Positions 1 through 51,150 of a stretch of 51,150 bases of DNA are shown here, in pieces. The notes below the pieces were generated by a model. The model did not search any database. It saw nothing but the letters and a program-made list of their open reading frames with translations, and had not been told where the DNA came from. Each line of letters begins with the position of its first letter. Within the stretch, counting starts at the first letter, position 1. This stretch comes from Candidatus Nomurabacteria bacterium. GTDB taxonomy: Bacteria > Patescibacteriota > Minisyncoccia > Phycocordibacterales > UBA9973. The stretch lies in contig JARIGO010000001.1 in NCBI GenBank assembly GCA_029288805.1, positions 1 through 51,150 of the forward strand. Reading direction: 5' to 3'. Both the position numbers and the translations under genes were made by a program.

Positions 1-521
<521 letters not shown>

Positions 522-709
522 AAATTGAGATGATGTCTTTACTTCGGTAAAGAATTTGAAACGGTTGATTATGCTTGAGCAATCAAACATACGGTTTTGG
601 TATATGACTTAATATATACTCCTTGTACCAAGGTTATGGTACGAAAATCCATTAGTATGATTCTATAGAGCATATTAATGGTAGACTGAGACAATAGAAA
701 GATGATTTT

Positions 710-1162
710 ATGTCCAAAAGCATTCGCTATACAATTTTTATACTAATCATAGTAATAGGAGCAAGCCTTGGTGGTTTGCTCCTTTTACATTTTAAGCAGC
801 ACGCCGTCGGCGTGCTGCGTTCAGACTCCCTGTCTATTCCGGTAACCATTGCCAGCACTGATGCTACTCGACAGCAGGGTCTTTCAGATACAACGTCATT
901 ACCCAAGGACAACGGTATGCTGTTTGTCTTTCAAAATCCAGGTATATACGGTTTTTGGATGAAAGATATGAATTACGCACTTGATTTCATATGGCTGAAT
1001 GCAAAGATGCAGATCGTAACCATTACTCCTAACGTTGCTGCCTCAACGTATCCTCAAGTCTTCTATCCTTCACAGCCCGTGCAGTACGTAGTGGAAGTAA
1101 ACGCTGGTTTTTCCACAGCTCACAACCTTACAGTGGGCCAAACGTTCACACTTTCGCATTAA
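710..1162 (+). CDS. DUF192 family protein with N-terminal membrane anchor
   Basis: Motifs R..GL, GMLFVF, FWMKDMNYALDFIW, YVVEVNAG are typical of DUF192. Confidence 0.88.
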   Translation: MSKSIRYTIFILIIVIGASLGGLLLLHFKQHAVGVLRSDSLSIPVTIASTDATRQQGLSDTTSLPKDNGMLFVFQNPGIYGFWMKDMNYALDFIWLNAKMQIVTITPNVAASTYPQVFYPSQPVQYVVEVNAGFSTAHNLTVGQTFTLSH

Positions 1163-1328
1163 TTATTTTTAAGATTTTTTGCGGTTGTACAGGTCGTCAT
1201 GCTCAGAGACTTTCATTAAAGGCTCTATCAAAATTTTTCTTTACAATACATTTTTTTTATTTTGTTACCATTGAAAATGCTTGCCAACAATATGATGCAC
1301 CCCGACTTTTTTGTATACTAAGTGCATT

Positions 1329-2600
1329 ATGGCAGTAACCCTCATCAGAAAACGAGACGAATCAGTTGCTGATTTTGATCGTTCACGTATCGAAAACGCT
1401 GTTGCGAAGGCATATGCGGCTGAAGGTACGCCTATTGATGAGATTTCTCTATCTATACTGGGTGACCGTGTCATGGTGATACTGGAACACACCTACGACG
1501 AGAAAAACATTCCTACAGTTGAAAACATTCAGGACGTTGTTGAACGTGAGATTGCCCGCAAAGGGGACTTTGAAGTGGCAAGAGCATACATTCTGTATCG
1601 TGAAGAGCGAAACAAGGACCGTAAGCGAGACGTTTTCAAGAAAAGACTGTCTTTGAAGCCCTACGAATACCCGGAGCTCTATGAATATGTCAGTGCCATC
1701 CGCCATTCATACTGGATCCATACCGAGTTTAACTTTGTTGGCGATGTCCAGGACTTCAAGGTTAATGTTGATGAGAAAGAGCGCAATGTCATCCAAAACA
1801 CCATGCTTGCTATCGCGCAGATAGAGGTAGCAGTCAAGACATTTTGGGGAGACATTTATAAGAAAATGCCCAAACCGGAGGTTGGTGCAGTCGGCGCTAC
1901 GTTTGCTGAAAGTGAAGTGCGACACACTGACGCATATGCTCACTTGCTCGAAATACTGGGGCTCAATGATGCCTTCAATAAAATAGACGAGATACCTGCT
2001 CTTATAAAGCGAGTGCACTATTTAGAACGAGCCTTATCCAATGCCAAAAGTGAGGATAACCGAGACTATAGCCAATCCATTCTCTTGTTCTCATTGTTTA
2101 CCGAGCACGTGTCACTCTTCTCACAGTTCCTGATAATGATGTCGTTTAACAAGCACAAGAACTTGTTCAAGGGCATATCAAATGCAGTCGAGGCAACTTC
2201 AAAGGAGGAACAGATACACGGCTTGTTTGGAATCGATATCATAAAGATAGTTAAGGAAGAGCATCCAGACTGGTTTGACGAAGAGTTCGAGGAACAAGTC
2301 ATCAAGATGTGTGAGGAAGCCTTCGAGTCAGAACAACAGGTAGTAGAATGGATATTTGAAAAAGGGGAAATCGAATTCATATCCAAAGCCGCTGTCATAG
2401 AGTTCATCAAGCAACGATTCAATAACTCACTGCACAGTATCGGTATCAAGAAAATCTTCACTACCGATGAGCAGCTTCTCAAAGAGTCAGATTGGTTTTA
2501 TGACGAAGTTATTGCCACAAAACACGGAGACTTCTTCAACAAAAAGTCGATTAACTACAACAAAAAGAACAAGAGCATTACGAGCGATGACCTCTTTTAA
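1329..2600 (+). CDS. nrdB: Ribonucleotide reductase beta subunit with N-terminal ATP-cone (class Id/NrdBi-like)
   Basis: N-terminus IRKRDESVADFDRSRIENAV...TVENIQDVVE...ARAYILYR is an ATP-cone. Ferritin-like ligands IAQIEVAVKTFW, EVRHTDAY, EHVSLFSQF, EEQIHG. Start moved from 1311 to ATG 1329 because TATACT lies at 1314-1319. Confidence 0.95.
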   Translation: MAVTLIRKRDESVADFDRSRIENAVAKAYAAEGTPIDEISLSILGDRVMVILEHTYDEKNIPTVENIQDVVEREIARKGDFEVARAYILYREERNKDRKRDVFKKRLSLKPYEYPELYEYVSAIRHSYWIHTEFNFVGDVQDFKVNVDEKERNVIQNTMLAIAQIEVAVKTFWGDIYKKMPKPEVGAVGATFAESEVRHTDAYAHLLEILGLNDAFNKIDEIPALIKRVHYLERALSNAKSEDNRDYSQSILLFSLFTEHVSLFSQFLIMMSFNKHKNLFKGISNAVEATSKEEQIHGLFGIDIIKIVKEEHPDWFDEEFEEQVIKMCEEAFESEQQVVEWIFEKGEIEFISKAAVIEFIKQRFNNSLHSIGIKKIFTTDEQLLKESDWFYDEVIATKHGDFFNKKSINYNKKNKSITSDDLF

Positions 2601-2622
2601 TAAAGAATTAAATTAAGAACAT

Positions 2623-4347
2623 ATGTATTGGTTAAATGAAACAAGTAGAAAATTTTTAGCAAAAGGCTACCTCGTGGGAGACATGACTGCCGAAGAACGC
2701 ATCCGTGAGATTGCGGAAATTGCAGAGCGTCATCTTAACAAGCCTGGCTTTGCTGACAAGTTCTACGATTATATGTCTCGTGGCTTTTATTCTCTTGCGT
2801 CTCCTGTATGGTCAAACTACGGTATGGAACGAGGTCTTCCAATCAGTTGTTTTGGTAGTTATGTTGCCGATGATATGTCTCGCATTCTCTACACCCATGC
2901 TGAGGTTGGCATGATGACCAAGTATGGTGGTGGGACATCAGCGTTCTTTGGGGGCTTGCGTCCTCGCGGTTCCATCATTAAAGATAATGGCCATTCTTCA
3001 GGTGCTGTGCACTTCATGGAACTCTTTGACAATCTTATTAACATCGTTAGTCAGGGTTCAGTGCGTCGTGGTCACGTTGCGCCGTATCTGCCGCTTGAAC
3101 ATGGTGATATTGAAGAATTTTTAAATATTGGTAAGGAAGGTCACCCAATTCAGGAGTCTACCTACGCTGTTACTGTAGGTGACAAATGGCTTAAGGAAAT
3201 GGTTGATGGAGACCAGGACAAGCGTCGCATCTGGGCAAAGGTTATTCAACGCCGAACAGAAATCGGATACCCGTACATTCTTTTTAGTGATACCGTGAAC
3301 AACAATACTGTTGACGTATACAAGGACAAAGGCATGAGAATTAATAACAGTAATCTCTGTTCTGAGATCTGTCTTCCTAACGGCGATGATATTTCATTCG
3401 TATGCTGTCTTTCTTCAATCAATCTCCGTCACTACCATGAATGGAAGGATACTGATGCAGTTGAAACACTTGCTATGTTCCTCGATACCGTTATTACCGA
3501 TTTCGTAAATCGTCTAGAAAGTTTCCGTGATAGCGCCGATGAACAGAAGCGTTCAGCATTCTACTTCATGCAGCGTGCACATAAATTTGCAAAAGAGCAC
3601 CGCGCCCTCGGGCTTGGTGTACTTGGATGGCATACATTCCTCCAGGAAAGTAACATTGCATTCGATAGTGCTGAAGCTGCAGTTTTGAATGAGGAAATAT
3701 TCTCATTGATCAAAGATCGTGCGTACAAGGCATCTGAAGACATGGCCAAGGAATATGGTGAACCAGAAGTATTGAAAGGTTATGGTCGCCGAAATACTAC
3801 CTTGCTTGCTGTTGCTCCTACAACATCATCTGCATTCATCTTGGGACAGGTATCTCAAAGTATTGAACCATTGATGTCTAACGCATTCGTTAAGGACGTG
3901 GACAAGATGAAGGTTACTATCAAGAATCCAACGCTCGAAGCCTTACTTGAAGAAAAGGGCATGAATACTACAGACACCTGGAACAGTATTCGTGACAATG
4001 ACGGCTCAGTGCAGCACCTTGATGGATTGACCGCTCATGAAAAGAGCGTATTCCGTACCTTTAGTGAAATTGACCAGAAGGCTATCATCGAACAGGCGGC
4101 AACACGTCAGAAGTACATTGACCAGGCACAGTCACTCAACATCATGATTGACCCAACAATGCCGGTAAAGGAATTGAATGCACTCTACCTTTACGCATGG
4201 GAGAAGGGAATCAAGACACTCTACTACCAGCACAGTATGAACGCCGCACAGCAATTCGGCCGAAAGAAGATGCAGGAGATAGAAACAAAGAAACCTAAGG
4301 TAGTCATTGTTGCACAAGAGACAGAATGTCTAACCTGTGAAGCATAA
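2623..4347 (+). CDS. nrdA: Ribonucleotide reductase alpha subunit, short form without ATP-cone
   Basis: GLPISCF, NSNLCSEI (catalytic N-x-C-x-E), LLAVAPTTSS, KTLYY, and C-terminal CLTC redox pair. Confidence 0.96.
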   Translation: MYWLNETSRKFLAKGYLVGDMTAEERIREIAEIAERHLNKPGFADKFYDYMSRGFYSLASPVWSNYGMERGLPISCFGSYVADDMSRILYTHAEVGMMTKYGGGTSAFFGGLRPRGSIIKDNGHSSGAVHFMELFDNLINIVSQGSVRRGHVAPYLPLEHGDIEEFLNIGKEGHPIQESTYAVTVGDKWLKEMVDGDQDKRRIWAKVIQRRTEIGYPYILFSDTVNNNTVDVYKDKGMRINNSNLCSEICLPNGDDISFVCCLSSINLRHYHEWKDTDAVETLAMFLDTVITDFVNRLESFRDSADEQKRSAFYFMQRAHKFAKEHRALGLGVLGWHTFLQESNIAFDSAEAAVLNEEIFSLIKDRAYKASEDMAKEYGEPEVLKGYGRRNTTLLAVAPTTSSAFILGQVSQSIEPLMSNAFVKDVDKMKVTIKNPTLEALLEEKGMNTTDTWNSIRDNDGSVQHLDGLTAHEKSVFRTFSEIDQKAIIEQAATRQKYIDQAQSLNIMIDPTMPVKELNALYLYAWEKGIKTLYYQHSMNAAQQFGRKKMQEIETKKPKVVIVAQETECLTCEA

Positions 4348-4356
4348 ATAGAAAAA

Positions 4357-4384
4357 GAAAAAACACCTTTACAGGTGTTTTTTC
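4357..4384. terminator. Bidirectional intrinsic terminator (nrdA / rnpB)
   Basis: GAAAAAACACCT-TTAC-AGGTGTTTTTTC, a perfect 12-bp stem between convergent genes. Confidence 0.85.
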
Positions 4385-4389
4385 ATTAT

Positions 4390-4658
4390 GTTGTACTCGT
4401 AAGCCGAATTCTGTTTTAGTGATCATTTATCTGTGATGCTTGTTACCAAGCACCTATAGCAGCACTTCCTTCGATTGCTCTCGGGACACGGCCTTGCACA
4501 CGGATAGACATTTAGCCGTTTCACTCCCACTAAAGGGATTCGTCACTGTTCGCAGTCCTATGCTTGCGCACGATGGGCATTACCCACTATCTTTTCGCTT
4601 TTTAACGAAGTGTGTTCGGACTTTCCTCTGCATGAATGCAGCGATCATTCGGTACAAC
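4390..4658 (-). ncRNA. rnpB: RNase P RNA, compact (about 269 nt)
   Basis: Minus strand reads GAGGAAAGUCCGAAC near the 5' end and AAAACAGAAUUCGGCUUAC near the 3' end. P1 is GUUGUAC/GUACAAC, P3 is CUGC/GCAG, and the P18-like hairpin is GGUGCUUG-GUAA-CAAGCAUC. Promoter TTGTGC (4687-4692)...TATACT (4665-4670). Confidence 0.93.
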
Positions 4659-4701
4659 AAGGCTAGTATACGGATATTATGAGATAGCACAAGCTTAATT
4701 A

Positions 4702-4891
4702 ATGGCAAATGCATGAAATATTTTGCTGCGGGTTTTCGCTGCGTGGAATAGCTGCAGCTGTTAATGTCCTTACTAAAATATTTCATGCATTTGCCATGCA
4801 AGCTACAAAATAAATAATTTGTCGAGGACCAAAATTGCTGTGCTTATTCAATGCAACGAAAACCCGCAGACATATTATTTATTTTTGTAGC
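4702..4891. repeat. Two inverted copies of a ~95-nt stem-loop module with conserved loop and diverged stems
   Basis: Copy X: perfect 23-bp stem 4702-4724/4775-4797. Copy Y: ~22-bp stem 4802-4823/4869-4891 (1 bulge, 1 mismatch). The loops are reverse-complement homologs (CTGCGGGTTTTCG 4726-4738 vs CGAAAACCCGCAG 4857-4869, with similarity continuing to GTCCT). Confidence 0.85.
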
Positions 4892-4946
4892 GATGCATCA
4901 TTAATCTTTTTTAAACGCAAACAATTTGCATTTAAAAAAAAGTGAG

Positions 4947-4955
4947 TTATCCACA
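4947..4955 (+). promoter_or_regulatory. Consensus DnaA box
   Basis: TTATCCACA, an exact match. Single copy, so function is unproven. Confidence 0.4.
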
Positions 4956-5085
4956 GTTTTTGTTACAAATTATTTGCATGCATGTGTTGCACGCGAGATA
5001 ATTAAGGTACGAGTGATGATAACGCGTTATCACAATATGTGGTCGATCATCACCGAAGATTAACAGTAAACATAACTTACATTTT

Positions 5086-5196
5086 ATGGCAGCAAAAAAG
5101 AAAGTAGCCAAGAAGAAGGTTGCAAAGAAGGTAGCTAAGAAGGCTACAAAGAAGGCAGCTCCAAAGAAAAAGGTTGCTAAAAAGAAAAAGAAATAA
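5086..5196 (+). CDS. 36-aa histone H1-like Lys/Ala-rich protein (not in ORF track)
   Basis: Translates to MAAKKKVAKKKVAKKVAKKATKKAAPKKKVAKKKKK*. Synonymous codon variation in the repeats, AU-rich upstream region, and a terminator 5224-5251 directly downstream. Confidence 0.85.
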   Translation: MAAKKKVAKKKVAKKVAKKATKKAAPKKKVAKKKKK

Positions 5197-5223
5197 TCTT
5201 TTTCTACACTCTCTTTCCACTTA

Positions 5224-5251
5224 CACAAAAGCCCCTCTCGGGGCTTTTGTG
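5224..5251 (+). terminator. Intrinsic terminator
   Basis: CACAAAAGCCCC-TCTC-GGGGCTTTTGTG. Confidence 0.85.
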
Positions 5252-5301
5252 ATTTTGGGGTGACTGGAAAAAAGGCACTAAAAATGCTATAGTACAGACC
5301 T

Positions 5302-7590
5302 ATGGCATTTTCACTACAATCATTATTTGACCGCGGACAGGTAAAAGGCTACCAGAGTAAGGCTCAAAAAATAGGCCAATTGGAGGAACGATTGACTGGT
5401 CTTACGGACGAGCAATTTCCGCTAGAAACGGAAGCGCTCAAGGCCCGATTGGCTCAAGGCGAAACCTTGAATGACATTTTGCCTGAAGCATTTGCGCTCG
5501 TTCGCGAAGCGGCAAAACGTACTATGAATAAGCGTCATTACGACGTGCAGCTTATTGGTGGTATGGTTTTGCACGAAGGTAAGATTGCAGAAATGCGTAC
5601 CGGTGAAGGTAAGACTATGGTCGCAACATTACCAGTATATTTGAACGCACTTGCTGGCCGCGGTGTACACGTTGTCACTGTTAACGACTACTTGGCACGT
5701 CGTGACGCAACATGGATGGGTCAGATTTATAATTTCCTCGGTCTTTCCGTTGGTATTATTAATGATCAAAACCAATCATTCGTATACGACCCTACGCATC
5801 AGGAGCTTGATGAGGAGCGCGATGAGGAAGGTTCATTCAAAGTTATCAAGCAGTTCCTCCGTCCTGTTACTCGCAAGGAAGCCTATCAAGCAGACATTAC
5901 ATACGGTACAAACAGTCAGTACGGTTTTGACTATCTTCGTGACAACCTCGTAAATACAAAAGAGGAAATCGTGCAGCGCGATCATTACTTTGCCGTTGTC
6001 GATGAAGTGGACTCTATTCTGATCGATGAGTCACGTACGCCATTGATCATTTCCTCTGCCATCGCAGAGTCAGAAGCGCTCTACAAGACCGTTCGCGACA
6101 TCGCCAACAAGATGGAGCCAGAAAAGGACTTTACTGTTGATGAGAAGCTTAAGGCGATCACATTGACTGATGATGGTATTACCAAGGCTGAAAAAATGCT
6201 TGGTATTGAAAACATGTATACCGAAAAGGGCATTAAGTATGCTCACTACCTTGAAACAGCGGTTCGCGCCCGAGCGCTCTTTATCAAGGATAAGGACTAT
6301 GTGGTTAAGGACGGGGAGGTAATCATTGTCGATACCTTTACTGGCCGCATGCAGCCAGGACGTCGTTGGTCAGAAGGATTGCACCAGGCTATTGAGGCAA
6401 AGGAAGGCGTGAAGGTTGAGCAGGAAACTCGTGCCGTGGCATCTATCACATACCAAAACTACTTTAAGCTGTACGAAAAGCTTTCTGGTATGACTGGTAC
6501 CGCCAAGACCAGTGAGGAAGAGTTCATGAAAGTGTATGGCTTGAGCGTAGTTACTATTCCTACTAATCGTCCCATACAGCGTATCGACCATCATGACCAG
6601 ATCTTCCAGACCGAAAACGGTAAGTTTGAAGCTATTGCTCGAAAGGTTAAGGAGCTCAATGCCACAGGTCAGCCAGTATTGATCGGTACTGTCTCTATTG
6701 AAAAGAACGAACTGTTGGCGGCCTATCTAAAACGTGCAGGTATTCCACATCAGGTATTGAATGCCAAGAATCACGAAAATGAAGGTTCCGTTATCGCTCA
6801 AGCTGGTAAAAAGGGCAATGTTGTTATTGCTACCAACTTGGCCGGTCGTGGTGTCGACATTATTTTGGGTGGTACGCCATCAACTCCAGAAGAACAGGAA
6901 GAGGTTAAGAAACTCGGTGGATTGTTTGTTATCGGTACCGAGCGTCATGAAGCGCGCCGTATTGATAATCAGCTCCGAGGTCGTAGTGGACGTCAGGGTG
7001 ACCCCGGCCAGACCCAGTTTTATGTGTCCCTCGAAGACGAACTGATGCGCGTCTTTGGTTCAGAACGCCTCAAGTCTATGATGACTCGCTTTGGCATGCC
7101 GGAAGACCAGCCTATTGTAAACGGCTTTGTTAGTAGCGCTTTGGAGTCTGCCCAGAAGAAAATTGAAGGTTTTCACTTCGATGCCCGTAAGAATACCTTG
7201 GAATACGATACTGTATTGTCATATCAGCGAACTATCATCTATGATCGCCGTCGCGCCATGGTTATGGGGGACAGAGGTCACGTTATGAGTAGTTTCTATG
7301 CCTTGGGTGATATGGAGACTCTGGAACCGATCGTAAAGGAGAAAATCGCCTTGGTAGGGGAAGATGCATTCTGGGAACAGGTTCGTCGCGTTGTTCTGTA
7401 TACCACTGATACTTTGTGGGTAGAACACATTGATACCATGGAACATATGCGTCAATCAGTTGGATTGCGTGCCTACGGCCAGCGTGAACCGCTTGTTGAA
7501 TACAAAAAAGAGTCTACTCGGCTCTTTAAGGAGATGGAACAGCGCTTGAAAGACCAAGTAATCACAATGGTTAGTGCCATTTCTAAGTAA
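5302..7590 (+). CDS. secA: Preprotein translocase ATPase SecA (C-terminally shortened)
   Basis: EMRTGEGKT Walker A, VTVNDYLARRDA, DEVDSILIDE, ATNLAGRGVDI, RRIDNQLRGRSGRQGDPG. Confidence 0.98.
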   Translation: MAFSLQSLFDRGQVKGYQSKAQKIGQLEERLTGLTDEQFPLETEALKARLAQGETLNDILPEAFALVREAAKRTMNKRHYDVQLIGGMVLHEGKIAEMRTGEGKTMVATLPVYLNALAGRGVHVVTVNDYLARRDATWMGQIYNFLGLSVGIINDQNQSFVYDPTHQELDEERDEEGSFKVIKQFLRPVTRKEAYQADITYGTNSQYGFDYLRDNLVNTKEEIVQRDHYFAVVDEVDSILIDESRTPLIISSAIAESEALYKTVRDIANKMEPEKDFTVDEKLKAITLTDDGITKAEKMLGIENMYTEKGIKYAHYLETAVRARALFIKDKDYVVKDGEVIIVDTFTGRMQPGRRWSEGLHQAIEAKEGVKVEQETRAVASITYQNYFKLYEKLSGMTGTAKTSEEEFMKVYGLSVVTIPTNRPIQRIDHHDQIFQTENGKFEAIARKVKELNATGQPVLIGTVSIEKNELLAAYLKRAGIPHQVLNAKNHENEGSVIAQAGKKGNVVIATNLAGRGVDIILGGTPSTPEEQEEVKKLGGLFVIGTERHEARRIDNQLRGRSGRQGDPGQTQFYVSLEDELMRVFGSERLKSMMTRFGMPEDQPIVNGFVSSALESAQKKIEGFHFDARKNTLEYDTVLSYQRTIIYDRRRAMVMGDRGHVMSSFYALGDMETLEPIVKEKIALVGEDAFWEQVRRVVLYTTDTLWVEHIDTMEHMRQSVGLRAYGQREPLVEYKKESTRLFKEMEQRLKDQVITMVSAISK

Positions 7591-7681
7591 AATTTCTAAA
7601 CCAAGGCTTAAGATAGGAAATATCCTTGTTTCGTAGTTATAATAAGACAATTTATTTGCCAAAACGTCAATAAATGTCCTC

Positions 7682-7712
7682 TAAAATACCCTTATTTTAT
7701 AAGGGTATTTTA
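7682..7712. terminator. Perfect inverted repeat (secA terminator or operator)
   Basis: TAAAATACCCTTAT-TTT-ATAAGGGTATTTTA, 14-bp arms. Confidence 0.6.
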
Positions 7713-7715
7713 CGT

Positions 7716-7774
7716 TTGACACATCATTTTTTCATTGTATAACCATTGACAAATATTGCTGTTTGTGATACTAT
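7716..7774 (+). promoter_or_regulatory. Tandem sigma70-type promoters
   Basis: TTGACA (7716-7721)-16 nt-TATAAC (7738-7743), and TTGACA (7746-7751)-17 nt-TGnTACTAT (7769-7774). Confidence 0.75.
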
Positions 7775-7778
7775 ATTA

Positions 7779-7890
7779 ACAAGTTCGTAACCTGTATTGG
7801 TTATGAATTTTTGTTTTGAACACCGACCCGAAAGGAAGGACTCAGGCAACGGTACTGTCATGAAGTTCCTCCGGAGCTAAACCGGAATCT
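7779..7890 (+). promoter_or_regulatory. Candidate structured 5' leader (possible cis-regulatory RNA)
   Basis: About 110-nt leader with hairpin TTCGTAACC/GGTTATGAA, a CC-GAAA-GG tetraloop, and TCCGG-AGCTAAA-CCGGA just before the ATG. Confidence 0.45.
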
Positions 7891-8505
7891 ATGAGTTCAA
7901 TAAAACATTCAATCACTCGATCATTTATCATTGTTCCGTTGATGGCTACTACATTGTCAATGAGCGCGTTTACAACCGCTGTTAATAATGCAGTAACACC
8001 AACAATATCTACCCAAGATCAAACAGTTGCGGCCCCGGCAGAACCTGCCTCGGACACAACCTTACTTCAACAAGTGGAAGGAGAGGAAGCTGCGAAAATC
8101 GATGCTTACTTTAAGCAGAATGATATGCCCCTAGCAGGGTATGGTATGGAAATGGTCACTGAAGCAGATAAATATGGCATAGACTGGCGTTTGATCCCAG
8201 CGATCGCGGTTCGCGAATCGTCTGGAGGAATCCACCAGTGTAAGTCCGTAAGCTACAGTCCGTTTGGATTTGGCTCATGTAAAATCAACTTCAAGGACTA
8301 TAACGATGCCATTGATACGCTTGCCGACAACCTCGGTGGGGTGAATCCAAACACTGCTCACGCATATCAGGGTAAGAATACTGATGGTCTATTGCATGCG
8401 TATAACACGGTTATCCCTGGATATACCAGTCAGATCCATGCAATTATGAATCGAATCGACAATATGGACGTTCAGGTCGCTACGGCACCTGCAACTACAG
8501 CCTAA
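7891..8505 (+). CDS. Secreted/anchored lysozyme-like (glucosaminidase/lytic transglycosylase-fold) protein
   Basis: Hydrophobic N-terminus. KYGIDWRLIPAIAVRESSGG with putative catalytic Glu, followed by PFGFG. Confidence 0.7.
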   Translation: MSSIKHSITRSFIIVPLMATTLSMSAFTTAVNNAVTPTISTQDQTVAAPAEPASDTTLLQQVEGEEAAKIDAYFKQNDMPLAGYGMEMVTEADKYGIDWRLIPAIAVRESSGGIHQCKSVSYSPFGFGSCKINFKDYNDAIDTLADNLGGVNPNTAHAYQGKNTDGLLHAYNTVIPGYTSQIHAIMNRIDNMDVQVATAPATTA

Positions 8506-8527
8506 TTGTCACAAGTTTATATATAAC

Positions 8528-8562
8528 CCAAAAGGCCAGTCACTACGTGACTGGCCTTTTGG
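8528..8562 (+). terminator. Intrinsic terminator
   Basis: CCAAAAGGCCAGTCAC-TAC-GTGACTGGCCTTTTGG, 16-bp perfect stem. Confidence 0.9.
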
Positions 8563-8622
8563 CGTCTCTAAAGAAATAAATACAGGAGTTAGAGGTCGAA
8601 CTCCCTTATAAAAGTCAAACAA

Positions 8623-8654
8623 AAAAGCCTTTGCGAAATTTCGCAAAGGCTTTT
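8623..8654 (-). terminator. Intrinsic terminator for the minus-strand orphan gene
   Basis: AAAAGCCTTTGCGA-AATT-TCGCAAAGGCTTTT immediately past the stop at 8656. Confidence 0.85.
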
Positions 8655-8655
8655 A

Positions 8656-9075
8656 TTAATGATTCATAAAGGAAACGTCTGAAGCAATACTGAAAGAAAA
8701 ATTTTGGAAAAGGCTCAGTTGATCTTTTTTACGGGGCTTGGCTGGTTTGCGGGTGAGTATTTCAATGTATTTTTCATAAAAGGGGATTATGGATTTAAGG
8801 GTGGCCCACATTTCGTTGGTTATTGAAATCCCATCTTTATGCTTTGATCTCTTTTTATAAGAATTCAGCAGTTTGCTAAAAATCTTTCTTCTTATAGCAC
8901 TTTTTTCTGGTTTTGATTGCCAGTCCATAACTCTTATAAGAAAGTCTAAGGCATCCTTTTCTTTGGGCAGTATGTTTTTTGTTAATGAATCAATAATGAG
9001 TTCTTTGATCTCAGCGAGGGTCGGTTTTTTGTTGGTTTTCATCTCGTACTGGTTTGTTTGAATGCAGTATAGCAT
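8656..9075 (-). CDS. Hypothetical basic protein (true start probably MKTNKK at ~9042)
   Basis: Own promoter (minus strand TTGACT-16 nt-TGnTATACT, 9067-9094) and own terminator. No recognisable motif. Confidence 0.65.
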   Translation of the reverse strand: MLYCIQTNQYEMKTNKKPTLAEIKELIIDSLTKNILPKEKDALDFLIRVMDWQSKPEKSAIRRKIFSKLLNSYKKRSKHKDGISITNEMWATLKSIIPFYEKYIEILTRKPAKPRKKDQLSLFQNFSFSIASDVSFMNH

Positions 9076-9107
9076 CTATTGACAAAAAGTCAAGTTTTAG
9101 ATGTAGT

Positions 9108-12100
9108 TTAGAGAATTTTTATGTCATCGATCATGATGGTCGGCTTGTCACCGCGCTGGGCAATGGAGCATTTCATGGCAGCTACGGCGCCTTCCTTAAT
9201 CAGTGAGCCGATTTTTTTGAAGGCTTCAGGGAAGACTACGGCTTCAGCGCGGGCGCTCTTGTCCTGGATGGTAAGAAATGCCATCTTGGAATTATCCTTT
9301 TTGGTCATAATGACACGAGCCTGGTCGATATGGGCGACAATGAGCTGGTTCTTATCGAACTTCTTCTTTATAAGCGTACTGATGGTAGTAGTGGCTTTCT
9401 TGAGCTTGTCAGCATGTGAATCAAGCGGATGTCCCGAGATGTATAGGCCAAGCAATTCTTTTTCCCATTCCAGTTTTTGACGTAGCGATGCTGGCTGTGC
9501 AGGATCCATTTTCAAAACACTTTTAGGTTTGTCCTCCAGTCCATCAAATAGTGATACGTGTCCAGAGTTACTGAACTGACTGATGCCTTTGTGGAAAGCC
9601 AAGAGGTTTTCAATATTGGCACACAGCACGCCACGCTCACCGAAGTCATCCATGGCGCCGCACATGATCAATGCCTCAAGGGACTTCTTATTAAGGTTGC
9701 GATGCTGCACTCGTTCAAGGAAATCTTCTATGGACGTGAACAGTCCACGAGCTTTGCGTTCCTCAATGATGAACTTGCCGATTTCCTCACCAAAGTTTTT
9801 GATGTTCTTTAGTCCAAAGCGGATATTACGAGTGACGATTCCATTTTCAACCACTACGGTGAAGTCCGAGAAAGACTCATTGATGTTTGGAGGCAATACT
9901 GGATAGCCCATACGGTTGGCTTCAGCAATGTATTCACTACATGTTTCAATGTCGCCTGACTCGGCCGTCATACAGGCAGAGAGGTATTCGGCAGGGAAGT
10001 TCGCTTTCAAGTATGCAGTCTGGTATGCCACCATACCGTAACTCGCAGCATGAGCCTTGTTGAAACCGTACGCTGCAAACGGTTCAATTTTTTTCCAGAG
10101 GTCATCGATCTGTGGAATGCTCAAACCGCCGTATTCCTTACAGCCTTTGTAAAACTTATCCTTCTGTTCAGCCATTTCCGCAGGAATTTTCTTACCCATG
10201 GCTTTACGGAATTTGTCGGCATCAAGCCATGTATATCCAGCGAGACGAATGGATGTCAGCAACACGTCATCCTGGTACACCAAAAGACCGTATGACGCTT
10301 CAAGGTCGTCTTTCAAACGCGGGTCAGGATAGGTGACAAGGTGAGGATTTTTCTTGCGCTTAATGTATTCCGGAATGACTTCCATCGGACCAGGGCGATA
10401 CAATGCCACCATGGCCATAAGATCTTCGAGCTTAGTCGGCTGCAGCATTTTGATATTGGATGTCATGCCATCGCCGGCCATCTGGAAGACACCCATGGTT
10501 TCTCCTCGAGAAAGCATTGAAAAAACCTTCGGATCGTTGAGAGGAATGTTGTCCATATCAATGTCGATACCACGGATGGCCTTTACGCGCTCTACAGTGC
10601 CTGAAATGAACTGCAGGTTACGAATACCAAGCATATCGAACTTCGGCAGGTTTACCACGCCGTCACGGCCTCCTGAGAACATATCGTATTGGGTGATGAT
10701 CTTTCCTTCACCCTTGGTATCGTACTGGATCGGCGTATAGTCAGTGATGTCAGGCGTTGGAGCAATGACCACTCCGGCAGCGTGCACTGAGACGTGACGT
10801 ACGTTACCTTCGATTTTTTTTGCCATATCGATGATTTCCTTCGTACCGCGATCGGTATCGTACATTTCTTGGAGTTCCGGTACGATTTCTAATGCGTGAT
10901 CAATGGTCATGGGAAAACCCTGTGAACCCATTGGGATAAGCTTTGATATGGTGTCACCAACGCTGTATGGATAGCCAAGAGCACGAGCAACATCGCGAAC
11001 AGAACCGCGAGCAGCCATCGTTCCAAACGTACAGATCTGCGCTACTGCACCCATGCCGTATTTTTGGCGAGCGTATCCGATAAGGTCATCTCGTCGGTCA
11101 TCGGCAATGTCCAAGTCAATATCAGGAATACCGGGACGAAGCGGGTTCAAGAAACGTTCAAAGGGAAGCTTGTATTTGATGGGGTCAACGGTAGTAATAC
11201 CCGTAAGGTATGACACCAATGAACCCGCTGCGGATCCTCGAGTGTTTGTATAAATACCCATGTCACGTGCGGCGTGCACCAAGTCTGCTTCCACCAAGAA
11301 ATATGACGGAAAGCCCTTCTGGCTGATGACATCAAGCTCAAACTCTATACGTGTCCGTACTTCTTCCGTCATCTCGTAATTTTTTTCCTGAATGCCGAGC
11401 TCGACATTTTCGCGAAGTACTTGGTCATAGGTTTTGCCTTCAGGGATAGGGTAGGTAGGGAATTTCCATGGAGCCATTTCAATTTCCAAATTAACGGTTT
11501 CTGCGAGCTTCACGGTGTTTTCAACCGCTCCTGGCACGTCCTTGAATATCTCCATAGCTTCCGCTGCATTGATGAATGAGTAGTTGCCGGCCTTCATGGA
11601 CATTTTGGCATTGCCAACCTCTGTTCCAGTATTGATGGCTACAAGTGTGTCCTGTGCTTCCTTATCGTCAACGTGAAGGTAGTGAGAATCCCATGTGCCG
11701 ACAAGTGGTAGGTCCAATTCTTGTGCGATCTCTACGATGGTAGGAATAAGCGGCATGTACCAGTCAACGTCTTCGTGATGCATGACTTCCACATACACAT
11801 TCTCCTTGCCGAATGTTTTCACATACCATTGCAAGAGGTTTTTTGCCTCAGCCTTGTTGTCATTCTTAAGGTAATTGATGAAGCGACTTCCTGGGCAGCC
11901 AGAGAGACAGATGACGCCTTCGCTGTGAAGCTCAAGCAGTTCAGCATCCATGCGTGGTTTGTAATAGTATCCTTCAAGGTTTGCCTTTGAAACCAACTTC
12001 ATGAGGTTCTTGTATCCGGCATTGTTCTTTGCAAGAAGCGTGAGGTGGTAGCGCTTGCTATCAATACCCGGTTCCTTGTCAAAACGAGAGCGTTCAGCGA

Positions 12101-12311
12101 CATAGGCTTCGACTCCAACAATAGGCTTTATGCCGGCCTTTCTGCATTCATTATAAAATTCGATAGCACCATACATGGCACCGTGGTCAGTAAGCGCAAG
12201 CGCAGGCATGCCAAATTCCTTCGCTCGTTTTACGAGATCCTGTACTTTTGACAATCCATCCAAGAGGGAATAGTGAGAGTGAGTGTGCAAATGCACATAT
12301 TGAGGCTCCAT
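9108..12311 (-). CDS. dnaE: DNA polymerase III alpha subunit
   Basis: HLHTHSHYSLLDG PHP domain, RGSAAGSLVSY, PDIDLD, KFDMLG, FAAYGFNKAHAASY, and C-terminal OB fold. Confidence 0.98.
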   Translation of the reverse strand: MEPQYVHLHTHSHYSLLDGLSKVQDLVKRAKEFGMPALALTDHGAMYGAIEFYNECRKAGIKPIVGVEAYVAERSRFDKEPGIDSKRYHLTLLAKNNAGYKNLMKLVSKANLEGYYYKPRMDAELLELHSEGVICLSGCPGSRFINYLKNDNKAEAKNLLQWYVKTFGKENVYVEVMHHEDVDWYMPLIPTIVEIAQELDLPLVGTWDSHYLHVDDKEAQDTLVAINTGTEVGNAKMSMKAGNYSFINAAEAMEIFKDVPGAVENTVKLAETVNLEIEMAPWKFPTYPIPEGKTYDQVLRENVELGIQEKNYEMTEEVRTRIEFELDVISQKGFPSYFLVEADLVHAARDMGIYTNTRGSAAGSLVSYLTGITTVDPIKYKLPFERFLNPLRPGIPDIDLDIADDRRDDLIGYARQKYGMGAVAQICTFGTMAARGSVRDVARALGYPYSVGDTISKLIPMGSQGFPMTIDHALEIVPELQEMYDTDRGTKEIIDMAKKIEGNVRHVSVHAAGVVIAPTPDITDYTPIQYDTKGEGKIITQYDMFSGGRDGVVNLPKFDMLGIRNLQFISGTVERVKAIRGIDIDMDNIPLNDPKVFSMLSRGETMGVFQMAGDGMTSNIKMLQPTKLEDLMAMVALYRPGPMEVIPEYIKRKKNPHLVTYPDPRLKDDLEASYGLLVYQDDVLLTSIRLAGYTWLDADKFRKAMGKKIPAEMAEQKDKFYKGCKEYGGLSIPQIDDLWKKIEPFAAYGFNKAHAASYGMVAYQTAYLKANFPAEYLSACMTAESGDIETCSEYIAEANRMGYPVLPPNINESFSDFTVVVENGIVTRNIRFGLKNIKNFGEEIGKFIIEERKARGLFTSIEDFLERVQHRNLNKKSLEALIMCGAMDDFGERGVLCANIENLLAFHKGISQFSNSGHVSLFDGLEDKPKSVLKMDPAQPASLRQKLEWEKELLGLYISGHPLDSHADKLKKATTTISTLIKKKFDKNQLIVAHIDQARVIMTKKDNSKMAFLTIQDKSARAEAVVFPEAFKKIGSLIKEGAVAAMKCSIAQRGDKPTIMIDDIKIL

Positions 12312-12359
12312 GGTGCCTGTAGTATAGCAGCGAGCGATAAGGTTTGTTATATTGACACT

Positions 12360-12965
12360 ATGAAATGGGTTATTGGAATAGATGAGGTGGGCAGAGGGCC
12401 GTTTGCAGGACCGGTGACGGTATGTGCCGTAGCCATGCCTCAGGGTGCGTATAAAAGGGTATTGGCAAGCAATACGTGGAATGGTCTGACTGATTCCAAG
12501 AAGTTGAAGGAGAAGGATCGTGAGTTGTGGGCTGAAGCAGCGCGCGCCTTAGCAAAAGAAGCGAGCGCGCTGCGTATCGCCACCGCTTCTCGTACCGCCA
12601 CCGCAATAGACAAGAAAGGCATCGCAGTGTGCATTCGTGAATGCATTGCGGCAAACCTGAAAAAGCTTCAATTGGATCCCAAGGACTGTGTGGTCTTGCT
12701 TGATGGAGGTTTGAAAGCACCGGCGGAATACAAAAACCAAACTACTATTATAAAAGGAGACTTGCATGAGAAAATTATTTCTCTGGCATCAGTCGTTGCA
12801 AAGGTGCAGCGCGATCATTACATGATCGCGCTGCACAAAAAACACCCTGCCTACAACTGGCAGCAAAACAAAGGCTATGGCACATTAGGGCACAGAACTG
12901 TAATAAAAAAACGGGGTCTGACCCCATTTCATCGCAAGAGTTTTATCAAAGCATTACCACAGTAA
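12360..12965 (+). CDS. rnhB: Ribonuclease HII
   Basis: IGIDEVGRGPFAGPV, DSKKL, IIKGD, ASVVAKVQRD, NKGYGT..H, HRKSF. Start at ATG 12360, 6 nt after TGnTATATT. Confidence 0.96.
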   Translation: MKWVIGIDEVGRGPFAGPVTVCAVAMPQGAYKRVLASNTWNGLTDSKKLKEKDRELWAEAARALAKEASALRIATASRTATAIDKKGIAVCIRECIAANLKKLQLDPKDCVVLLDGGLKAPAEYKNQTTIIKGDLHEKIISLASVVAKVQRDHYMIALHKKHPAYNWQQNKGYGTLGHRTVIKKRGLTPFHRKSFIKALPQ

Positions 12966-13658
12966 TTTGTATGCTCCCAGTATTGCCGCTGTTTCTGTTC
13001 GTAATACTCGGGTAGTGATTTGTAAATGCTGCGGTTTGAATCTTTCGATGATGGCTTCGTCCTGTTCGTCCCATCCGCCTTCCGGTCCTACATAGAGCAC
13101 CATAGTGTCTGCCATCCGTTCAACATGGGATGTTGGACAGATAGGGTCAAGCACAACACTGTCAAAAGGGTAGGCTTCGAAACATTCTTTCAGCGTCATT
13201 GGTTCCGTGATATGTACGCGTCGCGTTCCTCCACATTGTTCTACCGCTTCGTCACTGATAGCTTGTAAGCGGTTGAGGCGAATAGATTGTTTAACGGTGC
13301 GATTAGTAAGCAACGGCACAATGGTGCTGACACCAATTTCTGTCAGTTTTTGCACCATCAGTTCAAATGCGTCACCTTTGACGATGCTGATAGCAGCAAT
13401 GATTGTTCGAGGCACAGCCACCACTGGTGCAATATCCTTAACAATACCGGTTAAAGATAGATCCGTAGTCATGCGTAGGGTAATGGTGTACTGCATTCCT
13501 TCATCCGCAAAAATTTGGATGTCTTCTCCTGGGCGGATTTTCAACACCCGATTGATCTGCTTGGTAATGCGGCTGTCATCAATAGTGATCTGATCACCAA
13601 TATTTTTTGCAGGAATATGTTCCACCAAAAAACGGTGGATTTTTTTGTGACTCATCAT
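12954..13658 (-). CDS. rsmE: 16S rRNA m3U1498 methyltransferase
   Basis: RVLKIRPGE, KGDAFELMVQKLTEIGV, EAVEQCG, VGPEGGW, RVLRTETA. Confidence 0.93.
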   Translation of the reverse strand: MMSHKKIHRFLVEHIPAKNIGDQITIDDSRITKQINRVLKIRPGEDIQIFADEGMQYTITLRMTTDLSLTGIVKDIAPVVAVPRTIIAAISIVKGDAFELMVQKLTEIGVSTIVPLLTNRTVKQSIRLNRLQAISDEAVEQCGGTRRVHITEPMTLKECFEAYPFDSVVLDPICPTSHVERMADTMVLYVGPEGGWDEQDEAIIERFKPQHLQITTRVLRTETAAILGAYKLLW

Positions 13659-14299
13659 ATTGGCAGGTGGATAAAGAATGGCGCATGTGGGGAGGTAAAG
13701 TTGTGTACCAATGCCAACACTGCCAAAGCCATAATAAGGATACCGATAATTTTATTCAATGCCACGGCCTTTTCATATCGCTTGCGTTGTGTGAAGGCAA
13801 TGTATGCTAGGACTGACCACCAAATAAATGCTCCAATAAAAAATCCGATGGCTACTTGGGCACGGGTAAACAATGGCTGGTCAATAAAACGGTTCAAGAA
13901 TAGACCGATAACGCCGAATGCCAAGTATGTAGAGGGATTGGTTAGCGCCAGCACAATAGAAGCGAAAAAATGCTTATGCCATGGCAAGTCTCGCTCGATA
14001 GTTTTCAAAGGGTCAGCCAATATCATGCGTAGACCATAAAAGAATACGATGAGACTGCCAATGATAAAGAGCCAGTTTGGTATGTGATAAAGACTTGTGC
14101 GGGAATGGTGTAGTCCTAAAAGAATGACAAGTGTTGCTGCGGTATCAATCAATGCAATTGCCAAGCCGGAAATAATACCAGCGCGAAGGCCGTGGTTGAC
14201 AGTTCGCTTCATAGTAATCAGTGCCACTGGGCCAAGAGGGAGGGAGATAATTATACCGATACCGATGCCCGATAGCAGACCAAGAAGGGATATATACAT
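13655..14299 (-). CDS. LysE-family translocator
   Basis: SLPLGPVALITMKRTVNHGLRAG and LALTNP, with about six TM segments. Confidence 0.85.
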   Translation of the reverse strand: MYISLLGLLSGIGIGIIISLPLGPVALITMKRTVNHGLRAGIISGLAIALIDTAATLVILLGLHHSRTSLYHIPNWLFIIGSLIVFFYGLRMILADPLKTIERDLPWHKHFFASIVLALTNPSTYLAFGVIGLFLNRFIDQPLFTRAQVAIGFFIGAFIWWSVLAYIAFTQRKRYEKAVALNKIIGILIMALAVLALVHNFTSPHAPFFIHLPI

Positions 14300-14305
14300 A
14301 AAAAC

Positions 14306-14749
14306 CTATTTTACTACAATTTGTCGGTATTCTCGACTGATAAAAAAGACCGTAATAACATTCACTACCAGTAACAGGATAGTGAACCAGGAAAAACTTT
14401 TGAACAATGTCACTATTTGATACAGACTGAAGCCTCCAAGCAGCACGATAGCCAATGGATAGGCCCAGAGACGGTTGGTCCATAATCCCCATACCAAAAT
14501 GAGCTTCACAATGCCGTGACTGAAAAAATATACAATGCCCATAGTCTGGTTTTGGGCTGAGATACTAAGAATAACCTTCTGCAAAATAGCAGAGAAAGGA
14601 TAATGTGAAAAATAAAGATATGCAGTGATACGCTGCTGGAAGACAAAGAATAGCCCTGCAAAAATATCTGTTATGGCAATACAGCCGTTAACGATAATGG
14701 TTGCAAAAAACGCCTTATGTAATAATTCATCCTCCTCTGTGGTTTCCAT
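14306..14749 (-). CDS. DUF2127 membrane protein
   Basis: YFFSHGIVKLILVWGLW..RLWAYP motif. Confidence 0.8.
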   Translation of the reverse strand: METTEEDELLHKAFFATIIVNGCIAITDIFAGLFFVFQQRITAYLYFSHYPFSAILQKVILSISAQNQTMGIVYFFSHGIVKLILVWGLWTNRLWAYPLAIVLLGGFSLYQIVTLFKSFSWFTILLLVVNVITVFFISREYRQIVVK

Positions 14750-14800
14750 GTATTATTACCAGTATACCGCATATTCAGTTTTTCGTAGTATTATGAATAT

Positions 14801-15247
14801 ATGGACATTCGAACCGCCCTCAAAAAACATTGGACCGTTATTGCCATTATAGGGTTGATATTTGTGCTGTTCTTTGAGGCACAGTATTTTATTCATTCTG
14901 TTGAGCACTTTTATTCGCAAGGTGAACTTCGTCCCATGTATCGCCACCGCGAAACCGAAATAGTTCCGCAGGCATCTCCGTCTGCCAAGGCCACCATTGC
15001 AACAGTAAAGAACGTTACAGTTACTCCTACGCTTAATGCCAGTAGCATTCAGTTGTGGATGACGTTTGACTACATCAATGTCGTGTGTAAGTTGCCAACA
15101 AATTATTTGAAAGATATTCTCGGCGCCAATGATCCACGGTATCCTAACGTGCGACTCGACACGTATGCGACTCGTAGCGGTATTGATCCGCAGGTCTTGC
15201 TCCGCACTGTGCAGCAGTATGTTGCCTCATATCAGAATACTCATTAG
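14801..15247 (+). CDS. Hypothetical membrane-anchored protein
   Basis: N-terminal TM and a WMTFDYIN motif. Cotranscribed with DedA. Confidence 0.7.
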   Translation: MDIRTALKKHWTVIAIIGLIFVLFFEAQYFIHSVEHFYSQGELRPMYRHRETEIVPQASPSAKATIATVKNVTVTPTLNASSIQLWMTFDYINVVCKLPTNYLKDILGANDPRYPNVRLDTYATRSGIDPQVLLRTVQQYVASYQNTH

Positions 15248-15252
15248 TTATT

Positions 15253-15882
15253 ATGGATGCATTCGCCCAAACAATCCTGCCATACATCCTGTTGTATAAA
15301 TATTGGGCACTCTTTATTGTCACGTTTTTATCTTCATTGGCCATTCCTATACCAGCTGGCACACTGTTGGTAGCTTCTTCTGCATTTGCTAGTCAGGGAT
15401 ACTTCAATATCATTATCGTCTTGGTAGTGGTGATCGTTGCCAATATCATCGGTGACAACATTTGTTTTTGGATCTCACGCCTCTACGGCAGGAGAATCTT
15501 TGAACGATTCTCGTTCACTCGGAAAGTCCTTGATTCTAAAAACTTCAGACTGATCGAAGCCAAGATCAAGCAGCGTCCCGGCTTTGTCATTTTCATCAGC
15601 CGTTTTGAAGCCATTGCCACACTGTCTGTGAACATCGTCTGCGGGCTTAGTGGTGTGTCGTATCAACGCTATATGGTATTTGAGGCTATTGGAGCGGTAG
15701 GAGATGCGTTGCTGTATGGAATGGTGGGATATATCTTTGGAGACAGTTGGGAAGCGGTGAACAACCTTATCGGCAACTTCTCCATCATTGTCTTTGTTGT
15801 CTTGATCGGTTGCGTTATTTTGTTCTGGAAACGCATCATGAAAAATCTCAGCACTGAGCATTTGTTGGAAAACACCAAGTAG
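15253..15882 (+). CDS. DedA/VTT (SNARE-associated) membrane protein
   Basis: AIPIPAGTLLV, ANIIGDNICFWISRLYG, VIFISRF. Confidence 0.9.
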   Translation: MDAFAQTILPYILLYKYWALFIVTFLSSLAIPIPAGTLLVASSAFASQGYFNIIIVLVVVIVANIIGDNICFWISRLYGRRIFERFSFTRKVLDSKNFRLIEAKIKQRPGFVIFISRFEAIATLSVNIVCGLSGVSYQRYMVFEAIGAVGDALLYGMVGYIFGDSWEAVNNLIGNFSIIVFVVLIGCVILFWKRIMKNLSTEHLLENTK

Positions 15883-15921
15883 GAGTACAATGTCTTTGTA
15901 TCAGCTAATATAAAAAATGAT

Positions 15922-16173
15922 ATGAAGAAAATAAAATGTTCTGATGTTGGTGGGCCTTGCGATCATGCAATAACTGCCGAGACAAAGGAAGAAATGATGC
16001 AGAAAATGTGGGAACACTACGAAAAAACTCATCCAGAAGACGCTGAAAAGGTAAAGGCTATGCCAAAGGAAGAAGTTGATAAGTGGACAGCAATGTTCAA
16101 TCAGAAATGGGACGAAACTCCAGATCTCACTCAGGAAGAAATGGAAGAAGAACGCAACGTTGAAATAATCTAA
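15922..16173 (+). CDS. DUF1059 family protein
   Basis: KCSDVGGPCDHAITAETKEEMM...H. Confidence 0.8.
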   Translation: MKKIKCSDVGGPCDHAITAETKEEMMQKMWEHYEKTHPEDAEKVKAMPKEEVDKWTAMFNQKWDETPDLTQEEMEEERNVEII

Positions 16174-16175
16174 CC

Positions 16176-16206
16176 AAAAGGCCATTCCGTTCCGGAATGG
16201 CCTTTT
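16176..16206. terminator. Bidirectional intrinsic terminator
   Basis: AAAAGGCCATTCCG-TTC-CGGAATGGCCTTTT between convergent genes. Confidence 0.88.
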
Positions 16207-16219
16207 ACATTCTCAATTC

Positions 16220-16942
16220 TTATTGCGGCAAGATGCCAGCCTTTTCTGCTTCAATTGTTTTTATTTGTTCTGCAGCACTCAATGGTACTGCTACGGATGG
16301 GTCTGCTGCAACGATGGTTTTTGTAAGCGCTGTTGCATTTGCAGCTCCGCCATCACCGACAACGACAAAGTTATCAGCACTAAGTGGCACGATAGTAGTA
16401 TCAAAGCGAGATGTTCCGCCAAACATGTGCAAGCCGCCCATGGTGTTAACAGAAATGTCAGCAGGCTTTGTTGCTCCGTCGCCTTCAGGAGGCGTCGTCA
16501 TCCAAAGATGGCTGGTCGTGTCAAAGTAAAATGTCACAGGACCGATAGGACCCGCACCTCCTGTGTCAGTAATAGTTCTGGTTGTGGAATGCGCCTCTTG
16601 AACGATGATAGAAGGATAATCCTGCCCAGCTGGCTGCAATCCTAGTGACTTAACAACTGTTACGGATTTTAATTGTGCGCCAAATGGTGGGTTGTTTGGA
16701 GTAGTAACAGTCCATGTATCTGGATACCAAAATGAAAATCCAAAATTGGTGTCAGTGTATTTTTTCATACCAGCCACTGCAATTGGTTGCGGTTGGGTAG
16801 GGGAAGTAGTTTGTGCCGTTCCTGTAGTTGTAGTAACAGGACTCGGAGCAGTAACGTTGGTTGGTTTTAGGGCCAAATATCCTAGTAATAATATGATAAC
16901 TATCAGTAATCCAATAACTATATTTTTATTCATATAATTCAT
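16220..16942 (-). CDS. Membrane-anchored extracellular protein (PsbP-like YTDTNFGFSFWYP start)
   Basis: N-terminal TM, T/P/Q-rich linker, then KYTDTNFGFSFWYPDTW. Confidence 0.75.
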   Translation of the reverse strand: MNYMNKNIVIGLLIVIILLLGYLALKPTNVTAPSPVTTTTGTAQTTSPTQPQPIAVAGMKKYTDTNFGFSFWYPDTWTVTTPNNPPFGAQLKSVTVVKSLGLQPAGQDYPSIIVQEAHSTTRTITDTGGAGPIGPVTFYFDTTSHLWMTTPPEGDGATKPADISVNTMGGLHMFGGTSRFDTTIVPLSADNFVVVGDGGAANATALTKTIVAADPSVAVPLSAAEQIKTIEAEKAGILPQ

Positions 16943-16979
16943 TATTTCACATTTTCCAGAAAAACAGTATGATTATGGT

Positions 16980-18014
16980 ATGGGAACGAACGTTCACAAA
17001 ATCATTCATATCGATATGGACGCATTCTATGCTTCAGTAGAGCAGCGTGATAACCCTGAGCTCAGAGGCAAGCCTATTGCAGCTGGATATAGTGGCAAGC
17101 GTGGTGTCGTGGCTACTGCGAGCTATGAAGCACGAAAATTTGGCATTCATTCCGCCATGCCTTCAGTCACCGCCATGCGACTGTGCCCACAGTTGATCTT
17201 TGTGCCACCTCGATTTGATGTCTATCGTGAATTGTCGCGACAGATTCATGAAATCTTTGCAAAGTATTCTGACTTTGTTGAACCGTTATCGTTGGATGAG
17301 GCATATCTTGATGTTACTGAAAACAAACAAGGCATTGATACGGCATGGAATACTGCCAAGGCTATTCGTGCGGAGATTTTTGAAAAGACTGGACTGACTG
17401 CTTCTGCCGGTATTTCGTACAACAAATTTTTGGCAAAGACGTCATCGAGTAAACGCAAGCCAAACGGGCAATTCGCAGTCACGCCTGACATGGGTGAGAC
17501 GTTTATGGAGACGCTTCCTGTAAAAAAGTTTTATGGTGTTGGTCCGGTGACGGCACGCAAGATGCAGGAACTTGGTATTGAAACTGGAGCAGACCTGAAG
17601 CGATGGTCTCTCGAAGATTTGAAAAAGCAATTTGGCAAAGTCGGCGGTTGGTACTATGACATTGTGCGAGGTAACGACAATAGAATTGTGAACCCTCATC
17701 GCGAACGCAAGTCCTCAAGTTCAGAAACAACATTTGCAGAAGATTTAGTGGATCAGGATTCCATCGAATCAGGCATTCTCGCTATGGCAAACGATGTGTG
17801 GCAATGGTGTGAGAAAACCGGCATGCGCGGTCGTACTGTAACTGTGAAAATTAAATGGGGTGATTTCACGCGCTCTACCCGTAGTCGATCTGCCAAAGAG
17901 CCTATTGTTGCCAGCGAGCAGTTTCAGCAATTGGCATTAGATTTGCTTCGCTCTGTTTTTCCATTGCAAAAGGGCATTCGGCTGGTGGGTGTCGGTCTTT
18001 CGAATTTTAAGTAG
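16980..18014 (+). CDS. dinB: DNA polymerase IV (Y family)
   Basis: IIHIDMDAFYASVEQRD, ATASYEARKFG, SLDEAYLD, NKFLAK, IRLVGV. Confidence 0.97.
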   Translation: MGTNVHKIIHIDMDAFYASVEQRDNPELRGKPIAAGYSGKRGVVATASYEARKFGIHSAMPSVTAMRLCPQLIFVPPRFDVYRELSRQIHEIFAKYSDFVEPLSLDEAYLDVTENKQGIDTAWNTAKAIRAEIFEKTGLTASAGISYNKFLAKTSSSKRKPNGQFAVTPDMGETFMETLPVKKFYGVGPVTARKMQELGIETGADLKRWSLEDLKKQFGKVGGWYYDIVRGNDNRIVNPHRERKSSSSETTFAEDLVDQDSIESGILAMANDVWQWCEKTGMRGRTVTVKIKWGDFTRSTRSRSAKEPIVASEQFQQLALDLLRSVFPLQKGIRLVGVGLSNFK

Positions 18015-18020
18015 TAGAAT

Positions 18021-18464
18021 ATGCATATGAAAGAAGAAATTTGTCCTGAATGCGGCGCAGTGCTTACTGAAGGAAAAACCTGCAGAGACTATCTCGATAC
18101 CATGATCATGTGGGACTTTCAGGATTTTCTTGGAGTCGGACAGATTCACCATCTTACGGTGCTATGTTATGGGTTGCAGCACCCGGCAACGTATTCCCAA
18201 AAAGGATTGGAAGACGCAAAGGATTTCCTCAGAGAATTTGTCCATGAAAAAAATTCATTCGAAGAACATGACAAGAGAAACAGGGAACGTCTTTCTTCCA
18301 ACGTGCGTGATTGGAAAATAATCGGTACGCCAGAAGATCACGGTAGCTATGCCGCAATGCCTCATTGGACTATTCGTACGCCTGATGTGGCAATGCCGGG
18401 ATTGGAAGGGTATCCAGAACGGGTAATTGCATGGGCACAATCTATATATAATGAGATACAATAA
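18021..18464 (+). CDS. DUF5946-like protein with N-terminal CxxC
   Basis: CPECGA...C; HHLTVLCYGLQHP. Confidence 0.65.
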   Translation: MHMKEEICPECGAVLTEGKTCRDYLDTMIMWDFQDFLGVGQIHHLTVLCYGLQHPATYSQKGLEDAKDFLREFVHEKNSFEEHDKRNRERLSSNVRDWKIIGTPEDHGSYAAMPHWTIRTPDVAMPGLEGYPERVIAWAQSIYNEIQ

Positions 18465-18468
18465 TAGT

Positions 18469-18777
18469 ATGGCTAAAAAAATTTCTGGAGGTGTGGCACA
18501 TGAGTTGCCAGAGGATGTGCGAAAAGCTCTCACCGCTGATGCTAAGGCGCTTGCATTGTGGGAAGACATTACACCGCTTGCTCGCAATGAATGGATCTGT
18601 TGGACTATTTCCGTCAAAAGTCCTGAGAAAAGAAAAGAGCATGTTGCTCGAATTGTTTCGCAACTTAAGGAAGGAAAACGCCGCCCATGCTGTTGGATAG
18701 GGTGTGTTCACCGCAAAGACAAGGCACTCAGCCCCTCTCAAAAATTCATCTTGCAATCAAGATCGAAAGCCAGATAA
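18469..18777 (+). CDS. YdeI/OmpD-associated family protein
   Basis: ELPEDVRKAL...WEDITPLARNEWICW...K.PE.R..CCW.GC. Start at ATG 18469, 6 nt after TACAAT. Confidence 0.85.
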   Translation: MAKKISGGVAHELPEDVRKALTADAKALALWEDITPLARNEWICWTISVKSPEKRKEHVARIVSQLKEGKRRPCCWIGCVHRKDKALSPSQKFILQSRSKAR

Positions 18778-18799
18778 AAATTAGGCCAAGTGAGGGAAG

Positions 18800-19366
18800 T
18801 TATTTTACTATCCGATAGTGAACGCCGATAACGCCATCGCCTATGGTTTCTGAACTGATGAGTTCCAGAAGAACCTTTTTGTTCACATGTCCCAAAAATG
18901 TTTTTCCTTCACCCAAGATAACGGGGTTGATGGTAAATTGAAATTCATCAATAAGTCCAAGTTCCATTAAGGAGGTGGCAAGGGTAGGGCTGCCGAATAT
19001 CACCAGGTCTTTACCTTCCTGTTCCTTCAGCTTCGTAACTTCTTCCGTGATGTTCTCAGAAATTATTTTTGTATTGTTCCAATCTTCATGAGTAAGCGTT
19101 GTTGAAAATACGATTTTCTCTATGTTTTCAATCCACTTGGCATGCTCAGCCTCGTGAGGAGTTGCAGAAGGATCGTTCAAGACAGTGCGCCAGTACTTCA
19201 TTAGTTCAAACGTGTTTCTTCCATATAGAGGAGTACCAACAGACTTCACGATTTTTTCCGCGTACTGTTCAAATGCTGAATTGTATGAAATCCATTCCAA
19301 GCCCCCGTCCTTTGTTGCACAAAATCCGTCTAATGATATGTGCATAAATAAAACTATTTTTCTCAT
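18800..19366 (-). CDS. Dihydrofolate reductase-family (RibD C-terminal domain) protein
   Basis: MRKIVLFMHISLDGF, LYGRNTFELM, KIVFSTTL, GKDLVIFGSPTLA, GLIDEF. Start at 19366, 6 nt after TGnTATACT. Confidence 0.9.
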   Translation of the reverse strand: MRKIVLFMHISLDGFCATKDGGLEWISYNSAFEQYAEKIVKSVGTPLYGRNTFELMKYWRTVLNDPSATPHEAEHAKWIENIEKIVFSTTLTHEDWNNTKIISENITEEVTKLKEQEGKDLVIFGSPTLATSLMELGLIDEFQFTINPVILGEGKTFLGHVNKKVLLELISSETIGDGVIGVHYRIVK

Positions 19367-19450
19367 AGTCATAGTATAGCAGTAAAATAATTCTATTAAT
19401 TTGATGTATGGAAAATGATTTAAAAATATTCCAACCAAAAACCGTGACTG

Positions 19451-20032
19451 CTATAGGGCAATCACGGTTTGATCTTCAAGGTTTTTTCTGAGAGAAAGAT
19501 ACGTAGGATATTCGTAGGAAGGACGAGACCATGGAAAAAAGTACATTCCGGAATAACAGTAATAATCTACAACAGGATTATCAAACACATTGCTGACAGT
19601 TGCTGTCTTAATGCATCCGACTCCAATTGATTGCAGATACTCGATAGCAACGAAAAAAGTTTTTCCGCTATGCACTGCGTCATCCACCAGTAACACGTTC
19701 TTTCCTTTCAACGCTGACTCAGTCAGGGTTGGGAGCCGCGCTTGAAGCATGGGGTCCTTGCAGTGAAATAGTAGACCTTGCACTATCGAAGGTATAATCC
19801 GCAGACGTTCCGGGAATATACGGTATAGCTTCTGCAGGTTGATCGATCTCTTCACGGTAATTGAATAATGGGGAAGCTGAAGCTTTTTCTCCAGTAGGTG
19901 TCCTATGTACCATCCTCCGGATTCAATGCTGACAATGTAATCAGGACGGAACGTTTTCACGTTCTCTGCTATTTTGTCACAGCAACGTTCTAGCCTGGCT
20001 AGGGTTACCAAATGGTTTTTAAATATGTTCAC
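19451..20032 (-). CDS. Type I phosphoribosyltransferase
   Basis: PRPP-binding loop VLLVDDAVHSGKT. GTG start. Confidence 0.85.
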   Translation of the reverse strand: MNIFKNHLVTLARLERCCDKIAENVKTFRPDYIVSIESGGWYIGHLLEKKLQLPHYSITVKRSINLQKLYRIFPERLRIIPSIVQGLLFHCKDPMLQARLPTLTESALKGKNVLLVDDAVHSGKTFFVAIEYLQSIGVGCIKTATVSNVFDNPVVDYYCYSGMYFFPWSRPSYEYPTYLSLRKNLEDQTVIAL

Positions 20033-20163
20033 TTTTTAGGCTTTTGGTTTTGCATACTATACAAGCAAAATTTAAACTTGGCAACACTGATAGTTTAATC
20101 GCCCCTAATCTTGACTTGGACAAAGGTCAGGGATAGAGTAAGAAAAACTAACCATACTTACAT

Positions 20164-20568
20164 ATGAATATAGGAGCAATAATACTTGGATTATTTTGGG
20201 CTTTTACAATAAGCATTTTTTCCTACTGCGAATATCGTTCGCGAAAAAAAGGAAGGATTAGGCGAATACTGGCTGACAGACTTGAGGATGCTGAGAAGGA
20301 GATTGATAAGTATATTGCCAAGTTCTGCTCGCGCCTGGAGGACAACCTGCAGTATGAGATTAGCTCCTCACTGGAAGAGATCGACATGATTGATCCGTAT
20401 CAGACCGTCACGTACAAGAAATTACTGAAAGAGAAGCACAAAGCTCTTGTAGCATATTTTGAGACTAACAAAGCCAATATCCGTAAAGAAACACTCATTG
20501 CACTCCTGAGTCAGATTGATGATGAAGATCTCACCCAGAGAGTATTAATGCTGCTTTTCACAGGCTAA
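20164..20568 (+). CDS. Hypothetical membrane-anchored protein
   Basis: N-terminal TM. Promoter TTGACT-17 nt-TAGAGT (20111-20139) and own terminator. Confidence 0.7.
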   Translation: MNIGAIILGLFWAFTISIFSYCEYRSRKKGRIRRILADRLEDAEKEIDKYIAKFCSRLEDNLQYEISSSLEEIDMIDPYQTVTYKKLLKEKHKALVAYFETNKANIRKETLIALLSQIDDEDLTQRVLMLLFTG

Positions 20569-20602
20569 CATCACCTTTTATTGTAAAGGTGATGTTTTTT
20601 TT
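20567..20602 (+). terminator. Intrinsic terminator
   Basis: AACATCACCTTT-TATTGT-AAAGGTGATGTT followed by a T-run. Confidence 0.85.
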
Positions 20603-20629
20603 GTTTCGGGTTCGAACGAAATACTTTGT

Positions 20630-21196
20630 CTAGCTAAACGCATGTAGTGCTTCCTTTATTCCATAAAAGACAATCACAAGACTTGCAGCACTGTCTGTCC
20701 ACCACCAACCTAGATATGTAGTAGCGAGTAATCCAATAAGTACTGATACCGCAAGCAATCCATCTATAACCGTCACTCGTGATTCCGCAATAAGGACGGG
20801 GTTGTCGATCTTTTGCCCCACCTTCTTTTTTCCATAGGCAAGCAGGAACATGACGATCGCGGTAACGGTTAGCCATATGATACCGTCAACGGAAGGTGAG
20901 GCATGAGAATGATGAGCTAGGCCGAACGTGACTTGAGTAACGATGTAGAGAGAAAGCAGGATAAAAGCGACCCCGATCAGCTTTGTTGCCAAACCTTCAT
21001 ATATTTTGTTAATAGCCCTTAACTGCCATATCACCACGACAGAGGCAAAAATTTCAATGACTGAATCAATGCCGAATCCAAACAACGAGAGAGAGGAAGC
21101 CTTTACTGCAAGCGCTATGACGATAACACACCCGATAACATTCCAACCGAGCGTAACGTATTCCAATAACAATCCTTTTTGAAGAGGGTTTTCCAT
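20630..21196 (-). CDS. Cation transporter (CDF-like, TM domain only)
   Basis: SLFGFGIDSVIE and AESRVTVID, with six TMs. Confidence 0.8.
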   Translation of the reverse strand: MENPLQKGLLLEYVTLGWNVIGCVIVIALAVKASSLSLFGFGIDSVIEIFASVVVIWQLRAINKIYEGLATKLIGVAFILLSLYIVTQVTFGLAHHSHASPSVDGIIWLTVTAIVMFLLAYGKKKVGQKIDNPVLIAESRVTVIDGLLAVSVLIGLLATTYLGWWWTDSAASLVIVFYGIKEALHAFS

Positions 21197-21220
21197 GAGG
21201 AAAGTATATCAGGTTCGAAC

Positions 21221-21724
21221 TTACTTATTTTGAAAATTTCTTAATCCTTCTGCCAATGTCTTCAACTTTTCAGTATCAGCAATTGGTCCGCCGCCAGAGC
21301 AAATCCACCCTTCATATTTGTCAAACCAAAATTCCTTTTCACTTAAAAACTGTTGCCAAATGCCTTTCTTTAAATTCTCAGTACCATGAAGGGGCATGAG
21401 CTTTATGTGAGCATGGTCGATACCCGTTCCTTCCATGAGCACGCCAACTCTTCCGACATCTTCATAATAGTTTTCCAACACTCCCGCAACTTCTTTGGAT
21501 GCAAGTATAAAACGCTGCAGCACATCGTCAGGCATTTTCATGACATCACTTTCATGGTGTTCCTTTGGAATAACACAGGTGAATCCTTCCGTGTTTGGGT
21601 CAATGGAAAGGAATGCCATAAACTCATCATTCTCCCAGAATATGCCAGGGGTCTGTATTCTTCCTGCTACTATCTCACAGAATATGCACTTGTTGTCTTG
21701 GGTTGTTGCGTCGTATGTTGCCAT
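21221..21724 (-). CDS. HIT family protein
   Basis: CIFCEIVAG, VIPKEHH, IDHAHIKL histidine triad variant. Confidence 0.88.
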   Translation of the reverse strand: MATYDATTQDNKCIFCEIVAGRIQTPGIFWENDEFMAFLSIDPNTEGFTCVIPKEHHESDVMKMPDDVLQRFILASKEVAGVLENYYEDVGRVGVLMEGTGIDHAHIKLMPLHGTENLKKGIWQQFLSEKEFWFDKYEGWICSGGGPIADTEKLKTLAEGLRNFQNK

Positions 21725-21782
21725 GAAGTAAGTATATCAGGTTTGCAACAGCGAGCGGTTTTACAGCTGTATGTAAGATAGT

Positions 21783-22952
21783 TTAGGAGTATTTTCTTTT
21801 GCTCCGAATGGTCGAGAATGCTTTGAGTTGTATTTTATTAAGTCGGGTAGGGGCCAAAGAAGTTAGCTCGCTGTAGACCCACAATTTCATAAGGGTAAAG
21901 TTCCAAATGAACGCTACCAATGTCGCCATGCATGCTGCCCAAATAGGATGGATGTGGAACAGACTCAAAAAGAGGGAAAGGGAAATAAGGTCCAAGGCCA
22001 GTCCGCCTGCCACTGTCAGATAGAAACGCACTATTTCCGTAATGCCCAATTTTGTTTTCTTTTTGAAGGTCCAATAGCGGTTGAAAAGGAAGCTTGAAAC
22101 CGTGCCGGCCAAGAATGAAATAATTTTTGCCACAATCAAATGGTCTGCAAAGAAATGATAGCGACTGATGAAATAGACATAGAGACCAAGATCAATCAGC
22201 GTATTAATGATGCCAACAATGGTGAATCGCACCATCTGTTCTCGGGGCAAGGCACCAAGACGACTCTGAAAGAGAGCGAATAATTCCTTAAATGCCCGGA
22301 TGATAACTTTGGGATGTGCGCCGGTAGCCACACCCTCGACACGAGCATAGTGTGAGACCGGAATTTCCTTAAAGGGAATTTTCTTACGCTGCAATCGAAT
22401 GAGCATCTCGGCGCTCATCATGGCGCCGCGGGTTTTTAGCGGTAGTGATGCCACCAGTTTTCGATCCATCAGTTTAAATGCACAATCAATGTCTTTGACT
22501 TTCAATCCAAACAATAAGCGATTTAAAAAATTCCACAATGCCGCATTCATGATGCGCAGGAAGTTGTCACGGCGTGGAGAGCGATAGCCAAGCACAATTT
22601 TATAATCAGGTACGAAGTGCATCAAAATGGCAAGCTCGGAAAAATCAAACTGCAAATCGGCATCAGTAAAAAAAATGTAATCGTATTGCGCCGCCTGAAT
22701 GCCACTCCACAGTGCCGCCCCATATCCTTTGTTGGGGTTGTGATGAACAACTTTGATATGCTTATTTTTTGCAGCCATTTCATCCGCAATTGCGCCAGTG
22801 TCGTCTTTGCTACCGTCATCAACAATGATGATTTCATAGGTAGAAGTCAGGGTGCTTACTACTGCCTCAGCCGCCTCCACACTATTGCGAATATTGGCTT
22901 CTTCGTTATAAGCGGGGAAAAATATTGAAAGGGAAATAGTTTGTTTATTCAT
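21783..22952 (-). CDS. GT2 polyprenol-phosphate glycosyltransferase (GtrB/DPM1-like) fused to a C-terminal GtrA domain
   Basis: FPAYNEE, IIVDDGSKD, NKGYGAA, FTDADLQF, DIDCAFKL, followed by RFTIVGIINTLID...FLFNRYWTF. Confidence 0.9.
   Translation of the reverse strand: MNKQTISLSIFFPAYNEEANIRNSVEAAEAVVSTLTSTYEIIIVDDGSKDDTGAIADEMAAKNKHIKVVHHNPNKGYGAALWSGIQAAQYDYIFFTDADLQFDFSELAILMHFVPDYKIVLGYRSPRRDNFLRIMNAALWNFLNRLLFGLKVKDIDCAFKLMDRKLVASLPLKTRGAMMSAEMLIRLQRKKIPFKEIPVSHYARVEGVATGAHPKVIIRAFKELFALFQSRLGALPREQMVRFTIVGIINTLIDLGLYVYFISRYHFFADHLIVAKIISFLAGTVSSFLFNRYWTFKKKTKLGITEIVRFYLTVAGGLALDLISLSLFLSLFHIHPIWAACMATLVAFIWNFTLMKLWVYSELTSLAPTRLNKIQLKAFSTIRSKRKYS
21799..21834 (+). repeat. Degenerate direct-repeat site S1 (att-like)
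   Basis: TTGCTCCGAATGGTCGAGAATG matches S2 (28469) at 20/22 nt. Overlaps the 3' end of the GT2-GtrA CDS. Confidence 0.7.
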
Positions 22953-23019
22953 ATCGTAGTAATAAGCATAGGGAAATACCCCCTTTATATAATACGAACG
23001 GATAATTACTATTACTTTC

Positions 23020-23712
23020 ATGCAGCAACATTATCGTTACAACATACTGCCGATCGTCTTTGGCGCAATACTGATCATCATGCTTTGCGCGGCAGGGAAC
23101 GTTTTTGCCGCACATCACGATAATAATGGTAATCATGGAAATGATACGCAAGCTCCAGCTGCGCAAAATACCACCGCCAGCACGCAGAGTCCTGCCACTG
23201 CTGATCCTGCTCCTACCAGTCCGGCCAACGATTCACCGGCTGCTACCCCAAGTGGTAATACACAGTCTCCTGCTACCTCACCAGCCTCCACTCCTTCCAC
23301 CACTGATCCTTCGCAGCCAAACAATCCGGCACCTCCATCACCTGCAGCAGTGGACGATGGAAAGGATAACGGAAATATGCATGATCATGGTAACGATGAA
23401 AATCAGCCGGTCGATACTGATATTTATAATGAAATCATACCGACTGTCGTTCCGTCACTTCCGGATCCGCCATCTGTTATTACTCATTCGGAATTTGATT
23501 CGGCTATCAAGTCTGCCATTACCAAGAATGCACCACAATTAGTCGATCGAATTCATGCCACTAAGTTCACTACCGCTTCAAATTACTACACGCCTACAGG
23601 GTTTAGCGCTACTACCACTCGAAACATAGAATATACGGCATATGGTATGGCGCTGGTCGGACTTATCATGATAATGCAAAACAAAAGGGTGCTTCAAAAA
23701 TTTACAGCTTAA
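23020..23712 (+). CDS. Pro/Ser/Thr-rich surface protein with signal peptide and C-terminal TM anchor
   Basis: Signal-like N-terminus (..NVFA), long PAST-rich tract, C-terminal YGMALVGLIMIM followed by basic residues. Confidence 0.7.
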   Translation: MQQHYRYNILPIVFGAILIIMLCAAGNVFAAHHDNNGNHGNDTQAPAAQNTTASTQSPATADPAPTSPANDSPAATPSGNTQSPATSPASTPSTTDPSQPNNPAPPSPAAVDDGKDNGNMHDHGNDENQPVDTDIYNEIIPTVVPSLPDPPSVITHSEFDSAIKSAITKNAPQLVDRIHATKFTTASNYYTPTGFSATTTRNIEYTAYGMALVGLIMIMQNKRVLQKFTA

Positions 23713-23732
23713 CATTATAAACAGTTATCTAT

Positions 23733-24971
23733 ATGGTGTCTTTCTTAACTCGGATGACGGTACTACAAAAAATAGGTCTCGCACTGCTCATCGTCGCCGT
23801 ACTTTTGTACATACTCGTGCGGTACGAAAATAGTCCTAAAGCGAAAGTGCCATTGGTATTCTCCCAAAAGGAACTGCTCTCAACATTATGGCAAGCATAT
23901 AAAAGCGATAACATTGAAAGCGGTAGTAATCGTACCCTTGATAAACAACAGAATAATATTACTACCTCCGAAGGAGAGAGTTATACCATGCTGCGAGCGG
24001 TATGGATGGATGACCAAGCGACGTTTGACGCTAGCTATAAGTGGACAACCGACATTCTGCAACACAAAAATGATCATTTGTTCAGCTGGCAATTTGGCCA
24101 ATTACCGGATAAAAAATATGGTGTCTTAACCAATCAAGGTGGTCAAAATGCCGCCAGTGATGCCGATAGTGATATTGCCCTGGCACTGCTCTTTGCACAT
24201 GAGAAATGGGGTAATCAATACTATCTTGATCAAGCCAAACTGATCATTAAAGACATATATAAAAATGAAGTGGTGACCATTAACGGCAAGCCTATTCTGG
24301 TTGCAGATGACGTTGAACAATTTTCGTCTAGTCGTGTGGTTATCAATCCCTCATACTTCGCACCATATTCGTATCGATTGTTTGCCATTGTGGATCCTCA
24401 GGATAATTGGAAGGGTGTCATCGACAGCAGTTATGATATTTTGCAGCAAACCACCACCATGCAGCTGAATGGCGTGAACGGCACGCTGCCGCCTAACTGG
24501 GTAGAGATGGATCATCACAGCGGCAGTATCCGTGCTGTTACTGATAATTCATCACTGACAACGCAGTACAGCTACGATGCCTTGCGCATTCCGTGGCGCA
24601 TTGCCTTGGATTGGCAATGGTATCAAGAACCGCGTGCCAAAAGCTACCTTGACTCATTGTCATTCTTTGAACAGCAATGGCAGGCTCATGGCAAACTCAG
24701 TACGGTCTACAACCATGACGGCAGTGCTCCTACAATCTTAGAAAGTCCGGCTATGTACGGCGGTGTCATTGGCTACTTCATGACCAGTGATCCTGCTGAT
24801 GCTAAAAACGTGTACGCTCAGAAACTGCAATTGTTGTACGATCCCGATACCAATGCTTGGCGTAAGGTCTTAAGCTATTACGATGACAACTGGGCCTGGT
24901 TCGGAATCGCCATGTACAATAACTTGCTGCCAAATCTCGGGTCGACTATTACCAGCCAAGAAGCGAAATGA
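23733..24971 (+). CDS. Glycoside hydrolase family 8 (BcsZ-like endoglucanase)
   Basis: TTSEGESYTMLRAV, ASDADSDIALAL, INPSYF, YDALRIPWRIALD. N-terminal TM anchor. Confidence 0.92.
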   Translation: MVSFLTRMTVLQKIGLALLIVAVLLYILVRYENSPKAKVPLVFSQKELLSTLWQAYKSDNIESGSNRTLDKQQNNITTSEGESYTMLRAVWMDDQATFDASYKWTTDILQHKNDHLFSWQFGQLPDKKYGVLTNQGGQNAASDADSDIALALLFAHEKWGNQYYLDQAKLIIKDIYKNEVVTINGKPILVADDVEQFSSSRVVINPSYFAPYSYRLFAIVDPQDNWKGVIDSSYDILQQTTTMQLNGVNGTLPPNWVEMDHHSGSIRAVTDNSSLTTQYSYDALRIPWRIALDWQWYQEPRAKSYLDSLSFFEQQWQAHGKLSTVYNHDGSAPTILESPAMYGGVIGYFMTSDPADAKNVYAQKLQLLYDPDTNAWRKVLSYYDDNWAWFGIAMYNNLLPNLGSTITSQEAK

Positions 24972-24972
24972 T

Positions 24973-26526
24973 ATGCAGCATCCTGAATATCCAAACGAAT
25001 TCCTTAACGGCAAGGTGTCAAAAATACTAATCATCCTGAACACTCTTCTGGCCAGTGTGTACTTCTATATCCTGGTCTTTGTCTTTCCGGTTGGTAACAA
25101 GGTTTTGTTTGGGCTGCTGGTATTCGGTGAGGTCTTTCACGTGTGGCAATTGCTTATGTTTCTTTACACCATCTGGGATCGTAAACGAACCGTGGCACCG
25201 GACCCGCAGTATTATCCCGCGGTGGATGTCTATGTCACAGTGGCCGGTGAGCCGGTCAGTGTTATTGAGGAAACGTTGCAAGGGATCACTGCTATGGATT
25301 ATCCGGATTTCAAAGTGTACATTTTGAATGATGGCTACGTGGCCAAAAAAGACAATTGGCAGGACGTTGAAACGTTGGCTGCTCAATACGGTGCCGTTGC
25401 TATCACCCGTAAAATCGGCGGAGGAGCCAAGGCGGGTAACATTAACAATGCGCTCAAGCAAACCGCCAATCCTTTCGTTGCTATTTTTGATGCCGACCAT
25501 ATCCCTCATATGGATTTCTTAAAAAAAACCGTACCGCATTTCAGTGATGAAAAAGTGGCCTTCGTGCAATCGCCGCAGTACTATAAAAATTTTCATGAAA
25601 ATGAGGTTGCCGGTGGTGCATGGGAGCAACAGCAACTCTTCTTCGGTCCGATCTGTGAAGGTAAGAATCGTCTTAACGCTACCACGATGTGTGGTACCAA
25701 CATGGTCATTCGCCGCGCCGCATTGATGGAAGTGGGCGGCATGTGCGAAGAAAGCATTGCTGAGGATTTTGCCACCGGCATGTTCATGCACTGCAGAGGC
25801 TGGCGGTCCGTGTATGTGCCAGAAGTGTTGGCCGAAGGATTGGCACCGGAAGACTTTTTGTCATACTACAAACAACAATTACGATGGGCTCGCGGGGGAT
25901 TGGATGTCTTGTTTAAATATAACGTGCTCTTTACTTCCGGGCTAACCTTTGCGCAGCGGCTGCAGTATCTTTCATCGGTCTCTTTCTTTTTCTCAGGCAT
26001 TGTGGTCGTGATTAATGCCGTCATTCCGCTTGTCTTTTTCTTCACCGGAGCAGTACCATTTCTCATTTCGACCATGGTGTTGGCAACAATCTTCTTACCG
26101 TACATATTCGTAACCTTGTATACATTGCAGACATCAACCAATTTTCACTTTACCTATCGATCATTGGCCTTTTCGGTCGGCTCATTCGGCATCCATATCA
26201 AAGCCTGGCTGTCGGCTTTGTTTGGCGGCAAGGCCACGTTTGAAGTGACATCAAAAAAGAAATTGAGCGGTAACTTTTTGAATTTGGTACGACCGCATAT
26301 CGCATACATTGTCTTGGCAATTGTCGGTGTCGGCTATGCCTTATGGCGCGATGGATTGACCGCCTCATTGGTTGCAAACGCTTCGTGGGCATTGATCAAT
26401 TCTATTCTCTTCAGTGAGTTTGTATTTGTAGCCATGCCGGAAAGTGAGATAAAGAAGGATGTCGATAAGAGCCGCAAGGTTGTGCGTAGCATTGTGATGA
26501 GGCCACGTAATATTTCAAACATATGA
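24973..26526 (+). CDS. Processive GT2 cellulose-synthase-like catalytic subunit, no PilZ domain
   Basis: NDG, AKAGNIN, FDADHIP, VQSPQ, CGTN, AED and QQLRW (D,D,D,QxxRW) with flanking TMs. Ends about 30 aa after the last TM. Start at ATG 24973. Confidence 0.9.
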   Translation: MQHPEYPNEFLNGKVSKILIILNTLLASVYFYILVFVFPVGNKVLFGLLVFGEVFHVWQLLMFLYTIWDRKRTVAPDPQYYPAVDVYVTVAGEPVSVIEETLQGITAMDYPDFKVYILNDGYVAKKDNWQDVETLAAQYGAVAITRKIGGGAKAGNINNALKQTANPFVAIFDADHIPHMDFLKKTVPHFSDEKVAFVQSPQYYKNFHENEVAGGAWEQQQLFFGPICEGKNRLNATTMCGTNMVIRRAALMEVGGMCEESIAEDFATGMFMHCRGWRSVYVPEVLAEGLAPEDFLSYYKQQLRWARGGLDVLFKYNVLFTSGLTFAQRLQYLSSVSFFFSGIVVVINAVIPLVFFFTGAVPFLISTMVLATIFLPYIFVTLYTLQTSTNFHFTYRSLAFSVGSFGIHIKAWLSALFGGKATFEVTSKKKLSGNFLNLVRPHIAYIVLAIVGVGYALWRDGLTASLVANASWALINSILFSEFVFVAMPESEIKKDVDKSRKVVRSIVMRPRNISNI

Positions 26527-28007
26527 ATACACAGTCTTGGATCAGTCGTAATAGAGCCGCCGTTGCCATTGTTGGATGCATGGTATTGGTAGTAGTGTTG
26601 TCTGCAGCCTTTTTCTTAAAGCAAAGCCTGCGTTTGGACGAATCGCAAAGCTTGTGGCAAACCAGTCACTCTGTCATGAAAATCTTTAATATTATCGCTC
26701 AGGATGTGCACGTACCGCTCTATCACATCATGCTGCATTTCTGGCAAATATTTTTTGGCAATGGTGTGGCCACAGCTCGAGTATTCTCGCTGCTGTTCTT
26801 TGTTCTAGCCATTCCGGCCCTCTTTAAATTGGCAAAGTTACTATATGGGGAAGAGGCGGCAATTTTTACCATCCTGCTCTTTTCCATCTCGCCATTCATG
26901 AATTGGTATGGCAATGAAATTCGCATGTACAGCCTCTTCACGCTAGTGGTGATATTGAATATGTACTATTTTGTCCGTATCTACAAGGAACGTGACTCGG
27001 AAGATCAAAATGCTATTTGGTTTTTGTATATCGTCACGGTTATTGCTGGCATCTTCACGCACTATTTCTTTTTCTTTGCACTGTTCAGTGAATTGATTTT
27101 CTTCATTACTCATCGTGACAAGTTTGCTCCCAATGCAACCAAGCGGTTTATCTGGACTATCGTGCTGGTTGTTGTTGCCTTTGCACCATGGGTACGATAT
27201 GTCTTGCATTTGGGCAGTATCAGTAATAGTGAGCCGTTACTGGCTCCACCGACATCCGTTAACGTGTTCAACACCTTTTCGCAATTCCTGTTCGGTTTTC
27301 AGATTAATTACGTCAACACCATCTTGGTGTCGTTCTGGCCGGTCACTATCTTGCTGGGTTTCCTAGCTCTGCGAAAACGTAAAACCATTTCCGCCGACAC
27401 CGCCTTCCTGGTTATCTGCTTTATTGTGCCGAATATTCTGGCATTTATCGTCAGTACTTTTGTCTTGCCGTTATATTTGAGTCGATATCTGATCTTCACA
27501 CTACCGCCTATGTATATGTTATTGGCAGCCTTAGCGGTATCCTATCCGCCCAAAATCAAAAAGCTTTTTATGGGTATCCTAATCAGCGTCATGATTGTGA
27601 CCCTGGGGGCGGAGATTGTCAGTGCACAAACACCAGTGAAGGAAGACTATAAGCAGGTCGTTAATTATATTCAAAGCCATTCGTCGTTTGATGATGTCAT
27701 TATTGTCTCAGCACCGTTTACAATCTATCCGATTGATTACTACTACAAAGGGCCGATAGCTGCCCAGACGTTGCCGATATGGAATCGTGACAACTATGGT
27801 CCTATACCGCCGTTCAATGAATCCACCTTGCCACAACAGGTCAAACAGATTACGGCAGGCAGTCGGAATGTTTGGGTCGTACTGAGTTATGACCAAGGGT
27901 ACGAAAAAAACATTCATGATTATTTCGAAAGTCATTATCAGAAACTATATCAGCAAGTTTTTTCTCCGGACCTGACTTTGTACGAATATAAGATACGATA
28001 CCCATAA
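26523..28007 (+). CDS. GT-C fold membrane glycosyltransferase (ArnT/PMT-like)
   Basis: SLRLDES near the N-terminus, DVHVPLYH, EIRMYSL, many TMs, and a C-terminal extracytoplasmic domain. Confidence 0.85.
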   Translation: MNTQSWISRNRAAVAIVGCMVLVVVLSAAFFLKQSLRLDESQSLWQTSHSVMKIFNIIAQDVHVPLYHIMLHFWQIFFGNGVATARVFSLLFFVLAIPALFKLAKLLYGEEAAIFTILLFSISPFMNWYGNEIRMYSLFTLVVILNMYYFVRIYKERDSEDQNAIWFLYIVTVIAGIFTHYFFFFALFSELIFFITHRDKFAPNATKRFIWTIVLVVVAFAPWVRYVLHLGSISNSEPLLAPPTSVNVFNTFSQFLFGFQINYVNTILVSFWPVTILLGFLALRKRKTISADTAFLVICFIVPNILAFIVSTFVLPLYLSRYLIFTLPPMYMLLAALAVSYPPKIKKLFMGILISVMIVTLGAEIVSAQTPVKEDYKQVVNYIQSHSSFDDVIIVSAPFTIYPIDYYYKGPIAAQTLPIWNRDNYGPIPPFNESTLPQQVKQITAGSRNVWVVLSYDQGYEKNIHDYFESHYQKLYQQVFSPDLTLYEYKIRYP

Positions 28008-28008
28008 T

Positions 28009-28446
28009 ATGAAATTACAGCTACTTCATCTCCAGCAACACGGATCATTGTTCCAGGCCATTCGCTTCATGATGGTTGGCGTTCTTAATACGCTTGTTGA
28101 TATCGTTGTGTATTTTATGCTCACTCGCTTCACGGGCTATTTCGATCATCATATTCTGATAACGAGAATCATTTCGTTTCTGTCCGGATCCGTCTGCAGC
28201 TTCATACTCAATCGTATTTGGACATTTGAAAAACGAGACAAAATCCAAGGTTGGGAATTGCTAAAATTCTACGTGACGGTTGGCATGAGCTTGTTGATCG
28301 GCCTCTTTTCAATGCAGTTCTTCATCAAGGCCTTTCATCTCTATGATCTGATTGCTTTGGCCATATCCATCATCTTCACGTTCATCTGGAATTTCACCAT
28401 TTCTAAATTCTGGGTATTCAAAAAGAAAGAAGAGTCATTTATATAA
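28009..28446 (+). CDS. GtrA-family flippase-like protein
   Basis: RFMMVGVLNTLVD, SFILNRIWTF, WNFTISKFWVF. Confidence 0.9.
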   Translation: MKLQLLHLQQHGSLFQAIRFMMVGVLNTLVDIVVYFMLTRFTGYFDHHILITRIISFLSGSVCSFILNRIWTFEKRDKIQGWELLKFYVTVGMSLLIGLFSMQFFIKAFHLYDLIALAISIIFTFIWNFTISKFWVFKKKEESFI

Positions 28447-28468
28447 AATGATAGCCACAGTTCATAAT

Positions 28469-28504
28469 TTGCTCCGAATGGTGGAGGATGTTCGAAAGTG
28501 TTTG
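28469..28504 (+). repeat. Direct-repeat site S2 (att-like)
   Basis: TTGCTCCGAATGGTGGAGGATGTTCGAAAGTGTTTG, 29/36 identical to S3. Its final TTG begins a TTGACA -35 box. Confidence 0.8.
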
Positions 28505-28541
28505 ACAGATTATGAAATAGAGGTAATCTGAAACAAAACAA

Positions 28542-28967
28542 ATGAATATGGAAAGGAAACACTTTTACAAGAACCATGAGGAGGTTATATCAATCCTTAC
28601 CAAAGACTACGGTTTTAGATATGACGGCCTGGGAGACAATTACGAAGAATGTTTTCGTAAAGCCTCAGATAAGCCCGAGACAATCTTTATTCACCCAATG
28701 TTTTGCTCATACTACATGGCTTCATCACATGTCCTATTTGCAGAGAGACTCCACGAGTTCAACGTTGAAAGTGATCATAAAAGTGAAAAAAGTCAGTTAA
28801 TCACTTTTCGAAAACTATTAATACATCTTGATGAAGTAGCAATAAAAGAAGGTCTGCCGACCGTATCGGCTGTTCAAAAGCTACCTAACCTTAAAGAGGC
28901 ATTACCAGTACCTACTTTTGTTAAACAGAAGAAATTGACTCTGTGGCAAAGATTAAGCCCTTGGTAA
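28542..28967 (+). CDS. Hypothetical protein (single-gene cassette between S2 and S3)
   Basis: 141-aa ORF with upstream TTGACA and downstream terminator 28987-29010. Confidence 0.7.
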   Translation: MNMERKHFYKNHEEVISILTKDYGFRYDGLGDNYEECFRKASDKPETIFIHPMFCSYYMASSHVLFAERLHEFNVESDHKSEKSQLITFRKLLIHLDEVAIKEGLPTVSAVQKLPNLKEALPVPTFVKQKKLTLWQRLSPW

Positions 28968-28986
28968 GATACCTTTACTTTTCCCC

Positions 28987-29010
28987 AAAATCCCTTTTAT
29001 GGGATTTTTT
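28987..29010 (+). terminator. Intrinsic terminator
   Basis: AAAATCCC-TTTTAT-GGGATTTT followed by a T-run. Confidence 0.7.
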
Positions 29011-29014
29011 TTAT

Positions 29015-29050
29015 TTGCCCCGAACGCTGGACGATGTTCGAACCTGGTTG
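29015..29050 (+). repeat. Direct-repeat site S3 (att-like)
   Basis: TTGCCCCGAACGCTGGACGATGTTCGAACCTGGTTG. Resembles the antisense tRNA-Asn 3' end TGCTCCCCCGGTAGGATTCGAACCT (29419-29443). Confidence 0.8.
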
Positions 29051-29137
29051 ATAAAAGCGTGTCTCATATTTCAGTCTTACTTTTGGTATTTGTTATGGTC
29101 TATATAGTCGCAAATTTATTAAGCGCGACTGAGTTAA

Positions 29138-29347
29138 ATGACAAACGTAGAAAAAAGATACTGTATTAAATGTAAGAATCCCATGAATCTTGTAATGCTT
29201 GGCGACTTCCATGCCGTTGCGGGCAGTCAAGATGTGAAGAGTAGGATAAGAGTTGACGTGTGCACTCTTGTCAATGATGGCATAAAGTGCGCCGAGTTCG
29301 GCATCAAGAAGGAAAGCGGGGACATTGTAAGTGTGCTCCCCCGGTAA
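29138..29347 (+). CDS. Small hypothetical protein, possible zinc ribbon
   Basis: CIKC...C(x8)C in 69 aa. Converges on tRNA-Asn. Confidence 0.5.
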   Translation: MTNVEKRYCIKCKNPMNLVMLGDFHAVAGSQDVKSRIRVDVCTLVNDGIKCAEFGIKKESGDIVSVLPR

Positions 29348-29420
29348 TCTCTTGCCGGGGTTCGCATTTTCAGAAAAGAAAAAACGCCCTTGAGAGGCGT
29401 CCTTTCTTTTCGTTCAAATG

Positions 29421-29492
29421 CTCCCCCGGTAGGATTCGAACCTACGACCAATCGCTTAACAGGCGACTGCTCTACCGCTGAGCTACAGGGGA
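29421..29492 (-). tRNA. tRNA-Asn(GTT)
   Basis: Minus strand TCCCCTGTAGCTCAGCGGTAGAGCAGTCGCCT-GTT-AAGCGATTGGTCGTAGGTTCGAATCCTACCGGGGGAG. CCA not encoded. Confidence 0.97.
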
Positions 29493-29571
29493 ATGACTTT
29501 TTAAGTGCACTGCACTATATCATTTTATTATACGCTTTTCAACACTCTTAAAATGGGTATACTATTTGCAG

Positions 29572-29741
29572 ATCGGGTTCGTCTTGTGTATCCATGGGGC
29601 GTGACAGCTCCGCAAATTACTGGTTGGAAAGCTGGAGAATGCTTGTTAGGCTTAGGCAAACCAAGGGATGCTCGCGCCTCGGCATAGCTGCACAGCCTTG
29701 CCTTACGAGAACCAAAAAACCCTGCGTCCTGCAGGGTTTTG
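29572..29741 (+). ncRNA. Candidate 6S-like RNA
   Basis: TATACT (29558-29563) upstream and a terminator 29714-29741 downstream. Ends pair as an irregular rod: GGTTC/GAACC, GGGGCGTG/CGCGCCTC, TGGTT/AACCA, with an unpaired central segment GCAAATTAC. Confidence 0.5.
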
Positions 29742-30002
29742 TTATAGCCGGATGGCGAAATCGCCTTGCTGGACAGGGCGGCTGTCGTATGGTGAGTGAT
29801 TCCAGAAGTCGAAATGGAACCAGCCGTACCCTTCGGGAGGGGTGGCATTTGCCTCAGCCATACTGGCGTTGCCGAGTGGGTAGGTGGCTTCCCAAGAGTT
29901 TGGATCGATGGCAGTAGGGGCAATCCACTCGCCAGCCTTGATGTGGGGAATGGCGATTAACACCGCTATTATAAGGACTACTATTGCCAAAAACTTCTCC
30001 AT
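29742..30002 (-). CDS. Small secreted/anchored hypothetical protein
   Basis: Signal-like N-terminus. Minus-strand TAGTAT 6 nt before the ATG, and a terminator right after the stop. Confidence 0.65.
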
Positions 30003-30047
30003 AAGGCTATACTACGCCTGCTTTTTATTATTTCAAGCACTATTTAT

Positions 30048-31109
30048 ATGTCTACAACAAATCAAAGAAAAACCAAAATCGTGGCTACAATTGGCCCAGG
30101 GTCTGAATCAAAAGAAAACTTCACAAAACTCCTTCATGCCGGTGTTGATATCGCCCGCACAAACATGAGTCATGATGACCAAACTATTCATGAGGCTCGC
30201 ATTCACAATATCCGTGCCGCAGCTGCAGAAGCAGGCATGCCTATCAGTATTCTGCTTGACCTTTCAGGTCCAAAGATCCGTATCGGAGACTTTGCCAATG
30301 GTCCGGTAGAACTCATTCCAGGCGCAGAGTTCATTCTTTCTACAAAGGAATGCGAAGGAACAGCTGAAAAGGTATTCTTTAACTTCCCAGAAATTGCAAA
30401 GGAAATGAAGCCAGGTCAGGTGATCATGATCGATGATGGTCGTCGCAAGCTTGTGGTAAACAAGGTAGAAGACGGTGACATCTATACCACAGTGGCTGTT
30501 GGCGGCACTATCAAGGGACGTCGTGGCGTCAACCTTCCAAATGCATTCCTTACTATTTCTGCACTGACAGAAAAGGACAAGAGCGACCTCGAATTCGCTG
30601 TGAAGCAGGGTGTGGACTTTATCGCATTGTCATTCGTGCGTACGGCAAAGGATATCGAAGAACTTCGCGACCTTATCAAGCAGCATGGCGGTAATCAGCC
30701 AATTGTTGCAAAGATTGAGACTCCGGAAGCTATAGAGCGCATTGATGAAATCATCGCCGCAACAGACGCTATCATGGTAGCGCGTGGTGACTTGGCAGTT
30801 GAAATCGGTCATGCCAAAGTGCCTGCTGCTCAGAAAATGATGATCAAAAAGGCCAATGCCGCTGGCAAACCAGTGATCGTTGCAACACAGATGCTTGAAT
30901 CAATGATCAAGGCTCCAGTTCCAACACGTGCTGAAGTGTCTGACATTGCCAACGCTGTTCATGATGGAGCAGACGCAACAATGCTTTCAGAAGAAAGCTC
31001 TCTTGGTGAATTCGCTGTTGAAGCAGTCTCTATGATGGCTGAAGTAATCGTAGAAACTGAAAAAGACCTCGGCTTGAAGCCAGAAGACGCTATTGCGTGG
31101 AAGAAATAA
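30048..31109 (+). CDS. pyk: Pyruvate kinase lacking the C-terminal regulatory domain
   Basis: [54 protein letters not shown]. Stops at 353 aa. Confidence 0.96.
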
Positions 31110-31135
31110 TCTTCTAAAGGAGTATAATAAGGTAT

Positions 31136-31489
31136 ATGAGCATACGCATAAAAAGTACACTTATTGAGCTTACTCCAGCATTGCAAGATTATACAGAAAA
31201 GCGCCTGAAGGGCATTACCAAATACACCGAAGGCGATTGCTTGATCGAAGTAGAGATCGGTAAAAGTACGATGCATCATCGTAACGGTGAGGTGTTCATA
31301 GCAGAAGTGAATGTCACCACTCCGCTTGGCAAACAGTATCGTGCCGTCTCAGAAAAAAACGACCTCTACGAAGCCATTGATGATATGCGCGCAGAGATCA
31401 TTAGGGAAATAAAAGCCGGCAAAGCAAAGAATCAAACCTTGCTCCGTCGTGGTTCTCAAAAAATAAAAAGTCTAATTAAGGGAGTGTAG
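31136..31489 (+). CDS. raiA: Ribosome hibernation factor HPF/RaiA
   Basis: ELTPALQDYTEKRL, AEVNV, DLYEAID. Confidence 0.9.
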   Translation: MSIRIKSTLIELTPALQDYTEKRLKGITKYTEGDCLIEVEIGKSTMHHRNGEVFIAEVNVTTPLGKQYRAVSEKNDLYEAIDDMRAEIIREIKAGKAKNQTLLRRGSQKIKSLIKGV

Positions 31490-32317
31490 GAAATCAGCAT
31501 ACGGCTGACGCTTACCATTCTCAGGAATAACTTCCTCGATAACGAAAGTCTCATTATCATATGAGGCTTTTGTTATTTTTACGGTCAATAATTCACTATG
31601 ACGGGTCGCTGACATATGAACCCATCCTCTGCTGCCAAATGCCCTAAAGACTTTCCATTTCTGCCAGTCAGGCATGTCATCAGTTAGCACACCATCTTGC
31701 TTTGTGTACTTGCGAGTATGGGTATGTTTGTCATGGTCCTGCTCTGTAGGAGTGAGTTCTTTTGAAAGGTATTGTTCGATGTTGTCTGCAAATAAGCGCG
31801 CGCCGAGTTCTGCACTTTTAGCAGTGAGAGCATCTACAGTCATGTCTTTTGCCAAGGGAAATGCCTCTTGGACAACCACTGGTCCATGGTCGACTTGTGC
31901 ATCAAGCTGCATGATACTGACACCTGTTTCAGTATCGTCACTGAGCAATACTGACTCCAATGGAGATGGACCGCGATACAATGGTAGGAGAGAAGGGTGC
32001 AAGTTCAAGACCTTGCCTTCAACGACCTGTAACAAACTGTTTGGTAGGATTTTTCCATATGCCACCACGAAAAAGAAATCCCACGGACCTCTATCATGGA
32101 TGTCTTGCAAGACATCAGTAGTGATTTTTTCTGGAGTGATAACAGGAATATTGTGCTCGTGAGCGAACATCGTTACAGGTGTCTCTACCAGATGCATGCC
32201 GCGGCCTTGTGGGCGAGCGGGAGCTGTGACAATCAGGCTAGGAAGCAAGCCTTTTTCCTTCAAGGATTCCAATGTCAGACGGGCTATGGCTGGTGTTCCG
32301 AAAAATACGTATTTCAT
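31472..32317 (-). CDS. fmt: Methionyl-tRNA formyltransferase
   Basis: VFFGTP, VVAYGKILP, NLHPSLLPLYRGPSP, TGVSIMQLDAQVDHGP. Confidence 0.95.
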   Translation of the reverse strand: MKYVFFGTPAIARLTLESLKEKGLLPSLIVTAPARPQGRGMHLVETPVTMFAHEHNIPVITPEKITTDVLQDIHDRGPWDFFFVVAYGKILPNSLLQVVEGKVLNLHPSLLPLYRGPSPLESVLLSDDTETGVSIMQLDAQVDHGPVVVQEAFPLAKDMTVDALTAKSAELGARLFADNIEQYLSKELTPTEQDHDKHTHTRKYTKQDGVLTDDMPDWQKWKVFRAFGSRGWVHMSATRHSELLTVKITKASYDNETFVIEEVIPENGKRQPYADFLHSLN

Positions 32318-32360
32318 GAGAATAATATAGCATATAGAAGGCCGTCCATATTGTTCCTGT

Positions 32361-32652
32361 CGCTAAAGGCTGCGCTGAAGATAGCAAAAACATCATAATA
32401 TATACCTTTGGCACCCACGCTGCGCACATGCTGAAATATGGCTTGCTCGCCCCGCCACATTTCAGCATGCGTCTCCGCCCAGCTCGCCACTTAGCGTGTC
32501 TGCATGTGGTGTTGGGGTTTGGCGTTTTTCAGCTCGCACATTAGAACAGGAACACGAACACCCATCCCGCAAGGCCATGCGATGGCGGAGCCTGTGAAGA
32601 CAGAATCAGAGGCTCGCCGATGACTTCTGGCTTTACAGCGCAGCCTTTAGCG
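32361..32652 (-). mobile_element. 292-bp structured element with 17-bp terminal inverted repeats (MITE-like or ncRNA) between def and fmt
   Basis: CGCTAAAGGCTGCGCTG (32361-32377) / CAGCGCAGCCTTTAGCG (32636-32652) perfect IR. Several nested internal stems. No convincing ORF and no clear target-site duplication. Confidence 0.6.
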
Positions 32653-32667
32653 GGAAGTTATTTTTTG

Positions 32668-33156
32668 CTACTTTCCTGGTGGAAGATCTTCTACGTTTTT
32701 CGCAGTGTCAATAAATAGAATGCCGTTCAAGTGGTCGGTTTCGTGCTGAAAGATTTGTGCAAGCAAGCCGCGGCCGCTCATGACAAATTCGTTGCCATCG
32801 CCATTTAATGCGCGAACAGTAGCAGTAGTAGCGCGCTTCACGTCACCGTACTTCCAACGCACTGACAAGCATCCTTCCTGCATCATTTCCTTTTTCTTAC
32901 CAAGGCGAATAATCTCAGGATTGATAAATACCAAGTCGTCCTCAAACTTCTTGCTTACTTTTTTTGCTACAACGAACATGCGCAATGACTCACCAACTTG
33001 TGGCGCGGCAATGGCAACGGCATCATCTTCGCGATCAATAGCAGCTTTCATATCTGCGATCAACGACTGAATTTTTTTTGTGCCAATATCAGAAACAGGA
33101 ACCGGTTGCGCAGTGCGACGCAGAACCTGGTCAGGCATTTGAACGATAGTTTTCAT
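32668..33156 (-). CDS. def: Peptide deformylase
   Basis: AIAAPQVG, QEGCLSV, QHETDHLNG. Confidence 0.97.
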   Translation of the reverse strand: MKTIVQMPDQVLRRTAQPVPVSDIGTKKIQSLIADMKAAIDREDDAVAIAAPQVGESLRMFVVAKKVSKKFEDDLVFINPEIIRLGKKKEMMQEGCLSVRWKYGDVKRATTATVRALNGDGNEFVMSGRGLLAQIFQHETDHLNGILFIDTAKNVEDLPPGK

Positions 33157-33157
33157 A

Positions 33158-34456
33158 TTACTTTAATTGCTTAAGGTAGGCTTGAAGATCTGGAATTTTG
33201 ACACAGTCCTGACTGCGAGTATCCATATTGCGAACAATGACACTGTTTTCCATCGCTTCCTTTTGTCCGAAAATAATAGTGTAAGAAACACCAGACTTTT
33301 CTGCCACTGCAAGCTGTGCAGAAAGGGAATCCTTTGAAAGGGCCTGCATGACAGGAACATGTGCCTTGCGAAGAATTTCGATAACCTTCAAGCTCTTCAA
33401 CTTTGCATCTAGTCCAACCTGGATGAAGTACACCTTTGGCTTCTTCATGATGCGAGGTGCAAGGTCTTTGAACCATGGTCTCTCAACAATGCGATCAATG
33501 CCGATAGAACCGCCCATAGCAGGAAGATCTTTCTTGCTGCCAAGTTCCTTACCGAGATAGTCATAACGACCACCAGCAGCAATAGTCTGTGTGCGGCCAT
33601 CTTCATCAGTTTCCATAATTTCAAATACAGTGTGTGTGTAGTATGAAAGACCACGAACAAGAAGCTTGTCTATTTGATACGGGATTTCCATTTGGTCGAG
33701 ACATTCAAGGACTTCCTTGAAGTGGCGCTTGCCAGCCGCAGAAAGGAAACTAATAGCATCAGGTGCGCCCTGGTTAATCTCTTTTGTACGCTCATCCTTA
33801 GAGTCCAAAATGCGAAGAGGATTGGTCTTGAGGCGTTCTTGGTCGATAGCAGGGAGGTCAGCAATGTGCTTCTTGTAGTAATTCGTCAATTCACGAATGT
33901 ATGCAGGACGAGACTCCTTGTCTCCGATTGAATTGATGTTCACTACCAAGTTTTTAGCACCTGCTTCTTCGAGAATAGTGTAGATGGTGCGGATAACCAA
34001 TGCATCAATAATACTTTTTTCGCTACCAAGAACATCAACGTCGAATTGGTAGAATTGTCGGTATCGTCCTTTTTGAGGATTGTCGTGACGGAATACAGGA
34101 CCTGAGTGATAGAACAATAGCGGCTGTGGCAATGTCTGCATGCCATGTTCAATATACGCACGCACCAAACTAGCAGTCTGTTCAGGACGCATTGCAAGGT
34201 GATCACCGCCTTTTGTCTTTAGGGTGTACATTTCCTTATCAACGATATCTGTACCAACACCAACAGCAGTAGTAAATGTGGACTCATGTTCTAGGATAGG
34301 CGTCTCAATAGGTGAGAAGCCATAGTACACGGCAACTTCCTGCGCCTTTTCAAAGAAGCCCTGAAACTTGTAGTAGTCGTCACCAATGATGTCACGCATG
34401 CCTTTTGGGCTACCGATATCTTGGGATTTTTTTGGAGTAGAAGGTTTAGTACTCAT
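33158..34456 (-). CDS. hisS: Histidine--tRNA ligase
   Basis: PKGMRD, MRPEQTA, FRHDNPQKGRYRQFYQ, LVRGLSYYT, GGRYD. Confidence 0.97.
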   Translation of the reverse strand: MSTKPSTPKKSQDIGSPKGMRDIIGDDYYKFQGFFEKAQEVAVYYGFSPIETPILEHESTFTTAVGVGTDIVDKEMYTLKTKGGDHLAMRPEQTASLVRAYIEHGMQTLPQPLLFYHSGPVFRHDNPQKGRYRQFYQFDVDVLGSEKSIIDALVIRTIYTILEEAGAKNLVVNINSIGDKESRPAYIRELTNYYKKHIADLPAIDQERLKTNPLRILDSKDERTKEINQGAPDAISFLSAAGKRHFKEVLECLDQMEIPYQIDKLLVRGLSYYTHTVFEIMETDEDGRTQTIAAGGRYDYLGKELGSKKDLPAMGGSIGIDRIVERPWFKDLAPRIMKKPKVYFIQVGLDAKLKSLKVIEILRKAHVPVMQALSKDSLSAQLAVAEKSGVSYTIIFGQKEAMENSVIVRNMDTRSQDCVKIPDLQAYLKQLK

Positions 34457-35033
34457 ATGATTCTTTCGCAGGTAATACGCTTATAGTGTTAACCGGCAAG
34501 AGTCGCAATAATGCACGACCGCGAATGTTTGCGTCAGGAAGCATGCCCCATGAACGTGAGTCATAACTGCCGGAACGGTTGTCTCCCATAACGAAATATT
34601 CATTTGGAGGAACAACGTACGTGCCACTGTCAGTTGAAGGATGAGTAATATATGGTTCATCAAGACTGAAGCCTTGTGGGTGAGCGGTATTGAAAATAGT
34701 AACTTTACCGTCAGTAACCTTTACTGTATCGCCAGGCAAGCCGATCACACGCTTGATATAAAACTTTGTTGGTTCTGGTGGAGCCTTGAAGACAATAACG
34801 TCACCGCGCTGTGGACCGTGAAAATGATATGTTACTTCATCAATAATAAGATACTGTTTGTCCTTGATGTTTGGATCCATTGAGGTACCACTGACGATAA
34901 ATGGGCGAATGATGAATGCCTGAATCAATGCTGCCAAAATCACTGCTCCAATAATATAGAGAAGGTTTTCAATAAACTTGCCAAACCCTGTCTGGAAGAA
35001 CGTTTTTCTCGGGGCACTATTTGTTGGTTCCAT
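34446..35033 (-). CDS. lepB: Signal peptidase I
   Basis: SGTSMDP (catalytic Ser), YIKRVIGLPGD (catalytic Lys), GDNRSGSYDSR. Confidence 0.96.
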   Translation of the reverse strand: MEPTNSAPRKTFFQTGFGKFIENLLYIIGAVILAALIQAFIIRPFIVSGTSMDPNIKDKQYLIIDEVTYHFHGPQRGDVIVFKAPPEPTKFYIKRVIGLPGDTVKVTDGKVTIFNTAHPQGFSLDEPYITHPSTDSGTYVVPPNEYFVMGDNRSGSYDSRSWGMLPDANIRGRALLRLLPVNTISVLPAKESYEY

Positions 35034-35080
35034 AATTAGGGCAAGTATAGCAGACAGCGAATATATGGTACAGTAGCAGT

Positions 35081-35644
35081 ATGATTATCGTGATCGGGCT
35101 TGGAAACCCTGGAAAAGCCCATGCAGGGCAGCGACATAATATTGGTTGGACAGTACTTGATGCGCTAGCTGCAAAAGAGGGGTTACATTTTAATGAGAGA
35201 AAACTCTTTCATGCTTCCATTGCTCAATTTGGGGAGCTGATGCTCGTGAAGCCTGATACGTTTATGAATGAATCTGGTATTGCCGCACGACAACTGGTAC
35301 GAAATTATGATGCGCCTATCGTAGTTGTATATGATGACATCAGCATCAATGTTGGTGAAATAAAAATTTCCTTTGGAAGAGGGGATGGAGGACACAATGG
35401 AGTGACCTCTACGATTGCGCATCTTGGCACCAAGGATTTCTTGCGCATTCGCATCGGCATTCGTCCGGTTCATGAAGAGCTACTGCCACGCATCGCCCCG
35501 CCGCACGGTTTTGAAAGCTTCATGCTTTCCAACTTCGCTCCATTTGAAACCGATCTTCGAGACAAGGCTATAGACAAAGCTATCGAAATCATCGAACAGC
35601 TACCGTTTAAAACAAAGGAAGAACTAATGACACAGTACAATTAA
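35081..35644 (+). CDS. pth: Peptidyl-tRNA hydrolase
   Basis: IGLGNPG, RHNIG, KPDTFMNESG, GGHNG, LRIRIGI. Confidence 0.96.
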   Translation: MIIVIGLGNPGKAHAGQRHNIGWTVLDALAAKEGLHFNERKLFHASIAQFGELMLVKPDTFMNESGIAARQLVRNYDAPIVVVYDDISINVGEIKISFGRGDGGHNGVTSTIAHLGTKDFLRIRIGIRPVHEELLPRIAPPHGFESFMLSNFAPFETDLRDKAIDKAIEIIEQLPFKTKEELMTQYN

Positions 35645-35645
35645 G

Positions 35646-35669
35646 TATCTAGGAATTTCCTAGATAAAT
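35646..35669. repeat. REP-like palindrome, left of RAYT
   Basis: TATCTAGGA-ATT-TCCTAGATA. CTAGGAATTTCCTAGATAAAT (35649-35669) is identical to 36369-36389. Confidence 0.85.
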
Positions 35670-35709
35670 CTTTAAATAAAATTGAGCGCTCTTTTTGTAT
35701 AGTCACCAT

Positions 35710-36372
35710 ATGATGGCTTTACGAAAAATATCCTTTGCAGAAGGTGAGTATTATCATATTTATAGTCGCGGTAACAGCAAACAAAAAATTTTTCACGATG
35801 CTGCTGATTATCAGAGATTTATGATGTTGCTGTATGCCTGTAATCAAGAAAACGCTTTCAAGATCAACAATCTTCCAAAGGGTAAAAATATCTACGATAT
35901 TCAGATGGGAAAACGCATAACCTCATTAGGGACTTATTGTTTAATGCCCAATCATTTTCACCTTCTAGTTAAAGAGACGATGAGTGATGGAATTACCATT
36001 TTTATGAGAAAAGTTATGACTGCCTACGTTATGTATTACAATAAAAAATATAAACGAACCGGTAAGCTGTTTGAAGGACCGTTTATAGCAGAACATATTA
36101 CTGAAGATCGATATTTAAAATACCTATTTGCATATATTCATTTGAACCCAATAAAGCTTATCGATACCCAATGGAAGGAAAATGGTCTAAAAGATGTCTG
36201 TTCTGCCAAACGTTTTTTATCTTCGTATAAGTACTCAAGTTTTTTAACATATATTGAAATTCAACGGCCAGAAAACAAAATTATTACCCTCTCAGATTTT
36301 CCACCCTATTTTTCAAAAATAGGGGATATGTGGAAAGAGATAAACTCATGGCTTAATTATAAAATTAGCTAG
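35710..36372 (+). mobile_element. REP-associated tyrosine transposase (RAYT / Y1 HUH transposase)
   Basis: YYHIYSRG, YCLMPNHFHLL (HUH), YNKKYKRTGKLF, AYIHLNP, YSS. Start ATG 35710, 6 nt after TATAGT. Confidence 0.9.
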
Positions 36373-36389
36373 GAATTTCCTAGATAAAT
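36369..36389. repeat. REP-like palindrome, right of RAYT
   Basis: 21-nt direct repeat of the left copy, overlapping the RAYT stop codon. Confidence 0.85.
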
Positions 36390-36479
36390 GGCAGCACAGA
36401 TTTATTGACTTTTAATAATATTGTGATATAATGATACTGATAATAAACCAATAGATCTTTAACATAAAACTTAATAACC

Positions 36480-36998
36480 GTGAAAAAAGTACTGGTATTT
36501 CTAGCTTTTATTGTTGTTGCAAGCGTTGCATCAGCGCAGGAAATGTTCAATCCGTATCACTTTTATAATGACAATACAGCGTTAGTGATAGGCGATGGTC
36601 ATGTTCATTTTGAATATCCATTGTTCTACCATAATGACAGCATTCTGGTTCATCATGGTGTGCATTTCAGATACGATCGTTATGACAAAGAAATAAATAT
36701 GGCTGTAATGATTCGCACTCTTGAGACTAAGTATAAAAATAAGGGATTCAATATTGAAGACGGACTATCTCTTATTTATTCCTTCATCAAGGGCAATGGC
36801 ACAGTTAAGTCTGGCCAAACGCTAAACCGTAAGGGAAACTTTTTCATTATCAATGAAAATGGTAGAGCCTGGGCGATCTTAGTAGGGTGGTCTGATATCC
36901 AGCATAAATGGGCAATGCTTGCACTTGATGAAAGTGACATTAAGGGAGACGAATGGACTTATAACTGGAAATACGCCTCAGTTATTTGTAAAAATTAA
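36480..36998 (+). CDS. Hypothetical secreted protein (AT-rich)
   Basis: Signal peptide ending ASA-Q. Promoter TTGACT (36405)-16 nt-TGnTATAAT (36427). Confidence 0.75.
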   Translation: MKKVLVFLAFIVVASVASAQEMFNPYHFYNDNTALVIGDGHVHFEYPLFYHNDSILVHHGVHFRYDRYDKEINMAVMIRTLETKYKNKGFNIEDGLSLIYSFIKGNGTVKSGQTLNRKGNFFIINENGRAWAILVGWSDIQHKWAMLALDESDIKGDEWTYNWKYASVICKN

Positions 36999-37013
36999 AA
37001 AGGCGTAAAAGGC

Positions 37014-37045
37014 AAAAGGCCTTCATCATACGATGAAGGCCTTTT
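37014..37045. terminator. Bidirectional intrinsic terminator
   Basis: AAAAGGCCTTCATC-ATAC-GATGAAGGCCTTTT. Confidence 0.9.
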
Positions 37046-37055
37046 TTAGTTCTGC

Positions 37056-38165
37056 TTATTCAGCTGCTTTTTCTCCCGTATCTTCAACTTTCTGTTCACC
37101 GTAGACAAGAGTCATACGCTGTTCTTTTGGTTCGAAGAGAGTAACAGTGAATGGGTATGTTCGTCCGAGCTGAAGGGCTTCGCGAAGCTTTTCTTCAGTG
37201 CCGAATGTTGAGTGGTGGACAAGTCCAGCCACGCCTTCCTTGATGGAAACCAATGCGCCGTGCTTGTTGTATTTGATTACAACACCCTTAACAACATCGC
37301 CTTTCTTCAAAGTACTTTCGAAGGCCTTCCAAGGGTTGTCTTTCAACGCCTTGATAGAAAGTGAAATCTTACCGTCTTTGATGTCGATAATCTTTGCACG
37401 AACCTTGTCCTTCAATTTGAACATTGAGCGAGGATCTTCAACAAGTCCCCAGTCGAGTTCTGAGATGTGAACCAATCCTTCAAGACCGTCTTCGATCTTC
37501 AAGAACACACCGAAATCAACGATACCGGTTACTTCACAATCAAGCTCATCGCCAACTGCGTACTTACTGATAACTTCCTGACGCTCTTCAGGGCTCCCAT
37601 CTTTTTCAGAGAAGATAAGCTTACCGTCCTTTGGATTTGCAGAGATCATTGTCACTGCAAGCTTAGTACCGATAAGTTTCTTAAGTTCTGAAAGGATCTT
37701 GTCCTTGTCACTGTCTTCTACGCGAGGATAGTGTTCAGGCTTGAGCTGTGATGCTGGCAAGAAACCAGATACACCCTGCCAGTCAATAATAAGACCACCT
37801 TTGTTTGCATCCTTGATAGTAAGGTCAAACATAGTCTTAGACTTGATAGCAATGTCTGCTTCGTTCCAGATCAACGCCTGCTTTGCTTCCTTCAATGAAA
37901 GCTCAACATAGCCGTCTTCATTTTCAACGTCAACGACTTTTGCCTTGATGATGTCACCGATATTGGTCTTACGGATCAAGTCACGTGCCGCGATAAATTC
38001 GCGACCGTAAATGATACCTGTACCAAATGGCTTAAGGTCTACGTAAATAGCCGCTTTATCAACAGCGATTACTGGACCTTCAACGATTTCATCAAGCTGA
38101 GCACGATGAGGTTCGTTATTTGTGTCTTCTGTTGCAGTTGCAACCTTTGTTTCTTCTTCGTTCAT
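37056..38165 (-). CDS. rpsA: 30S ribosomal protein S1 (about four S1 repeats)
   Basis: Repeated S1 motifs (GFLPASQL, FGVFLKIEDGLEGLVHISEL, KISLSIK, GALV...GLVH). Start MNEEET at 38165. Confidence 0.92.
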   Translation of the reverse strand: MNEEETKVATATEDTNNEPHRAQLDEIVEGPVIAVDKAAIYVDLKPFGTGIIYGREFIAARDLIRKTNIGDIIKAKVVDVENEDGYVELSLKEAKQALIWNEADIAIKSKTMFDLTIKDANKGGLIIDWQGVSGFLPASQLKPEHYPRVEDSDKDKILSELKKLIGTKLAVTMISANPKDGKLIFSEKDGSPEERQEVISKYAVGDELDCEVTGIVDFGVFLKIEDGLEGLVHISELDWGLVEDPRSMFKLKDKVRAKIIDIKDGKISLSIKALKDNPWKAFESTLKKGDVVKGVVIKYNKHGALVSIKEGVAGLVHHSTFGTEEKLREALQLGRTYPFTVTLFEPKEQRMTLVYGEQKVEDTGEKAAE

Positions 38166-38220
38166 AATTAAAAAATGCCACCGTAAAGGTGGCATCCGCT
38201 TTCGGCGGACCACCTTTTAG
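38166..38220 (-). promoter_or_regulatory. rpsA leader with alternative terminator/antiterminator hairpins
   Basis: On the mRNA, ATGCCACC/GGTGGCAT followed by UUUUU competes with AAAGGTGG/CCACCTTT enclosing TCCGC-CGAAA-GCGGA. Confidence 0.6.
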
Positions 38221-38356
38221 ATTTTCTTCAGCGTTTGGTGCCTGAGGAAGGTTATTCCAAAAGGGAATGGCTAATACTCTATATATTTGAGTGGCATTAC
38301 ATTACCATATATATGTATGTTTGGCTAGCATGCCAGTTTTTTGGTATAGTACAACC

Positions 38357-38992
38357 ATGGTTATTACGTATTTCGGCAAATCTTATTTTAAACTGACATT
38401 AGGAGATCTTACTATTGCTATTAATCCTCCTGCAAAGGACAGCAAGGCATTTACAAAAGTGCCACGTTTTGGTGCCGACATAGCGCTTGTTACTACCAAT
38501 ACTATTGATACCAATGGTGTAGATACTGTTTCTTTGGGAGATAAGGAGCCGTTTGTTATGGATGGTCCGGGCAACTACGAAGTACGTGAATTGATGTTTA
38601 CTGGTGCTCCAAGTACCACTACTGTTGCAGGCAAGGAATATCAGAACACTGTATTTGGCTTTGAGCTTGATGGTATTAAAATTGTTTTCCTCGGCTTGCT
38701 CGTTGATGACAAGATGATGTCTTCAGAAGCAAAGGAGCTAGCTTCAAATGCAGACATGATTTTTGTACCAGTTGGTGGAGACCTTGATCTTACTCCCGCA
38801 AAGGCATACAAGACTGCGGTGTCATTTGATCCTAACGTTATCGTTCCATATGAATACAATGCCGCAACATTGCAGCAGTTTCTTAAGGAAGGAGGACAGG
38901 ATAAAAACAAGGCCGAAGAAAAAGCTACCCTAAAGCGCAAGGATCTTGATGGCAAGGAAGGATATATTTTGCTATTAGAAGCCCAAGGATAA
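38357..38992 (+). CDS. MBL-fold metallo-hydrolase-like protein (Lactamase_B_3 type)
   Basis: ITYFGKSYFKL, IAINP, DGPGNYEVR, VPVGG, AYKTAVSFDPNVIVP. Start ATG 38357, 6 nt after TGnTATAGT. Confidence 0.75.
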   Translation: MVITYFGKSYFKLTLGDLTIAINPPAKDSKAFTKVPRFGADIALVTTNTIDTNGVDTVSLGDKEPFVMDGPGNYEVRELMFTGAPSTTTVAGKEYQNTVFGFELDGIKIVFLGLLVDDKMMSSEAKELASNADMIFVPVGGDLDLTPAKAYKTAVSFDPNVIVPYEYNAATLQQFLKEGGQDKNKAEEKATLKRKDLDGKEGYILLLEAQG

Positions 38993-38995
38993 ACA

Positions 38996-39199
38996 ATGAA
39001 ATTCCTCCAAGGAAAACCGCTTCATATTCGTAAACGTATTGCTGCTATGTGGACGGGCGGTATTGCTATCGTCCTCATACTGCTCATGGTGTACAGCTAT
39101 AGTCATCCTCAGCAGGTTACTCGAGACCCAGAACGGGGAATTATGAATGGTTACACCATAGTTCTTGGGAAAATCCAATCGCTTTTTCATCGAAAATAA
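38996..39199 (+). CDS. Small single-TM hypothetical protein
   Basis: Fills the gap between the MBL gene and gyrA, with one TM segment. Confidence 0.7.
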   Translation: MKFLQGKPLHIRKRIAAMWTGGIAIVLILLMVYSYSHPQQVTRDPERGIMNGYTIVLGKIQSLFHRK

Positions 39200-39218
39200 G
39201 CTATAATATAGATACTAT

Positions 39219-41678
39219 ATGGCTAAAAAAGATACAGCCGCACAGGCAGTCCCAACAGAACCGCGTCAAAGCGTTATAGCGGTTAATATCGTAAAGGAAA
39301 TGCGTGAGTCTTTTATTGACTATGCCATGTCAGTTATTACTGACCGTGCGCTTCCTGATGTTCGTGACGGTTTGAAACCAGTGCACCGACGTATTTTGTA
39401 TTCAATGTATGAAAACGGTCTCACTGCTACCGCAAAGTTTCGTAAGAGTGCAACCGTAGTCGGTGATGTGCTTGGTAAGTATCACCCTCATGGTGATAGT
39501 TCTGTGTATGAAGCCATGGTAAAAATGGCGCAGGATTTCTCAATGCGCTATCCGTTGATCCAGGGTCAGGGTAACTTCGGTTCCATTGACGGAGACCCGG
39601 CTGCTGCGATGCGTTACACCGAGGCTCGCATGTCTAAGATCACTACTGAGCTTTTGCGCGATCTCGAAAAAGACACTGTAGACTTCCGTCCAAACTATGA
39701 CGCCAGTCGCAAGGAGCCATCAGTACTTCCTGCTGCCGTACCAAACCTATTGCTTAACGGTACGCTTGGTATTGCCGTGGGTATGGCAACCAATATTCCT
39801 CCACACAACCTCGGAGAAATCATCGATGCCTGTCTTCATCTTATAGAGAACGATAATGCTACGAATGAAGACCTCGCTGAAATTGTGCAAGGTCCGGATT
39901 TCCCAACAGGAGGTTTGGCATTTAACAAAGCAGATATTTTGCATGCTTCTTCTACTGGACGTGGAGGAGTGGTGTGTCGTGGTGAAGCTGAAATTGCAGA
40001 ACTAAAAAACGGCTCATACCAAATCACTGTTACTTCATTGCCATACCAGGTAAACAAGGCAACATTCGTTGAATCAATCGCAAGTTTGGTGCAGGAAAAG
40101 AAGCTGGAAGGCATCAAGGCATTGGACGAGCTTTCTACCAAGGACATGCGCGTGGTTATTACGCTTAAGGCAGGCGTTAATCCGCAAAAGGTCCTCAACT
40201 TTTTATACAAGCATACGCAGCTCGAACAGACATTCCACTACAACATGGTGGCGCTCGTAGATGGTGTACCACAGACACTTTCAATGAAGTCTATTTTGAC
40301 TGCATTCATTGCGCACCGCGAAGTCGTCATTCGTCGTCGTACTGCATTTGACCTGCAGAAGGCAAAAGACCGTGAGCACATTTTGCTTGGTTTGAAGAAG
40401 GCGCTTGATCATATCGATCGCGTTATCACTATCATCCGTGAATCAAAGGATGCTGCTGTTGCAAAGGTAAACTTGATCAAGGAATTTAAGTTCTCTGATT
40501 TGCAAACAACCGCTATTTTGGAAATGCGTTTGCAAAAGCTTGCTGGTCTTGAACGCAAGGCTGTAGAACTCGAACTCAAAGAGAAGCAGGATCTCATTGC
40601 AGAGCTTGAAGCATTGCTTGCAAGTACAAAGAAAATTTTCAAGGTTATCTCTACTGAACTTTCTGAAATCCGTGAGAAGTATGCCGATGAACGCAGAACA
40701 AAGATCGTAAGCAGTGGCAATAAGGTCATTTCCGATGAAGACCTTATTCCAGAAAAGGATTCTGTGTTGGTATTTACTGCTGGTGGCTACGTGAAGCGCA
40801 CTGATCCAACAGAATACAAGATCCAAAAGCGTGGCGGTGTTGGTGTTGTTGATCTTGAAACAAAGGAAGAAGACTTCGTTACTATTTTGCTGACAACTGA
40901 TACGCACAGTGACTTGCTCTTCTTCACCAATCGTGGAAAGGCATATCAGATTAAGATGTATGAGCTTCCAGAAGGAAAGCGTGCTACCAAAGGTAAATCC
41001 ATCATGAACTTCTTGTCACTTGCGGGAGACGAAAAGGTGACATCTATTCTTGCCGTGCCAAAGAAATTGAAAGAGGAAAAAGCATCATTGATGCTCGTAA
41101 CAAAACAGGGAACTGCAAAGAAGATTTCATACGATAGTTTCAAGGATGTTCGTCGCAGCGGTATCATCGCCATTCGTCTTGAAGACAATGATGAGCTTGA
41201 AGCGGTATTGCGCGTACAAAAAGGCAGTAGTGTCATTTTGGCAACGTCACTCGGCCAGTCTATTCGCTTCGATGAGTCAGATATCCGTGAAATGGGACGC
41301 ACCGCTGCAGGTGTTCGTGCCATGAAGCTCGGTAAGGGAGATGTCATCATCGGTGCTGATGTTGTGACAACTGAAGACAATACATTCGTGCTCGCTATGA
41401 GTGCCAGTGGTATCGGAAAGAAAACTGCCATGAGTGAATACAAGATTCAAAAGCGCGGCGGTTCTGGTATCAAGACTACAAAGGTTACTGCCAAAACTGG
41501 TAACCTTATGGTGGGTAAAGTGGTGCAGAACGATATGGAGCTTGTGGCTATGTCAAAGAAAGGCCAAGTCATCCGCGTTGACCTCAACACCGTCCCTTCA
41601 AGTGGCCGCCAAACACAAGGCGTGACCATCATGAAGTTGCGCGCAGGAGATTCTCTCGCATCTGTTACCTGTCTCTAA
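39219..41678 (+). CDS. gyrA: DNA gyrase subunit A
   Basis: [34 protein letters not shown] (catalytic Tyr), GyrA-box QKRGGVG, and beta-pinwheel repeats. Confidence 0.98.
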
Positions 41679-41683
41679 AAAAT

Positions 41684-41723
41684 AAAAAAGTATTCCTGGA
41701 GCAGGCTCTCGGAATACTTTTTT
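41684..41723 (+). terminator. Intrinsic terminator
   Basis: AAAAAAGTATTCC...GGAATACTTTTTT. Confidence 0.75.
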
Positions 41724-41778
41724 ATTTTTTCTTCGACAAACGATAGCTTCGAATATATATTCACGTTATACTTATTGC

Positions 41779-42303
41779 ATGTTCATGGATCCTGTCAAAG
41801 TATTGGCGGCTTGTAATATACAGTCAACAAATACCATCGCTGATTTTGGGGCCGGTAGTGGTTTCGTATCACGAGCTGCCGCGACACTTGCACCGCAAGG
41901 ACAGGTCTTTGCTATTGAAATCAATCGCGAGCTTGTAACCCGTCTTACTCGCGAAGTGCAAGAGCATACTGTACCCAACCTTCATGTCCTATGGGGAGAC
42001 GTAGAAATTCCTGAAGGAACAAAATTGGCAAAAGAAAGTGTTGATATCGTTCTATGCTTTAACGTGCTGTTCATGCTTGATGACAAAGCTGGTGTAGCAA
42101 AGGAAGCCTATCGCGTATTGAAACCCGGTGGAAAAATTTTGGTGGCTGACTGGACTGAATCATTCGGGGGATTAGGGCCACGACCGCACCACATCTTTAC
42201 GCAAGCAGCAGCTGAAACACTATTAACGAGTGTCGGATTTAAGAAATTAAATGGCAATATACCGGCAGGTGAGCATCACTATGGTATACTTTTTGAGAAA
42301 TAA
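41779..42303 (+). CDS. Class I SAM-dependent methyltransferase
   Basis: IADFGAGSG, RVLKPGGKILVADW. Confidence 0.9.
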   Translation: MFMDPVKVLAACNIQSTNTIADFGAGSGFVSRAAATLAPQGQVFAIEINRELVTRLTREVQEHTVPNLHVLWGDVEIPEGTKLAKESVDIVLCFNVLFMLDDKAGVAKEAYRVLKPGGKILVADWTESFGGLGPRPHHIFTQAAAETLLTSVGFKKLNGNIPAGEHHYGILFEK

Positions 42304-42311
42304 ATAACGGT

Positions 42312-43631
42312 ATGAAATTCTCATTCCAAACTATTCTCATCATTGTATTCATCATCGGCTTTGTAGTTGCTGTTGCTATTTTCTCGGGGCTGTTTTCAGG
42401 CTCATCATCAAAAACAACTTCTAGCACCCCAAGTGGCACCGTCGTGGTCTGGGGTATCGAACCAGTGGAAGAAATGCAAAAATACATCGATACTTTTAAT
42501 GATCAAAATTACGGGTACACGCTTTCATACTCATATCACAGTCCGGCAAACTTTTATCAAGACCTTATCACTACGCTCGCTAATGGCCAATCACCAGATC
42601 TTGTACTGATTTCTTCAGAGCAGTATTCTCAGTTGGGAAACAAACTCTACACTATTCCGTTCACCGCATATCCTGAGCGACAGTTTCGTGATGACAACAT
42701 AGACGGCGCACAGCTCTTTCTTACAAGCACGGGAGTGTCCGCCTTGCCATTGGTAGTTGATCCAATGGTGGCGTATTACAACAAGGACTTACTTGCTGCC
42801 AAAAATTTCGTAACAGTACCGACAACATGGGACAATCTCCAAGCCGCAGTGCCAATTCTTACAAAGAAGGATAGCAAGAACCAACTTACTCAGAGCACCA
42901 TTGCTCTTGGTGAAGCTGATAACATTCTCCATGCTCGAGACATTCTTTCTACATTGTTCCTGCAAACCGGTAACAGTATCGTTTCGTATGACGCAAGTAC
43001 TCAGTCCAATACAGTTAAGCTTGCCAATAGTAGCGCTTCAGCAGAAGCAGGAGATGCTTTGCCATCAGTACAGGCGCTGGATTTTTATACTAGTTTCTCG
43101 AACCCTACCAGCAGTTCATACAGTTGGAACAGCGCGTTGCCGGAAAGCTTGCAGAATTTCCTAGCGGGGAATTCAGCGTTTTATCTTGGGCGCGCCAGTG
43201 AGCTTTTCACCATACAGCAGCAAAATCCAAACCTGAACTTTGATGTCACGCAAATGTTCCAAAGCAGTTCCGCTACTCGACCGATTACATTCGGCTCATT
43301 CCTTGCTGTCGGCATCATGGCCAAGGCTCCGAATGCCGCAGCGGCAAATGCCGCAGCCTTGGAAATGGCCAGTGCCACTAACATCGATGCATTATCAAAG
43401 ACGTTGTCATTGCCGCCGGTACGACGCGATCTCTTGCAGGTGACTCAGAGTAATCCCTACGTTACTGTTTTCTTCCAAGCAGCATTGTCATCATTCGCGT
43501 GGGCTGATCCCAATCCAGCTAGTACCAACCAGATATTCCGTGATATGATTAATAACGTAAACAGTAACACTACTGACACGCAAACAGCCATTTATGATGC
43601 GACGCAAGCACTTCAATCAAGCATTCAGTAA
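42312..43631 (+). CDS. Membrane-anchored extracellular solute-binding protein (sugar-binding family)
   Basis: N-terminal TM, VVVWG, PDLVLI, PLVVDPMVAYYNKDLL, F..G.SAFYLG. Confidence 0.8.
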   Translation: MKFSFQTILIIVFIIGFVVAVAIFSGLFSGSSSKTTSSTPSGTVVVWGIEPVEEMQKYIDTFNDQNYGYTLSYSYHSPANFYQDLITTLANGQSPDLVLISSEQYSQLGNKLYTIPFTAYPERQFRDDNIDGAQLFLTSTGVSALPLVVDPMVAYYNKDLLAAKNFVTVPTTWDNLQAAVPILTKKDSKNQLTQSTIALGEADNILHARDILSTLFLQTGNSIVSYDASTQSNTVKLANSSASAEAGDALPSVQALDFYTSFSNPTSSSYSWNSALPESLQNFLAGNSAFYLGRASELFTIQQQNPNLNFDVTQMFQSSSATRPITFGSFLAVGIMAKAPNAAAANAAALEMASATNIDALSKTLSLPPVRRDLLQVTQSNPYVTVFFQAALSSFAWADPNPASTNQIFRDMINNVNSNTTDTQTAIYDATQALQSSIQ

Positions 43632-43992
43632 GCTCGTAGCATACGGCGCTGTTTGCTCACTACTTTTTGTACAAGCTGCCAACGCTCAAGCTTCGGGTCT
43701 TATTCCGTGTGATGGCGATGACTGCAGCCTCAACTCCGTCATGCAGCTGATCAATACGCTCATGAACTTCTTTTTTAAAACATTGCTCCTGCCGTTGTTC
43801 GTATTTATGGTCCTGTATCTTGGATACAGCTATATCACTGCCCAGGGCAAGCCCGGCATGCACGCCAAGCTCGGCAGCATGGCAAAGCATATGGTTGGGG
43901 GATTGGTGCTGATGCTCTGCGCATGGCTTATTGTTAAGACCATACTCGTTATCCTCGGATATAACGATACCTTCGGGTTTTTTAATAGTTAA
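43594..43992 (+). CDS. TrbC/VirB2-like pilin 1
   Basis: Signal, LIPCDGDDC, two TMs, GLVLMLCAWLIVKTI. Confidence 0.75.
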   Translation: MMRRKHFNQAFSKLVAYGAVCSLLFVQAANAQASGLIPCDGDDCSLNSVMQLINTLMNFFFKTLLLPLFVFMVLYLGYSYITAQGKPGMHAKLGSMAKHMVGGLVLMLCAWLIVKTILVILGYNDTFGFFNS

Positions 43993-44003
43993 TACGTTAT
44001 ACT

Positions 44004-44480
44004 ATGAAGGTCATGAGAAAATCATTTTTGGTATTAATCGCACTGTTTTTTGTACTCGGTACCAGTCTGCCTGCGTCATTAGCGTACGGAGACAGTTCTG
44101 CTTCACCATTAAATGGCAACCCTACTAATCCTTCCACAGCTTCACCATTAAACGGTACGGGCAACGCTGCTACTCAGCAACCTGCTGGCCAGCCTTTGAA
44201 CATCCATCTCACCAATCCACTTGCCGGATCAGGTGTTACTGACATTCCTTCAGCAGTAAACAAGATCCTGACGGTAGTCATTAAGATTGCATTACCACTC
44301 ATCATCATTATGTTCATCTGGTCAGGTATTACCTTCATCTTTGCACGTGGTAATCCTAAGAAACTTGAGGATGCAAAGAGAATGTTCCTCTATACCATTA
44401 TCGGTACGTTGCTCATTCTCGGAGCATGGACCATTACTAACGCCCTTATCGGAACAGTTAATTCAATCATCACCCCATAA
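44004..44480 (+). CDS. TrbC/VirB2-like pilin 2 (start possibly 44013)
   Basis: LTNPL, IWSGITFIFARGNPKKLEDAK, IIGTLLILGAWTI. Confidence 0.85.
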   Translation: MKVMRKSFLVLIALFFVLGTSLPASLAYGDSSASPLNGNPTNPSTASPLNGTGNAATQQPAGQPLNIHLTNPLAGSGVTDIPSAVNKILTVVIKIALPLIIIMFIWSGITFIFARGNPKKLEDAKRMFLYTIIGTLLILGAWTITNALIGTVNSIITP

Positions 44481-44481
44481 T

Positions 44482-45324
44482 ATGAAATATTTTTTCGCCA
44501 CACTTACTTCCTTTGCATTGTTGTTCTCAGCTGCCATCGCTCATGCTGATGACATAAATTACACACCACCGACTGCCAGTCAGGTTATTCAGCAGTCTGA
44601 CTGTTCAGCAACCAATGTCGTTACCTCAACCTGTTATGAACGAATGTGTACCGGCCAATCAAATGAAGACTCTGTATCCTGTAACAATTTTGCCTCAACA
44701 TGGACCTCATCAAACAATCCAGACAACCCTCAGTGCTACAGTATCGGACCAACCAATGAGGATCAGTGCTGTCCAAACGGAGAAAGCGACTCACCGATAT
44801 GCGCAGCGTATGATACATACACTGATCGCGACGCTACAACTGAGGCGTACAGCAGAACCGTCATAGGTCAGGTGGGAAGTGGTACTCAAAATACCAACCC
44901 TGTAAATAATGCGTACTCTAATGGAGAGGGTAATCCATCATTAACCATTCCTACATACGATGCCGCTGCAGCAACGTCATGTTCCAACGTGAAGTTTACC
45001 AACCTTCTTAATATTGCGATCTGGGCGAAATGCATCATCGGTGTCATTATCATACCGGGCATATTCACGCTTGCCTTCGTAGTGTTCCTGTGGGGAGTAT
45101 TCAAGTTTATTCGTGCTTCAGAGGAAAAGGACAAGCAAGCAGGGAAGCAGTTCATTTATATGGGGCTCATCGGGCTATTTATCATGGTGGCCGTATGGGG
45201 CATTATCAACATTGCAATCAAAACCCTCGGTTTCAACTCGGTGGTACCGACCCTGCAGACCGACTATCTCAGCCCAAGTAGTGCCACCGCTATGCCTACT
45301 AGTACCTCTACCGGCACCAATTAA
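44482..45324 (+). CDS. TrbC/VirB2-like pilin 3 with Cys-rich N-terminal extension
   Basis: Signal AHA-D, 8-Cys domain, then VFLWGVFKFI...GLIGLFIMVAVWGII. Confidence 0.8.
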   Translation: MKYFFATLTSFALLFSAAIAHADDINYTPPTASQVIQQSDCSATNVVTSTCYERMCTGQSNEDSVSCNNFASTWTSSNNPDNPQCYSIGPTNEDQCCPNGESDSPICAAYDTYTDRDATTEAYSRTVIGQVGSGTQNTNPVNNAYSNGEGNPSLTIPTYDAAAATSCSNVKFTNLLNIAIWAKCIIGVIIIPGIFTLAFVVFLWGVFKFIRASEEKDKQAGKQFIYMGLIGLFIMVAVWGIINIAIKTLGFNSVVPTLQTDYLSPSSATAMPTSTSTGTN

Positions 45325-45399
45325 TTAACAGTTGTTTTGGATAGTTCCGTGATATACTAAAATTACCTGTATATTAACCAGGAAGTTAAATAATTAATT

Positions 45400-45801
45400 A
45401 TGAAAAAAATTTTTACTGTTAGTACACTTTCAGCGCTGCTCTTGCCAGCATTTGCATTTGCGCAAGATTTTACATACGTAAACTCATGGCTTACAGAAGG
45501 TTTGACCTTGCTACGTTTGGCGATCACTGTTATCACCATTTTGATGACCGTGTACTTCTTGTACAACGTGTTGCGCTTTATCATGAACAAGGATCCAGCA
45601 AAGTCAGCCGATCTTCGCAAGATTATGATCAATGGCTTGATCGGTCTCTTTATCTCAGTTGCTGTGTGGGGCATCATTGGTCTCGCAAGTCGCGTCACTG
45701 GTGTTAACAACAACGCATCACCTAATATCACTTGCCCTCCTGGACTTGATTACAATACTACCACTGGTACTTGCGGAACTAATGGGGGTACATTGCGCTA
45801 A
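45400..45801 (+). CDS. TrbC/VirB2-like pilin 4
   Basis: Signal AFA-Q, GLIGLFISVAVWGII, C-terminal C-x9-C. Confidence 0.85.
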   Translation: MKKIFTVSTLSALLLPAFAFAQDFTYVNSWLTEGLTLLRLAITVITILMTVYFLYNVLRFIMNKDPAKSADLRKIMINGLIGLFISVAVWGIIGLASRVTGVNNNASPNITCPPGLDYNTTTGTCGTNGGTLR

Positions 45802-45815
45802 TTACACTGTTTGAA

Positions 45816-46145
45816 ATGTTTGCCTACGCGGATGGATTTGACAAAGTATTAAACAGGATAAATGCCAACATCATTAACCCTGTTATTGAGTTTGCCTTTA
45901 TCATTGCTACTGTGGTTTTCCTTTGGGGAGTCTTCCAGTTCATTCGTAATGCTGGGGATGAAACCAAGCGTCAGGAAGGGAAAGATCATATCCTCTGGGG
46001 CATCGTGGGATTTCTCATTATGTTCGGTGTCTATGGCATCATCAACATACTGGCCAATACTATCGATGTCAGTGGCTTGACTCTTAAACAAGGCCAGCAA
46101 ACGTTTACTCCTCCTCCTATACAAAGTATTACGGTGCCGAAATAA
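45816..46145 (+). CDS. TrbC/VirB2-like pilin 5
   Basis: VFLWGVFQFI...GKDHILWGIVGFLIMFGVYGII. Confidence 0.85.
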   Translation: MFAYADGFDKVLNRINANIINPVIEFAFIIATVVFLWGVFQFIRNAGDETKRQEGKDHILWGIVGFLIMFGVYGIINILANTIDVSGLTLKQGQQTFTPPPIQSITVPK

Positions 46146-46157
46146 CCTGAAATAAAA

Positions 46158-46186
46158 AAAGCCCTCTCACAAAGTGAGAGGGCTTT
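46158..46186. terminator. Bidirectional intrinsic terminator
   Basis: AAAGCCCTCTCAC-AAA-GTGAGAGGGCTTT. Confidence 0.85.
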
Positions 46187-46202
46187 GGCTTTGCAAGGAA
46201 CG

Positions 46203-46964
46203 TTAATTCACCTTGTAGTCTGTAACCATAACCGATGTAGTTTTCTTGAGTTCGTATACACCCCAAGCGAAATGATCGCCAGCTGGTCCCAAGTAACCGT
46301 TTTTAATCTCGGTACTACTCAATGGTACGCCATCCGCATGTTCTTTTGTGAAGAAATGGTCTCGGCCGGTGCCATTTGAAATATTGAGATCAACCAGATA
46401 TTTATACGGCGTATTAGCCTTTAGCAATACCGTACCGTAGCCGATAGTCTGAATGGTTTGATATGAATCAATAACCTTTCTTTCATGAGGCTTACCAGCA
46501 TCCGGATTATGAACATACCGCGGAGCCTGGTCGGTAGGTTGGCTCCAGATGCATAAATGGTTATTCCGCAGATAAATGATAAACCATATAGCAAGCACTA
46601 AAGCCGCTAATCCTAACAGACTTCTGAATCCTTTACCAATGATATTGATAAATATAACAGATCCTTTTTTGTCCTTTTTTTCGCTATTTTTAGCACTTTT
46701 TTCAACCTTCACAGTTCTTCTACCGCTGAATATATTAGTTAAAAATACAACGATAAGCAGTGTGCCGATAATGCCCATAATAAGCAATTGCCAATCAAAG
46801 CCTTTGGTCTCTCCAGAACCTTTTGCAGGTGTGGTAGAAAAATCCCAATAGATGTAGCTTGCAAAAGCAATGATAGCCAAAACACCATAGATGATGCATC
46901 GTTTAATGAATTTTAAATAGCTAAAAGGTGCAGTGGTTTTTTCAATCGGTTCTTCATTTTGCAT
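46203..46964 (-). CDS. Hypothetical multi-TM protein
   Basis: Three TM segments. Likely start MQNEEP at 46964, overlapping the upstream gene's stop. Confidence 0.7.
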   Translation of the reverse strand: MQNEEPIEKTTAPFSYLKFIKRCIIYGVLAIIAFASYIYWDFSTTPAKGSGETKGFDWQLLIMGIIGTLLIVVFLTNIFSGRRTVKVEKSAKNSEKKDKKGSVIFINIIGKGFRSLLGLAALVLAIWFIIYLRNNHLCIWSQPTDQAPRYVHNPDAGKPHERKVIDSYQTIQTIGYGTVLLKANTPYKYLVDLNISNGTGRDHFFTKEHADGVPLSSTEIKNGYLGPAGDHFAWGVYELKKTTSVMVTDYKVN

Positions 46965-48057
46965 GTTCCGCCTCCTCTCTTTTACGCGCCCTGAAGACGT
47001 CTTTCCCTGCAACTTTTTCTGCAGATTCGAACATTTTCTCAAGGATAGTCGCGCCTATGGTTTTAGTTTCATGGTTTGCTTCAACAAGCATATTGGCCCT
47101 AGCGGCTTTAACCTTTGCTTCACCTTCATAAATTGTTGCAGCAACTTTAGTAACAGGATCAAAAAAAGAATCAATCTCAATTACATTCATTTCTGCCACA
47201 GCCTTTGCATCGTTAATTTCAGTTATGCGTTCCTGCACTCTGACATTTTCCTGTGCCTGCTGATTTAATGCTTCTTGCACCAAATCCTGCTCTTCCTTCT
47301 TGCGGTCATAATATTCATTGGTGTCTGCACCAGCGATCTTATTGAGGGCAATAGTGTGTACAACGCAGCCAAAGGGCTTAACTTTTGCATCAAGGTATTC
47401 CTTCATGTGAACATTTCCCTCAAAACAGATGTCTTTCTTTATGTCATCTATATCGAGTATCCTGATCTCCTCAACTCCTTTTTGGGCAGCCCACGGTCCT
47501 ATCTTTGACTGTAGGTCAATTTGACCGATCATCTTAAAGTCTGGTCGGCCAATTGGGCCCATGTCATCGATGATTTCGTAAATTACGGTGAAATCAAAGT
47601 TGTAGCTAAGTGTCTCTTTGGTCTTAACATCAATGAGGTAATTTACAGGCTCCCATATCAAATATGACGGAACTCGTTCATCACGCTCTGCAAAGATCAT
47701 TGTTGCCTTAGGGTCAACAGGCCGAGGATTTTTGAATTTCTTCTCGTCTGTTGCTCCTATTGTTTCGTTTGAACGATTTGCTGGAACAACCTCCGTCCAG
47801 TTTAGTGGAGGGTGGATTGGTTTGAATCCCAGCGGAAAGGGGATTTTAGAAAGCCACCACGGCAGTCTTTTTTGCTGCCGTTTGTCTACCCTGATGGAAC
47901 CGAGAATTCTTTTCCCGATACCCCAATAGTAAATATGGCCTTCTTCTGTACTAAGCGGTCTGCCTGGCAGATAGCCGGTACTAGTGTATGCAGCAATTAA
48001 TAGGCCGAAGTCTATAATCCCTGCCACAATGTGTGAAAAAAACAGTGTTAATAGCAT
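46954..48057 (-). CDS. SPFH/Band-7-like membrane-anchored protein
   Basis: N-terminal TM, beta-rich core (YNFDFTVIYEIID), and Ala/Glu-rich coiled tail. Own promoter TTGACA (48129-48134)-17 nt-TAAAAT (48106-48111). Confidence 0.55.
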   Translation of the reverse strand: MLLTLFFSHIVAGIIDFGLLIAAYTSTGYLPGRPLSTEEGHIYYWGIGKRILGSIRVDKRQQKRLPWWLSKIPFPLGFKPIHPPLNWTEVVPANRSNETIGATDEKKFKNPRPVDPKATMIFAERDERVPSYLIWEPVNYLIDVKTKETLSYNFDFTVIYEIIDDMGPIGRPDFKMIGQIDLQSKIGPWAAQKGVEEIRILDIDDIKKDICFEGNVHMKEYLDAKVKPFGCVVHTIALNKIAGADTNEYYDRKKEEQDLVQEALNQQAQENVRVQERITEINDAKAVAEMNVIEIDSFFDPVTKVAATIYEGEAKVKAARANMLVEANHETKTIGATILEKMFESAEKVAGKDVFRARKREEAEHAK

Positions 48058-48224
48058 AGTTATTTAATTGTTAAGTTGCAAATTTTGTGAATTAATTTTG
48101 ATTATATTTTAGCACAAATATGTCAAATTGTCAATGAAGAAGAAACGAATAAAAAGCTTACGAAATAAGCTTGAAAGGGAAGCGCAAATACTGTATTATG
48201 AATCCTACGTGTTGTGTCCAAAGT

Positions 48225-48306
48225 GCTGGGATGGTGGAATTGGTATACACGTTAGTCTTAGGAACTAATGCCGAAAGGCTTGGGAGTTCAAGTCTCCCTC
48301 CCAGCA
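48225..48306 (+). tRNA. tRNA-Leu(TAG)
   Basis: GCTGGGA/TCCCAGC acceptor stem, TTAGT-CT-TAG-GA-ACTAA anticodon arm, and long variable arm. Confidence 0.97.
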
Positions 48307-48332
48307 CTTTGGACAGATACTGTCTTTATATC

Positions 48333-48405
48333 GCCTCTATAGCTCAGTTGGTAGAGCAGCTCCCTCTTAAGGAGACGGTCGTGGGTTCGAATCCCCCTGG
48401 AGGCA
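48333..48405 (+). tRNA. tRNA-Lys(CTT)
   Basis: GCCTCTA/TGGAGGC acceptor stem, loop CT-CTT-AA, GGTTCGAATCC T-arm. Confidence 0.95.
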
Positions 48406-48410
48406 CAAAT

Positions 48411-48443
48411 GAAAAAGCCTGACTTTAACAGTCAGGCTTTTTC
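48411..48443. terminator. Bidirectional terminator between convergent tRNA pairs
   Basis: GAAAAAGCCTGACT-TTAAC-AGTCAGGCTTTTTC. Confidence 0.9.
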
Positions 48444-48453
48444 ATTTGTGCTG

Positions 48454-48537
48454 TGCCCGAGGTGGGACTCGAACCCACACGCCGGTTGAGGGCAGAGGAT
48501 TTTAAGTCCTCCGTGTCTACCATTCCACCACTCGGGC
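48454..48537 (-). tRNA. tRNA-Leu(TAA)
   Basis: Minus strand GCCCGAG...GAGGA-CT-TAA-AA-TCCTC...CTCGGGC-A with long variable arm. Confidence 0.97.
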
Positions 48538-48558
48538 AACGTACTCATACAAATTGTA

Positions 48559-48633
48559 TGGAGGTCTGGGCGAGAATCGAACTCGCGTATAGTTCTTTTG
48601 CAGAGAACCGCCTTACCACTTGGCCACCAGACC
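48559..48633 (-). tRNA. tRNA-Cys(GCA), CCA encoded
   Basis: Minus strand GGTCTGG...GTTCT-CT-GCA-AA-AGAAC...CCAGACC-T-CCA. Confidence 0.97.
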
Positions 48634-48660
48634 GTAATCAGATACGGCTTAGATATCTTA

Positions 48661-48990
48661 CTATTCTTTCAATAATTCGTCGATATGACGGCGAGCCTTT
48701 TCACCGACGTCGATTTCAGCATCAAGGAAGGGAATAGTGCGAATGTTTAAATTCTTTTTCACCTGTTCACGAATATCCGGACGCAAACGCTTCAGGAAGT
48801 TTATGGCTGATTCTTCGCCGCTTTCAGGCATGACAGTGATGTACAGTACTGCCTTGCGTCCACGTTCAAAGAGTTCAACGCGATTAACGGTGATCAATGC
48901 AGTCTTGTTACTTTCACGTTCAATAACGCGAGCAGCAATTTCCTTGATCTGCTCTTCAATCTTTTCATTACGGCCGCTTTGAATAGTCAT
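48661..48990 (-). CDS. rbfA: Ribosome-binding factor A
   Basis: R..KIEEQIKE, ITVNRVEL, IRTIPFLDAEID. Directly downstream of infB. Confidence 0.88.
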   Translation of the reverse strand: MTIQSGRNEKIEEQIKEIAARVIERESNKTALITVNRVELFERGRKAVLYITVMPESGEESAINFLKRLRPDIREQVKKNLNIRTIPFLDAEIDVGEKARRHIDELLKE

Positions 48991-48991
48991 G

Positions 48992-50479
48992 TTACTTCGT
49001 TACAAATATAAACGCTTCCAATATGTCACCTGGTGCAATATCGTTTTTACATTCTACCAAGATACCGCATTCGCCTTCGATCACTTCCTTAACCTTATGC
49101 TTTGCCTGCTGCAATTCTACAACGGTACCAGTAGTAAGGGGGAAGTCACGACGTACGACAGTAACCTTTGCACCGTCAGTAATGCTACCAGAGTCCACGC
49201 GACAACCAAGGACCTGACGCTCCTTTGTCTTTGAAAATGTCTTCAGTACTTTTGCGGTACCAATAACTTCACGAGTTTCTACGCGAGGGCGACGCTTTTC
49301 GAGTTCCACTTCCAACCATTCAGTTAGTTTGTAGATGATGTCGAATGTTTCGATAGTAGCACCAACCTTTTCCTGAATGTCACGAGCGCGAGCATCCATG
49401 CCAACGTTGAATCCAAGAATGATAGTGTCCTTGTCAGACTGCGCCTGCTTGATGTCAGTTTCGCCAATGGCACCGATACCTTTGGTAACGATCTTGATAT
49501 GAAGTCCCTCAATGTTCATTTTTTTGATTTCCTTTTCTACAGCTTCAACAGTTCCGTATACATCGGCTTTGATGATAATAGGTACCACTTTCTGGCCATC
49601 TTCCGGACGAGCTTCCTTGCTGTAGTCACTGGTCGAACGCTCTTCAATATAATCCTCAGCGTCACGCTTCTTGTCAAAGACAGCAACTGGCACGCCAACT
49701 TCTGGCAATGAATCAAAGCCAACGAGCTGCACAGGAGTACCTGGATCTGCGTCATTAATGGTCTTTCCCAAGAAGTTTTCCATAATGCGAGTAGTAGTGA
49801 TGGCAGTACCAGCTACAACAAACTGACCCTTTTTTAAGGTTCCATTTTTTACTACCAATGTTGCCGCAATGCCGCGCTTCGGATCAAGACGAGATTCAAT
49901 GATGATGCCTTCAGCGTTTTGTTTTGGGTTGGCTGTCAGTTCTTCAAGGTCAGCTACGAGCAAAATAGTCTCGAGCAGGTCGTCGATGCCTTCACCGGTC
50001 TTTGCAGAGATGGCATTCCAGGGAATAGAACCACCGTATCCTTCTACGAGCACTTCGTTTTCAGCGAGCATTTGTTTTGCCTTATCAATGTTCGCACCGG
50101 GCTTATCGATTTTGTTGATAGCAACAATAAAAGGAATGCCTGCATTGCGAATGGTATTCAAGGCTTCAATAGTCTGAGCCTTAACGCCGTCTTCTGCTGA
50201 CACAACAAGAATGGCAATGTCTGCCGCTACAGCACCGCGTTCGCGCATGCCGGTAAATGCAGCGTGACCAGGAGTATCCAAAAAGGTGATACGACGATCG
50301 TTACCTTGATAGGGAATGCTGATTTCGTATGCACTGAGGTGCTGCGTAATACCACCGGCTTCACCAGCGGTTACGTTTGCCTTGCGGATATAGTCCAGCA
50401 ATGTTGATTTACCATGGTCGATGTGACCCATGACGGCTACAATTGGAGGGCGGGCGTTTGTTGTGTTTGTATCATTCAT
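48992..50479 (-). CDS. infB: Translation initiation factor IF-2 (no N-terminal domain)
   Basis: RPPIVAVMGHIDHGKSTLLD, EAGGITQH, DTPGHAAF, NKID, IIKADVYGTVEAV. Confidence 0.97.
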   Translation of the reverse strand: MNDTNTTNARPPIVAVMGHIDHGKSTLLDYIRKANVTAGEAGGITQHLSAYEISIPYQGNDRRITFLDTPGHAAFTGMRERGAVAADIAILVVSAEDGVKAQTIEALNTIRNAGIPFIVAINKIDKPGANIDKAKQMLAENEVLVEGYGGSIPWNAISAKTGEGIDDLLETILLVADLEELTANPKQNAEGIIIESRLDPKRGIAATLVVKNGTLKKGQFVVAGTAITTTRIMENFLGKTINDADPGTPVQLVGFDSLPEVGVPVAVFDKKRDAEDYIEERSTSDYSKEARPEDGQKVVPIIIKADVYGTVEAVEKEIKKMNIEGLHIKIVTKGIGAIGETDIKQAQSDKDTIILGFNVGMDARARDIQEKVGATIETFDIIYKLTEWLEVELEKRRPRVETREVIGTAKVLKTFSKTKERQVLGCRVDSGSITDGAKVTVVRRDFPLTTGTVVELQQAKHKVKEVIEGECGILVECKNDIAPGDILEAFIFVTK

Positions 50480-50952
50480 ATGTCTAGTGGTTTCTTAGCT
50501 TCGGTAAGCGCTTCTTGTTCTTCGGTCGTTAGTGATGTTTCAGGTTTTCCCTCAATTACTTTTTTTGCATAGACGCCAACGTGATTGCGATTGGTAATGA
50601 CAGAGAGAACATATCCGTCACCGTATTCATCGAGCAATCCAGAAGCAAAACTTTGTTCGCCGCCAGCATTGTCATACGCATCGTACTTGATAAGAGAGTA
50701 TCCTCGAATACTGCGCTTTACGCGACTATCAATAAATTCTAGTCCTTCTTTATGGGCACCCAAGGTTTGTTGAATATCTGAGACGCTGCTGGTAAGGTCT
50801 GAAAGAGTAGTTTCAAGGTTAGCACCGTCTTTGCCGTTCATAAAAATGCGAAGTTTCTTTTGGAGGGTTACAACCAAATAAATTAGTACTCCGACGGCGA
50901 TTATCAATACAATGACAACGCCGATAAGAATCGGTGCTATACTTTGTCCCAT
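50476..50952 (-). CDS. DUF4446-like protein
   Basis: N-terminal TM, coiled coil, KYDAYDNAGGEQSFA..LLD..GDG.VLS. Start ATG 50952. Confidence 0.8.
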   Translation of the reverse strand: MGQSIAPILIGVVIVLIIAVGVLIYLVVTLQKKLRIFMNGKDGANLETTLSDLTSSVSDIQQTLGAHKEGLEFIDSRVKRSIRGYSLIKYDAYDNAGGEQSFASGLLDEYGDGYVLSVITNRNHVGVYAKKVIEGKPETSLTTEEQEALTEAKKPLDI

Positions 50953-50975
50953 AGGCAGCAATTATACTATATTTT

Positions 50976-51150
50976 ATGGATTTTTTCAAGATTTCCTCAA
51001 AACGTCATCCACAGTCAAGAATCTATCTGGACTACGCTTCCAGTACACCGCTTGACCGAACAATGCTTGCGGATTTTCCACGGATTGAAGACAGCGTGCT
51101 TCAGGCCAACCCCAGCGCATTGCACAAGGAAGGAGTGGCAGCCCGGGGGG
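50976..51150 (+). CDS. iscS: Cysteine desulfurase (IscS/NifS family), 5' part only, not in ORF track
   Basis: Translates to MDFFKISSKRHPQSRIYLDYASSTPLD...ANPSALHKEG. IYLDYA.STP and NPS.LH are family motifs. Confidence 0.88.
   Translation, partial: MDFFKISSKRHPQSRIYLDYASSTPLDRTMLADFPRIEDSVLQANPSALHKEGVAARG

Follow-up and report, generated by a model that had tools for sequence, protein, structure and literature searches.

In the window analysed here (the whole 51,150-nt stretch of DNA), a -10 box with the consensus TGnTATA(C/A)T lies 6-11 nt before the start codon of 24 of the 56 genes, and 24 of the 39 genes that come first in a transcription unit (~60% of units) have such a proximal box. 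We consider it probable (at roughly 80%), on the strength of the sequence evidence, that these boxes are extended -10 promoters acting without a -35 element and giving rise to leaderless or near-leaderless mRNAs, that Shine-Dalgarno (SD) pairing is not used, and that operon-internal genes are served by coupling. A sequence-only reading of this DNA had listed about 20 such genes (19 entries), and all 19 hexamers and spacers were present as stated; five further sites were found, four clear (DUF2127, hyp148, hyp230 and the pilin-like gene at 44013) and one weaker (LysE). The sites are as follows (spacers in nt, hexamer to ATG):

1314-1331, + strand: nrdB (ATP-cone fused), TATACT at 1314-1319, spacer 9, ATG 1329
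5285-5304, + strand: secA, TGcTATAGT, spacer 8, ATG 5302
12309-12329, - strand: dnaE, TGcTATACT, spacer 9, ATG 12311; PHP domain from residue 7
12345-12362, + strand: rnhB, TGtTATATT, spacer 6, ATG 12360; divergent from dnaE, 48 bp between ATGs
14297-14313, - strand: LysE-family gene, TAAAAT, spacer 8, ATG 14299; weaker, off-consensus
14747-14766, - strand: DUF2127, TATACT, spacer 11, ATG 14749
14789-14803, + strand: hyp148, TATTAT, spacer 6, ATG 14801; divergent from DUF2127, 51-bp gap
16968-16982, + strand: dinB, TATGAT, spacer 6, ATG 16980; IMS domain from residue 11
18457-18471, + strand: YdeI/OmdA, TACAAT, spacer 6, ATG 18469; box within the DUF5946 3' end
19364-19381, - strand: RibD_C (DHFR-like), TGcTATACT, spacer 6, ATG 19366
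21194-21211, - strand: CDF transporter, TGaTATACT, spacer 6, ATG 21196
21722-21739, - strand: HIT, TGaTATACT, spacer 6, ATG 21724
23007-23022, + strand: hyp230, TACTAT, spacer 7, ATG 23020
31123-31138, + strand: hpf, TATAAT, spacer 7, ATG 31136
32315-32332, - strand: fmt, TGcTATATT, spacer 6, ATG 32317; Pfam domain from residue 1
35031-35052, - strand: lepB, TGcTATACT, spacer 10, ATG 35033; first in the lepB-hisS-def operon
35066-35083, + strand: pth, TGgTACAGT, spacer 6, ATG 35081; divergent from lepB, 47-bp gap
35698-35712, + strand: RAYT/IS200-like, TATAGT, spacer 6, ATG 35710
38342-38359, + strand: MBL-fold gene, TGgTATAGT, spacer 6, ATG 38357
39202-39221, + strand: gyrA, TATAAT, spacer 11, ATG 39219
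41767-41781, + strand: methyltransferase, TATACT, spacer 6, ATG 41779
43998-44015, + strand: T4SS-pilin-like gene, TATACT, spacer 9, ATG 44013
50950-50966, - strand: DUF4446, TATAAT, spacer 8, ATG 50952; first in DUF4446-infB-rbfA
50963-50978, + strand: iscS-like gene, TATACT, spacer 7, ATG 50976

The iscS and DUF4446 boxes overlap by 4 bp, their ATGs standing 23 bp apart. At a few sites the hexamers are weaker (TAAAAT, TATTAT, TACTAT, TATGAT), and the CDF box is part of a 26-nt module that is repeated at the HIT gene.

The position of the motif is sharply constrained. Of the 53 curated starts, 18 have TATANT at a spacer of 6-11 nt, versus 10/2089 other ATGs (binomial p ~1e-28), and in the comparison with shuffled upstream regions that had been proposed as a check, the shuffled 40-mers gave a mean of 1.2 and a maximum of 6. 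The starts of RibD_C, pilin2, MBL, YdeI and rnhB were picked among nearby in-frame ATGs, partly guided by the motif; independent support for start assignments comes from Pfam domains that begin at residues 1-11 in Fmt, Pth, HPF, DnaE, DinB, RibD_C and MBL. A start-agnostic count, in which TATANT had to be followed by an ATG opening at least 80 codons (no start choice being involved), returned 8, 1, 2, 5, 1 and 2 occurrences at spacers of 6, 7, 8, 9, 10 and 11 nt, the background being 0.5 at each offset; the box accompanied 38% of long ORFs versus 10% in an interior control. By this count and among curated starts alike, 6 nt is the commonest spacer and 6-11 nt the range. Considering that the -10 hexamer occupies positions -12 to -7, a 6-nt spacer places +1 on the A of the ATG, where RNA polymerase would start in the commonest case, and spacers of 7-11 nt would put the start 1-5 nt before the ATG (for the 10/24 sites with spacers of 8-11 nt, a leader of 1-5 nt or an unusual distance to the transcription start site is assumed). 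All 24 genes of the leaderless class start with ATG, and the two GTG starts both belong to leadered genes. For leaderless genes, weaker structure was predicted at the 5' end of the coding region, but this part proved at least as structured as in other genes, and the prediction was non-discriminating.

Several features point to a role in transcription. The TG dinucleotide at -15/-14 precedes 10/23 proximal hexamers, compared with 6.5% when every such hexamer is counted (p 7e-7), and appears in the site matrix as T 15/24 and G 15/24; the TGn extension is typical of contacts with sigma region 3.0. As anticipated, a -35 signal is mostly not evident (mean best match 2.79 versus 2.56 shuffled, p 0.13), and a neutral scan for full -35/-10 promoters revealed no excess. 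At the sequence level the sites thus conform to the extended -10 class (TGn before the hexamer, -35 dispensable). The same box precedes genes that are not translated, namely tRNA genes and the RNase P RNA gene (4384-4660):

4661-4670, - strand: RNase P RNA gene box, TATACT 4 nt upstream of the predicted 5' end

Its presence at these RNA genes implies that the motif acts in transcription. Copies of TGNTATANT, the strongest class, stand at promoter-compatible positions in 14 of 17 cases, intergenic DNA contains TATANT at 7-fold the density of genes, and the -10 motif is depleted within genes (58 observed versus 93±10 expected). Furthermore, five divergent pairs have ATG-to-ATG gaps of 23, 37, 47, 48 and 51 bp, which leaves no space for leaders. 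The hexamers are, as far as such evidence reaches, a promoter element and not an RNA-level signal.

The boxes had been described as mostly first-in-operon, which by spacing holds for 19/24; the other five (LysE, YdeI, CDF, hpf and pilin2) appear to be internal promoters located 4-26 nt past a same-strand gene (the LysE box, for instance, 6 nt past DUF2127). Operon-internal starts are without the motif, and 13/17 of them fall at -11 to +8 nt relative to the stop codon of the gene before, in junctions that include ATGA (such as the infB ATG, which overlaps the DUF4446 stop codon) and TAAnATG. Such stop/start overlaps or few-nt gaps are those expected of coupling.

A minority of genes carry full -35/-10 promoters and leaders:

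9040-9093, - strand: hyp128, TTGACT-16-TGcTATACT, 23 nt to ATG 9042; conserved in a related locus (L007)
20111-20166, + strand: hyp134, TTGACT-17-TAGAGT, 24 nt to ATG 20164
36405-36482, + strand: hyp172, TTGACT-16-TGaTATAAT, 47 nt (80% A+T) to GTG 36480
48055-48134, - strand: hyp367, TTGACA-17-TGcTAAAAT, 48 nt (83% A+T) to ATG 48057

Five such genes had been proposed, and four were recovered; the fifth, gene 7891, lacks a -35/-10 promoter close by and shows a conserved GC-rich hairpin directly before its ATG. The suggested division into leaderless core and leadered accessory genes survives as a tendency, since pyk and an S1-like gene are leadered and the leaderless class includes many accessory or unknown genes.

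The host is, judging by locus identity, synteny, sequence titles and a 16S insertion, a Nomurabacteria/Paceibacteria-type genome, i.e. an uncultured ultra-small CPR bacterium. The nearest loci (62-87% identity, syntenic over 16S-nrdB) are mostly titled Ca. Nomurabacteria, Paceibacteria or Minisyncoccia, with a sizeable minority titled uncultured Ca. Saccharibacteria, and the Rfam SSU alignment revealed a 146-nt insertion in the 16S rRNA, of a type typical of CPR. In the same alignment the 16S 3' tail reads GGAUUAACUCAAAU (512-525, + strand), replacing GGAUCACCUCCUUU, and lacks the anti-SD core CCUCC; the same or similar tails, likewise without CCUCC, were found in 33/33 syntenic relatives, in agreement with the earlier report of a missing anti-SD. 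It is possible that what was the anti-SD tail now forms a small covarying hairpin. SD motifs were, as had been claimed, essentially absent: SD-like tetramers occur at 3/56 starts, compared with 8.6% for ATGs taken at random, and form no peak at any position upstream of starts. Neither k-mers complementary to the new 16S tail nor any substitute motif for SD were enriched there, and the starts display a base bias (A ~40% at -14 to -2, T at -1 in 54%). The IF2 encoded by infB (48992-50479, - strand) is indeed minimal (495 aa, no N-terminal extension, GTPase domain from residue 13), and its shortness is plausibly linked to leaderless initiation.

The same -10 peak next to ATGs was recovered from the relatives and was missing from Flavobacteriia control loci, whose G+C is lower than that of the host; the peak expected above an AT-rich background stands out from the shuffled and Flavobacteriia controls alike. 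An extended -10 box occurs 8-11 nt before secA in nearly all relatives with a readable secA start region, the dnaE orthologs of two loci (L017 and L019) have TGnTATAAT at spacers of 7 and 8 nt, and hisS and def orthologs show the box geometry where the gene comes first; for nrdB, the -10 box of relatives is found either 8-12 nt or ~38 nt upstream. Taken together, the spacer mode, the TG extension without a -35 signal, the divergent gaps, the boxes at RNA genes, the ATG starts of the whole leaderless class, the depletion of the motif within genes, the clade-wide anti-SD loss and this conservation support the proposal that the 5' ends of the mRNAs would coincide with the AUG or lie a few nt from it.

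The boxes could also be real but secondary, with most genes transcribed additionally or mainly from further upstream and leadered mRNAs dominating. The more distant nrdB box of many relatives, a second TGcTATACT 32 nt upstream of iscS, and the 5/24 sites just past same-strand genes, where read-through is possible, are in line with this. We nonetheless regard it as unlikely: the divergent gaps are too short to hold an upstream promoter outside the neighbouring gene, no -35 or second -10 element is enriched upstream, and the motif is otherwise avoided within genes. Additional leadered isoforms from upstream promoters are possible.

That UAUAMU is instead an RNA-level SD substitute or A/U-rich enhancer, read by the ribosome or S1 with no promoter function, seems very improbable. 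An organism devoid of anti-SD does need some start-site signal, and the motif is A/U-rich and placed near the AUG as a ribosome binding site (RBS) would be; it is, however, missing where translation of internal genes begins and present ahead of tRNA genes and the RNase P RNA gene, carries the TG extension expected of sigma contacts, and matches TATAAT at the invariant A2 and T6, with a purine +1 at the canonical distance of 6 nt. Nor does it complement the 16S tail, for which no complementary k-mer was enriched. Least credible of all is an artefact, produced by the way start codons were chosen or by the A+T-rich composition between genes. Although motif-guided starts and A+T-rich intergenic DNA could favour it, the start-agnostic profile gives the same peak, shuffled upstream regions fall far below the 18 observed sites, Pfam N-termini agree with the starts, and the Flavobacteriia loci have no peak despite their lower G+C; tested in these four ways, the artefact was unsupported.

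Promoter-driven leaderless initiation, the reading we favour, has a close counterpart in group C of GeneMarkS-2, represented by Actinobacteria (Mycobacterium tuberculosis) and Deinococcus-Thermus (Deinococcus deserti), in which genes that open an operon have a Pribnow box 6-8 (about 10) nt ahead of their start codon, and leaderless transcription typically covers 25-50% of operons (167/262 genes in D. deserti) (PMC6028130). The localisation of the box before first genes and its share of units here (the group C criterion being ~25% or more) are alike; unlike this host, group C retains the anti-SD and its leadered and internal genes use SD, neither being detectable here, so that the remaining genes do not rely on an SD-type RBS, and the promoters of the host differ in being extended -10 elements without -35. 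The survey account leaves the CPR host lineage unmentioned (PMC6028130). Bacteroidetes-type initiation (group B; Flavobacterium johnsoniae) relies on A-rich, unstructured start regions (PMC6847099). SD is likewise unused there, and A-rich start regions may apply to the leadered minority of the host. Yet Bacteroidetes keep the anti-SD and ordinary leaders, and the Flavobacteriia loci lack the peak; in the host, the motif is limited to unit-first genes, instead of all genes, and stands before RNA genes as well.

In the leaderless genomes of archaea (GeneMarkS-2 group D: Haloferax, Sulfolobus) and in mammalian mitochondria, most mRNAs are leaderless and SD pairing is weak or absent; leaderless mRNAs would be the majority mode here too. 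The bacterial -10 box sets the host apart from archaea, with their TATA/BRE ~26 nt upstream, and from mitochondria, with their polycistron processing; the initiation factors of both also differ from those of the host.

Anti-SD loss in Parcubacteria is already published: the relevant passages describe a Parcubacteria subgroup without anti-SD (Tsurumaki et al. 2022, PMC9297842) and 'SD-scarce' organisms without CCUCC (PMC10783764), with the conclusion that no SD helix is formed. The host shares their phylogenetic neighbourhood and the same CCUCC loss at the 16S 3' end. Loss of the ribosomal protein uL1 is reported to overlap with that of the anti-SD in Parcubacteria; rplA lies in a region outside the window. 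The searched passages of PMC9297842 and PMC10783764 deal with the rRNA side only and do not describe the promoter-at-ATG layout, coupling junctions or -35-less promoters. From the sequences compared, we take the pattern to be genuine and shared across the clade; the type of gene organisation is known, and the lineage is new for it.

We propose that the hexamers act as sigma-70-type extended -10 elements without a -35 box, so that the transcripts of ~60% of units would be leaderless or nearly so. As the 16S rRNA lacks the anti-SD core, no gene would be able to use SD pairing; by analogy with E. coli, Mycobacterium, Deinococcus and archaea, ribosomes with fMet-tRNA and IF2 may bind the 5'-terminal AUG directly. 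Downstream operon genes would be reached by coupling or re-initiation at their stop/start junctions, and the minority units, with -35/-10 promoters and A/U-rich or structured leaders, by initiation via an accessible start region. Whether a whole Parcubacteria/Paceibacteria subgroup has abandoned SD pairing, with most units leaderless via a ~15-bp TGnTATAMT-N6-ATG cassette and coupling for the rest, is a tentative generalisation, to which we give slightly less than even odds. If true, it would represent a bacterial initiation regime convergent with those of archaea and mitochondria, RBS-expecting gene callers would misplace starts in these genomes, and the lineage would offer a natural model for 70S-type, leaderless-first initiation.

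The -10 hexamers and the spacers (hexamer-to-ATG distances) from which the sequence-only reading had deduced a leaderless architecture are all present as written, and five further genes fit (LysE with a weaker TAAAAT box, DUF2127, hyp148, hyp230 and a pilin-like gene at 44013; hyp numbers denote unnamed protein genes), bringing the leaderless class (hexamer 6-11 nt before the ATG) to 24 genes, with exactly 6 as the commonest spacer. When starts were not chosen, TATANT was counted 8, 1, 2, 5, 1 and 2 times at spacers 6-11 before ATGs opening at least 80 codons, over a background of ~0.5 per offset across -30 to +60. With curated starts, TATANT fell at spacer 6-11 in 18 of 53 cases versus 10 of 2089 other ATGs (p ~1e-28), and shuffled upstream 40-mers gave a mean of 1.2 and a maximum of 6 against the 18 observed. 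Many of the start positions are backed by Pfam (domains begin at residues 1-11 in Fmt, Pth, HPF, DnaE, DinB, RibD_C and MBL) and by tblastn alignments with relatives, which begin at residue 1. Stop-codon bias towards TANNNT is irrelevant as an explanation, as TATANT contains no in-frame stop at spacer 6.

The -10 hexamer occupies positions -12 to -7 relative to +1; thus, a 6-nt spacer places +1 on the A of the ATG, and with spacers 7-11 any leader would be no longer than ~5 nt. Five of the eight divergent gene pairs have only 23, 37, 47, 48 and 51 bp between their ATGs, and the -10 boxes of DUF4446 and iscS share 4 bp, which leaves no room for leaders. Leaderless translation requires an ATG start, and ATG opens all 24 leaderless-class genes, while the sole two GTG starts in the window both belong to leadered genes (promoter further upstream, 5' leader expected). 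Weaker 5' structure in the leaderless class was not a discriminating feature, since structure is lower over the first 30-60 nt than in the interior for all genes, and the classes are alike (MWU p ~0.75). We reason, with a probability of about 0.8, that most of the 24 genes yield leaderless or near-leaderless mRNAs, the transcription starts being those predicted from the boxes; the earlier interpretation is supported at the sequence level.

The motif has the character of a promoter element. The matrix built from the 24 sites reads TGnTATA(C/A)T, with T at hexamer position 3 (20/24) and A at position 4 (21/24), both unselected, and with the upstream T and G (15/24 each) likewise not imposed by selection; TG at -15/-14 accompanies 10 of 23 proximal hexamers versus 6.5% of all such hexamers (p 7e-7). 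That a -35 box is mostly not evident was borne out (mean match 2.79 versus 2.56 in shuffles, p 0.13), and a cryptic -35 was rejected, the match being no better than in shuffles and a neutral scan finding 15 full promoters versus 19.5 expected. The same box also precedes RNA genes: TATACT lies 4 nt upstream of the predicted 5' end of the RNase P RNA gene, and tRNA genes are preceded by -10 boxes at 21-33 nt.

4384-4660, minus strand: RNase P RNA gene

Among the 17 copies of TGNTATANT in the window, 9 lie 6-10 nt from an ATG, 4 before leadered genes, 1 before tRNA-Asn, and 3 are unexplained. TATANT is ~7 times denser in intergenic DNA and depleted within genes (58 versus 93+-10 in codon-shuffled genes), as would follow if transcription could start from a -10 box alone. 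Together, the RNA gene boxes, this census and the intragenic depletion show that the element acts in transcription; we predict that a bare -10 box suffices here, which would explain why genes avoid the motif. The promoter-plus-start modules of the neighbouring CDF and HIT genes form 26-nt repeats, 88% identical, AACCTGATATACTTnCnTCATGG (21190-21215, 21718-21743), which suggests that a compact promoter-start cassette can be duplicated. Just upstream of the RNase P RNA promoter lies a perfect 23-nt inverted repeat with a 50-nt loop (4702-4797), the cause of spurious miRNA-precursor matches.

The window opens within a bacterial 16S rRNA gene, of which it contains the final 525 nt (1-525), and holds five tRNA genes and ~56 protein genes. 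The latter were annotated with Pfam, and the gene names proposed from sequence proved correct (NrdB with an N-terminal ATP-cone, NrdA, SecA, DnaE, RNase HII, DinB, YdeI/OmdA, RibD_C, CDF, HIT, HPF, Fmt, Def, HisRS, LepB, Pth, IS200/RAYT-like, MBL-fold, GyrA, methyltransferase, DUF4446, IF2 of 495 aa and RbfA). An A+T-rich insertion of 146 nt (about 22-167) interrupts the 16S gene, and no 23S gene follows within 50 kb, so that the rRNA genes are unlinked; the order 16S-DUF192-nrdBA is kept in many relatives. When genomes were scanned with the NrdB protein, most matches were Patescibacteria (CPR) MAGs. Those nearest (62-87% identity) mostly bear the titles Ca. Nomurabacteria, Paceibacteria or Minisyncoccia, and a substantial minority is labelled uncultured Ca. 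Saccharibacteria. Flavobacteriia possessing the same ATP-cone NrdB, from the same scan, served as outgroup control. The ATP-cone is N-terminal in the nrdB product and absent from NrdA (1329-4347), and NrdB is 61-65% identical to the Flavobacteriia homologues (L058-L080; L-numbers denote the loci collected for comparison), a likeness that suggests transfer between both groups.

Across the relatives (L001-L055), TGNTATANT followed by an ORF-opening ATG was found 13, 7, 9, 4 and 5 times at spacers 6-10 over a background of 0.63, counts which come from orthologous regions and are not independent genes; the Flavobacteriia control showed no TGNTATANT peak before ATGs, despite its lower G+C. Under a start-agnostic rule (box before any ATG in the first 40 codons of long ORFs, with an interior control), box-bearing long ORFs made up 38% in the window (10% in the interior), 19% versus 6% in close relatives, 11% versus 3% in more distant Parcubacteria, and 2% versus 1% in Flavobacteriia. 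At the level of single genes, almost every relative with a readable secA start region keeps the extended -10 there, 8-11 nt ahead of the ATG, nrdB has a close box in some relatives and a -10 ~38 nt upstream in others, and hisS and def, internal in the window, have a close -10 of their own in those relatives that place them first.

The remaining genes are either operon-internal (17) or leadered or unclear (15). In 13 of the 17 operon-internal genes the start codon is placed -11 to +8 nt relative to the preceding stop (ATGA or TAAnATG), an arrangement that fits coupling or re-initiation. Five accessory genes had been assigned full -35/-10 promoters, an assignment that held for the following four.

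Full promoters of leadered genes (start codon; -35 box, spacing and -10 box)
hyp128, ATG 9042: TTGACT-16-TATACT
hyp134, ATG 20164: TTGACT-17-TAGAGT
hyp172, GTG 36480: TTGACT-16-TGaTATAAT
hyp367, ATG 48057: TTGACA-17-TGcTAAAAT

These promoters lie 23-48 nt from the start codon, implying leaders of ~16-41 nt with a mostly A/U-rich sequence, and PRTase and pyk appear similarly arranged; -35 boxes thus go with predicted leaders, and extended -10 boxes with predicted leaderless genes. The fifth, gene 7891 (secreted glucosaminidase-like), has no nearby promoter and carries instead a conserved GC-rich hairpin 3-4 nt upstream of its ATG. The element, GAAGUUCC-UCCGG-AGCUNAA-CCGGA (7863-7890, plus strand), is nearly invariant in 17 relatives, among which one pair covaries (C-G replaces U-A in 3 sequences), has no match in Rfam, and may be a cis-regulatory leader. 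The leader of the S1-like gene (ATG 38165) is also strongly structured (MFE -39.4, z -3.6; 38166-38300, minus strand), with a 10-bp terminator-like hairpin (38197-38173) and a U-run whose end is 4 nt from the ATG; this leader is a candidate for attenuation or autoregulation. Considering gene 7891 and the structured S1-like leader, the proposed split between leaderless core and leadered accessory genes holds as a tendency and fails as a rule. Searches for known riboswitches or sRNAs in the long 7891 leader, 29493-30047 and 4661-5301 gave sub-threshold chance matches or none.

The 16S tail does lack the anti-SD (the CCUCC that pairs with Shine-Dalgarno, SD, sites), reading GGAUUAACUCAAAU where E. 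coli has GGAUCACCUCCUUA, and CCUCC is absent from all 33 relatives keeping the 16S-nrdB synteny (variants such as AAUUCAAUUUGAG). SD motifs are, as had been claimed, essentially absent: SD-like tetramers occur at 3 of 56 starts versus 8.6% of random ATGs, and neither GGAGG, GGAG nor GAGG peaks before ORF-opening ATGs in the window and 650 kb of relatives. A substitute site pairing with the altered tail was rejected, no tail-complementary 5-mer being enriched at -20 to -1 of box-less starts. An unbiased k-mer search at starts recovered general A-richness at -14 to -2 and T at -1; the k-mers enriched at box-less starts stem from one conserved hairpin element and this A-richness. The only strong SD-like site in the window, GAGGAGG 6 nt upstream of hyp253 (ATG 46964; 46964-46980, minus strand), lies inside the end of the upstream gene and could have arisen by chance or be left over from a transferred gene. 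The segment replacing the anti-SD is self-complementary (CUCA-AAU-UGAG, 512-535), with covarying pairs in relatives (UCCA/UGGA in L026, UUCA/UGAA in L065, AUUCA/UGAGU in L013); a hairpin of at least 4 bp is possible in 15 of 17 distinct tails (L001-L065) versus 8.5+-1.9 in shuffles. At about -2 kcal/mol the predicted hairpins are of low stability, and they could be a feature of the precursor.

Several further elements were encountered. The 555-nt gap between tRNA-Asn and pyk (29493-30047) contains relatively G+C-rich ORFs that are not protein-like, gave no matches in Pfam or Rfam, and has a TATACT box (29558-29563, plus strand) and an internal hairpin (aaaaaccctgc...gcagggtttt); an RNA so far unrecognised may be encoded there. 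A lysine-rich ORF of 36 codons that carries no annotation (MAAKKKVAKKKVAKK..., 5086-5196, plus strand), with TAACTT+7 upstream and a terminator hairpin downstream, could code for a small basic protein. The IS200/RAYT-like gene has copies of the palindrome CTAGGAATTTCCTAG on both sides (35646-35679, 36353-36386). A 39-nt repeat, ATTTGCTCCGAATGGTGGAGGATGTTCGAA..., occurs three times (21797-21835, 28467-28505, 29013-29051): two copies flank the small gene hyp141, downstream of a GtrA-like gene ending at 28446, and the third falls within the 3' end of the GT2-GtrA gene. A solute-binding protein gene is followed by a cluster of four or five small T4SS-pilin/TrbC-like genes (43594-46145).

Tsurumaki et al. 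2022 (PMC9297842) found the anti-SD motif in just 48% of Parcubacteria and take the view that SD helices do not form. The organisms without CCUCC in a 2024 survey (PMC10783764) include Ca. Campbellbacteria and Ca. Wolfebacteria. As far as term searches show, neither paper states how anti-SD-less Parcubacteria find start codons, and 'leaderless' was not found in PMC9297842. In bacteria of group C, one of the GeneMarkS-2 classes of gene-start architecture, first genes have a Pribnow box 6-8 nt from the start and the remaining genes use SD; the class is frequent in Actinobacteria and Deinococcus-Thermus (PMC6028130). The window resembles group C in its leaderless architecture but differs in that the anti-SD is gone, so that the SD fallback is closed to every gene. 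The incompletely covered literature that we searched yielded no description of leaderless architecture in CPR/Parcubacteria; a known, group C-like architecture occurs here in a lineage for which a description does not seem to exist.

Leaderless mRNAs from -35-less extended -10 promoters, together with operon coupling, would offer a testable answer to how start codons are found without an anti-SD, and a leaderless model is advisable for annotating start codons and operons in CPR metagenome-assembled genomes. Mitochondria dropped SD pairing entirely, and our results suggest how a bacterial translation apparatus, once reduced, may do the same.

Follow-up and report, generated by a model that had tools for sequence, protein, structure and literature searches.

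The nrdB and nrdA genes lie near the start of the window (the whole 51,150 nt stretch of Candidatus Nomurabacteria DNA analysed here) and, as judged by an assignment that sequence comparison fully supports, encode a class Id ribonucleotide reductase (RNR) with its ATP-cone on the beta subunit. Enzymes of this class have already been characterized (eLife 2018; JBIC 2019). Since the enzyme type is solved and characterized, the finding itself is ordinary and its value is contextual: what is added here is the status of the enzyme as the sole RNR found in its host, the genus-wide context and the contrast with a sister genus. In the literature library searched, no paper links class Id RNR with Patescibacteria or the CPR. 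Our best explanation, which we consider very probable as a whole, is that the operon is functional, that its activity is probably switched by the cone, that the genome has no other RNR that could be found and that the enzyme needs an oxygen-derived oxidant and manganese. The features of the region, by position in the window, are as follows.

1..525, + strand: 3' end of the 16S rRNA gene (Rfam RF00177, 279 bits).
710..1162, + strand: DUF192 gene (Pfam PF02643, E 4e-27), directly upstream of nrdB and syntenic in relatives.
1308..1318, + strand: promoter-like box TTTTGTATACT, with a -10 hexamer TATACT (1313-1318), lying 10 nt upstream of the nrdB start codon ATG.
1329..2600, + strand: nrdB, from the ATG at 1329 to the stop at 2600 (423 aa), encoding the radical-generating subunit NrdBi with an N-terminal ATP-cone.
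1344..1613, + strand: ATP-cone domain, NrdB residues 6-95 (Pfam PF03477, E 3.4e-19, 85 of 88 profile positions covered).
1647..2468, + strand: ferritin-like metal-binding core, NrdB residues 107-380 (Pfam Ribonuc_red_sm, E 1.7e-58).
2556..2597, + strand: NrdB C-terminal tail, with Tyr410 and the end ...SITSDDLF, near-identical to the L. blandensis tail.
2623..4347, + strand: nrdA (574 aa), encoding the class Id catalytic subunit NrdAi, without an ATP-cone.
4357..4384, both strands: bidirectional terminator-like hairpin with a 12-bp stem, ending nrdA (+) and abutting the 3' end of rnpB (-).
4384..4660, - strand: RNase P RNA gene, rnpB (Rfam RF00010, 109 bits), directly downstream of nrdA and convergent with it.

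The first-pass annotation had placed an ATP-cone on NrdB and none on NrdA; Pfam confirms both parts of this claim, and the two open reading frames span exactly 1329-4347. The cone on NrdB is the single ATP-cone of the genome. Each of its residues K8, R9, E65, Q68, E72, Y90, R91 and R98 is kept by at least 95% of the 83 cone-bearing relatives compared, R98 being the counterpart of L. blandensis Arg102, which contacts the gamma-phosphate. The only cysteine of NrdB is C328, and the cone contains none. In the ferritin-like core, the predicted metal ligands are E166, E196, H199, E259, E294 and H297 (Glu/Glu/His/Glu/Glu/His, the first being Glu), and K170 (the helix-B lysine), W173, Y203 and T290 are also present. 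The motif IAQIEVAVKTFW, which begins at NrdB residue 162, holds E166, K170 and W173, and ESEVRHTDAY, which begins at residue 194, holds E196, H199 and Y203. All of these ligands, together with K170, W173, Y203 and T290, are invariant in an alignment of 88 NrdBi sequences, in agreement with the motifs, the Glu first ligand, the nearby Lys and the retained Tyr on which the earlier annotation had relied. In class Id enzymes the conserved lysine projects from a bulge in helix B towards the metal site, and the Trp on that helix is specific to NrdBi. Tyr410 is likewise invariant in the 88 sequences, and from general knowledge of class I enzymes the tail that carries it presumably serves in alpha binding and radical transfer. 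The L. blandensis counterparts of the core residues are E170, E200, H203, E263, E298, H301, K174, W177, Y207 and T294, and in NrdBi proteins a Tyr stands at the radical position with a conserved Thr keeping it away from the metal (PMC6754362, PMC5794259).

The Pfam domains of NrdA are the RNR all-alpha and barrel domains only, with no PF03477 cone, and the protein scores 767 bits against TIGR02510 (NrdE-prime; cut-off 602). Its matches in the PDB include 6DQX (E 1e-212) and 6DQW (E 9e-180), and the catalytic Cys, Asn and Glu residues (C76, N244/C246/E248, C261/C262), the Tyr pair Y534-Y535 and the C-terminal C569-x-x-C572 are all present. This C-terminal CxxC is kept here and throughout the genus; a tail-less NrdA was considered and is rejected here by the presence of C569-x-x-C572. 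Among the sampled sequences, only a single clade has lost the pair (L056, L057, L059, L066, L073, L076 and L077).

Upstream of nrdB, a -35/-10 consensus scan showed no classical promoter pair. The promoter-like box lies approximately 8-10 nt 5' of the nrdB ATG in about one-third of the genus relatives and approximately 40-50 nt away in most others. Because the -10 box here is 10 nt from the ATG, the mRNA would be leaderless or near-leaderless, leaving no space for either a riboswitch or a long leader; a riboswitch or structured leader on nrdBA is rejected here on this ground and because Rfam at the gathering threshold gave no match from 526 to 4383, between the 16S end and rnpB. Control by NrdR was also rejected, the sole ATP-cone of the genome being on NrdB. 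Transcription of the operon appears to start from an extended -10-type promoter and to yield a leaderless mRNA, neither NrdR nor a riboswitch being involved.

The host genome is a 26-contig draft of 0.68 Mb, 96% complete, and is closest to MAGs of Paceibacteria/Nomurabacteria. No RNR other than nrdBA was found in it, PF02867 matching at nrdA alone. The check for other classes proposed in the first-pass annotation found neither NrdD (PF13597) nor NrdJ (TIGR02505) in this 96%-complete draft; as the assembly is fragmented and incomplete to this degree, a second RNR could lie in a gap. That annotation had also noted no nrdI adjacent to the operon, and indeed PF07972 is unmatched anywhere in the genome, as are NrdR and a dNK-family kinase. 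Searches of the same genome found no cytochrome bd or heme-copper oxidase (COX1). Encoded in it are a superoxide dismutase of the Fe/Mn type, an Nramp transporter, a 77-aa glutaredoxin-like CHYC protein and a TrxB-like reductase. The idea that a presumed fermentative CPR cell uses an O2/superoxide-dependent RNR fits this inventory, which includes a superoxide dismutase and in which neither a terminal oxidase nor another RNR was found; since class Id is the only RNR found, we infer that de novo dNTP synthesis needs an oxygen-derived oxidant and manganese. The host shows no evident superoxide source, the respiratory chain and NrdI both having gone unfound.

Could the pair be a conventional diferric-tyrosyl class Ia-like reductase that resembles class Id by sequence alone? 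Y203 is retained at the radical position, NCBIfam offers NrdB only generic 'subunit beta' models, all under cut-off, and the homologues in phages routinely carry the annotation 'class Ia', yet we judge this very improbable indeed. The best structural relatives of NrdB are all class Id (5OLK over the full length, E 4e-169; 6SF4, E 7e-154; 6CWO, E 3e-95; 6CWP; 6CWQ), at E 1e-87 or better, whereas the best non-Id PDB matches reach E 4e-25 or weaker and class Ia/Ic NrdBs E 1e-18 or weaker. The Glu first ligand and the invariant helix-B Lys and Tyr-restraining Thr (PMC6754362) argue against it too, as does an NrdA of the minimal NrdAi type. The Flavobacterium/Leeuwenhoekiella class Id signature recognized at first pass is matched far beyond chance, by NrdB to 5OLK and by NrdA to 6DQX, and in phylogenetic trees, a form of the check then suggested, NrdB groups with NrdBi sequences. 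The further suggestion, a possible origin of this class Id operon in Bacteroidota, is not established. In the trees, CPR sequences (joined by those of Staphylococcus phages) and Flavobacteriales are sister clades, and the rooting varies by data set: in the NrdB-only tree the Flavobacteriales form a basal grade with the cone-bearing clade rooted among them, and in the concatenated NrdB+NrdA tree the CPR lineages are basal. Cone-less Bacteroidia sequences are 40-48% identical and separated from the cone-bearing clade by a very long branch; because this outgroup branch (3.5-4.25 substitutions per site) is so long, we draw no conclusion on the direction of transfer. Recent horizontal import from Flavobacteriales, or a misbinned flavobacterial contig, is quite unlikely. 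The closest characterized relatives are flavobacterial, and NrdBi is common in Flavobacteriales (approximately 57 cone-bearing and 85 cone-less among 400 sampled species) and rare in Patescibacteria (4 of 400 sampled), which together with the NrdB-only rooting would favour such an import. However, the contig bears the 16S 3' end, rnpB, secA and dnaE, and the Flavobacteriales sequences are only 58-64% identical and form their own clade, with 100% support in the concatenated tree; the best tree found unites CPR and phage in one clade (lnL +3.08, AU p 0.58), the AU test preferring reciprocal clades. Moreover, the block 16S-DUF192-nrdB-nrdA-rnpB-secA is kept genus-wide, with synteny in more than 35 related MAGs and reaching lineages at 62-68% identity, and the GC of nrdB and nrdA (0.432 and 0.441) equals the genome average (0.437). 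Given this GC and synteny across the genus and beyond, the operon is a long resident and not a recent import; an ancient exchange, in either direction, is possible.

It might also be that the enzyme is of class Id but that the cells depend on neither it nor oxygen, either because deoxynucleotides come from a host or the environment or because another RNR lies in the unassembled 4%. It is a widespread view that CPR bacteria live as episymbionts and scavenge nucleotides, and the assembly is still a draft; in one congener (G001), 95% complete, no RNR at all was seen, and such genes can therefore be missed. We nevertheless consider this unlikely. The nrdBA genes are found in 23 of 24 species of the genus, at 68-87% identity, with the operon intact (at 75-87% identity) and all catalytic residues kept, and a dNK-family kinase was not found in any of six genus genomes searched. 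NrdD was not found in any of 41 genus genomes (40 congeners and the host), and an RTPR-like class II enzyme occurs in only one of the 40 congeners, which lacks NrdAi. With no NrdD, and class II only where class Id is missing, the pattern fits one essential RNR per genome. In the sister genus the corresponding enzyme is a 768-aa B12-type class II RNR that combines an ATP-cone with an RTPR-like protein, and nrdBA stands in its place in nearly all of the host's own genus. We lean somewhat towards the view that the genus swapped the oxygen-independent B12 class II RNR of its relatives for a superoxide-activated manganese RNR as its sole route to DNA precursors.

Our working model for this class Id enzyme follows its characterized relatives. 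NrdB presumably assembles a dimanganese cofactor, which superoxide (or H2O2, less efficiently) would oxidize to Mn2(IV,III). Radical transfer would begin at this Mn2(IV,III) centre instead of at a tyrosyl radical and pass by way of the NrdB tail (Y410) and NrdA Y534/Y535 to the active-site Cys246. The cone on NrdB probably switches overall activity as in L. blandensis, with ATP favouring an active alpha2beta2 form and dATP an inactive beta tetramer. Among the predicted counterparts of the tetramer-interface residues, D69, E72, I88, R91 and R98 are kept, and three are substituted (K89 to R85, I93 to L89 and M80 to A76). These residues are compatible, short of proof, with a dATP-induced beta4 form built through cone helices alpha3/alpha4; because of the M80 to Ala and K89 to Arg changes at the interface, the inhibited oligomer could differ from that of L. 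blandensis. Metal identity, oxidant and dATP response are here extrapolated from enzymes whose cones are approximately 34% identical and whose cores are 68% identical. Re-reduction of the NrdA CxxC is probably carried out by the YruB-family glutaredoxin-like protein together with the TrxB-like reductase. The glutaredoxin-like protein is taken as reductant because a PF00085 thioredoxin was not found in the genome, an assignment that is tentative, as a thioredoxin could lie in a gap of the 26-contig, 96%-complete draft.

If the proposed exchange of enzymes did take place, cells regarded as 'fermentative' would depend obligately on an oxygen-derived oxidant and on manganese uptake for replication, and superoxide dismutase would compete for superoxide that neither NrdI nor a respiratory chain supplies. 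It would also define an oxic niche for the genus and contradict the 2018 statement that a cone-bearing NrdB is always accompanied by another RNR. On this evidence the sole RNR of a cell can be a class Id enzyme whose cone lies on beta, and RNR class can mark lifestyle, here setting an oxic-water Paceibacteria genus apart from its B12-using relatives. The question posed is where a dimanganese RNR obtains its oxidant in a cell that has neither a respiratory chain nor NrdI.

The nearest known system is that of L. blandensis, whose NrdAi/NrdBi is a class Id enzyme with the cone on NrdB (PDB 5OLK and 6SF4/6SF5; PMC5794259, PMC6754362, PMC8350387). The host shares with it the NrdB order of ATP-cone, short linker, ferritin-like core and C-terminal tail, a cone-less NrdA, the gene order nrdB-nrdA, identical metal ligands, Lys, Trp, Tyr and Thr, and most tetramer-interface residues. 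However, L. blandensis has a second RNR, of class II, and according to the 2018 paper every species with a cone-bearing NrdB encodes other RNRs, whereas no second RNR was found in the host genome or in almost any congener. The host also differs in being a 0.68-Mb non-respiring CPR bacterium, in a cone only approximately 34% identical to flavobacterial cones (with Met80 replaced by Ala and Lys89 by Arg) and in an NrdA linker approximately 18 residues longer before the C-terminal CxxC. Flavobacterium johnsoniae (beta 6CWO/6CWP/6CWQ; alpha 6DQW) and the 574-aa class Id alpha 6DQX have the same NrdBi core and minimal NrdAi, and the host ligand set and helix-B lysine recur in F. johnsoniae among the cone-less outgroup rows of the alignment; unlike the host protein, F. 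johnsoniae beta lacks the ATP-cone and therefore the overall-activity switch. A viral counterpart occurs in Herelleviridae phages of Staphylococcus/Mammaliicoccus (for example Stau2, Romulus and CF5); unlike in the host, homing endonucleases interrupt nrdA in some of them, and in some thioredoxin genes adjoin. Yet they share its full-length ATP-cone-NrdB, at 56-59% identity, and have nrdB followed by nrdA, and in trees these phage sequences group, on a long branch, with those of the CPR and not with the Flavobacteriales.

The nrdB and nrdA genes lie within the following set of features.

1-525, 16S rRNA gene (the window begins inside the gene)
710-1162, DUF192 gene, upstream of nrdB-nrdA
1329-2600, + strand, nrdB, from the ATG at 1329 to the stop codon, 423 aa
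2623-4347, + strand, nrdA, 574 aa, co-directional with nrdB
4357-4384, terminator-like hairpin with a 12-bp stem
4384-4660, - strand, RNase P RNA gene, convergent, followed by secA

Pfam places an ATP-cone at residues 6-95 of NrdB (E 3.4e-19) ahead of a ribonucleotide reductase (RNR) small-chain domain at 107-380, and in NrdA recognizes the RNR all-alpha and barrel domains and nothing else. The ORFs and domains thus bear out, over 1329-4347, the gene layout proposed in the first-pass annotation, with the cone on NrdB and not on NrdA, and the motifs quoted there are found at NrdB residues 162-173 and 194-203. A TTG at 1311, in frame with nrdB, was considered as a longer start and rejected: in relatives nrdB begins with the ATG, and the extension would contain a -10-like box.

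The same annotation assigned the pair to class Id, and PDB matches, a family model and signature residues all support this. In a PDB search NrdB matched the ATP-cone NrdB of Leeuwenhoekiella blandensis over its full length (5OLK, E 4e-169), the cone-less construct of that protein (6SF4, E 7e-154) and the class Id beta subunit of Flavobacterium johnsoniae (6CWO/6CWP/6CWQ, E 1e-87 to 3e-95), with class Ia and Ic small subunits reaching E 1e-18 at best. NrdA scored 767 bits against the NCBIfam equivalog TIGR02510 ('NrdE-prime'; cut-off 602) and matched both solved class Id alpha subunits (6DQX, E 1e-212; 6DQW, E 9e-180). The metal ligands Glu170, Glu200, His203, Glu263, Glu298 and His301 and, besides them, helix-B Lys174, Trp177, Tyr207 and the Thr294 that partners it, all taken from publications on the class Id enzymes of L. 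blandensis and Facklamia (PMC6754362, PMC5794259), have as counterparts E166, E196, H199, E259, E294 and H297, and K170, W173, Y203 and T290; all ten are invariant in the 88 aligned NrdB sequences (45 from CPR, that is Patescibacteria, 35 Flavobacteriales, 3 phage and 5 cone-less). NrdA retains the active-site residues C76 and N244/C246/E248, the neighbouring cysteine pair C261/C262, the Tyr534-Tyr535 radical-transfer pair and the C-terminal pair C569-x-x-C572; in the sample of relatives, NrdA without this last pair is limited to one clade. A Lys-rich linker (residues about 546-567, window 4296-4344) joins the last conserved helix to the CxxC, and in this genus it exceeds its Flavobacteriales counterpart by about 18 residues. 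Sequence comparison therefore supports a class Id RNR of known type, the cone-on-beta enzyme whose structure and biochemistry were published in 2018-2021 (PMC5794259, PMC6754362, PMC8350387).

The cone itself is well conserved, residues K8, R9, E65, Q68, E72, Y90, R91 and R98 being kept in at least 95% of the 83 cone-bearing sequences. R98 is the counterpart of L. blandensis Arg102, which touches the dATP gamma-phosphates. The interface of the dATP-induced L. blandensis tetramer is mostly kept (D69, E72, I88, R91), with conservative swaps of K to R85 and I to L89 and a smaller side chain at A76, in place of M.

Immediately upstream, TTTTGTATACT sits ten bases 5' of the nrdB ATG with no Shine-Dalgarno sequence in between, and this box recurs in genus relatives at a similar distance or about 40-50 nt upstream; we read it as a putative extended -10-type promoter that would give a leaderless mRNA. 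About 20 nt further upstream, at 1280-1300, is a (G)ATAATATGATG motif shared with the two closest relatives (L005 and L009) and replaced by ATTCTTGTTTGCC in other genus members; the motif could be an operator or stand in for a -35 element. Rfam detected no riboswitch at nrdBA. The order 16S-DUF192-nrdB-nrdA-rnpB-secA is kept across the whole genus, and its 16S-DUF192-nrdBA part also in lineages (L050-L052, L067) where NrdB identity drops to 62-68%. Because synteny is conserved and GC content (nrdB 0.432, nrdA 0.441) equals that of the genome (0.437), the operon is long resident and vertically inherited in the clade. Many related MAG contigs break within the 16S gene just upstream of nrdBA (L009-L013, L018, L022, L023, L027, L028, L033-L035), so that a contig end often falls no more than 1-2 kb from nrdB; this explains the apparent lack of any RNR in one congener (G001).

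The genome, in which the window is contig 7, comprises 26 contigs totalling 680 668 bp and has an estimated completeness of 96%. The first-pass annotation had called for a check for NrdD and class II enzymes, and neither NrdD, an RTPR-type class II enzyme nor any RNR barrel besides nrdA was found in this genome. NrdI, a PF00085 thioredoxin, a dNK-family deoxynucleoside kinase, cytochrome bd and heme-copper oxidase were likewise not found there, nor was a second ATP-cone, and hence no NrdR. The genome does encode an Fe/Mn superoxide dismutase of 196 aa, a transporter of the Nramp family that may import Mn, a YruB-family glutaredoxin-like protein (77 aa, CHYC motif) and a TrxB/AhpF-like flavoprotein reductase. 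We infer that these four are tied to the RNR, and the gene set fits a cell that meets oxygen without respiring it and is equipped for a Mn-dependent, thiol-recycled enzyme. The earlier proposal of an O2/superoxide-dependent RNR in a presumed fermentative CPR cell is plausible, and these checks of the genome strengthen it.

Full-length cone-NrdB was found in 23 of the 24 sampled species of the genus (68-87% identity), elsewhere in the order in 9 of 200 genomes, and across the phylum in 4 of 400. Relatives in the protein database number at least 8000, the nearest all being cone-bearing and from Paceibacterota/Nomurabacteria MAGs; record titles for the closest name lakes, rivers, groundwater effluent and activated sludge. 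Among 40 congeners NrdD was found in none and an RTPR-like class II enzyme in one (G1329), which has no NrdAi. The sister genus (G221/G135) encodes a 768-aa protein with an ATP-cone and an RTPR-like class II body, and in the order's other families the usual match is a similar cone-bearing protein of about 770 aa. The distribution amounts to a single RNR type in each genome, class Id taking the place of the relatives' class II. The cone-bearing class II proteins (768-797 aa; G1329, G221/G135 and locus L093:805-3111, - strand) score 285 bits against TIGR02505, under its cut-off of 340, and barely touch PF02867; they seem from sequence to be the RNR that the order commonly has, and a divergent class II subgroup is a possible classification for them.

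In L140:1001-2269 (G219:C1:13380-14645), from the same order, cone-nrdB ends in TAA and has TGA in frame at four sites, all of them matching conserved Trp positions (W129, W173, W341 and W389 of the window NrdB); the downstream nrdA likewise reads through one TGA where Trp is conserved. Either this Patescibacteria MAG appears to recode TGA as Trp, or the contig is foreign. CPR-type nrdBA also occurs in records labelled Woesearchaeota, Methanosarcinales, Elulimicrobium and Gammaproteobacteria (L058, L065, L059, L072), the three that were sized having genomes of about 0.8 Mb; this may reflect wrong labels or further transfers.

A Bacteroidota donor had been suggested. NrdBi was found in 155 of 400 sampled Flavobacteriales species, about 57 cone-bearing (53-64% identity to the window NrdB) and about 85 cone-less (41-48%), and since both forms are abundant there, parsimony makes this order a reasonable cradle. 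The trees, however, name no donor. A tree of NrdB alone, with cone-less sequences as the root, recovered a single CPR-plus-phage clade (SH-aLRT 87) and Flavobacteriales as a basal grade; concatenated NrdB and NrdA (985 columns) gave a flavobacterial clade with 100% support and CPR as a basal polytomy. When CPR and phage were kept as one clade the likelihood rose slightly (+3.08, AU p 0.58), and the outgroup branch measured 3.5-4.25 substitutions per site. We read the cone-bearing enzymes of CPR and Flavobacteriales as sister groups sharing a single fusion event. Cone-bearing NrdBi and NrdAi in the same gene order are also carried by Staphylococcus/Mammaliicoccus Herelleviridae phages (L134, L135, L137; 56-59% identity), which group in trees with CPR and not Flavobacteriales, on a long branch; in some of these phages, HNH or homing endonuclease genes interrupt nrdA.

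Our literature search found no paper connecting class Id RNR with CPR bacteria. All species with a cone-NrdB were stated in 2018 to encode other RNRs too (PMC5794259). By contrast, a second RNR was detected neither in this genome nor across almost all of its genus, and it is as the sole RNR found in a non-respiring CPR genus that this class Id enzyme is of main interest.

Follow-up and report, generated by a model that had tools for sequence, protein, structure and literature searches.

Paired quasi-palindromes upstream of rnpB in a Candidatus Nomurabacteria genome, best read as template-switch-shaped arms around a constrained core

We analysed a 51,150-nucleotide stretch of a Candidatus Nomurabacteria genome, referred to here as the window, in which genes for the small and large subunits of ribonucleotide reductase (plus strand) are followed by rnpB (minus strand), two hairpin modules that we call X and Y, a 36-aa lysine-rich open reading frame (ORF) and secA (Table 1). 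For comparison we used the secA neighbourhoods of ten related SecA lineages with 86–93% amino-acid identity to the window, which are given L numbers below. Homologs of its SecA assign the organism to Patescibacteria (Paceibacterota). The rnpB promoter is kept in L001, L002, L019, L029 and L030, whichever way the gene faces, and the first arm of X begins 9 nt upstream of its −35 element, just where the preliminary description of this DNA had placed it. On the other side of Y, the region ahead of the lysine-rich ORF is 82–87% identical in all relatives by BLAST. A Pfam scan of 20 other ORFs in the window found housekeeping genes and no transposase, recombinase, integrase, invertase or reverse transcriptase.

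Table 1. Positions of features around the rnpB–secA spacer in the window and of hairpin modules in related loci
Sequence	Feature	Position	Strand	Description
Window	Shared bidirectional terminator, ribonucleotide reductase genes and rnpB	4357–4384		
Window	rnpB (RF00010)	4384–4660	minus	Rfam covariance model
Window	rnpB promoter	4665–4692	minus	−35 TTGTGC, 16-nt spacer, −10 TATACT; read by eye
Window	Whole insertion-like block	4698–4905		Bounded by ATTAATG (4698–4704) and CATTAAT (4899–4905)
Window	Module X (type T1)	4702–4797		23-bp perfect stem and 50-nt loop
Window	X 5′ stem arm, ATGGCAAATGCATGAAATATTTT	4702–4724		23/23 Watson-Crick with 4775–4797
Window	X loop	4725–4774	plus	50 nt; conserved-core sense on plus strand
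Window	T1 core, CGGGTTTTCGCTGCGTGGAATAGCTGCAGCTGTT	4729–4762	plus	Best-conserved part of X; 31/34 identical to L019 2528–2561 (minus)
Window	10-bp palindrome AGCTGCAGCT	4750–4759		Inside T1 core; repeat search
Window	X 3′ stem arm	4775–4797		100% complementary to 4702–4724, 50 nt apart
Window	Module Y (type T2)	~4797–4897		17-nt core arms, ~27 bp with defects
Window	Y left stem arm	4797–4823		Near-perfect core 4807–4823
Window	Y loop	4824–4868	minus	45 nt; conserved-core sense on minus strand
Window	Y right stem arm	4869–4897		Core 4869–4885
Window	Upstream region, promoter and leader of lysine-rich ORF and secA	4906–5085	plus	Conserved
Window	Lysine-rich ORF	5086–5196		36 aa
Window	secA	5302–7590		
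L019	Module A (T2)	~2326–2425		Imperfect stem; GCACAGCAATTTT common to A and Y
L019	Module B (T1)	2495–2586		19-bp perfect stem AGAACACCAGTGTAGTATC
L023	H1	2353–2444		31-bp perfect stem in L023; same coordinates in L024
L023	H2	2514–2603		28-bp perfect stem; same coordinates in L024

Other features of the window are recorded here as observations in their own right. The rnpB match spans 277 nt, compared with 313–357 nt in L001, L002 and L006 and a BLAST span of ~331 nt in L019, and scores 109 bits against an Rfam threshold of 100; because the match is short and its score barely exceeds the threshold, some helices are probably missing. The leader at 5007–5066 (~60 nt; GTACGAGTGATGATAACGCGTTATCACA...GTGGTCGATCATCACCGAAGATTAACAG) is nearly invariant across ten lineages, can fold into alternative hairpins (GTGATGAT/ATCATCAC) and is a candidate cis-regulatory RNA; it had no Rfam match and showed no covariation across the compared lineages, since nothing varies there. 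A perfect DnaA box (TTATCCACA) at 4947–4955 precedes the promoter of the lysine-rich gene and is found in every relative whose sequence was read. No other perfect box occurs in the window, which suggests DnaA-dependent regulation rather than an origin. The 3′ part of a 16S rRNA gene (1–525) occupies 525 nt for 402 model positions; within it, an inverted repeat of 21 nt (37–57 and 113–133) encloses an AT-rich segment that is probably an intervening sequence, of a sort common in the Patescibacteria phylum. At the tRNA gene at 48225–48306, the flanking 10 nt on each side lengthen the acceptor stem to a 20-nt inverted repeat (48215–48315) that is 95% complementary and may be a precursor processing stem.

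The perfect stem that the preliminary description reported for X is borne out in full, every pair being Watson-Crick. For Y it had given a stem of ~22 bp; the arms are indeed self-complementary, but we measured core arms of 17 nt that are 94% complementary and 45 nt apart, with pairing that reaches outward to ~4797/4897 and, on folding, is interrupted by two mismatches and two bulges of 1 nt. As had been noticed, the loops are inverted homologs of one another: the motif CTGCGGGTTTTCGYTGCRTKGAATA occurs exactly twice in the window, at 4726–4750 (plus) and 4845–4869 (minus), and in none of 100 shuffles, and the two loops are identical at 32/45 to 34/44 positions (z = 10 against shuffles), which upholds the view of the modules as paralogs. 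The first 13 nt of the Y loop (4857–4869, minus) are identical to 4726–4738 in X. Besides hairpins associated with tRNA and rRNA, X and Y are the only hairpins with long stems and large loops in the window. The 226-nt region that contains them folds far better than shuffled sequences on the plus strand (z = −7.0) and on the minus strand (z = −6.6). It had also been proposed that the block could fold as a single rod of ~208 nt and so act as a bistable RNA. The rod can form; it is, however, ~10 kcal/mol less stable than two hairpins (−67.1 versus −77.2 kcal/mol) and is impossible in L019, as described below. There is a weak likeness between the arms of X and Y and the −35 region next to them (71%; 11/11).

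The block matches no known RNA family, in agreement with the preliminary description: in scans of the window, L019 and L023 against Rfam 15, no family reached its gathering threshold at 4698–4905, and in E-value mode only generic miRNA-precursor hairpin models were returned (the best, MIR2630, scored 38.7 bits where its threshold is 144). Inspection by eye revealed no SRP domain IV, hammerhead core or C/D boxes. We rejected a protein-coding micro-ORF, as no frame is open in all copies; an 84-aa frame on the minus strand of L019 has a stop in X, a 34-aa frame of X meets a stop in Y and lacks a start codon in B, and there is no ORF between the modules. A replication origin or terminus was rejected on the grounds that cumulative GC skew rises smoothly from 0 to 20 kb and that the one perfect DnaA box (4947) is at chance level. 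An integron attC site was rejected as well, since the R″/R′ boxes are not at the arm ends by eye and the scanned ORFs include no integrase, and so were stems captured as foreign ‘spacers’, for neither the window, the compared loci nor IMG/VR contains a further match to an arm of X, B, H1 or H2. A divergent promoter reading into the modules from the palindromic region 4907–4939 is a weak lead: its hexamers lack the invariant −7 T, and a promoter scan finds nothing there.

To look beyond the related loci we scanned genomes and metagenomes with a pattern derived from X and Y, TGCGGGTTTTCGNTGCN{2,5}GAATA, which fixes 20 nt exactly and which modules B and A of L019 would not match. It gave three matches in GTDB genomes, five in JGI metagenomes and none in IMG/VR, and all eight are chance matches in unrelated high-GC contexts. 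A T1-core pattern (TGGAATAGCTGCARCTGTT) is absent from IMG/VR viral contigs, as is a pattern for the H loops from IMG/VR, and blastn against phages and plasmids returned nothing meaningful.

The flanks of the spacer, namely rnpB with its promoter and the region at 4906–5085, are conserved in all ten lineages, whereas the spacer between them is hypervariable. With rnpB on the minus strand, as in the window, L019, L020 and L021 carry modules A and B, which are of the X/Y type; L001 has a different sequence of ~150 nt, and L029 has ~45 nt, an ‘empty site’. With rnpB on the plus strand, L002, L006, L017, L022, L026 and L030 have spacers without a long-stem hairpin pair, and L023, L024 and L025 have an unrelated hairpin pair, H1/H2. 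The spacer is short or different in L001, L002, L006, L017, L022, L026 and L030, and the block has no counterpart in most relatives; homology of the window with L001, L002 and L029 ends at ~4696 and resumes at ~4906. Because most relatives are without it, the X/Y-type element is, on these comparisons, accessory and lineage-restricted.

Two further observations concern the same neighbourhoods. The rnpB gene, with its own promoter, is flipped between close relatives: the window, L001, L019 and L029 have it on the minus strand, all the others on the plus strand; L019 and L017/L022 have it in opposite orientations although their SecA proteins are 96% identical, and no flanking inverted repeat able to mediate the inversion was obvious at the compared loci. 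Some relatives (L001 2652–3101; L019 1667–1882) have a small ribbon-helix-helix gene between the ribonucleotide reductase gene and rnpB that is absent from the window; an 85-aa ORF comes after it in L001, and the two look like a toxin-antitoxin pair.

L019, L020 and L021 are three independent assemblies that are identical over the compared spacer. The loop of module B is identical to that of X at 39/50 positions, and its core (CGGGTTYTCGCTGCSTGGAATAGCTGCARCTGTT) at 31/34, while the stems of B and X have no similarity (arm-versus-arm z ~0). L019 thus carries both loop types on unrelated stems, which confirms that the stems change and yet stay paired: outer stems have been replaced entirely between lineages. 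Each genome has one T1 module (X or B) and one T2 module (Y or A), so the pair, as judged from these sequences, predates the split of the window and L019 lineages. A search of all the DNA compared (the 51-kb window and ~250 kb of related loci) with an nhmmer profile of the loop returned X, Y, B and A only. The arrangement differs between the two genomes. Reading away from rnpB, the window has T1(+) and then T2(−), and L019 has T2(−) and then T1(−), that is, in tandem and in swapped order. Since order and orientation differ, the inverted arrangement, the rod and loop-loop pairing are not conserved features; the rod and loop-loop pairing are impossible in L019 because its modules are in tandem.

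The four-fold degenerate sites of secA are saturated between the window and L019, with 33.7% identity where 30% is expected at random. Because the 31/34 identity of the T1 core has persisted over this divergence, we conclude that the core is constrained in sequence, while the arm sequence appears to drift freely. Between these two genomes other intergenic spacers share ~75% identity too, and the T1 core is thus as conserved as other, presumably functional, intergenic DNA and no more; as modules of the X/Y type are present in two lineages only, the constraint rests on one orthologous comparison per type. T1, with the better-conserved core, has perfect arms in both lineages, and T2, with the worse-conserved core, has decaying arms in both, the stems of Y and A decaying through transversions and indels. 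In X, Y and B the arms stop within ~3 nt of the conserved core. RNAalifold applied inside the loops, on both strands and with 3–4 sequences only, gave no supported helix, a positive covariation term (a penalty) and several broken pairs.

The H1/H2 pair of L023 and L024 is unrelated to X and Y but has the same architecture and occupies the same spacer. Its loops, 29–30 nt long and G-rich (AATCGGGGTATGGGCGGGGGCTGGCCGTT), are exact reverse complements of each other. L023 and L024 encode the same SecA, and over their first 6,141 nt, beyond which L024 is a run of N, their sole difference is 21 nt in the H1 loop. Positions 10–30 of the H1 loop in L024 are the reverse complement of positions 1–21 of that loop in L023. 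This replacement extends the perfect stem of H1 from 31 to 40 bp, inverts its centre and changes the folding energy from −56.8 to −77.9 kcal/mol. Read from the two sequences, the difference is a textbook signature of a replication template switch, a process described as producing a perfect stem by a single event and as inverting loops (Monttinen & Loytynoja 2022, PMC8794818). A templated difference between close relatives is thus present in the H1 pair; X and Y have no relative close enough to compare in this way. All 101 pairs in the perfect stems of X (23 bp), B (19 bp), H1 (31 bp) and H2 (28 bp) are Watson-Crick and none is G.U, so the arms are strand-symmetric in all of these modules. In stems held only by selection at the RNA level, some wobble pairs are expected.

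These results bear on the argument that compensation in the stems implies selection on structure, which the preliminary description had put forward and which they do not support. Stems of Watson-Crick pairs alone, together with the one-step templated lengthening of a stem by 21 nt in a sister locus, mean that the complementarity can arise by mutation at the DNA level. We conclude that the co-varying stems are real, that DNA-level copying explains them best and that they do not prove an RNA gene.

Two contigs begin inside a hairpin loop: that of L020 in the loop of module A (its position 1 is L019 2380) and that of L025 in the H1 loop, at its variable point. Such breaks may reflect mixed loop states within populations.

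The reading that we prefer, and that we consider evenly poised between right and wrong, is that X and Y are old paralogous non-coding quasi-palindromes whose arms were made by template switching around a constrained core, in a dispensable spacer. Each module would comprise a sequence-constrained core of ~35–45 nt with long inverted arms flush on both sides. Fold-back during replication would copy one arm from the other, by which DNA palindromes would be made, perfected, lengthened and replaced, and the same switching could invert the loop. Inward growth of the stem would halt at bases under selection, thereby closing in on the core, and templated exchange between complementary loops would homogenise their sequence. 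Arms that are unrelated between copies and lineages and yet purely Watson-Crick would be expected because they were copied by template switching, and the arms would end so near the core because selection on it stops inward extension of the kind seen in L024. Templated exchange would likewise account for the 13-mer identical between X and Y and for the matching loops of H1 and H2, and template switching for the lineage differences in orientation and order. Against this, the switch was observed in the H-type pair and not in X or Y, and the conservation of the core does not exceed that of other intergenic spacers. Moreover, long palindromes are normally unstable, but here they persist round the same core in two diverged lineages, and the pairing itself could be selected.

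If X and Y are quasi-palindromes of this kind, the question is what the core does. It might be a recognition site that works in either orientation, with, for instance, a dimeric DNA-binding protein bound to the AGCTGCAGCT palindrome, a suggestion that we make tentatively and hold to be somewhat more probably wrong than right. A core that is bound or structured would stall replication forks and could thereby provoke template switches around itself. That the loop instead works within a transcript, where it would be presented as a single strand, seems to us rather doubtful. We lean slightly towards a DNA recognition site because primary sequence is conserved without covariation, because the core contains a 10-bp palindrome, and because either orientation is tolerated and the modules have no promoter or terminator of their own.

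The combination of a conserved loop with co-varying stems is the classic signature for nominating RNA genes, and the alternative that survives best takes X and Y to be small structured RNA genes, with a conserved loop of ~50 nt closed by a long stem that is selected as RNA; the stem could, for instance, be a stalk from which RNase III processing frees the loop, in the manner of the stems of rRNA and tRNA precursors. We consider this unlikely, although a good deal speaks for it. The loops are conserved, and their stems free but paired, across lineages with saturated secA four-fold sites; both strands fold far better than shuffles; one tRNA acceptor stem in the window genome is lengthened by 10 bp through its complementary flanks; and the persistence of long palindromes suggests that pairing matters. 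It is harder to square with the absence of G.U from the 101 stem pairs, or with loops that contain no covarying helix and incur a covariation penalty. No promoter or terminator conserved with the modules was found, and T1 faces opposite ways relative to its neighbours in the window and L019; on these two counts the modules do not look like a structured small RNA gene with its own promoter and terminator and a fixed orientation. The modules also have no Rfam relative and are missing from most close relatives. The earlier proposal of paralogous small RNAs on opposite strands is not supported, as neither a conserved promoter or terminator nor covariation in the loops was found; an RNA role for the loop is nevertheless still a serious rival.

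We think it quite improbable that the block has no function and is simply what a mutational hot spot leaves behind, a spacer between two highly expressed units where template switches and inversions pile up local inverted copies and where the similarity of loops between lineages reflects local exchange and not selection. The strain-level event that separates L023 from L024 is of the kind that a hot spot would generate, and the inversion of rnpB between close relatives, the different spacer content of nearly every lineage, the empty site of L029 and the faint likeness of the X and Y arms to the neighbouring −35 region all fit. Such a process would nonetheless not be expected to leave a T1 core 31/34 identical where secA four-fold sites are saturated, and recent transfer of the locus is unlikely because rnpB and the promoter flanks of the window and L019 are not unusually similar. 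Nor are random template switches expected to give an arm-core-arm architecture, twice, that recurs.

A role for the element as double-stranded DNA between divergent promoters, whether as a cruciform, as a sink for supercoils or as two polar sites that face each other (such as a fork trap), is very unlikely in our view. Its position between the divergently transcribed rnpB and lysine-rich gene/secA would suit such a role, and the two imperfect inverted repeats of ~45 nt, 53 nt apart, recall terI and terII of Bacillus subtilis, opposed replication-fork-trap sites ~0.1 kb apart (PMC13220808). The tandem orientation of the modules in L019, however, is incompatible with a fork trap, there is no change in the sign of GC skew or switch in gene strand near 4.8 kb, and the single DnaA-box-like site nearby is at chance level for the window. 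Loops of 45–50 nt also make cruciform extrusion costly.

Least credible is an inserted miniature mobile or selfish hairpin repeat (MITE-like, REP/BIME-like or hairpin-forming): although the block is patchy among relatives and bounded like an insertion by ATTAATG/CATTAAT, and its two cores make up imperfect inverted repeats of 45 nt that agree fully over the outermost 13 nt, like transposon ends, only two copies were found in 51 kb, both at this site, with no further copy in ~250 kb of related loci, no clean target-site duplication or direct repeat flanking the block (on which grounds a MITE or insertion-sequence remnant was rejected), cores in tandem and not inverted in L019, no transposase or recombinase in the 20 scanned ORFs, and chance matches only in the exact-pattern scans of GTDB genomes, JGI metagenomes and IMG/VR, with a pattern that would miss B-like relatives.

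It is also conceivable, if improbable, that these hairpins represent an undescribed class of Patescibacteria element in which a conserved single-stranded loop is shown on a long stem of free sequence. In an RNA-release version, a small RNA could be freed from a perfect double-stranded stalk; in a flip-flop version, template switching could invert the 30–50-nt loop and so toggle loop-loop complementarity between neighbouring hairpins. H1/H2 would then be a functional analogue of X and Y and not a coincidence.

The feature is real and non-random, and template-switch-shaped quasi-palindromes around a constrained core are its best reading. The locus is a caution for covariation arguments, as it shows the signature of an RNA gene arising from a DNA-level process, caught between two near-identical genomes. 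If the core serves for recognition or for fork stalling, the locus would be a natural system in which to see template switching build and renew long bacterial palindromes; if the loops are functional RNAs, they would form a new class, restricted to a lineage, in a phylum for which very few regulatory RNAs have been described.

Several known systems resemble the modules in part. The REP/BIME elements of enterobacteria have conserved short stems in units of ~20–40 nt, with hundreds of copies and RAYT transposases. Like X and Y they are intergenic, non-coding hairpin units, often in inverted pairs and variably present between strains; in contrast, the modules described here conserve the loop and not the stems, are present in two copies at one site and have no RAYT that we could see. 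Integron attC sites, whose R″/R′ boxes (RYYYAAC...GTTRRRY) are conserved at the base of the stem while the apex varies, are likewise hairpins (~60–140 nt) that keep their structure while their sequence varies, and are recognised as folded single strands, whereas here the apex is conserved and there are no flanking boxes, no cassettes and no integrase in view. Invertons, the invertible promoter switches, share the perfect inverted repeats around a segment whose orientation depends on the lineage, but the segment flanked here is 30–54 bp, with no promoter-like sequence and no invertase gene nearby, and the one change observed, in L024, is a partial templated replacement and not a clean flip. The processing stalks of rRNA and tRNA precursors, which are RNase III substrates, also enclose a conserved part in a long stem of free sequence; compared by sequence alone, the modules differ in having no G.U pairs and no fixed orientation to neighbouring genes. 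The closest parallel to our preferred reading is with the quasi-palindromes made by template switching (Loytynoja & Goldman 2017, PMC5453318; Monttinen & Loytynoja 2022, PMC8794818). The modules differ from reported cases in that the switches would be repeated, in pairs, around a conserved core of 35–50 nt at one bacterial intergenic locus, and in their size, with arms of 19–40 bp and loops of 30–54 nt that far exceed the mostly 4-nt loop inversions reported for rRNA. They are alike in perfect stems made in one event, in stem extension and in loop inversion, and the difference between L023 and L024 fits the reverse-complement-copy model exactly.

Follow-up and report, generated by a model that had tools for sequence, protein, structure and literature searches.

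Three same-orientation repeats in the window (the whole 51,150-nt stretch of Nomurabacteria DNA analysed here), termed S1, S2 and S3, are probably, though by no means certainly, attachment sites of a cassette array that is anchored at a tRNA-Asn(GTT) gene and undergoes site-specific recombination by a recombinase whose gene lies elsewhere. Hosts of the array belong to a Paceibacterota clade ('Nomurabacteria') of the Patescibacteria, or CPR. A preliminary description of the window had noted the repeats and proposed an integrase-less, integron-like gene-capture platform whose sites carry promoters and which is mobilised in trans. The repeats are genuine, and the pattern extends further than first described; the interpretation is partly supported.

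The positions of the repeats on the plus strand were confirmed (Table 1), and we reproduced the identity counts given for them, 29 of 36 positions between S2 and S3 and 20 of 22 between S1 and S2. The enclosed genes are also as described. S1 and S2 bracket exactly the GT2-GtrA...GtrA cluster, six genes by Pfam; S2 and S3 bracket a single gene, for a 141-aa protein with no match in Pfam, together with its terminator; and between S3 and the tRNA lies the 69-aa ORF, which has no homologue among related loci L001–L020 and whose last codons are a partial copy of the tRNA end. The reported overlap of S1 with the last codons of a CDS falls within a non-conserved C-terminal tail of GT2-GtrA that extends 15–25 aa beyond its homologues. 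Beyond the tRNA, the backbone genes follow in the order PK (pyruvate kinase), HPF, Fmt, Def, HisRS, LepB and Pth. Most S-bounded units are single genes of 0.3–0.9 kb with one S each, and most blocks come with a terminator, and often a promoter, of their own. Array cargo includes OmdA, glyoxalase/PhnB, DinB-family, nitroreductase, HxlR, NUDIX, UDG and methyltransferase genes, all typical accessory genes. A second conserved promoter/operator element also recurs in these arrays.

Table 1. Features of the tRNA-Asn-anchored array and its borders in the window
Feature	Position	Strand	Remarks
HIT-family gene	21221..21724	-	Pfam HIT, synteny; left flank of array
HIT gene promoter region, diverged U-module	21725..21798	+	Alignment; ends at the TGCTCC of S1
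Block 1, six-gene cell-envelope polysaccharide operon	21783..28446		Pfam; 6.7 kb
GT2-GtrA	21783-22952	-	Block 1
S1	21797-21835	+	Site at the array end most distant from the tRNA
Thr/Pro/Ser-rich protein	23020-23712		Block 1
GH8	23733-24971		Block 1
Cellulose-synthase-like GT2	24973-26526		Block 1
PMT_2/GT39	26523-28007		Block 1
GtrA	28009-28446		Block 1
S2	28467-28505	+	Complete site, TTGACA directly after
Block 2, 141-aa protein	28542..28967	+	Between S2 and S3
Intrinsic terminator of 141-aa gene	28987..29012	+	Scan places it at 28987-29008; T-run touches S3
S3	29013-29051	+	Complete site, TTGATA next
Block 3, 69-aa ORF	29138..29347	+	Between S3 and tRNA; coding status uncertain
T-type element	29334..29368	+	tRNA-end copy, then hairpin CCCCGG..CCGGGG, then TTCGC
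Terminator hairpin and conserved stretch TTTTCGTTCAAA	29384..29419	+	Beside tRNA
tRNA-Asn(GTT)	29420..29492	-	Array anchor; 3' end points to array
Pyruvate kinase	30048..31109	+	First backbone gene, other side of tRNA

The S family comprises 41 distinct copies across at least 15 Nomurabacteria/Paceibacterota contigs, with the consensus TTTGCTCCGAACGYTRGASGATGTTCGAAC and high information content over 27 nt. In the 51-kb window, degenerate patterns derived from S pairs match S1–S3 alone, with 0 matches expected from 100 shuffles. The site spans about 30 bp, running from TGCTCC through a left arm, CGAACGT, and a centre, TGGAGG, to a right arm, ATGTTCGAAC(C). This layout is compatible with a pair of imperfect inverted arms flanking a 6-bp centre, resembling the core sites of tyrosine recombinases, and a fully symmetric variant at locus L089, GGTTCGAACAT-TAGACA-ATGTTCGAACC, supports this 11-6-11 parsing. 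In S1, the left half TTTGCTCCGAATGGT is intact and the match runs through ...ATG, with the right arm gone; four copies, including S1, end early after ...GGATG, and right-arm cores are also found in isolation. The left-half variant CCGAATGGT is common to S1 and S2 and absent from all other copies, which is the pattern expected of an attachment core duplicated around an insertion. The fold of S is weak and lacks covariation. Neither attC-like hairpins nor attC R/L boxes were found in the S sites, and we found no Rfam family for S and no phage copy of it.

S usually sits between a terminator T-run (28/41 copies) and a -35-like TTGA, and the terminator of a converging gene lies downstream of 16 of the 41. 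A weaker TTTGA is kept at the -35 position across the 41 copies. The -35 boxes proposed after S2 and S3 are present as hexamers, but a strict promoter scan calls no promoter at either, and promoter carriage, proposed for the sites in general, applies to only about half of them (gene downstream of S co-oriented, n = 20; opposite, n = 17). The peptide motif read across S2 and S3 was translated correctly but is an artefact; all three frames through S are open for only ~10–18 codons on each side.

The sites are restricted to the tRNA-distal variable region, lie in a fixed orientation and coincide with homology breakpoints. In a profile search of the window and 80 loci, all 29 matches are plus-strand, sit beyond the 3' end of the tRNA-Asn and come from CPR relatives only. 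On ten pyruvate kinase-anchored contigs, 26 of 26 S copies share this strand and side, and the orientation tracks the tRNA independently of the strand of flanking genes. None was found in 61 unrelated loci or in ~71 kb of conserved backbone, where promoters are present too; the restriction to the vicinity of tRNA-Asn is based on the 51-kb window, ~70 kb of flanking backbone and a further contig (L099), from an S-bearing MAG. Within the 13-copy array of L108, site quality declines away from the tRNA (rho = -0.66, p = 0.018, n = 12, scored with a profile from loci other than L108), copies close to the tRNA being near-perfect and distant ones decayed.

From PK to Pth, gene order is syntenic in L001–L019, and the tRNA-distal side is different in every genome; three contigs terminate at the tRNA. 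As the preliminary description had anticipated, block content varies between close relatives and the sites mark the borders; in the sequence available the motif is not scattered genome-wide, nor is gene order between sites fixed. S sites enclose the 141-aa gene in four genomes (the window, L006, L001 and L109), with different neighbours each time, and homology between the window (28465-29053) and L006 (5532-6122) covers exactly S2 to S3. The HIT gene of L006 (92% aa identity) directly adjoins tRNA-Asn; in the window, 7.6 kb separates the two, beginning at S1. The Block 1 operon is present without S sites in L096–L099, and its homology to other genomes (21868-22958 and 23843-28427) ends 40–70 nt inside S1 and S2. 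Cassettes common to L004 and L081 (89–94% identity) stop at a degenerate S. Another breakpoint between these two loci falls within a shared promoter element rather than S, indicating that homologous recombination also shuffles the region.

At the anchor we found the T-type element, which the preliminary description had overlooked. Within it, 13 nt at 29337-29349, TGCTCCCCCGGTA, exactly repeat the 3' end of tRNA-Asn and sit in a strong hairpin (DNA fold -8.7 kcal/mol, z -3.8); the element recurs in L002 (twice), L003, L007, L019 and L010. Together with the adjacent terminator hairpin and TTTTCGTTCAAA it makes up a T-module of ~90 nt, which runs up to the tRNA's TGCTCC. What this module is joined to at TGCTCC is a tRNA body in two cases (the window, L007) and an S body in three (L002, L003, L086). 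The U-module behaves likewise, joined to the tRNA in L006 and to S in L006, L081 and L019; the window copy ends at the TGCTCC of S1, and the homologous L006 copy at that of tRNA-Asn. Two independent left flanks of ~60–90 nt therefore swap a tRNA-Asn body for an S body at the hexamer TGCTC(C), and the two bodies are interchangeable at TGCTCC. The likeness of S to the tRNA 3' end, as first proposed, extends to TGCTCC and a T-loop-like GGAT..TCGAACC and no further: S copies scanned in the L006 array gave no match to the Rfam tRNA model, even at E<=5. Spacing differs by 5 nt between S and the tRNA end, so these are not equivalent core sites. The flank swaps point to exchange at TGCTCC; the copies cut after ...GGATG and the lone right-arm cores disagree.

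The array was described as integrase-less, and wider searches bear this out. No integrase was found in the 51-kb window, including a Pfam scan of unknown ORFs, within +/-10 kb of arrays in relatives, or by Pfam in 14 kb left of the L108 tRNA. A box-II motif search across all loci yielded no recombinase, none is among the 25 most frequent Pfam families of 126 array ORFs, and no intI is present with the arrays. We infer mobilisation in trans, by an exchange that would be enzymatic and site-specific. In this scheme, S would be acted on by a recombinase whose gene lies at another place in the genome or on a mobile element, and would be recombined with the tRNA 3' end, through the common TGCTCC and GGAT..TCGAACC, or with an S already in the array. 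With two such targets, new blocks could enter at either and leave the tRNA undamaged; older blocks would be shifted away from the tRNA and their sites would decay.

It is rather unlikely that the sites are instead scars, left by serial integration of integrase-carrying elements that targeted tRNA-Asn and have since lost their integrases and other genes, so that nothing moves now and no platform is serviced in trans. Tycheposon-type and other tRNA islands would be the model for this. The T-type element has the classic form of a partial tRNA 3'-end copy, exact over 13 nt and recurrent, and in L002 some 4 kb of decayed mobile-element genes (including a DNA methyltransferase fragment, an HTH protein and an IS200-TnpA/ABC chimera) separates the tRNA from a T-type element. 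Decay of tRNA-distant sites and absence of an integrase would follow as well. However, S is distinct from the tRNA end and conserved in 41 copies, in genomes whose pyruvate kinase proteins are 65–89% identical to that of the window. Regular units of one gene and one S are improbable products of the independent loss of every integrase, S copies near the tRNA are almost perfect, and the 141-aa cassette occurs in four contexts.

We also regard as unlikely a passive role in cis, with S a protein-binding regulatory or insulator element between transcription units of an accessory-gene hot spot, such as an operator built on the dyad CGAAC-N10-GTTCG or on the palindrome GGTTCGAACC. Natural transformation and RecA-dependent recombination would then exchange the blocks, any conserved repeats serving as substrate and no dedicated recombinase being needed. 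DNA uptake is generally ascribed to CPR bacteria, and a recombinase was not found. The position of S between T-run and TTGA suits such a role, as do lone right-arm cores, GTTCGAAC, beside extended -10 promoters that serve minus-strand genes (window positions 20610 and 21213, and upstream of HIT in L006) and the second promoter/operator element, with its L004/L081 breakpoint. Against this, orientation follows the tRNA and not the neighbouring genes, 16 of the 41 copies precede the terminator of a converging gene, and 71 kb of promoter-containing backbone is free of S. The hexamer at which tRNA and S bodies swap is much too short for RecA, and the private left half of S1 and S2 brackets a 6.7-kb insert. 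Chance similarity or mis-assembly of a variable region, raised by the use of metagenome-assembled genomes and by several contigs that break at this locus, is refuted by the comparative data and has a negligible probability: shuffles predict 0 matches, the motif is found in independent NCBI, JGI, ENA and Logan assemblies, and the ~30-nt repeat is shorter than the k-mers of 127–141 (k127_ and k141_ prefixes of several contig names), so mis-joins are not expected in those contigs.

Read as a trans-serviced array of attachment sites, the locus is integron-like in its logic, yet it is not an integron. Like integrons and CALINs (attC clusters without an integrase), it strings together mostly single-gene cassettes, each with a recombination-type site in one orientation, carries small accessory and stress cargo, and has decayed distal sites; as in CALINs, no integrase lies beside it, and as in integrons, one end is a fixed primary insertion point, here a tRNA end instead of attI. 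It differs in that intI is missing and S is a conserved, weakly folding sequence of ~30 bp, whereas attC sites are folded hairpins of 57–141 bp with R/L boxes. Its cassettes bring terminators and often a promoter with them, while integron cassettes rely on Pc, and both the anchor, a tRNA gene, and the host clade differ.

Variable islands built by serial integration next to one particular tRNA and seeded at its 3' end, such as tycheposons and additive flexible islands, also leave the tRNA intact, accumulate in tandem and contain partial tRNA copies, here the 13 nt of the T-type element. The tycheposons of Prochlorococcus are defined by an integrase of their own, of tyrosine or serine type, and a replication module, between partial tRNA flanks (bioRxiv 10.1101/2020.12.28.424599); the units here are single cargo genes with no mobility gene, and the repeated site is distinct from the tRNA. 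There is a likeness in site architecture to the Xer-dependent pdif modules of Acinetobacter plasmids and to IMEX, on which a host recombinase acts in trans (PMC6449649, PMC11705084), with ~28-bp sites, divisible into 11-bp imperfect inverted arms and a 6-bp centre, that bracket recombinase-less modules of one to a few genes. However, pdif sites alternate in orientation (inverted) and are plasmid-borne, whereas S sites are direct, chromosomal and beside a tRNA, and their centre is itself conserved.

CIMEs, the cis-mobilisable elements known from ICE accretion in Streptococcus thermophilus, are integrase-less att-flanked segments in tandem at one chromosomal site, with presumed mobilisation in trans; they are few, large and ICE-derived, in contrast to the dozen single-gene units with a dedicated 30-bp site seen here. 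REP sequences, the short intergenic repeats with dyad symmetry of REP/RAYT (Y1 HUH) systems, resemble S, but S is not dispersed, forms no stable hairpin and keeps a single orientation. The window does contain a RAYT-like gene (35695-36372), flanked by a different palindrome, CTAGGAATTTCCTAG; this gene is present in L092, which lacks S, and for most S-bearing loci it was not found in the flanking sequence available.

In the literature searched, we found no report of cassette arrays in Patescibacteria and no description of this mode of gene collecting. Our results suggest an integron-like mode of gene collecting in these tiny, uncultured bacteria.

Three short repeats, S1, S2 and S3, punctuate the region on the 3′ side of tRNA-Asn in the window. 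All three are on the + strand and lie where the preliminary description placed them; its identity counts are exact, with 29/36 nt matching between S2 and S3 and 20/22 nt between S1 and S2, and the gene content it gave for the three intervals agrees with ours. It overlooked a 13-nt exact copy of the tRNA end. Degenerate patterns from the S pairs had no further match in the 51,150-base window and none in 100 dinucleotide-preserving shuffles. GC skew and composition show no clear island anomaly across 21.8-29.4 kb, and neither the pyruvate kinase (PK) nor the 141-aa protein between S2 and S3 has an exact database record. The cumulative GC skew of the window reaches its maximum near 42 kb. Coordinates are collected in the table.

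Features of the array and its surroundings (window positions unless a locus handle precedes them)
Feature	Position	Strand	Remarks
16S rRNA gene, 3′ end	1-525		not followed by a 23S rRNA gene (rRNA genes unlinked)
RNase P RNA gene	4384-4660	minus
OmdA/YdeI-family small protein	18469-18774
Lone right-arm cores	20610; 21213
Common 26-nt 5′ region	21190-21215; 21718-21743		cation-efflux and HIT genes
S1	21797-21835	+
S1-S2 interval			GT2-GtrA (minus strand), Thr/Pro/Ser-rich protein, GH8 glycosidase, cellulose-synthase-like GT2, PMT_2/GT39, GtrA
S2	28467-28505	+
S2-S3 interval			141-aa protein without Pfam match, with its own terminator
S3	29013-29051	+
S3-tRNA interval			69-aa ORF
Partial tRNA copy TGCTCCCCCGGTA	29337-29349		13 nt exact against the tRNA 3′ end; at the end of the 69-aa ORF, within a strong hairpin
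tRNA-Asn(GTT)	29420-29492	minus	3′ end towards the repeats; intact, intronless
Y1 transposase gene	35695-36372		RAYT/IS200-like
Palindrome copies around the Y1 gene	35646-35669; 36367-36390		direct copies
~55-nt intergenic element	L004:8734-8811; L003:1373-1443		also L014 (x3), L081 (x3), L012, L019, L086-L088

The site divides into GCTCCGAACGT-TGGAGG-ATGTTCGAACC, two 11-nt arms that are symmetric at 8 of 11 positions around a 6-nt centre, and a variant in locus L089 is perfectly symmetric (GGTTCGAACAT-TAGACA-ATGTTCGAACC). On sequence, this layout can be parsed as that of tyrosine-recombinase core sites such as dif. Four copies, S1 included, match through ...GGATG and then diverge, and the downstream site of the short contig L109 retains only TTTGCTCCGAAC. 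On the variable side, that is, 3′ of the tRNA, there are six isolated copies of the palindromic right-arm core, GTTCGAAC; the backbone, the conserved gene side from PK onward, has none in 71 kb. Two of these lone cores lie in the window, one shortly upstream of HIT and one of CDF, both minus-strand genes, and a conserved extended −10 promoter (repeat family D9) stands 5′ of either gene.

The cation-efflux and HIT genes of the window, both on the minus strand, have a 26-nt 5′ region in common, CCATGArGwAAGTATATCAGGTT. On the coding strand it reads as an extended −10 (TGATATACT) at just 7-8 nt from the ATG, a spacing suggestive of leaderless or near-leaderless transcripts. In L003, L006 and L019, this layout recurs in front of array genes on the minus strand. 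L089 also contains a perfect 36-nt palindrome from two S right arms, GTCGGGTTCGAACATT-AGAC-AATGTTCGAACCCGAC (L089:1725-1775, equal to L091:440-490), some 400 nt from a normal S and some 900 nt from an intron-bearing tRNA-Asn.

To determine the distribution of S, we scanned the window and 80 loci with a profile of the site. All 29 matches are on the + strand, on the tRNA 3′ side and in CPR relatives, with none in the backbone or in 61 unrelated loci; within the sequence covered, the motif is confined to the variable side of tRNA-Asn and is not scattered. The three copies in the 51-kb window all lie inside the array, while L006, a relative, has at least 13 within 7.4 kb, occupying nearly every gap between its small genes. 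A pattern scan of 241 million metagenome records yielded 11 further small contigs with 1-3 copies each, and the full pattern had zero matches among 2.9 million viral contigs. After duplicate removal, 41 distinct copies gave the consensus tttttaTTTGCTCCGAACGTTGGAGGATGTTCGAAnnTGTTTGA, with high information content from TGCTCC through TTCGAA. Orientation with respect to the tRNA is uniform at the PK-anchored loci (26/26 on the + strand), and the gene downstream of S is co-oriented in 20 cases, opposite in 17 and missing within 400 nt in 4. A T-run precedes 28 of the 41 copies; an A-run follows 16, which we take for the terminator of a converging gene.

Site quality drops with distance from the tRNA in L108, which is L006 extended leftwards (rho = −0.66, p = 0.018, n = 12; copies were scored with a profile from other loci only, to avoid circularity). 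In the window, S1 is both the most distal and the most degenerate site. This gradient fits the entry of new blocks near the tRNA and the decay of older sites.

The relatives are metagenome assemblies throughout, and at most 10-14 kb were covered on either side of the tRNA. A PK scan, taking one genome per species, returned 19 Nomurabacteria/Paceibacterota contigs with 63-89% protein identity. The backbone order PK, HPF, Fmt, Def, HisRS, LepB, Pth is kept in all 19 on the far side of the tRNA, and almost nothing is common to the relatives on its 3′ side. Three independent assemblies (L009, L016 and L018) break within 50 nt of the tRNA-Asn 3′ end, consistent with strains that differ in what comes after. 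HIT, which borders S1 in the window, has an L006 counterpart (92% aa identity) that directly adjoins tRNA-Asn; in the window 7.6 kb separates the two, so that window 21.8-29.4 kb is an insertion relative to L006, located at the 3′ end of an intact tRNA and matched by an empty site in this relative. Set against 66-80% for backbone genes of the same pair, the HIT identity is a suggestive but weak signal of horizontal transfer, because HIT may simply be more conserved.

In the window, L006 and L001, the cassette encoding the 141-aa protein has an S site at each end, and its neighbours differ on both sides each time. Homology between window 28465-29053 and L006 5532-6122 begins exactly where S2 does and stops with the final base of S3. 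A fourth copy, with 89% aa identity and yet another neighbour downstream, occupies the 834-nt contig L109, which begins inside the upstream S immediately after TGCTCC. With its changing neighbours and homology limits at S, this cassette bears out the expectation that content between sites varies among relatives. Loci L004 and L081 have several cassettes in common (89-94% identity); one shared segment stops at a degenerate S, with unrelated sequence beyond, and another breakpoint falls within a shared promoter element, from which it follows that some rearrangements do without S.

Many array genes are preceded by a second conserved intergenic element of about 55 nt, CACCATACAACCTTCCCTTGACTTTGGCAAGrGGGAGGGTAGAGT. 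Its −35/−10 pair, with an inverted repeat centred on the −35, gives it the look of a common promoter and operator, and one L004/L081 breakpoint falls inside it. The OmdA/YdeI-family small protein of the window recurs in the variable region of many relatives; its homologues are ~75-83% identical, the source names of some span Patescibacteria, Eremiobacterota and Thermoanaerobaculia, and the gene contexts retrieved for them are unrelated (the family is ~80% identical across phyla). Unusual conservation of the family would explain this, as would wide exchange.

S and the tRNA-Asn end have TGCTCC and GGAT(GT)TCGAACC in common, and to that extent the reported likeness to a tRNA 3′ end stands; S is 5 nt longer, and the tRNA covariance model misses its copies in the L006 array. 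The two are also interchangeable behind the same left flanks, which end at TGCTCC. The T-module, ~90 nt comprising the T-type hairpin with its partial tRNA copy, a terminator and TTTTCGCTCRAn, joins the tRNA-Asn body at TGCTCC in the window and L007, and the S body in L002, L003 and L086. The U-module, ~60 nt of HIT promoter region (AGGTTCGAACTCTCAC...TTCAAAAAA) and independent of the T-module, joins the tRNA body at (G)TGCTC in L006, and the S body elsewhere in L006 and in L081 and L019; the HIT-S1 spacer of the window is a diverged copy of it. One left flank that meets either partner at the same hexamer is the trace expected from recombination between S and the tRNA end, and RecA is disfavoured for such swaps because six shared bases are too few.

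Several relatives have altered tRNA-Asn loci. A ~270-nt insertion splits the anticodon loop in L001 (9267-9612), where the group I intron model recognises it (Rfam RF00028, 79 bits, E 2e-20), and also in L004, L008, L011, L012, L089 and L090; the insertion accounts for the lack of an ARAGORN tRNA-Asn call in the interrupted relatives. In L010 (9414-9665), the tRNA is inverted relative to PK, and a second copy of its last 13 nt plus ~17 nt of flank (CTAAAATAGTGTGCTCCCCCGGTA), 154 nt off in the same orientation, is another partial duplication of the tRNA end. Adjoining the tRNA of L002 is a chimeric 279-aa ORF (8515-9354), whose N-terminal ~70 aa are IS200-type TnpA-like (YHIVFPLKYRK); the fusion partner is an ABC transporter's C-terminal ATPase half. 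A DNA-methyltransferase fragment lies at 5560-6030. Taken together, the ORF and the fragment resemble a decayed mobile element, sited between the tRNA and a partial copy of it (5520).

On balance, and with modest confidence, we read the locus as a cassette array that a recombinase encoded elsewhere would maintain and reshuffle, using S sites and the tRNA-Asn 3′ end as partners in site-specific recombination. What the comparison shows is a family of sites confined to the variable side, uniform in orientation, coincident with breakpoints, equivalent to the tRNA end and decaying with distance from it; an enzymatic exchange, the choice of enzyme, the direction of exchange and present-day activity are inferences. 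The sites could instead be fossil scars of ordinary integrase-bearing elements, a reading favoured by the T-type partial copies and, in L002, by the decayed element; we consider it unlikely, as the units are regular and single-gene and the tRNA-proximal sites near-perfect. Slightly less probable again is a passive regulatory or insulator element that is exchanged via homologous recombination. In its favour are the −35-like tail of S, right-arm cores that stand alone next to promoters, and the breakpoint that falls within the promoter element; against it, S orientation is independent of genes and the swaps with the tRNA occur at the level of a hexamer. Chance or an assembly artefact is excluded.

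The array had been called integrase-less, and motif and Pfam searches support this. The tyrosine-recombinase box II motif was absent from the window and 35 related loci. There was no integrase among the 25 most frequent Pfam families of 126 array ORFs, in the gene tables of L108 and L092 or among the window's ORFs of unknown function; no recombinase gene in the window, within ±10 kb in relatives or over the 14 kb to the left of the L108 tRNA; and no Xer gene in the window.

Several other identities for S were rejected. No Rfam family reached threshold in the window, and a relaxed scan (E<=5) of the L006 array missed every S. The core of ~27-30 nt has a DNA fold of −1.5 to −6.4 kcal/mol, mostly within shuffle range, and its potential 7-bp stem shows no compensatory changes, which, with the Rfam result, speaks against an RNA family or tRNA-like element. 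The proposed peptide reading (L-L/P-R-x-V/L-D/E-D-V-R) fails as all frames are open only briefly around S. The idea that the sites carry promoters fits only about half of the copies; a strict sigma-70 scan was blank at S2 and S3, and site orientation is independent of gene orientation. As for a phage or plasmid attP, a looser right-half pattern gave chance coding matches and a tRNA-Asn-end pattern hit a phage tRNA array only.

The window encodes a RAYT/IS200-like Y1 transposase (Pfam Y1_Tnp, 29 bits), flanked by copies of the palindrome CTAGGAATTTCCTAGATAAAT; beyond it, GC content is low (0.335 over 36-37 kb). The gene is conserved next to pth in L092, a locus without S, and absent from other relatives. 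With its own unrelated palindromes and its retention in the S-free L092, it does not make S its REP; REP/RAYT palindromes are dispersed genome-wide between genes, with copies on either side of the RAYT gene, whereas S is limited to the array (3 copies in 51 kb).

Like integrons and CALINs, S arrays have sites of a single orientation that enclose cassettes, mostly of one gene each, with contents that differ from strain to strain; the entry point is fixed, and an integrase can be absent. Integrons are defined by intI and by folded attC sites with R/L boxes, and the S array has neither. Integron attC sites are 57-141-bp imperfect palindromes with R″/L″-L′/R′ boxes (RYYYAAC...GTTRRRY), used as folded single strands; S is unlike them because its folding is weak and compensatory changes are absent, it has the wrong length and structure, and by inspection it has no R-box consensus. 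The array is therefore not an integron. Tycheposon-type islands carry their own integrase and true partial tRNAs on their flanks (10.1101/2020.12.28.424599). The array has the tRNA 3′-end anchor and partial tRNA copy of these islands (10.1101/2020.12.28.424599), but no integrase of its own at the element end; the 13-nt exact repeat is in the T-type element, whereas S retains only TGCTCC and GGAT..TCGAACC. Xer/dif modules (pdif, IMEX) have sites of ~28 bp, with 11-bp inverted arms on both sides of a 6-bp centre, that are similar to the chromosomal dif of the host and serve XerC/D, or a lone Xer, as substrates. The short, putatively dif-like sites and recombinase-less modules of the S array recall Acinetobacter pdif modules; pdif sites, however, alternate in orientation (C/D then D/C) and reside on plasmids, whereas S copies are all direct (26/26 on the + strand).

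Full-text literature searches found no description of cassette arrays of the S type in Patescibacteria. Site-bounded cassette arrays and tRNA-anchored islands are already known kinds, of which the S array would be a variant, and there is a real chance that the recombinase and the S site define a new system. More tentatively, at rather less than even probability, it may be an undescribed gene-capture system of CPR/Patescibacteria, integron-like in function and built from different parts. In such a system, the tRNA-Asn 3′ end would be the primary insertion site and attI analogue, and double-stranded dif-like sites of 28-30 bp would be the cassette sites and attC analogue. A recombinase from elsewhere, possibly of the Xer family or a domesticated integrase, would be responsible for inserting, excising and reordering the cassettes, which would be single genes that drive their own expression and, now and then, complete operons.

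The 6.7-kb polysaccharide block between S1 and S2 would be one such operon. Its six genes also stand together, as a conserved unit, in L096-L098 (PMT_2 71% identical) and L099, which comes from the same MAG as L005 but from another contig, and L096-L099 have no S sites or tRNA-Asn near it. Homology to the window ends 40-70 nt inside S1 and S2. At its C-terminus, the window GT2-GtrA extends 15-25 aa beyond its homologues in a non-conserved tail that runs through S1. The left-half variant CCGAATGGT is private to S1 and S2 and absent from every other copy, and S1 is without a right arm. The pattern looks like a duplicated attachment core around an insertion into the S preceding the 141-aa cassette. 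Derivation of the S1 right half from the operon's native 3′ end was unsupported by alignment. The data suggest that a cell-envelope polysaccharide operon, likely a determinant of host/phage interaction, lies within an exchangeable region.

CPR/Patescibacteria have tiny genomes in which accessory gene gain and loss are poorly understood, and a dedicated tRNA-anchored cassette array would offer a concrete route of gene gain in such reduced genomes. The 30-bp S provides a handle with which to list the cassette pool from metagenomes and to find the recombinase by co-occurrence. The array would be a second kind of cassette platform, with parts seemingly unrelated to those of integrons, and bears on the number of times that gene-capture platforms have evolved.

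Follow-up and report, generated by a model that had tools for sequence, protein, structure and literature searches.

A compact cellulose synthase-like operon with a conserved GT-C glycosyltransferase partner in a Candidatus Nomurabacteria bacterium

We describe, in a 51,150-nt stretch of Candidatus Nomurabacteria DNA (here called the window), a compact operon (positions 21783 to 28446) predicted to synthesize and export a cellulose-like sugar polymer. Through a neighborhood survey of about 90 related loci, we found that a GH8 hydrolase, a BcsA-type synthase and a GT-C glycosyltransferase form a near-invariant, tightly packed triad, and that four gene fusions tie parts of the system together. 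One reading, to which we give about an even chance, is that the operon encodes a PilZ-independent β-1,4-glucan synthase and a dedicated GT-C that glycosylates the emerging polymer from polyprenyl-phosphate-hexose; we infer both the acceptor and the sugars.

Results

The original prediction had placed six ORFs here, and all were recovered at the same coordinates, two of them (the synthase and GT2-GtrA genes) with starts that we moved. It had also described a BcsA-type synthase operon with GH8 but without PilZ and BcsB, and this was borne out by a domain search of the 46 ORFs of the window, among which no PilZ, BcsB, BcsC, BcsG or GGDEF domain was found. The assignment to a CPR (Paceibacteria-like) host likewise stands: Nomurabacteria and Paceibacterota supply the nearest homologues, and a 146-nt insertion is present in the 16S gene.

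The central gene (24973 to 26526, plus strand) encodes a predicted processive BcsA-type GT2 synthase/translocase (GT2/Cellulose_synt) of 517 aa. Its ORF runs from 24883, but since homologues are 500 to 540 aa long, the start is most likely the ATG at 24973 (MQHPEY...), 1 nt past the GH8 stop. A phmmer comparison with the BcsA proteins of E. coli and R. sphaeroides gave a match of 2e-56 that spans BcsA residues 229 to 697 and stops right before the BcsA PilZ domain; having no PilZ, the synthase would have no c-di-GMP gate acting through such a domain. BcsA TM1-2 are also missing. What is left, in an AF2 model (pLDDT 84) that fits BcsA with a TMq of 0.81, an rmsd of 3.0 Å and 28% identity, is a minimal BcsA core of 2+2+2 TM helices with interface helices and the gating loop. 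Alignments with E. coli BcsA and with the family confirmed that the motifs quoted previously (D,D,D,QxxRW, AED and CGTN) are real. The alignments show N119-D120-G121, D173-x-D175-H176, M239-C240-G241-T242-N243, A263-E264-D265 (where BcsA has TED), Q301-x-x-R304-W305 and, in the gating loop, F423-x-V-T426-x-K428; all of these catalytic, acceptor-binding and gating-loop motifs are invariant, or nearly so, in the family alignment. Among NCBIfam models, CelA scored 288 bits (under its cut-off of 699) versus 91 for PgaC and 59 for NodC. More than 2600 homologues were found, and the best 120 of these are 56 to 73% identical and 500 to 540 aa long.

Directly upstream lies the gene for a putative membrane-anchored GH8 endo-beta-1,4-glucanase-like hydrolase, analogous to BcsZ (23733 to 24971, plus strand; PF01270, 6e-47), an arrangement found in 44 of 60 loci. 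Conservation extends to the catalytic SEG-E, the DAD-x-DIA signature and the YDA-x-R motif, which all align; the top PDB match is the C. thermocellum endoglucanase CelA (1cem, 2e-31), and the NCBIfam BcsZ model gave 130 bits, under its cut-off of 299. The GH8 family, by the list of PDB matches, also includes chitosanases and xylanases, and it further contains a Listeria EPS hydrolase. GH6 genes adjoin the cluster in its closest relative (L083), in Geodermatophilus obscurus (L086) and in L089, and GH6 is fused to GT-C in L060 (one example only); to our knowledge, GH6 is a family known only for cellulases. A distant Woesebacteria synthase is fused to GH26 instead, from which the hydrolase family appears to track polymer type. 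The proximity of GH8 to CelA and BcsZ, the recurrence of GH6 and the GH26 swap count in favor of a glucan-type product. One locus (L090) has two genes of GH113, reported to be exclusively endo-mannanases (PMC7710045), 1.5 kb from the cluster.

Upstream of GH8, on the same strand (23020 to 23712), is the gene for a small P/S/T/A/Q-rich secreted protein of 230 aa, predicted to carry an N-terminal signal/TM segment and a C-terminal TM anchor; in Pfam it has only a subthreshold match to Mucin. Its counterpart in L083 has the same architecture and a common juxtamembrane motif, and ORFs of 176 to 210 aa without a Pfam match hold this position in L083, L089, L090 and L091. An HMM of the C-terminal region found 18 significant matches among ca. 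5,000 six-frame ORFs of related loci, all of them immediately upstream of GH8 or in the GH8 ORF itself. Many Paceibacteria loci add such an anchor protein to the triad, of which it is, by conserved position, the fourth member.

The GT-C gene (26523 to 28007, plus strand; PMT_2, PF13231, 5e-11) overlaps the synthase gene by 4 nt (ATGA) and encodes a putative polyprenyl-phosphate-sugar-dependent glycosyltransferase. No match to PF02366 was obtained for the GT-C of the window, and one homologue also matches the TMEM260-like O-mannosyltransferase family. A sequence search of the PDB found no relative; with the AF2 model (pLDDT 82.6), the top Foldseek matches were ArnT (5ezm/5f15; E value of 1e-6, TM 0.5 to 0.6), followed by ALG12/ALG9, STT3, AftD and Pmt4. 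Invariant in the family alignment are R37-L38-D39-E40, right after TM1, and D61/H63, E132/R134 and H180. The ArnT-like fold of the model, the intact catalytic D-E motif and the other invariant polar residues together suggest that the GT-C is active.

In 56 of 62 loci, GT-C comes right after the synthase (20 of these 56 have the 4-nt overlap), and in at least 6 further loci it comes right before it; a reciprocal check starting from GT-C returned the synthase pairing in 3 of 3 cases. The adjacency is kept in clades that are only 37 to 41% identical, and also in Actinobacteria. Overall, more than 1,000 uncultured CPR bacteria have the pairing, as do a few cultured actinobacteria; members of the family come from Paceibacteria, Saccharimonadia and cultured Geodermatophilaceae, the last apparently through horizontal transfer between Saccharimonadia and Actinobacteria. 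We found no description of this synthase-GT-C family in the literature. The co-occurrence on dozens of independent contigs, as seen in our synteny survey, rules out chance juxtaposition. The original prediction was of a synthase operon coupled to a GtrA/GtrB/GT-C decoration module. The coupling itself proved stronger than had been supposed, GT-C being a near-obligate abutting neighbor across phyla, with further backing from the GT2::synthase, GT-C::GH6 and flippase-like::GH8 fusions. The module, however, has to be redrawn: what is conserved is GH8-synthase-GT-C, so that the GT-C belongs to the core and not to an accessory decoration module nearby, and the GtrA/GtrB-like genes form a variable periphery.

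This periphery is represented in the window by two genes. The divergent one (21783 to 22952, minus strand) encodes a putative polyprenyl-phosphate hexose synthase, with a DPMS/GtrB-like GT2 domain (PF00535, 6e-30) and a C-terminal four-helix GtrA/DPMS TM domain (PF04138, 9e-25). Its ORF, as drawn to 23021, would overlap the start of the divergent P/S/T-rich gene; the most likely start is 22952 (MNKQTISL...), giving 389 aa, and the L083 orthologue has 374 aa. The top PDB match, over the full length (query residues 27 to 371), is the Pyrococcus dolichol-phosphate mannose synthase (5mlz, 1.8e-18), followed by GtrB sll0501 and ArnC, and the top NCBIfam models (ArnC, AglJ and PpgS, all polyprenyl-phosphate glycosyltransferases) scored under their cut-offs. 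The same divergent position is filled in L083, L090 and L091. The other gene (28009 to 28446, plus strand; PF04138, 1.5e-26), at the same position in L083, encodes a stand-alone membrane protein of the GtrA family with four helices, which might flip or escort polyprenyl-phosphate-sugar. DPMS/GtrB-like GT2 and GtrA are variable neighbors clustered within 2 kb of the triad (18, 3, 0 and 1 matches for the former and 8, 1, 0 and 0 for the latter, by successive 2-kb bins). Where the flank was long enough, about half of the loci had neither within 8 kb, and in those genomes the donor pathway would have to be encoded elsewhere. In five high-GC loci (L075, L079, L080, L081 and L082), the synthase is fused to a PF00535 GT2, and a flippase-like LPG_synthase_TM domain is fused to GH8 in L044. 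The clustering, these fusions and the full-length match of GT2-GtrA to DPMS suggest that the donor pathway is linked to the triad.

The block was originally thought to be mobile, and a direct repeat does surround it. Of three plus-strand copies (23 to 39 nt; core TTTGCyCCGAAyGsTsGAsrATG, 3 matches versus 0.22 expected), two bracket the block exactly: one at the left edge (21797 to 21835), within the final ca. 17 codons of the GT2-GtrA ORF, and one at the right edge (28467 to 28505), 21 nt past the GtrA stop. The third (29013 to 29051) follows a 141-aa ORF with no Pfam match (28542 to 28967) and lies ca. 370 nt from a tRNA-Asn gene (29420 to 29492, minus strand). The motif weakly resembles the 5′ part of a tRNA (in the second copy, the 5′ acceptor/D-arm of tRNA-Leu(TAA)), in L083 the six genes recur between unrelated flanks, and the cluster, as noted above, apparently crossed phyla. 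Nevertheless, that an island bounded by the repeats, mobile or of recent transfer, carries the six genes as cargo strikes us as quite improbable. No recombinase was found, nor an integrase, transposase or relaxase in or adjoining the block; its GC content (0.42 to 0.48) is like that of its surroundings; and the flanks hold housekeeping genes. Furthermore, L083 has no bracketing repeats, 82 related loci lack the motif, and the Paceibacteria sequences are monophyletic (98 of 100 bootstraps), in line with mainly vertical descent. The claim of mobility is thus weak; the repeats and the different flanks in L083 could stem from past rearrangement or transfer but do not amount to a recognizable mobile element.

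Discussion

In the reading that we favor, the locus would be a synthase-dependent surface polysaccharide system that operates independently of PilZ and c-di-GMP. The synthase would polymerize a UDP-sugar into a cellulose-like beta-1,4-glucan on the cytoplasmic face (sugar and linkage being our best estimates) and thread the chain through its own six-helix channel. On the outer face beside the channel exit, GT-C would use polyprenyl-phosphate-hexose to add single sugars to what is presumably the emerging chain. Homology and the known three-component glycosylation scheme suggest that the GT2-GtrA fusion makes this lipid-linked donor on the inner face and that the GtrA-type membrane domains help to present it on the outer face. 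The anchored GH8 may trim or release chains as BcsZ does (some relatives add GH6), and the P/S/T-rich protein may be an accessory subunit, either as the membrane anchor of the complex or as a glycosylated surface component in its own right. A CPR cell of this kind, with a wall but no outer membrane, would thereby gain a layer of branched or decorated glucan. A beta-glucan product, the glucan (and not a protein) as the GT-C acceptor and a role as an adhesion matrix are all conjectural elements of this scheme, and what counts against it are the scores of the synthase and GH8 under the NCBIfam equivalog cut-offs (CelA and BcsZ), the loci with neither donor-pathway gene within 8 kb, the GH113 genes of L090 and the fact that GT-C::GH6 is a single case.

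For a PMT_2-type enzyme, the co-encoded P/S/T-rich protein is an obvious alternative acceptor. GT-C would then be a PMT-like enzyme that modifies this anchor and/or other surface proteins, the glucan would be exported unmodified, and the genes would cluster only because both products build one surface layer. The PMT-like D-E motif after TM1, the TMEM260-like homologue and the anchored, secreted P/S/T-rich protein in this operon and at many Paceibacteria loci are in keeping with such a role. However, the GT-C-synthase pair occurs with no P/S/T-rich protein nearby in Saccharimonadia (L087), Geodermatophilus (L086) and high-GC clades, the GT-C::GH6 and GT2::synthase fusions place glycosylation with the glucan enzymes and not with a protein acceptor, and the top structural match is ArnT, not PMT, in a protein devoid of PF02366; protein O-glycosylation therefore seems to us unlikely. 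We think it decidedly unlikely that the polymer is instead some other beta-linked chain (a mannan, glucomannan or N-acetylhexosamine polymer) for which GH8 is specific. BcsA-like GT2 and GH8 pairs can make other polymers, such as the Listeria Pss ManNAc polymer, and the breadth of GH8, the GH113 genes near L090 and the synthase motif MCGTN (versus FFCGS in BcsA) all leave room for one; on the other hand, CelA is by far the top family match of the synthase, GH8 is nearest to cellulases, and GH6 recurs adjoining or fused to the cluster.

Two further schemes give GT-C or the synthase a different task. GT-C might serve mainly as a BcsB- or GlxA-like partner that stabilizes the channel or guides the chain; the transfer of sugars would then be secondary or have another target. 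BcsA needs the BcsB TM anchor, and Streptomyces CslA needs its translationally coupled GlxA, a precedent for a membrane partner that replaces BcsB (PMC8892547, PMC11022532). The synthase lacks both BcsA TM1-2 and a BcsB, and its gene is very tightly coupled to that of GT-C. Such a purely structural function is hardly probable, given that the invariant, catalytic-type residues R37-L38-D39-E40, D61, H63, E132 and R134 argue for a conserved enzymatic function and that it leaves the enrichment of donor-making GT2 genes and the fusions unexplained, although the structural and enzymatic roles are not mutually exclusive. Finally, the synthase might elongate a polyprenyl-phosphate-hexose primer made by the DPMS-like GT2, or GT-C might transfer the chain end to an acceptor, to yield a membrane- or wall-anchored glucan in place of one decorated with side chains. 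The five GT2::synthase fusions, each a lipid-sugar synthase and a polymerase in one polypeptide, and the near-constant presence of GT-C invite this idea, but BcsA-type enzymes extend the chain at its non-reducing end within the cytoplasm and are not known to depend on lipid primers, GT-Cs with monophosphate-linked donors transfer, as far as we know, single sugars, and no sequence feature demands such a mechanism. We regard it as very improbable.

Compared with the proteobacterial BcsA-BcsB(-BcsZ-BcsC) system (PDB 4hg6, 4p00, 7lby and 9b8v; reviewed in PMC8892547), the synthase shares the D, DxD, (T/A)ED, QxxRW and FxVTxK gating-loop motifs and the TM channel (TM-score 0.81), corresponding to the "minimal six-TM core" defined in that review. 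As in Bcs, a GH8 gene adjoins the synthase gene; unlike in Bcs, PilZ, BcsA TM1-2, BcsB, BcsC, BcsG, BcsE and BcsQ are all missing from the locus, and the partner gene encodes a GT-C. The combination of a BcsA-like GT2 with GH8 is also seen in monoderm bacteria, namely, in Listeria PssA-E/PssZ, whose polymer has a beta-1,4 ManNAc backbone with single-sugar side branches, and Bacillus YdaJ-N. Those systems have c-di-GMP receptors (PssE and YdaK), BcsB-like subunits and no known GT-C, whereas the present locus has GT-C and no BcsB was found in it. In Streptomyces, the CslZ endoglucanase belongs to GH6, the family that recurs adjoining or fused to the present cluster. Like CslA-GlxA-CslZ (PMC11022532), the cluster includes an endoglucanase and specifies a monoderm-type cellulose synthase without BcsB, translationally coupled to a membrane-anchored partner of unrelated fold; that partner is a GT-C transferase here and a copper radical oxidase in Streptomyces. 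CslA keeps part of the PilZ motif and responds to c-di-GMP (PMC11022532), whereas the present family stops just past the last TM helix and has a polyprenyl-phosphate-sugar pathway attached. The clostridial CcsZABHI cluster (PMC7710045) is similarly of Gram-positive type, with a tethered hydrolase, a synthase, a membrane accessory and a polymer-modifying module, but its CcsA has PilZ, its hydrolase is GH5, and it modifies by O-acetylation via MBOAT/DHHW proteins, in place of the GT-C glycosylation proposed here.

The set of GT2, GtrA-type protein and GT-C itself, by its folds and motifs, recalls GtrA/GtrB/GtrX, CsbB/GtcA/YfhO and ArnC/ArnT, in which a cytoplasmic GT2 makes a polyprenyl-phosphate-sugar, a small GtrA-type membrane protein is included and, at the outer face, a GT-C passes the sugar to O-antigens, teichoic acids, rhamnose polysaccharides or lipid A (PMC11127046, PMC7389260). 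Unlike in those systems, the set is here genetically tied to a synthase-dependent, BcsA-type polymerase. We know of no described case of such a pairing, and none was found in the literature that we searched. Lastly, the divergent gene product shares its plan, a GT2 domain followed by a C-terminal four-helix GtrA/DPMS TM domain, with the Pyrococcus furiosus DPMS (PDB 5mlz); while the latter acts in N-glycosylation, the present GT2-GtrA comes from a bacterium (CPR) and is encoded in an EPS operon.

Results

ORF calling and Pfam searches recovered all six of the genes that the original prediction had placed between positions 21783 and 28446, with the domain content claimed for them. On the minus strand, a GT2 domain (PF00535) fused to a GtrA/DPMS membrane domain occupies 21783-22952. 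The plus strand carries, in order, a 230-residue protein rich in P, S, T, A, and Q that has a signal/TM segment at its N terminus and a TM segment at its C terminus (the PST protein, 23020-23712); a GH8 protein with an N-terminal TM anchor; a BcsA-like GT2 (the synthase); a PMT_2 (PF13231) protein, here called GT-C; and a free GtrA protein. These five plus-strand genes are tightly packed, with gaps of 20, 1, -4 (an ATGA overlap), and 1 nt. Two start sites differ from those first called. Because its homologues are 500 to 540 aa long, the synthase most plausibly begins at 24973 (517 aa), and for the GT2-GtrA gene the likely start is 22952, giving a product of 389 aa (the orthologue in L083, the closest relative, has 374 aa).

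The synthase motifs quoted in the original prediction (NDG, DADH, AED in place of TED, MCGTN, and QQLRW) were borne out by alignments to BcsA and within the family, and the alignments also revealed a gating-loop motif, FEVTSK. Residues D120, D173-x-D175, E264-D265 (of the AED), and Q301-x-x-R304-W305 align to BcsA and are invariant in 26 homologues; F423, T426, and K428 of the gating loop likewise are invariant among synthase homologues. Both E. coli and R. sphaeroides BcsA are matched at 2e-56 (phmmer), the alignment to the E. coli protein ending at residue 697, just short of PilZ. An AF2 model (pLDDT 84) superposes on BcsA (9b8v/4p00) with a TMq of 0.81 and an rmsd of 3.0 to 3.9 Å. Its helices (two ahead of the GT domain, two before the gating loop, and two after it) are those of the "minimal six-TM core" of cellulose synthases (PMC8892547). 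Among families, the cellulose synthase catalytic subunit matched best (288 bits, versus 91 for PgaC and 59 for NodC), and the scores lie under the NCBIfam equivalog cutoffs for TIGR03030 and NF008558 (288 versus 699 bits and 222 versus 992, respectively) because the PilZ part is absent. Pfam gave no PilZ match (PF07238) in the synthase and, as had been claimed from the sequence, no PilZ, BcsB, BcsC, or BcsG (nor any GGDEF domain) in the 46 scanned ORFs of the window; BcsB, BcsC, and BcsG matches were likewise absent from the gene tables of six related loci (L083, L086, L087, and L089 to L091). Both hallmarks of the BcsA-type processive GT2 superfamily, the catalytic motifs and the TM channel with its gating loop, are found in the synthase. 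As judged from alignments and models, it is a complete BcsA-type polymerase/translocase without PilZ, and it is very likely a processive exporter.

The GH8 protein has the family domain (PF01270, 6e-47), and its catalytic Glu and Asp align with those of its nearest relatives, C. thermocellum CelA (2e-31) and BcsZ-type endoglucanases; it scores under the BcsZ equivalog cutoff (130 versus 299). Its ASDADSDIALALLFAHEKW stretch fits the GH8 PROSITE signature, and its SEG-E and YDA-x-R motifs align to E95 and D278 of CelA. The GT2-GtrA fusion matches the full-length Pyrococcus dolichol-phosphate mannose synthase (5mlz) at 1.8e-18, GtrB at 1.6e-17, and ArnC at 8e-15, and we therefore read it as a polyprenyl-phosphate hexose synthase of the DPMS architecture. 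Its top NCBIfam matches all are polyprenyl-phosphate transferases, each below its own cutoff. PF04138 (GtrA) occurs twice in the block, once in this fusion (9e-25) and once as the free protein (1.5e-26). A 51-nt inverted repeat (22179-22229 versus 28063-28113, 73% complementary) arises because these paralogous GtrA-domain coding regions lie on opposite strands, and it is not a structural element.

Searches of the PDB with a GT-C profile gave no meaningful solved relative, and GT-C was placed by fold search alone, not by sequence. Its model (pLDDT 82.6) had ArnT as the best Foldseek match, followed by ALG9/12, STT3, AftD, and Pmt4; the E values of the ArnT, ALG, STT3, and AftD matches run from 1e-6 to 1e-4. 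A stretch directly after TM1 (R37-L38-D39-E40) and several further polar residues are invariant in 36 homologues, which argues that GT-C is an active enzyme rather than a relic; it is predicted to be an intact transferase of the polyprenyl-phosphate-sugar type. The elements of a three-component glycosylation system are all present in the block, i.e., a GtrB/DPMS/ArnC-type synthase, a GtrA protein, and a GT-C with an acidic residue after TM1. PMT_2 was the only Pfam match of the window protein (there was none to PF02366), and Pmt4 is a weaker structural match to it than ArnT; a distant homologue (L069) matches PF02366 at 9e-6. No Pfam domain was found in the extra C-terminal regions of the long GT-Cs of high-GC clades (L072 and L081) or of longer CPR homologues.

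Scanning contigs with the single synthase protein returned only two loci, because the search patterns came from poorly conserved stretches. With the synthase alignment, 80 metagenome loci were fetched, and ORFs were called in each; the synthase family has more than 2600 cluster representatives and the GT-C family more than 1100. When the neighboring genes were clustered, just three families proved to be widely conserved: the synthase (77 loci), GT-C (70), and GH8 (56). The next family was found in 12. A synteny survey, proposed along with the original prediction, bore out the grouping; the GH8-synthase-GT-C triad recurs across related loci. GT-C lies directly downstream of the synthase, on the same strand, in 56 of the 62 loci where the contig allows (with a 4-nt overlap in 20 of the 56) and directly upstream in at least six of the remaining loci, and GH8 is directly upstream of the synthase in 44 of 60. 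In a reciprocal start from GT-C, three of three independently chosen homologues sit behind GH8-synthase. The GT-C-synthase pairing is kept even in high-GC clades that are just 37 to 41% identical. The order in a Saccharimonadia locus (L087) is GT2-GH8-synthase-GT-C, and cultured Geodermatophilus obscurus DSM 43160 (L086; CP001867.1, 233641-251275) has GtrA-GT2-GT4-GH8-synthase-GT-C plus a convergent GH6.

Around the triad, GtrB/DPMS-like GT2 and GtrA genes form a variable periphery, yet one that is far from random. DPMS-like GT2 matches number 18 within 2 kb and then 3, 0, and 1 per 2-kb bin, and GtrA matches number 8, 1, 0, and 0 in successive bins of that size. Gene fusions also occur. In five loci of 63 to 66% GC (L075, L079, L080, L081, and L082), a PF00535 GT2 is fused N-terminally to the synthase (ca. 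830 to 930 aa in total), and the next gene encodes a GT-C of ca. 820 aa whose C-terminal ca. 340 aa have no Pfam match. GT-C itself is fused to a C-terminal GH6 (3.7e-47) in L060 (11425-13929), where no GH8 lies upstream of the synthase. L044 (6753-9961) carries a PF00535 GT2 and then an LPG_synthase_TM domain (PF03706, which we take to be flippase-like) fused to GH8, and a second GH8 (13410-14951) follows GT-C; the GT2::GtrA fusion is that of the window. Proximity and fusions both tie GtrA-type proteins and a DPMS-type donor synthase to the triad.

Other hydrolases were encountered in two loci. A Candidatus Woesebacteria contig (L001; MGHI01000002.1, 2558-5221) encodes an 887-aa BcsA-like GT2 with a C-terminal GH26 domain. 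GH26 is a mannanase family, and the fusion suggests a different polymer in that lineage. One Patescibacteria genome (L090) has two large GH113 genes (9017-13419) 1.5 kb downstream of GT-C; GH113 enzymes are reported as exclusively endo-mannanases (PMC7710045), and their presence may point to a polymer that contains or bears mannose.

The anchored PST protein was also part of the original prediction; it is indeed present, and we reinterpret it as the fourth recurrent member of the cluster. A phmmer search with the whole protein found no homologues because it is of low complexity, and an HMM of its C-terminal juxtamembrane/TM region was needed instead. This gave 18 significant matches among ca. 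5000 six-frame ORFs, every one of them directly upstream of GH8 or within the same ORF. L083, L089, L090, and L091 have a 176- to 210-aa ORF with no Pfam match at the PST position. On the evidence of adjacency, fusions, and PST position in related loci, the recurrent order in Paceibacteria is a divergent GT2-GtrA, a small anchor protein, GH8, the synthase, GT-C, and a variable GtrA.

The block had also been described as looking mobile. A direct repeat with a motif of 23 to 39 nt occurs in three copies (21797-21835, 28467-28505, and 29013-29051; three matches versus 0.22 expected). Copies 1 and 2 bracket the block exactly, copy 1 lying inside the 3′ end of the GT2-GtrA ORF, and copy 3 comes after a 141-aa orphan ORF, ca. 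370 nt from tRNA-Asn. The orphan ORF (28542-28967, no Pfam match) sits exactly between copies 2 and 3 and is adjoined by the tRNA-Asn gene (29420-29492, minus strand). The motif shows faint similarity to the 5′ part of tRNA-Leu, a likeness that is marginal after multiple testing; neither of its strands gave a significant RNA fold, and promoter and terminator scans did no better than shuffles. The case for mobility is weak, since there is no recombinase in or beside the block, its GC content is the same as that of its flanks, these flanks are housekeeping genes (including HIT, a cation efflux protein, and pyruvate kinase), L083 has no equivalent bracketing repeats, and none of 82 related loci contains the motif. 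L083 has the same six genes with entirely different flanks. Elsewhere, the window contains a weak IS200-like Y1 transposase match (1e-6, 35695-36372) beside its lowest-GC kilobase (0.335, 36001-37000) and three small T4SS-pilin/TrbC-VirB2-like ORFs (PF18895; 43594-43992, 45400-45801, and 45816-46145) interleaved with ORFs that have no Pfam match (e.g., 44287-45324 and 46954-48057).

In a corrected-distance neighbor-joining tree, which is adequate for clade membership and not for fine branching, the actinobacterial synthases form one clade (100/100) that groups with Saccharimonadia, away from Paceibacteria (100/100), and is nested inside Saccharimonadia in 65 of 100 replicates. Synthases of cultured Geodermatophilaceae and Quadrisphaera (L086, L052, and L043) are 59 to 68% identical to Saccharimonadia proteins. 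This identity, together with the tree grouping, argues for horizontal transfer between Saccharibacteria and Actinobacteria, the latter being the phylum of cultured Saccharibacteria hosts; the groupings thus indicate at least one passage of the cluster from one phylum to another. Despite this cross-phylum movement, the window block is without a recognizable mobile element.

The host is CPR-like, with best homologues from Nomurabacteria, Paceibacterota, Taylorbacteria, and Adlerbacteria. A 3′ fragment of the 16S rRNA (1-525) carries an insertion of 146 nt at a site to which the Rfam model assigns 13 nt, and its 3′ tail is GAUUAACUCAAAU in place of the expected GAUCACCUCCUUU; the anti-Shine-Dalgarno sequence is therefore not conserved. 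DUF192 and ribonucleotide reductase genes, and no 23S gene, lie downstream of it.

Discussion

The original prediction, a PilZ-less synthase operon with a decoration system, was largely right in spirit; what did not stand was its view of GT-C as a neighboring decoration module, GT-C being instead a core partner of the synthase. We suggest that the synthase would make and export a β-1,4-glucan and that GT-C would add single sugars, at the outer face of the membrane, to the chain leaving the synthase channel. GtrA, or a fused TM domain, may help to present the lipid-linked sugar outside, GH8 could trim or release the chain, and the small anchor protein might be an accessory or might itself be a glycosylated component. 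Functional coupling of synthase and GT-C is very probable. In Streptomyces, the synthase CslA shows no activity unless GlxA, a membrane partner whose gene is translationally coupled to that of the synthase, is present (PMC11022532), a precedent that supports viewing GT-C as the BcsB/GlxA equivalent of this family in addition to its being an enzyme. The backbone is probably a glucan; GH8 and GH6, the hydrolase partners in these loci, are glucanase families, and CelA is the best HMM match. Synteny and fusions speak for the glucan as acceptor of an outer-face single-sugar transfer, and we put this step at even chances; the full statement (a PilZ-independent β-glucan decorated by GT-C) is just as evenly balanced.

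Several other readings bear on the identity of the acceptor and the polymer. GT-C might O-glycosylate the PST protein, a recurrent neighbor, but the synthase and GT-C stay paired even in loci that have no PST gene in the vicinity, and we consider this fairly unlikely. A mainly structural role for GT-C seems improbable in light of its invariant catalytic residues and its linkage to the donor pathway.

As to the polymer, the two GH113 genes near L090 and the distant Woesebacteria synthase fused to GH26 speak for something other than a glucan and imply that hydrolase family may track polymer type, a logic also used elsewhere (PMC7710045). Even so, we think a non-glucan product unlikely for this block, and a lipid-primed or anchored glucan very improbable. 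A purely catabolic reading, with GH8 as a cellulose degrader and its neighbors unrelated, was rejected on account of the invariant, tightly packed GH8-synthase-GT-C order. Returning to the decorated glucan, one bolder, and to us rather doubtful, possibility is that an obligate synthase/GT-C machine branches a β-glucan during secretion, with GT-C serving as both a BcsB/GlxA-type copolymerase and a side-chain transferase. Its product would then represent an unrecognized type of cellulose-like polymer that is glycosylated, and in Paceibacteria and Saccharimonadia this polymer would be a major part of the envelope or of the attachment apparatus. Saccharibacteria and Actinobacteria would have exchanged the entire cluster, and the GH8 and GH6 "cellulases" taken in CPR genomes as signs of cellulose breakdown would, at least in part, be biosynthetic accessories.

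CPR bacteria have tiny genomes and are thought to live attached to hosts. That a four- to six-gene cluster is kept at 50 to 70% protein identity across two CPR classes despite such genomes suggests an important surface polymer, and the family matters for understanding how the surface of CPR cells is assembled. GH8 genes in CPR genomes have been tallied as cellulases and interpreted in terms of carbon degradation (e.g., PMC12153355); in the present cluster, both GH8 and GH6 belong to a biosynthetic operon, which bears on how metagenomes are interpreted. The same cluster is found in cultured Geodermatophilus, Modestobacter, Klenkia, and Quadrisphaera, and the cultured Geodermatophilaceae make the question testable. 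In the full-text literature searched (outside which most subscription journals lie), we found no paper tying cellulose synthase in this sense to CPR, Patescibacteria, Saccharibacteria, or Geodermatophilus and none tying a BcsA-type synthase to a GT-C; the family is large and, as far as we could find, unstudied.

By sequence and fold, the block belongs to the BcsA-type GT2 superfamily and to GH8, and its peripheral genes have the marks of a three-component system. It differs from each of the characterized systems with which we compared it. The synthase is not BcsA proper, as it lacks PilZ and scores below the cutoff, and the block is not one of the Bcs secretion systems of types I to III, having only the BcsZ-like GH8 and neither BcsB nor BcsC. 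It is not a clostridial Ccs system either, which has PilZ, a GH5, and acetylation. Nor is it a Streptomyces CslA-GlxA-CslZ system; no GlxA copper radical oxidase occurs in the window or the examined loci, and the gene coupled to the synthase here is GT-C. Rather, it would work like a synthase-dependent pathway of the Bcs type joined to three-component glycosylation of the Gtr type. This would make it the first BcsA-type system with a GT-C as its fixed partner, beside BcsA-BcsB and CslA-GlxA, and would link synthase-dependent export and three-component outer-face glycosylation, which usually are treated apart.
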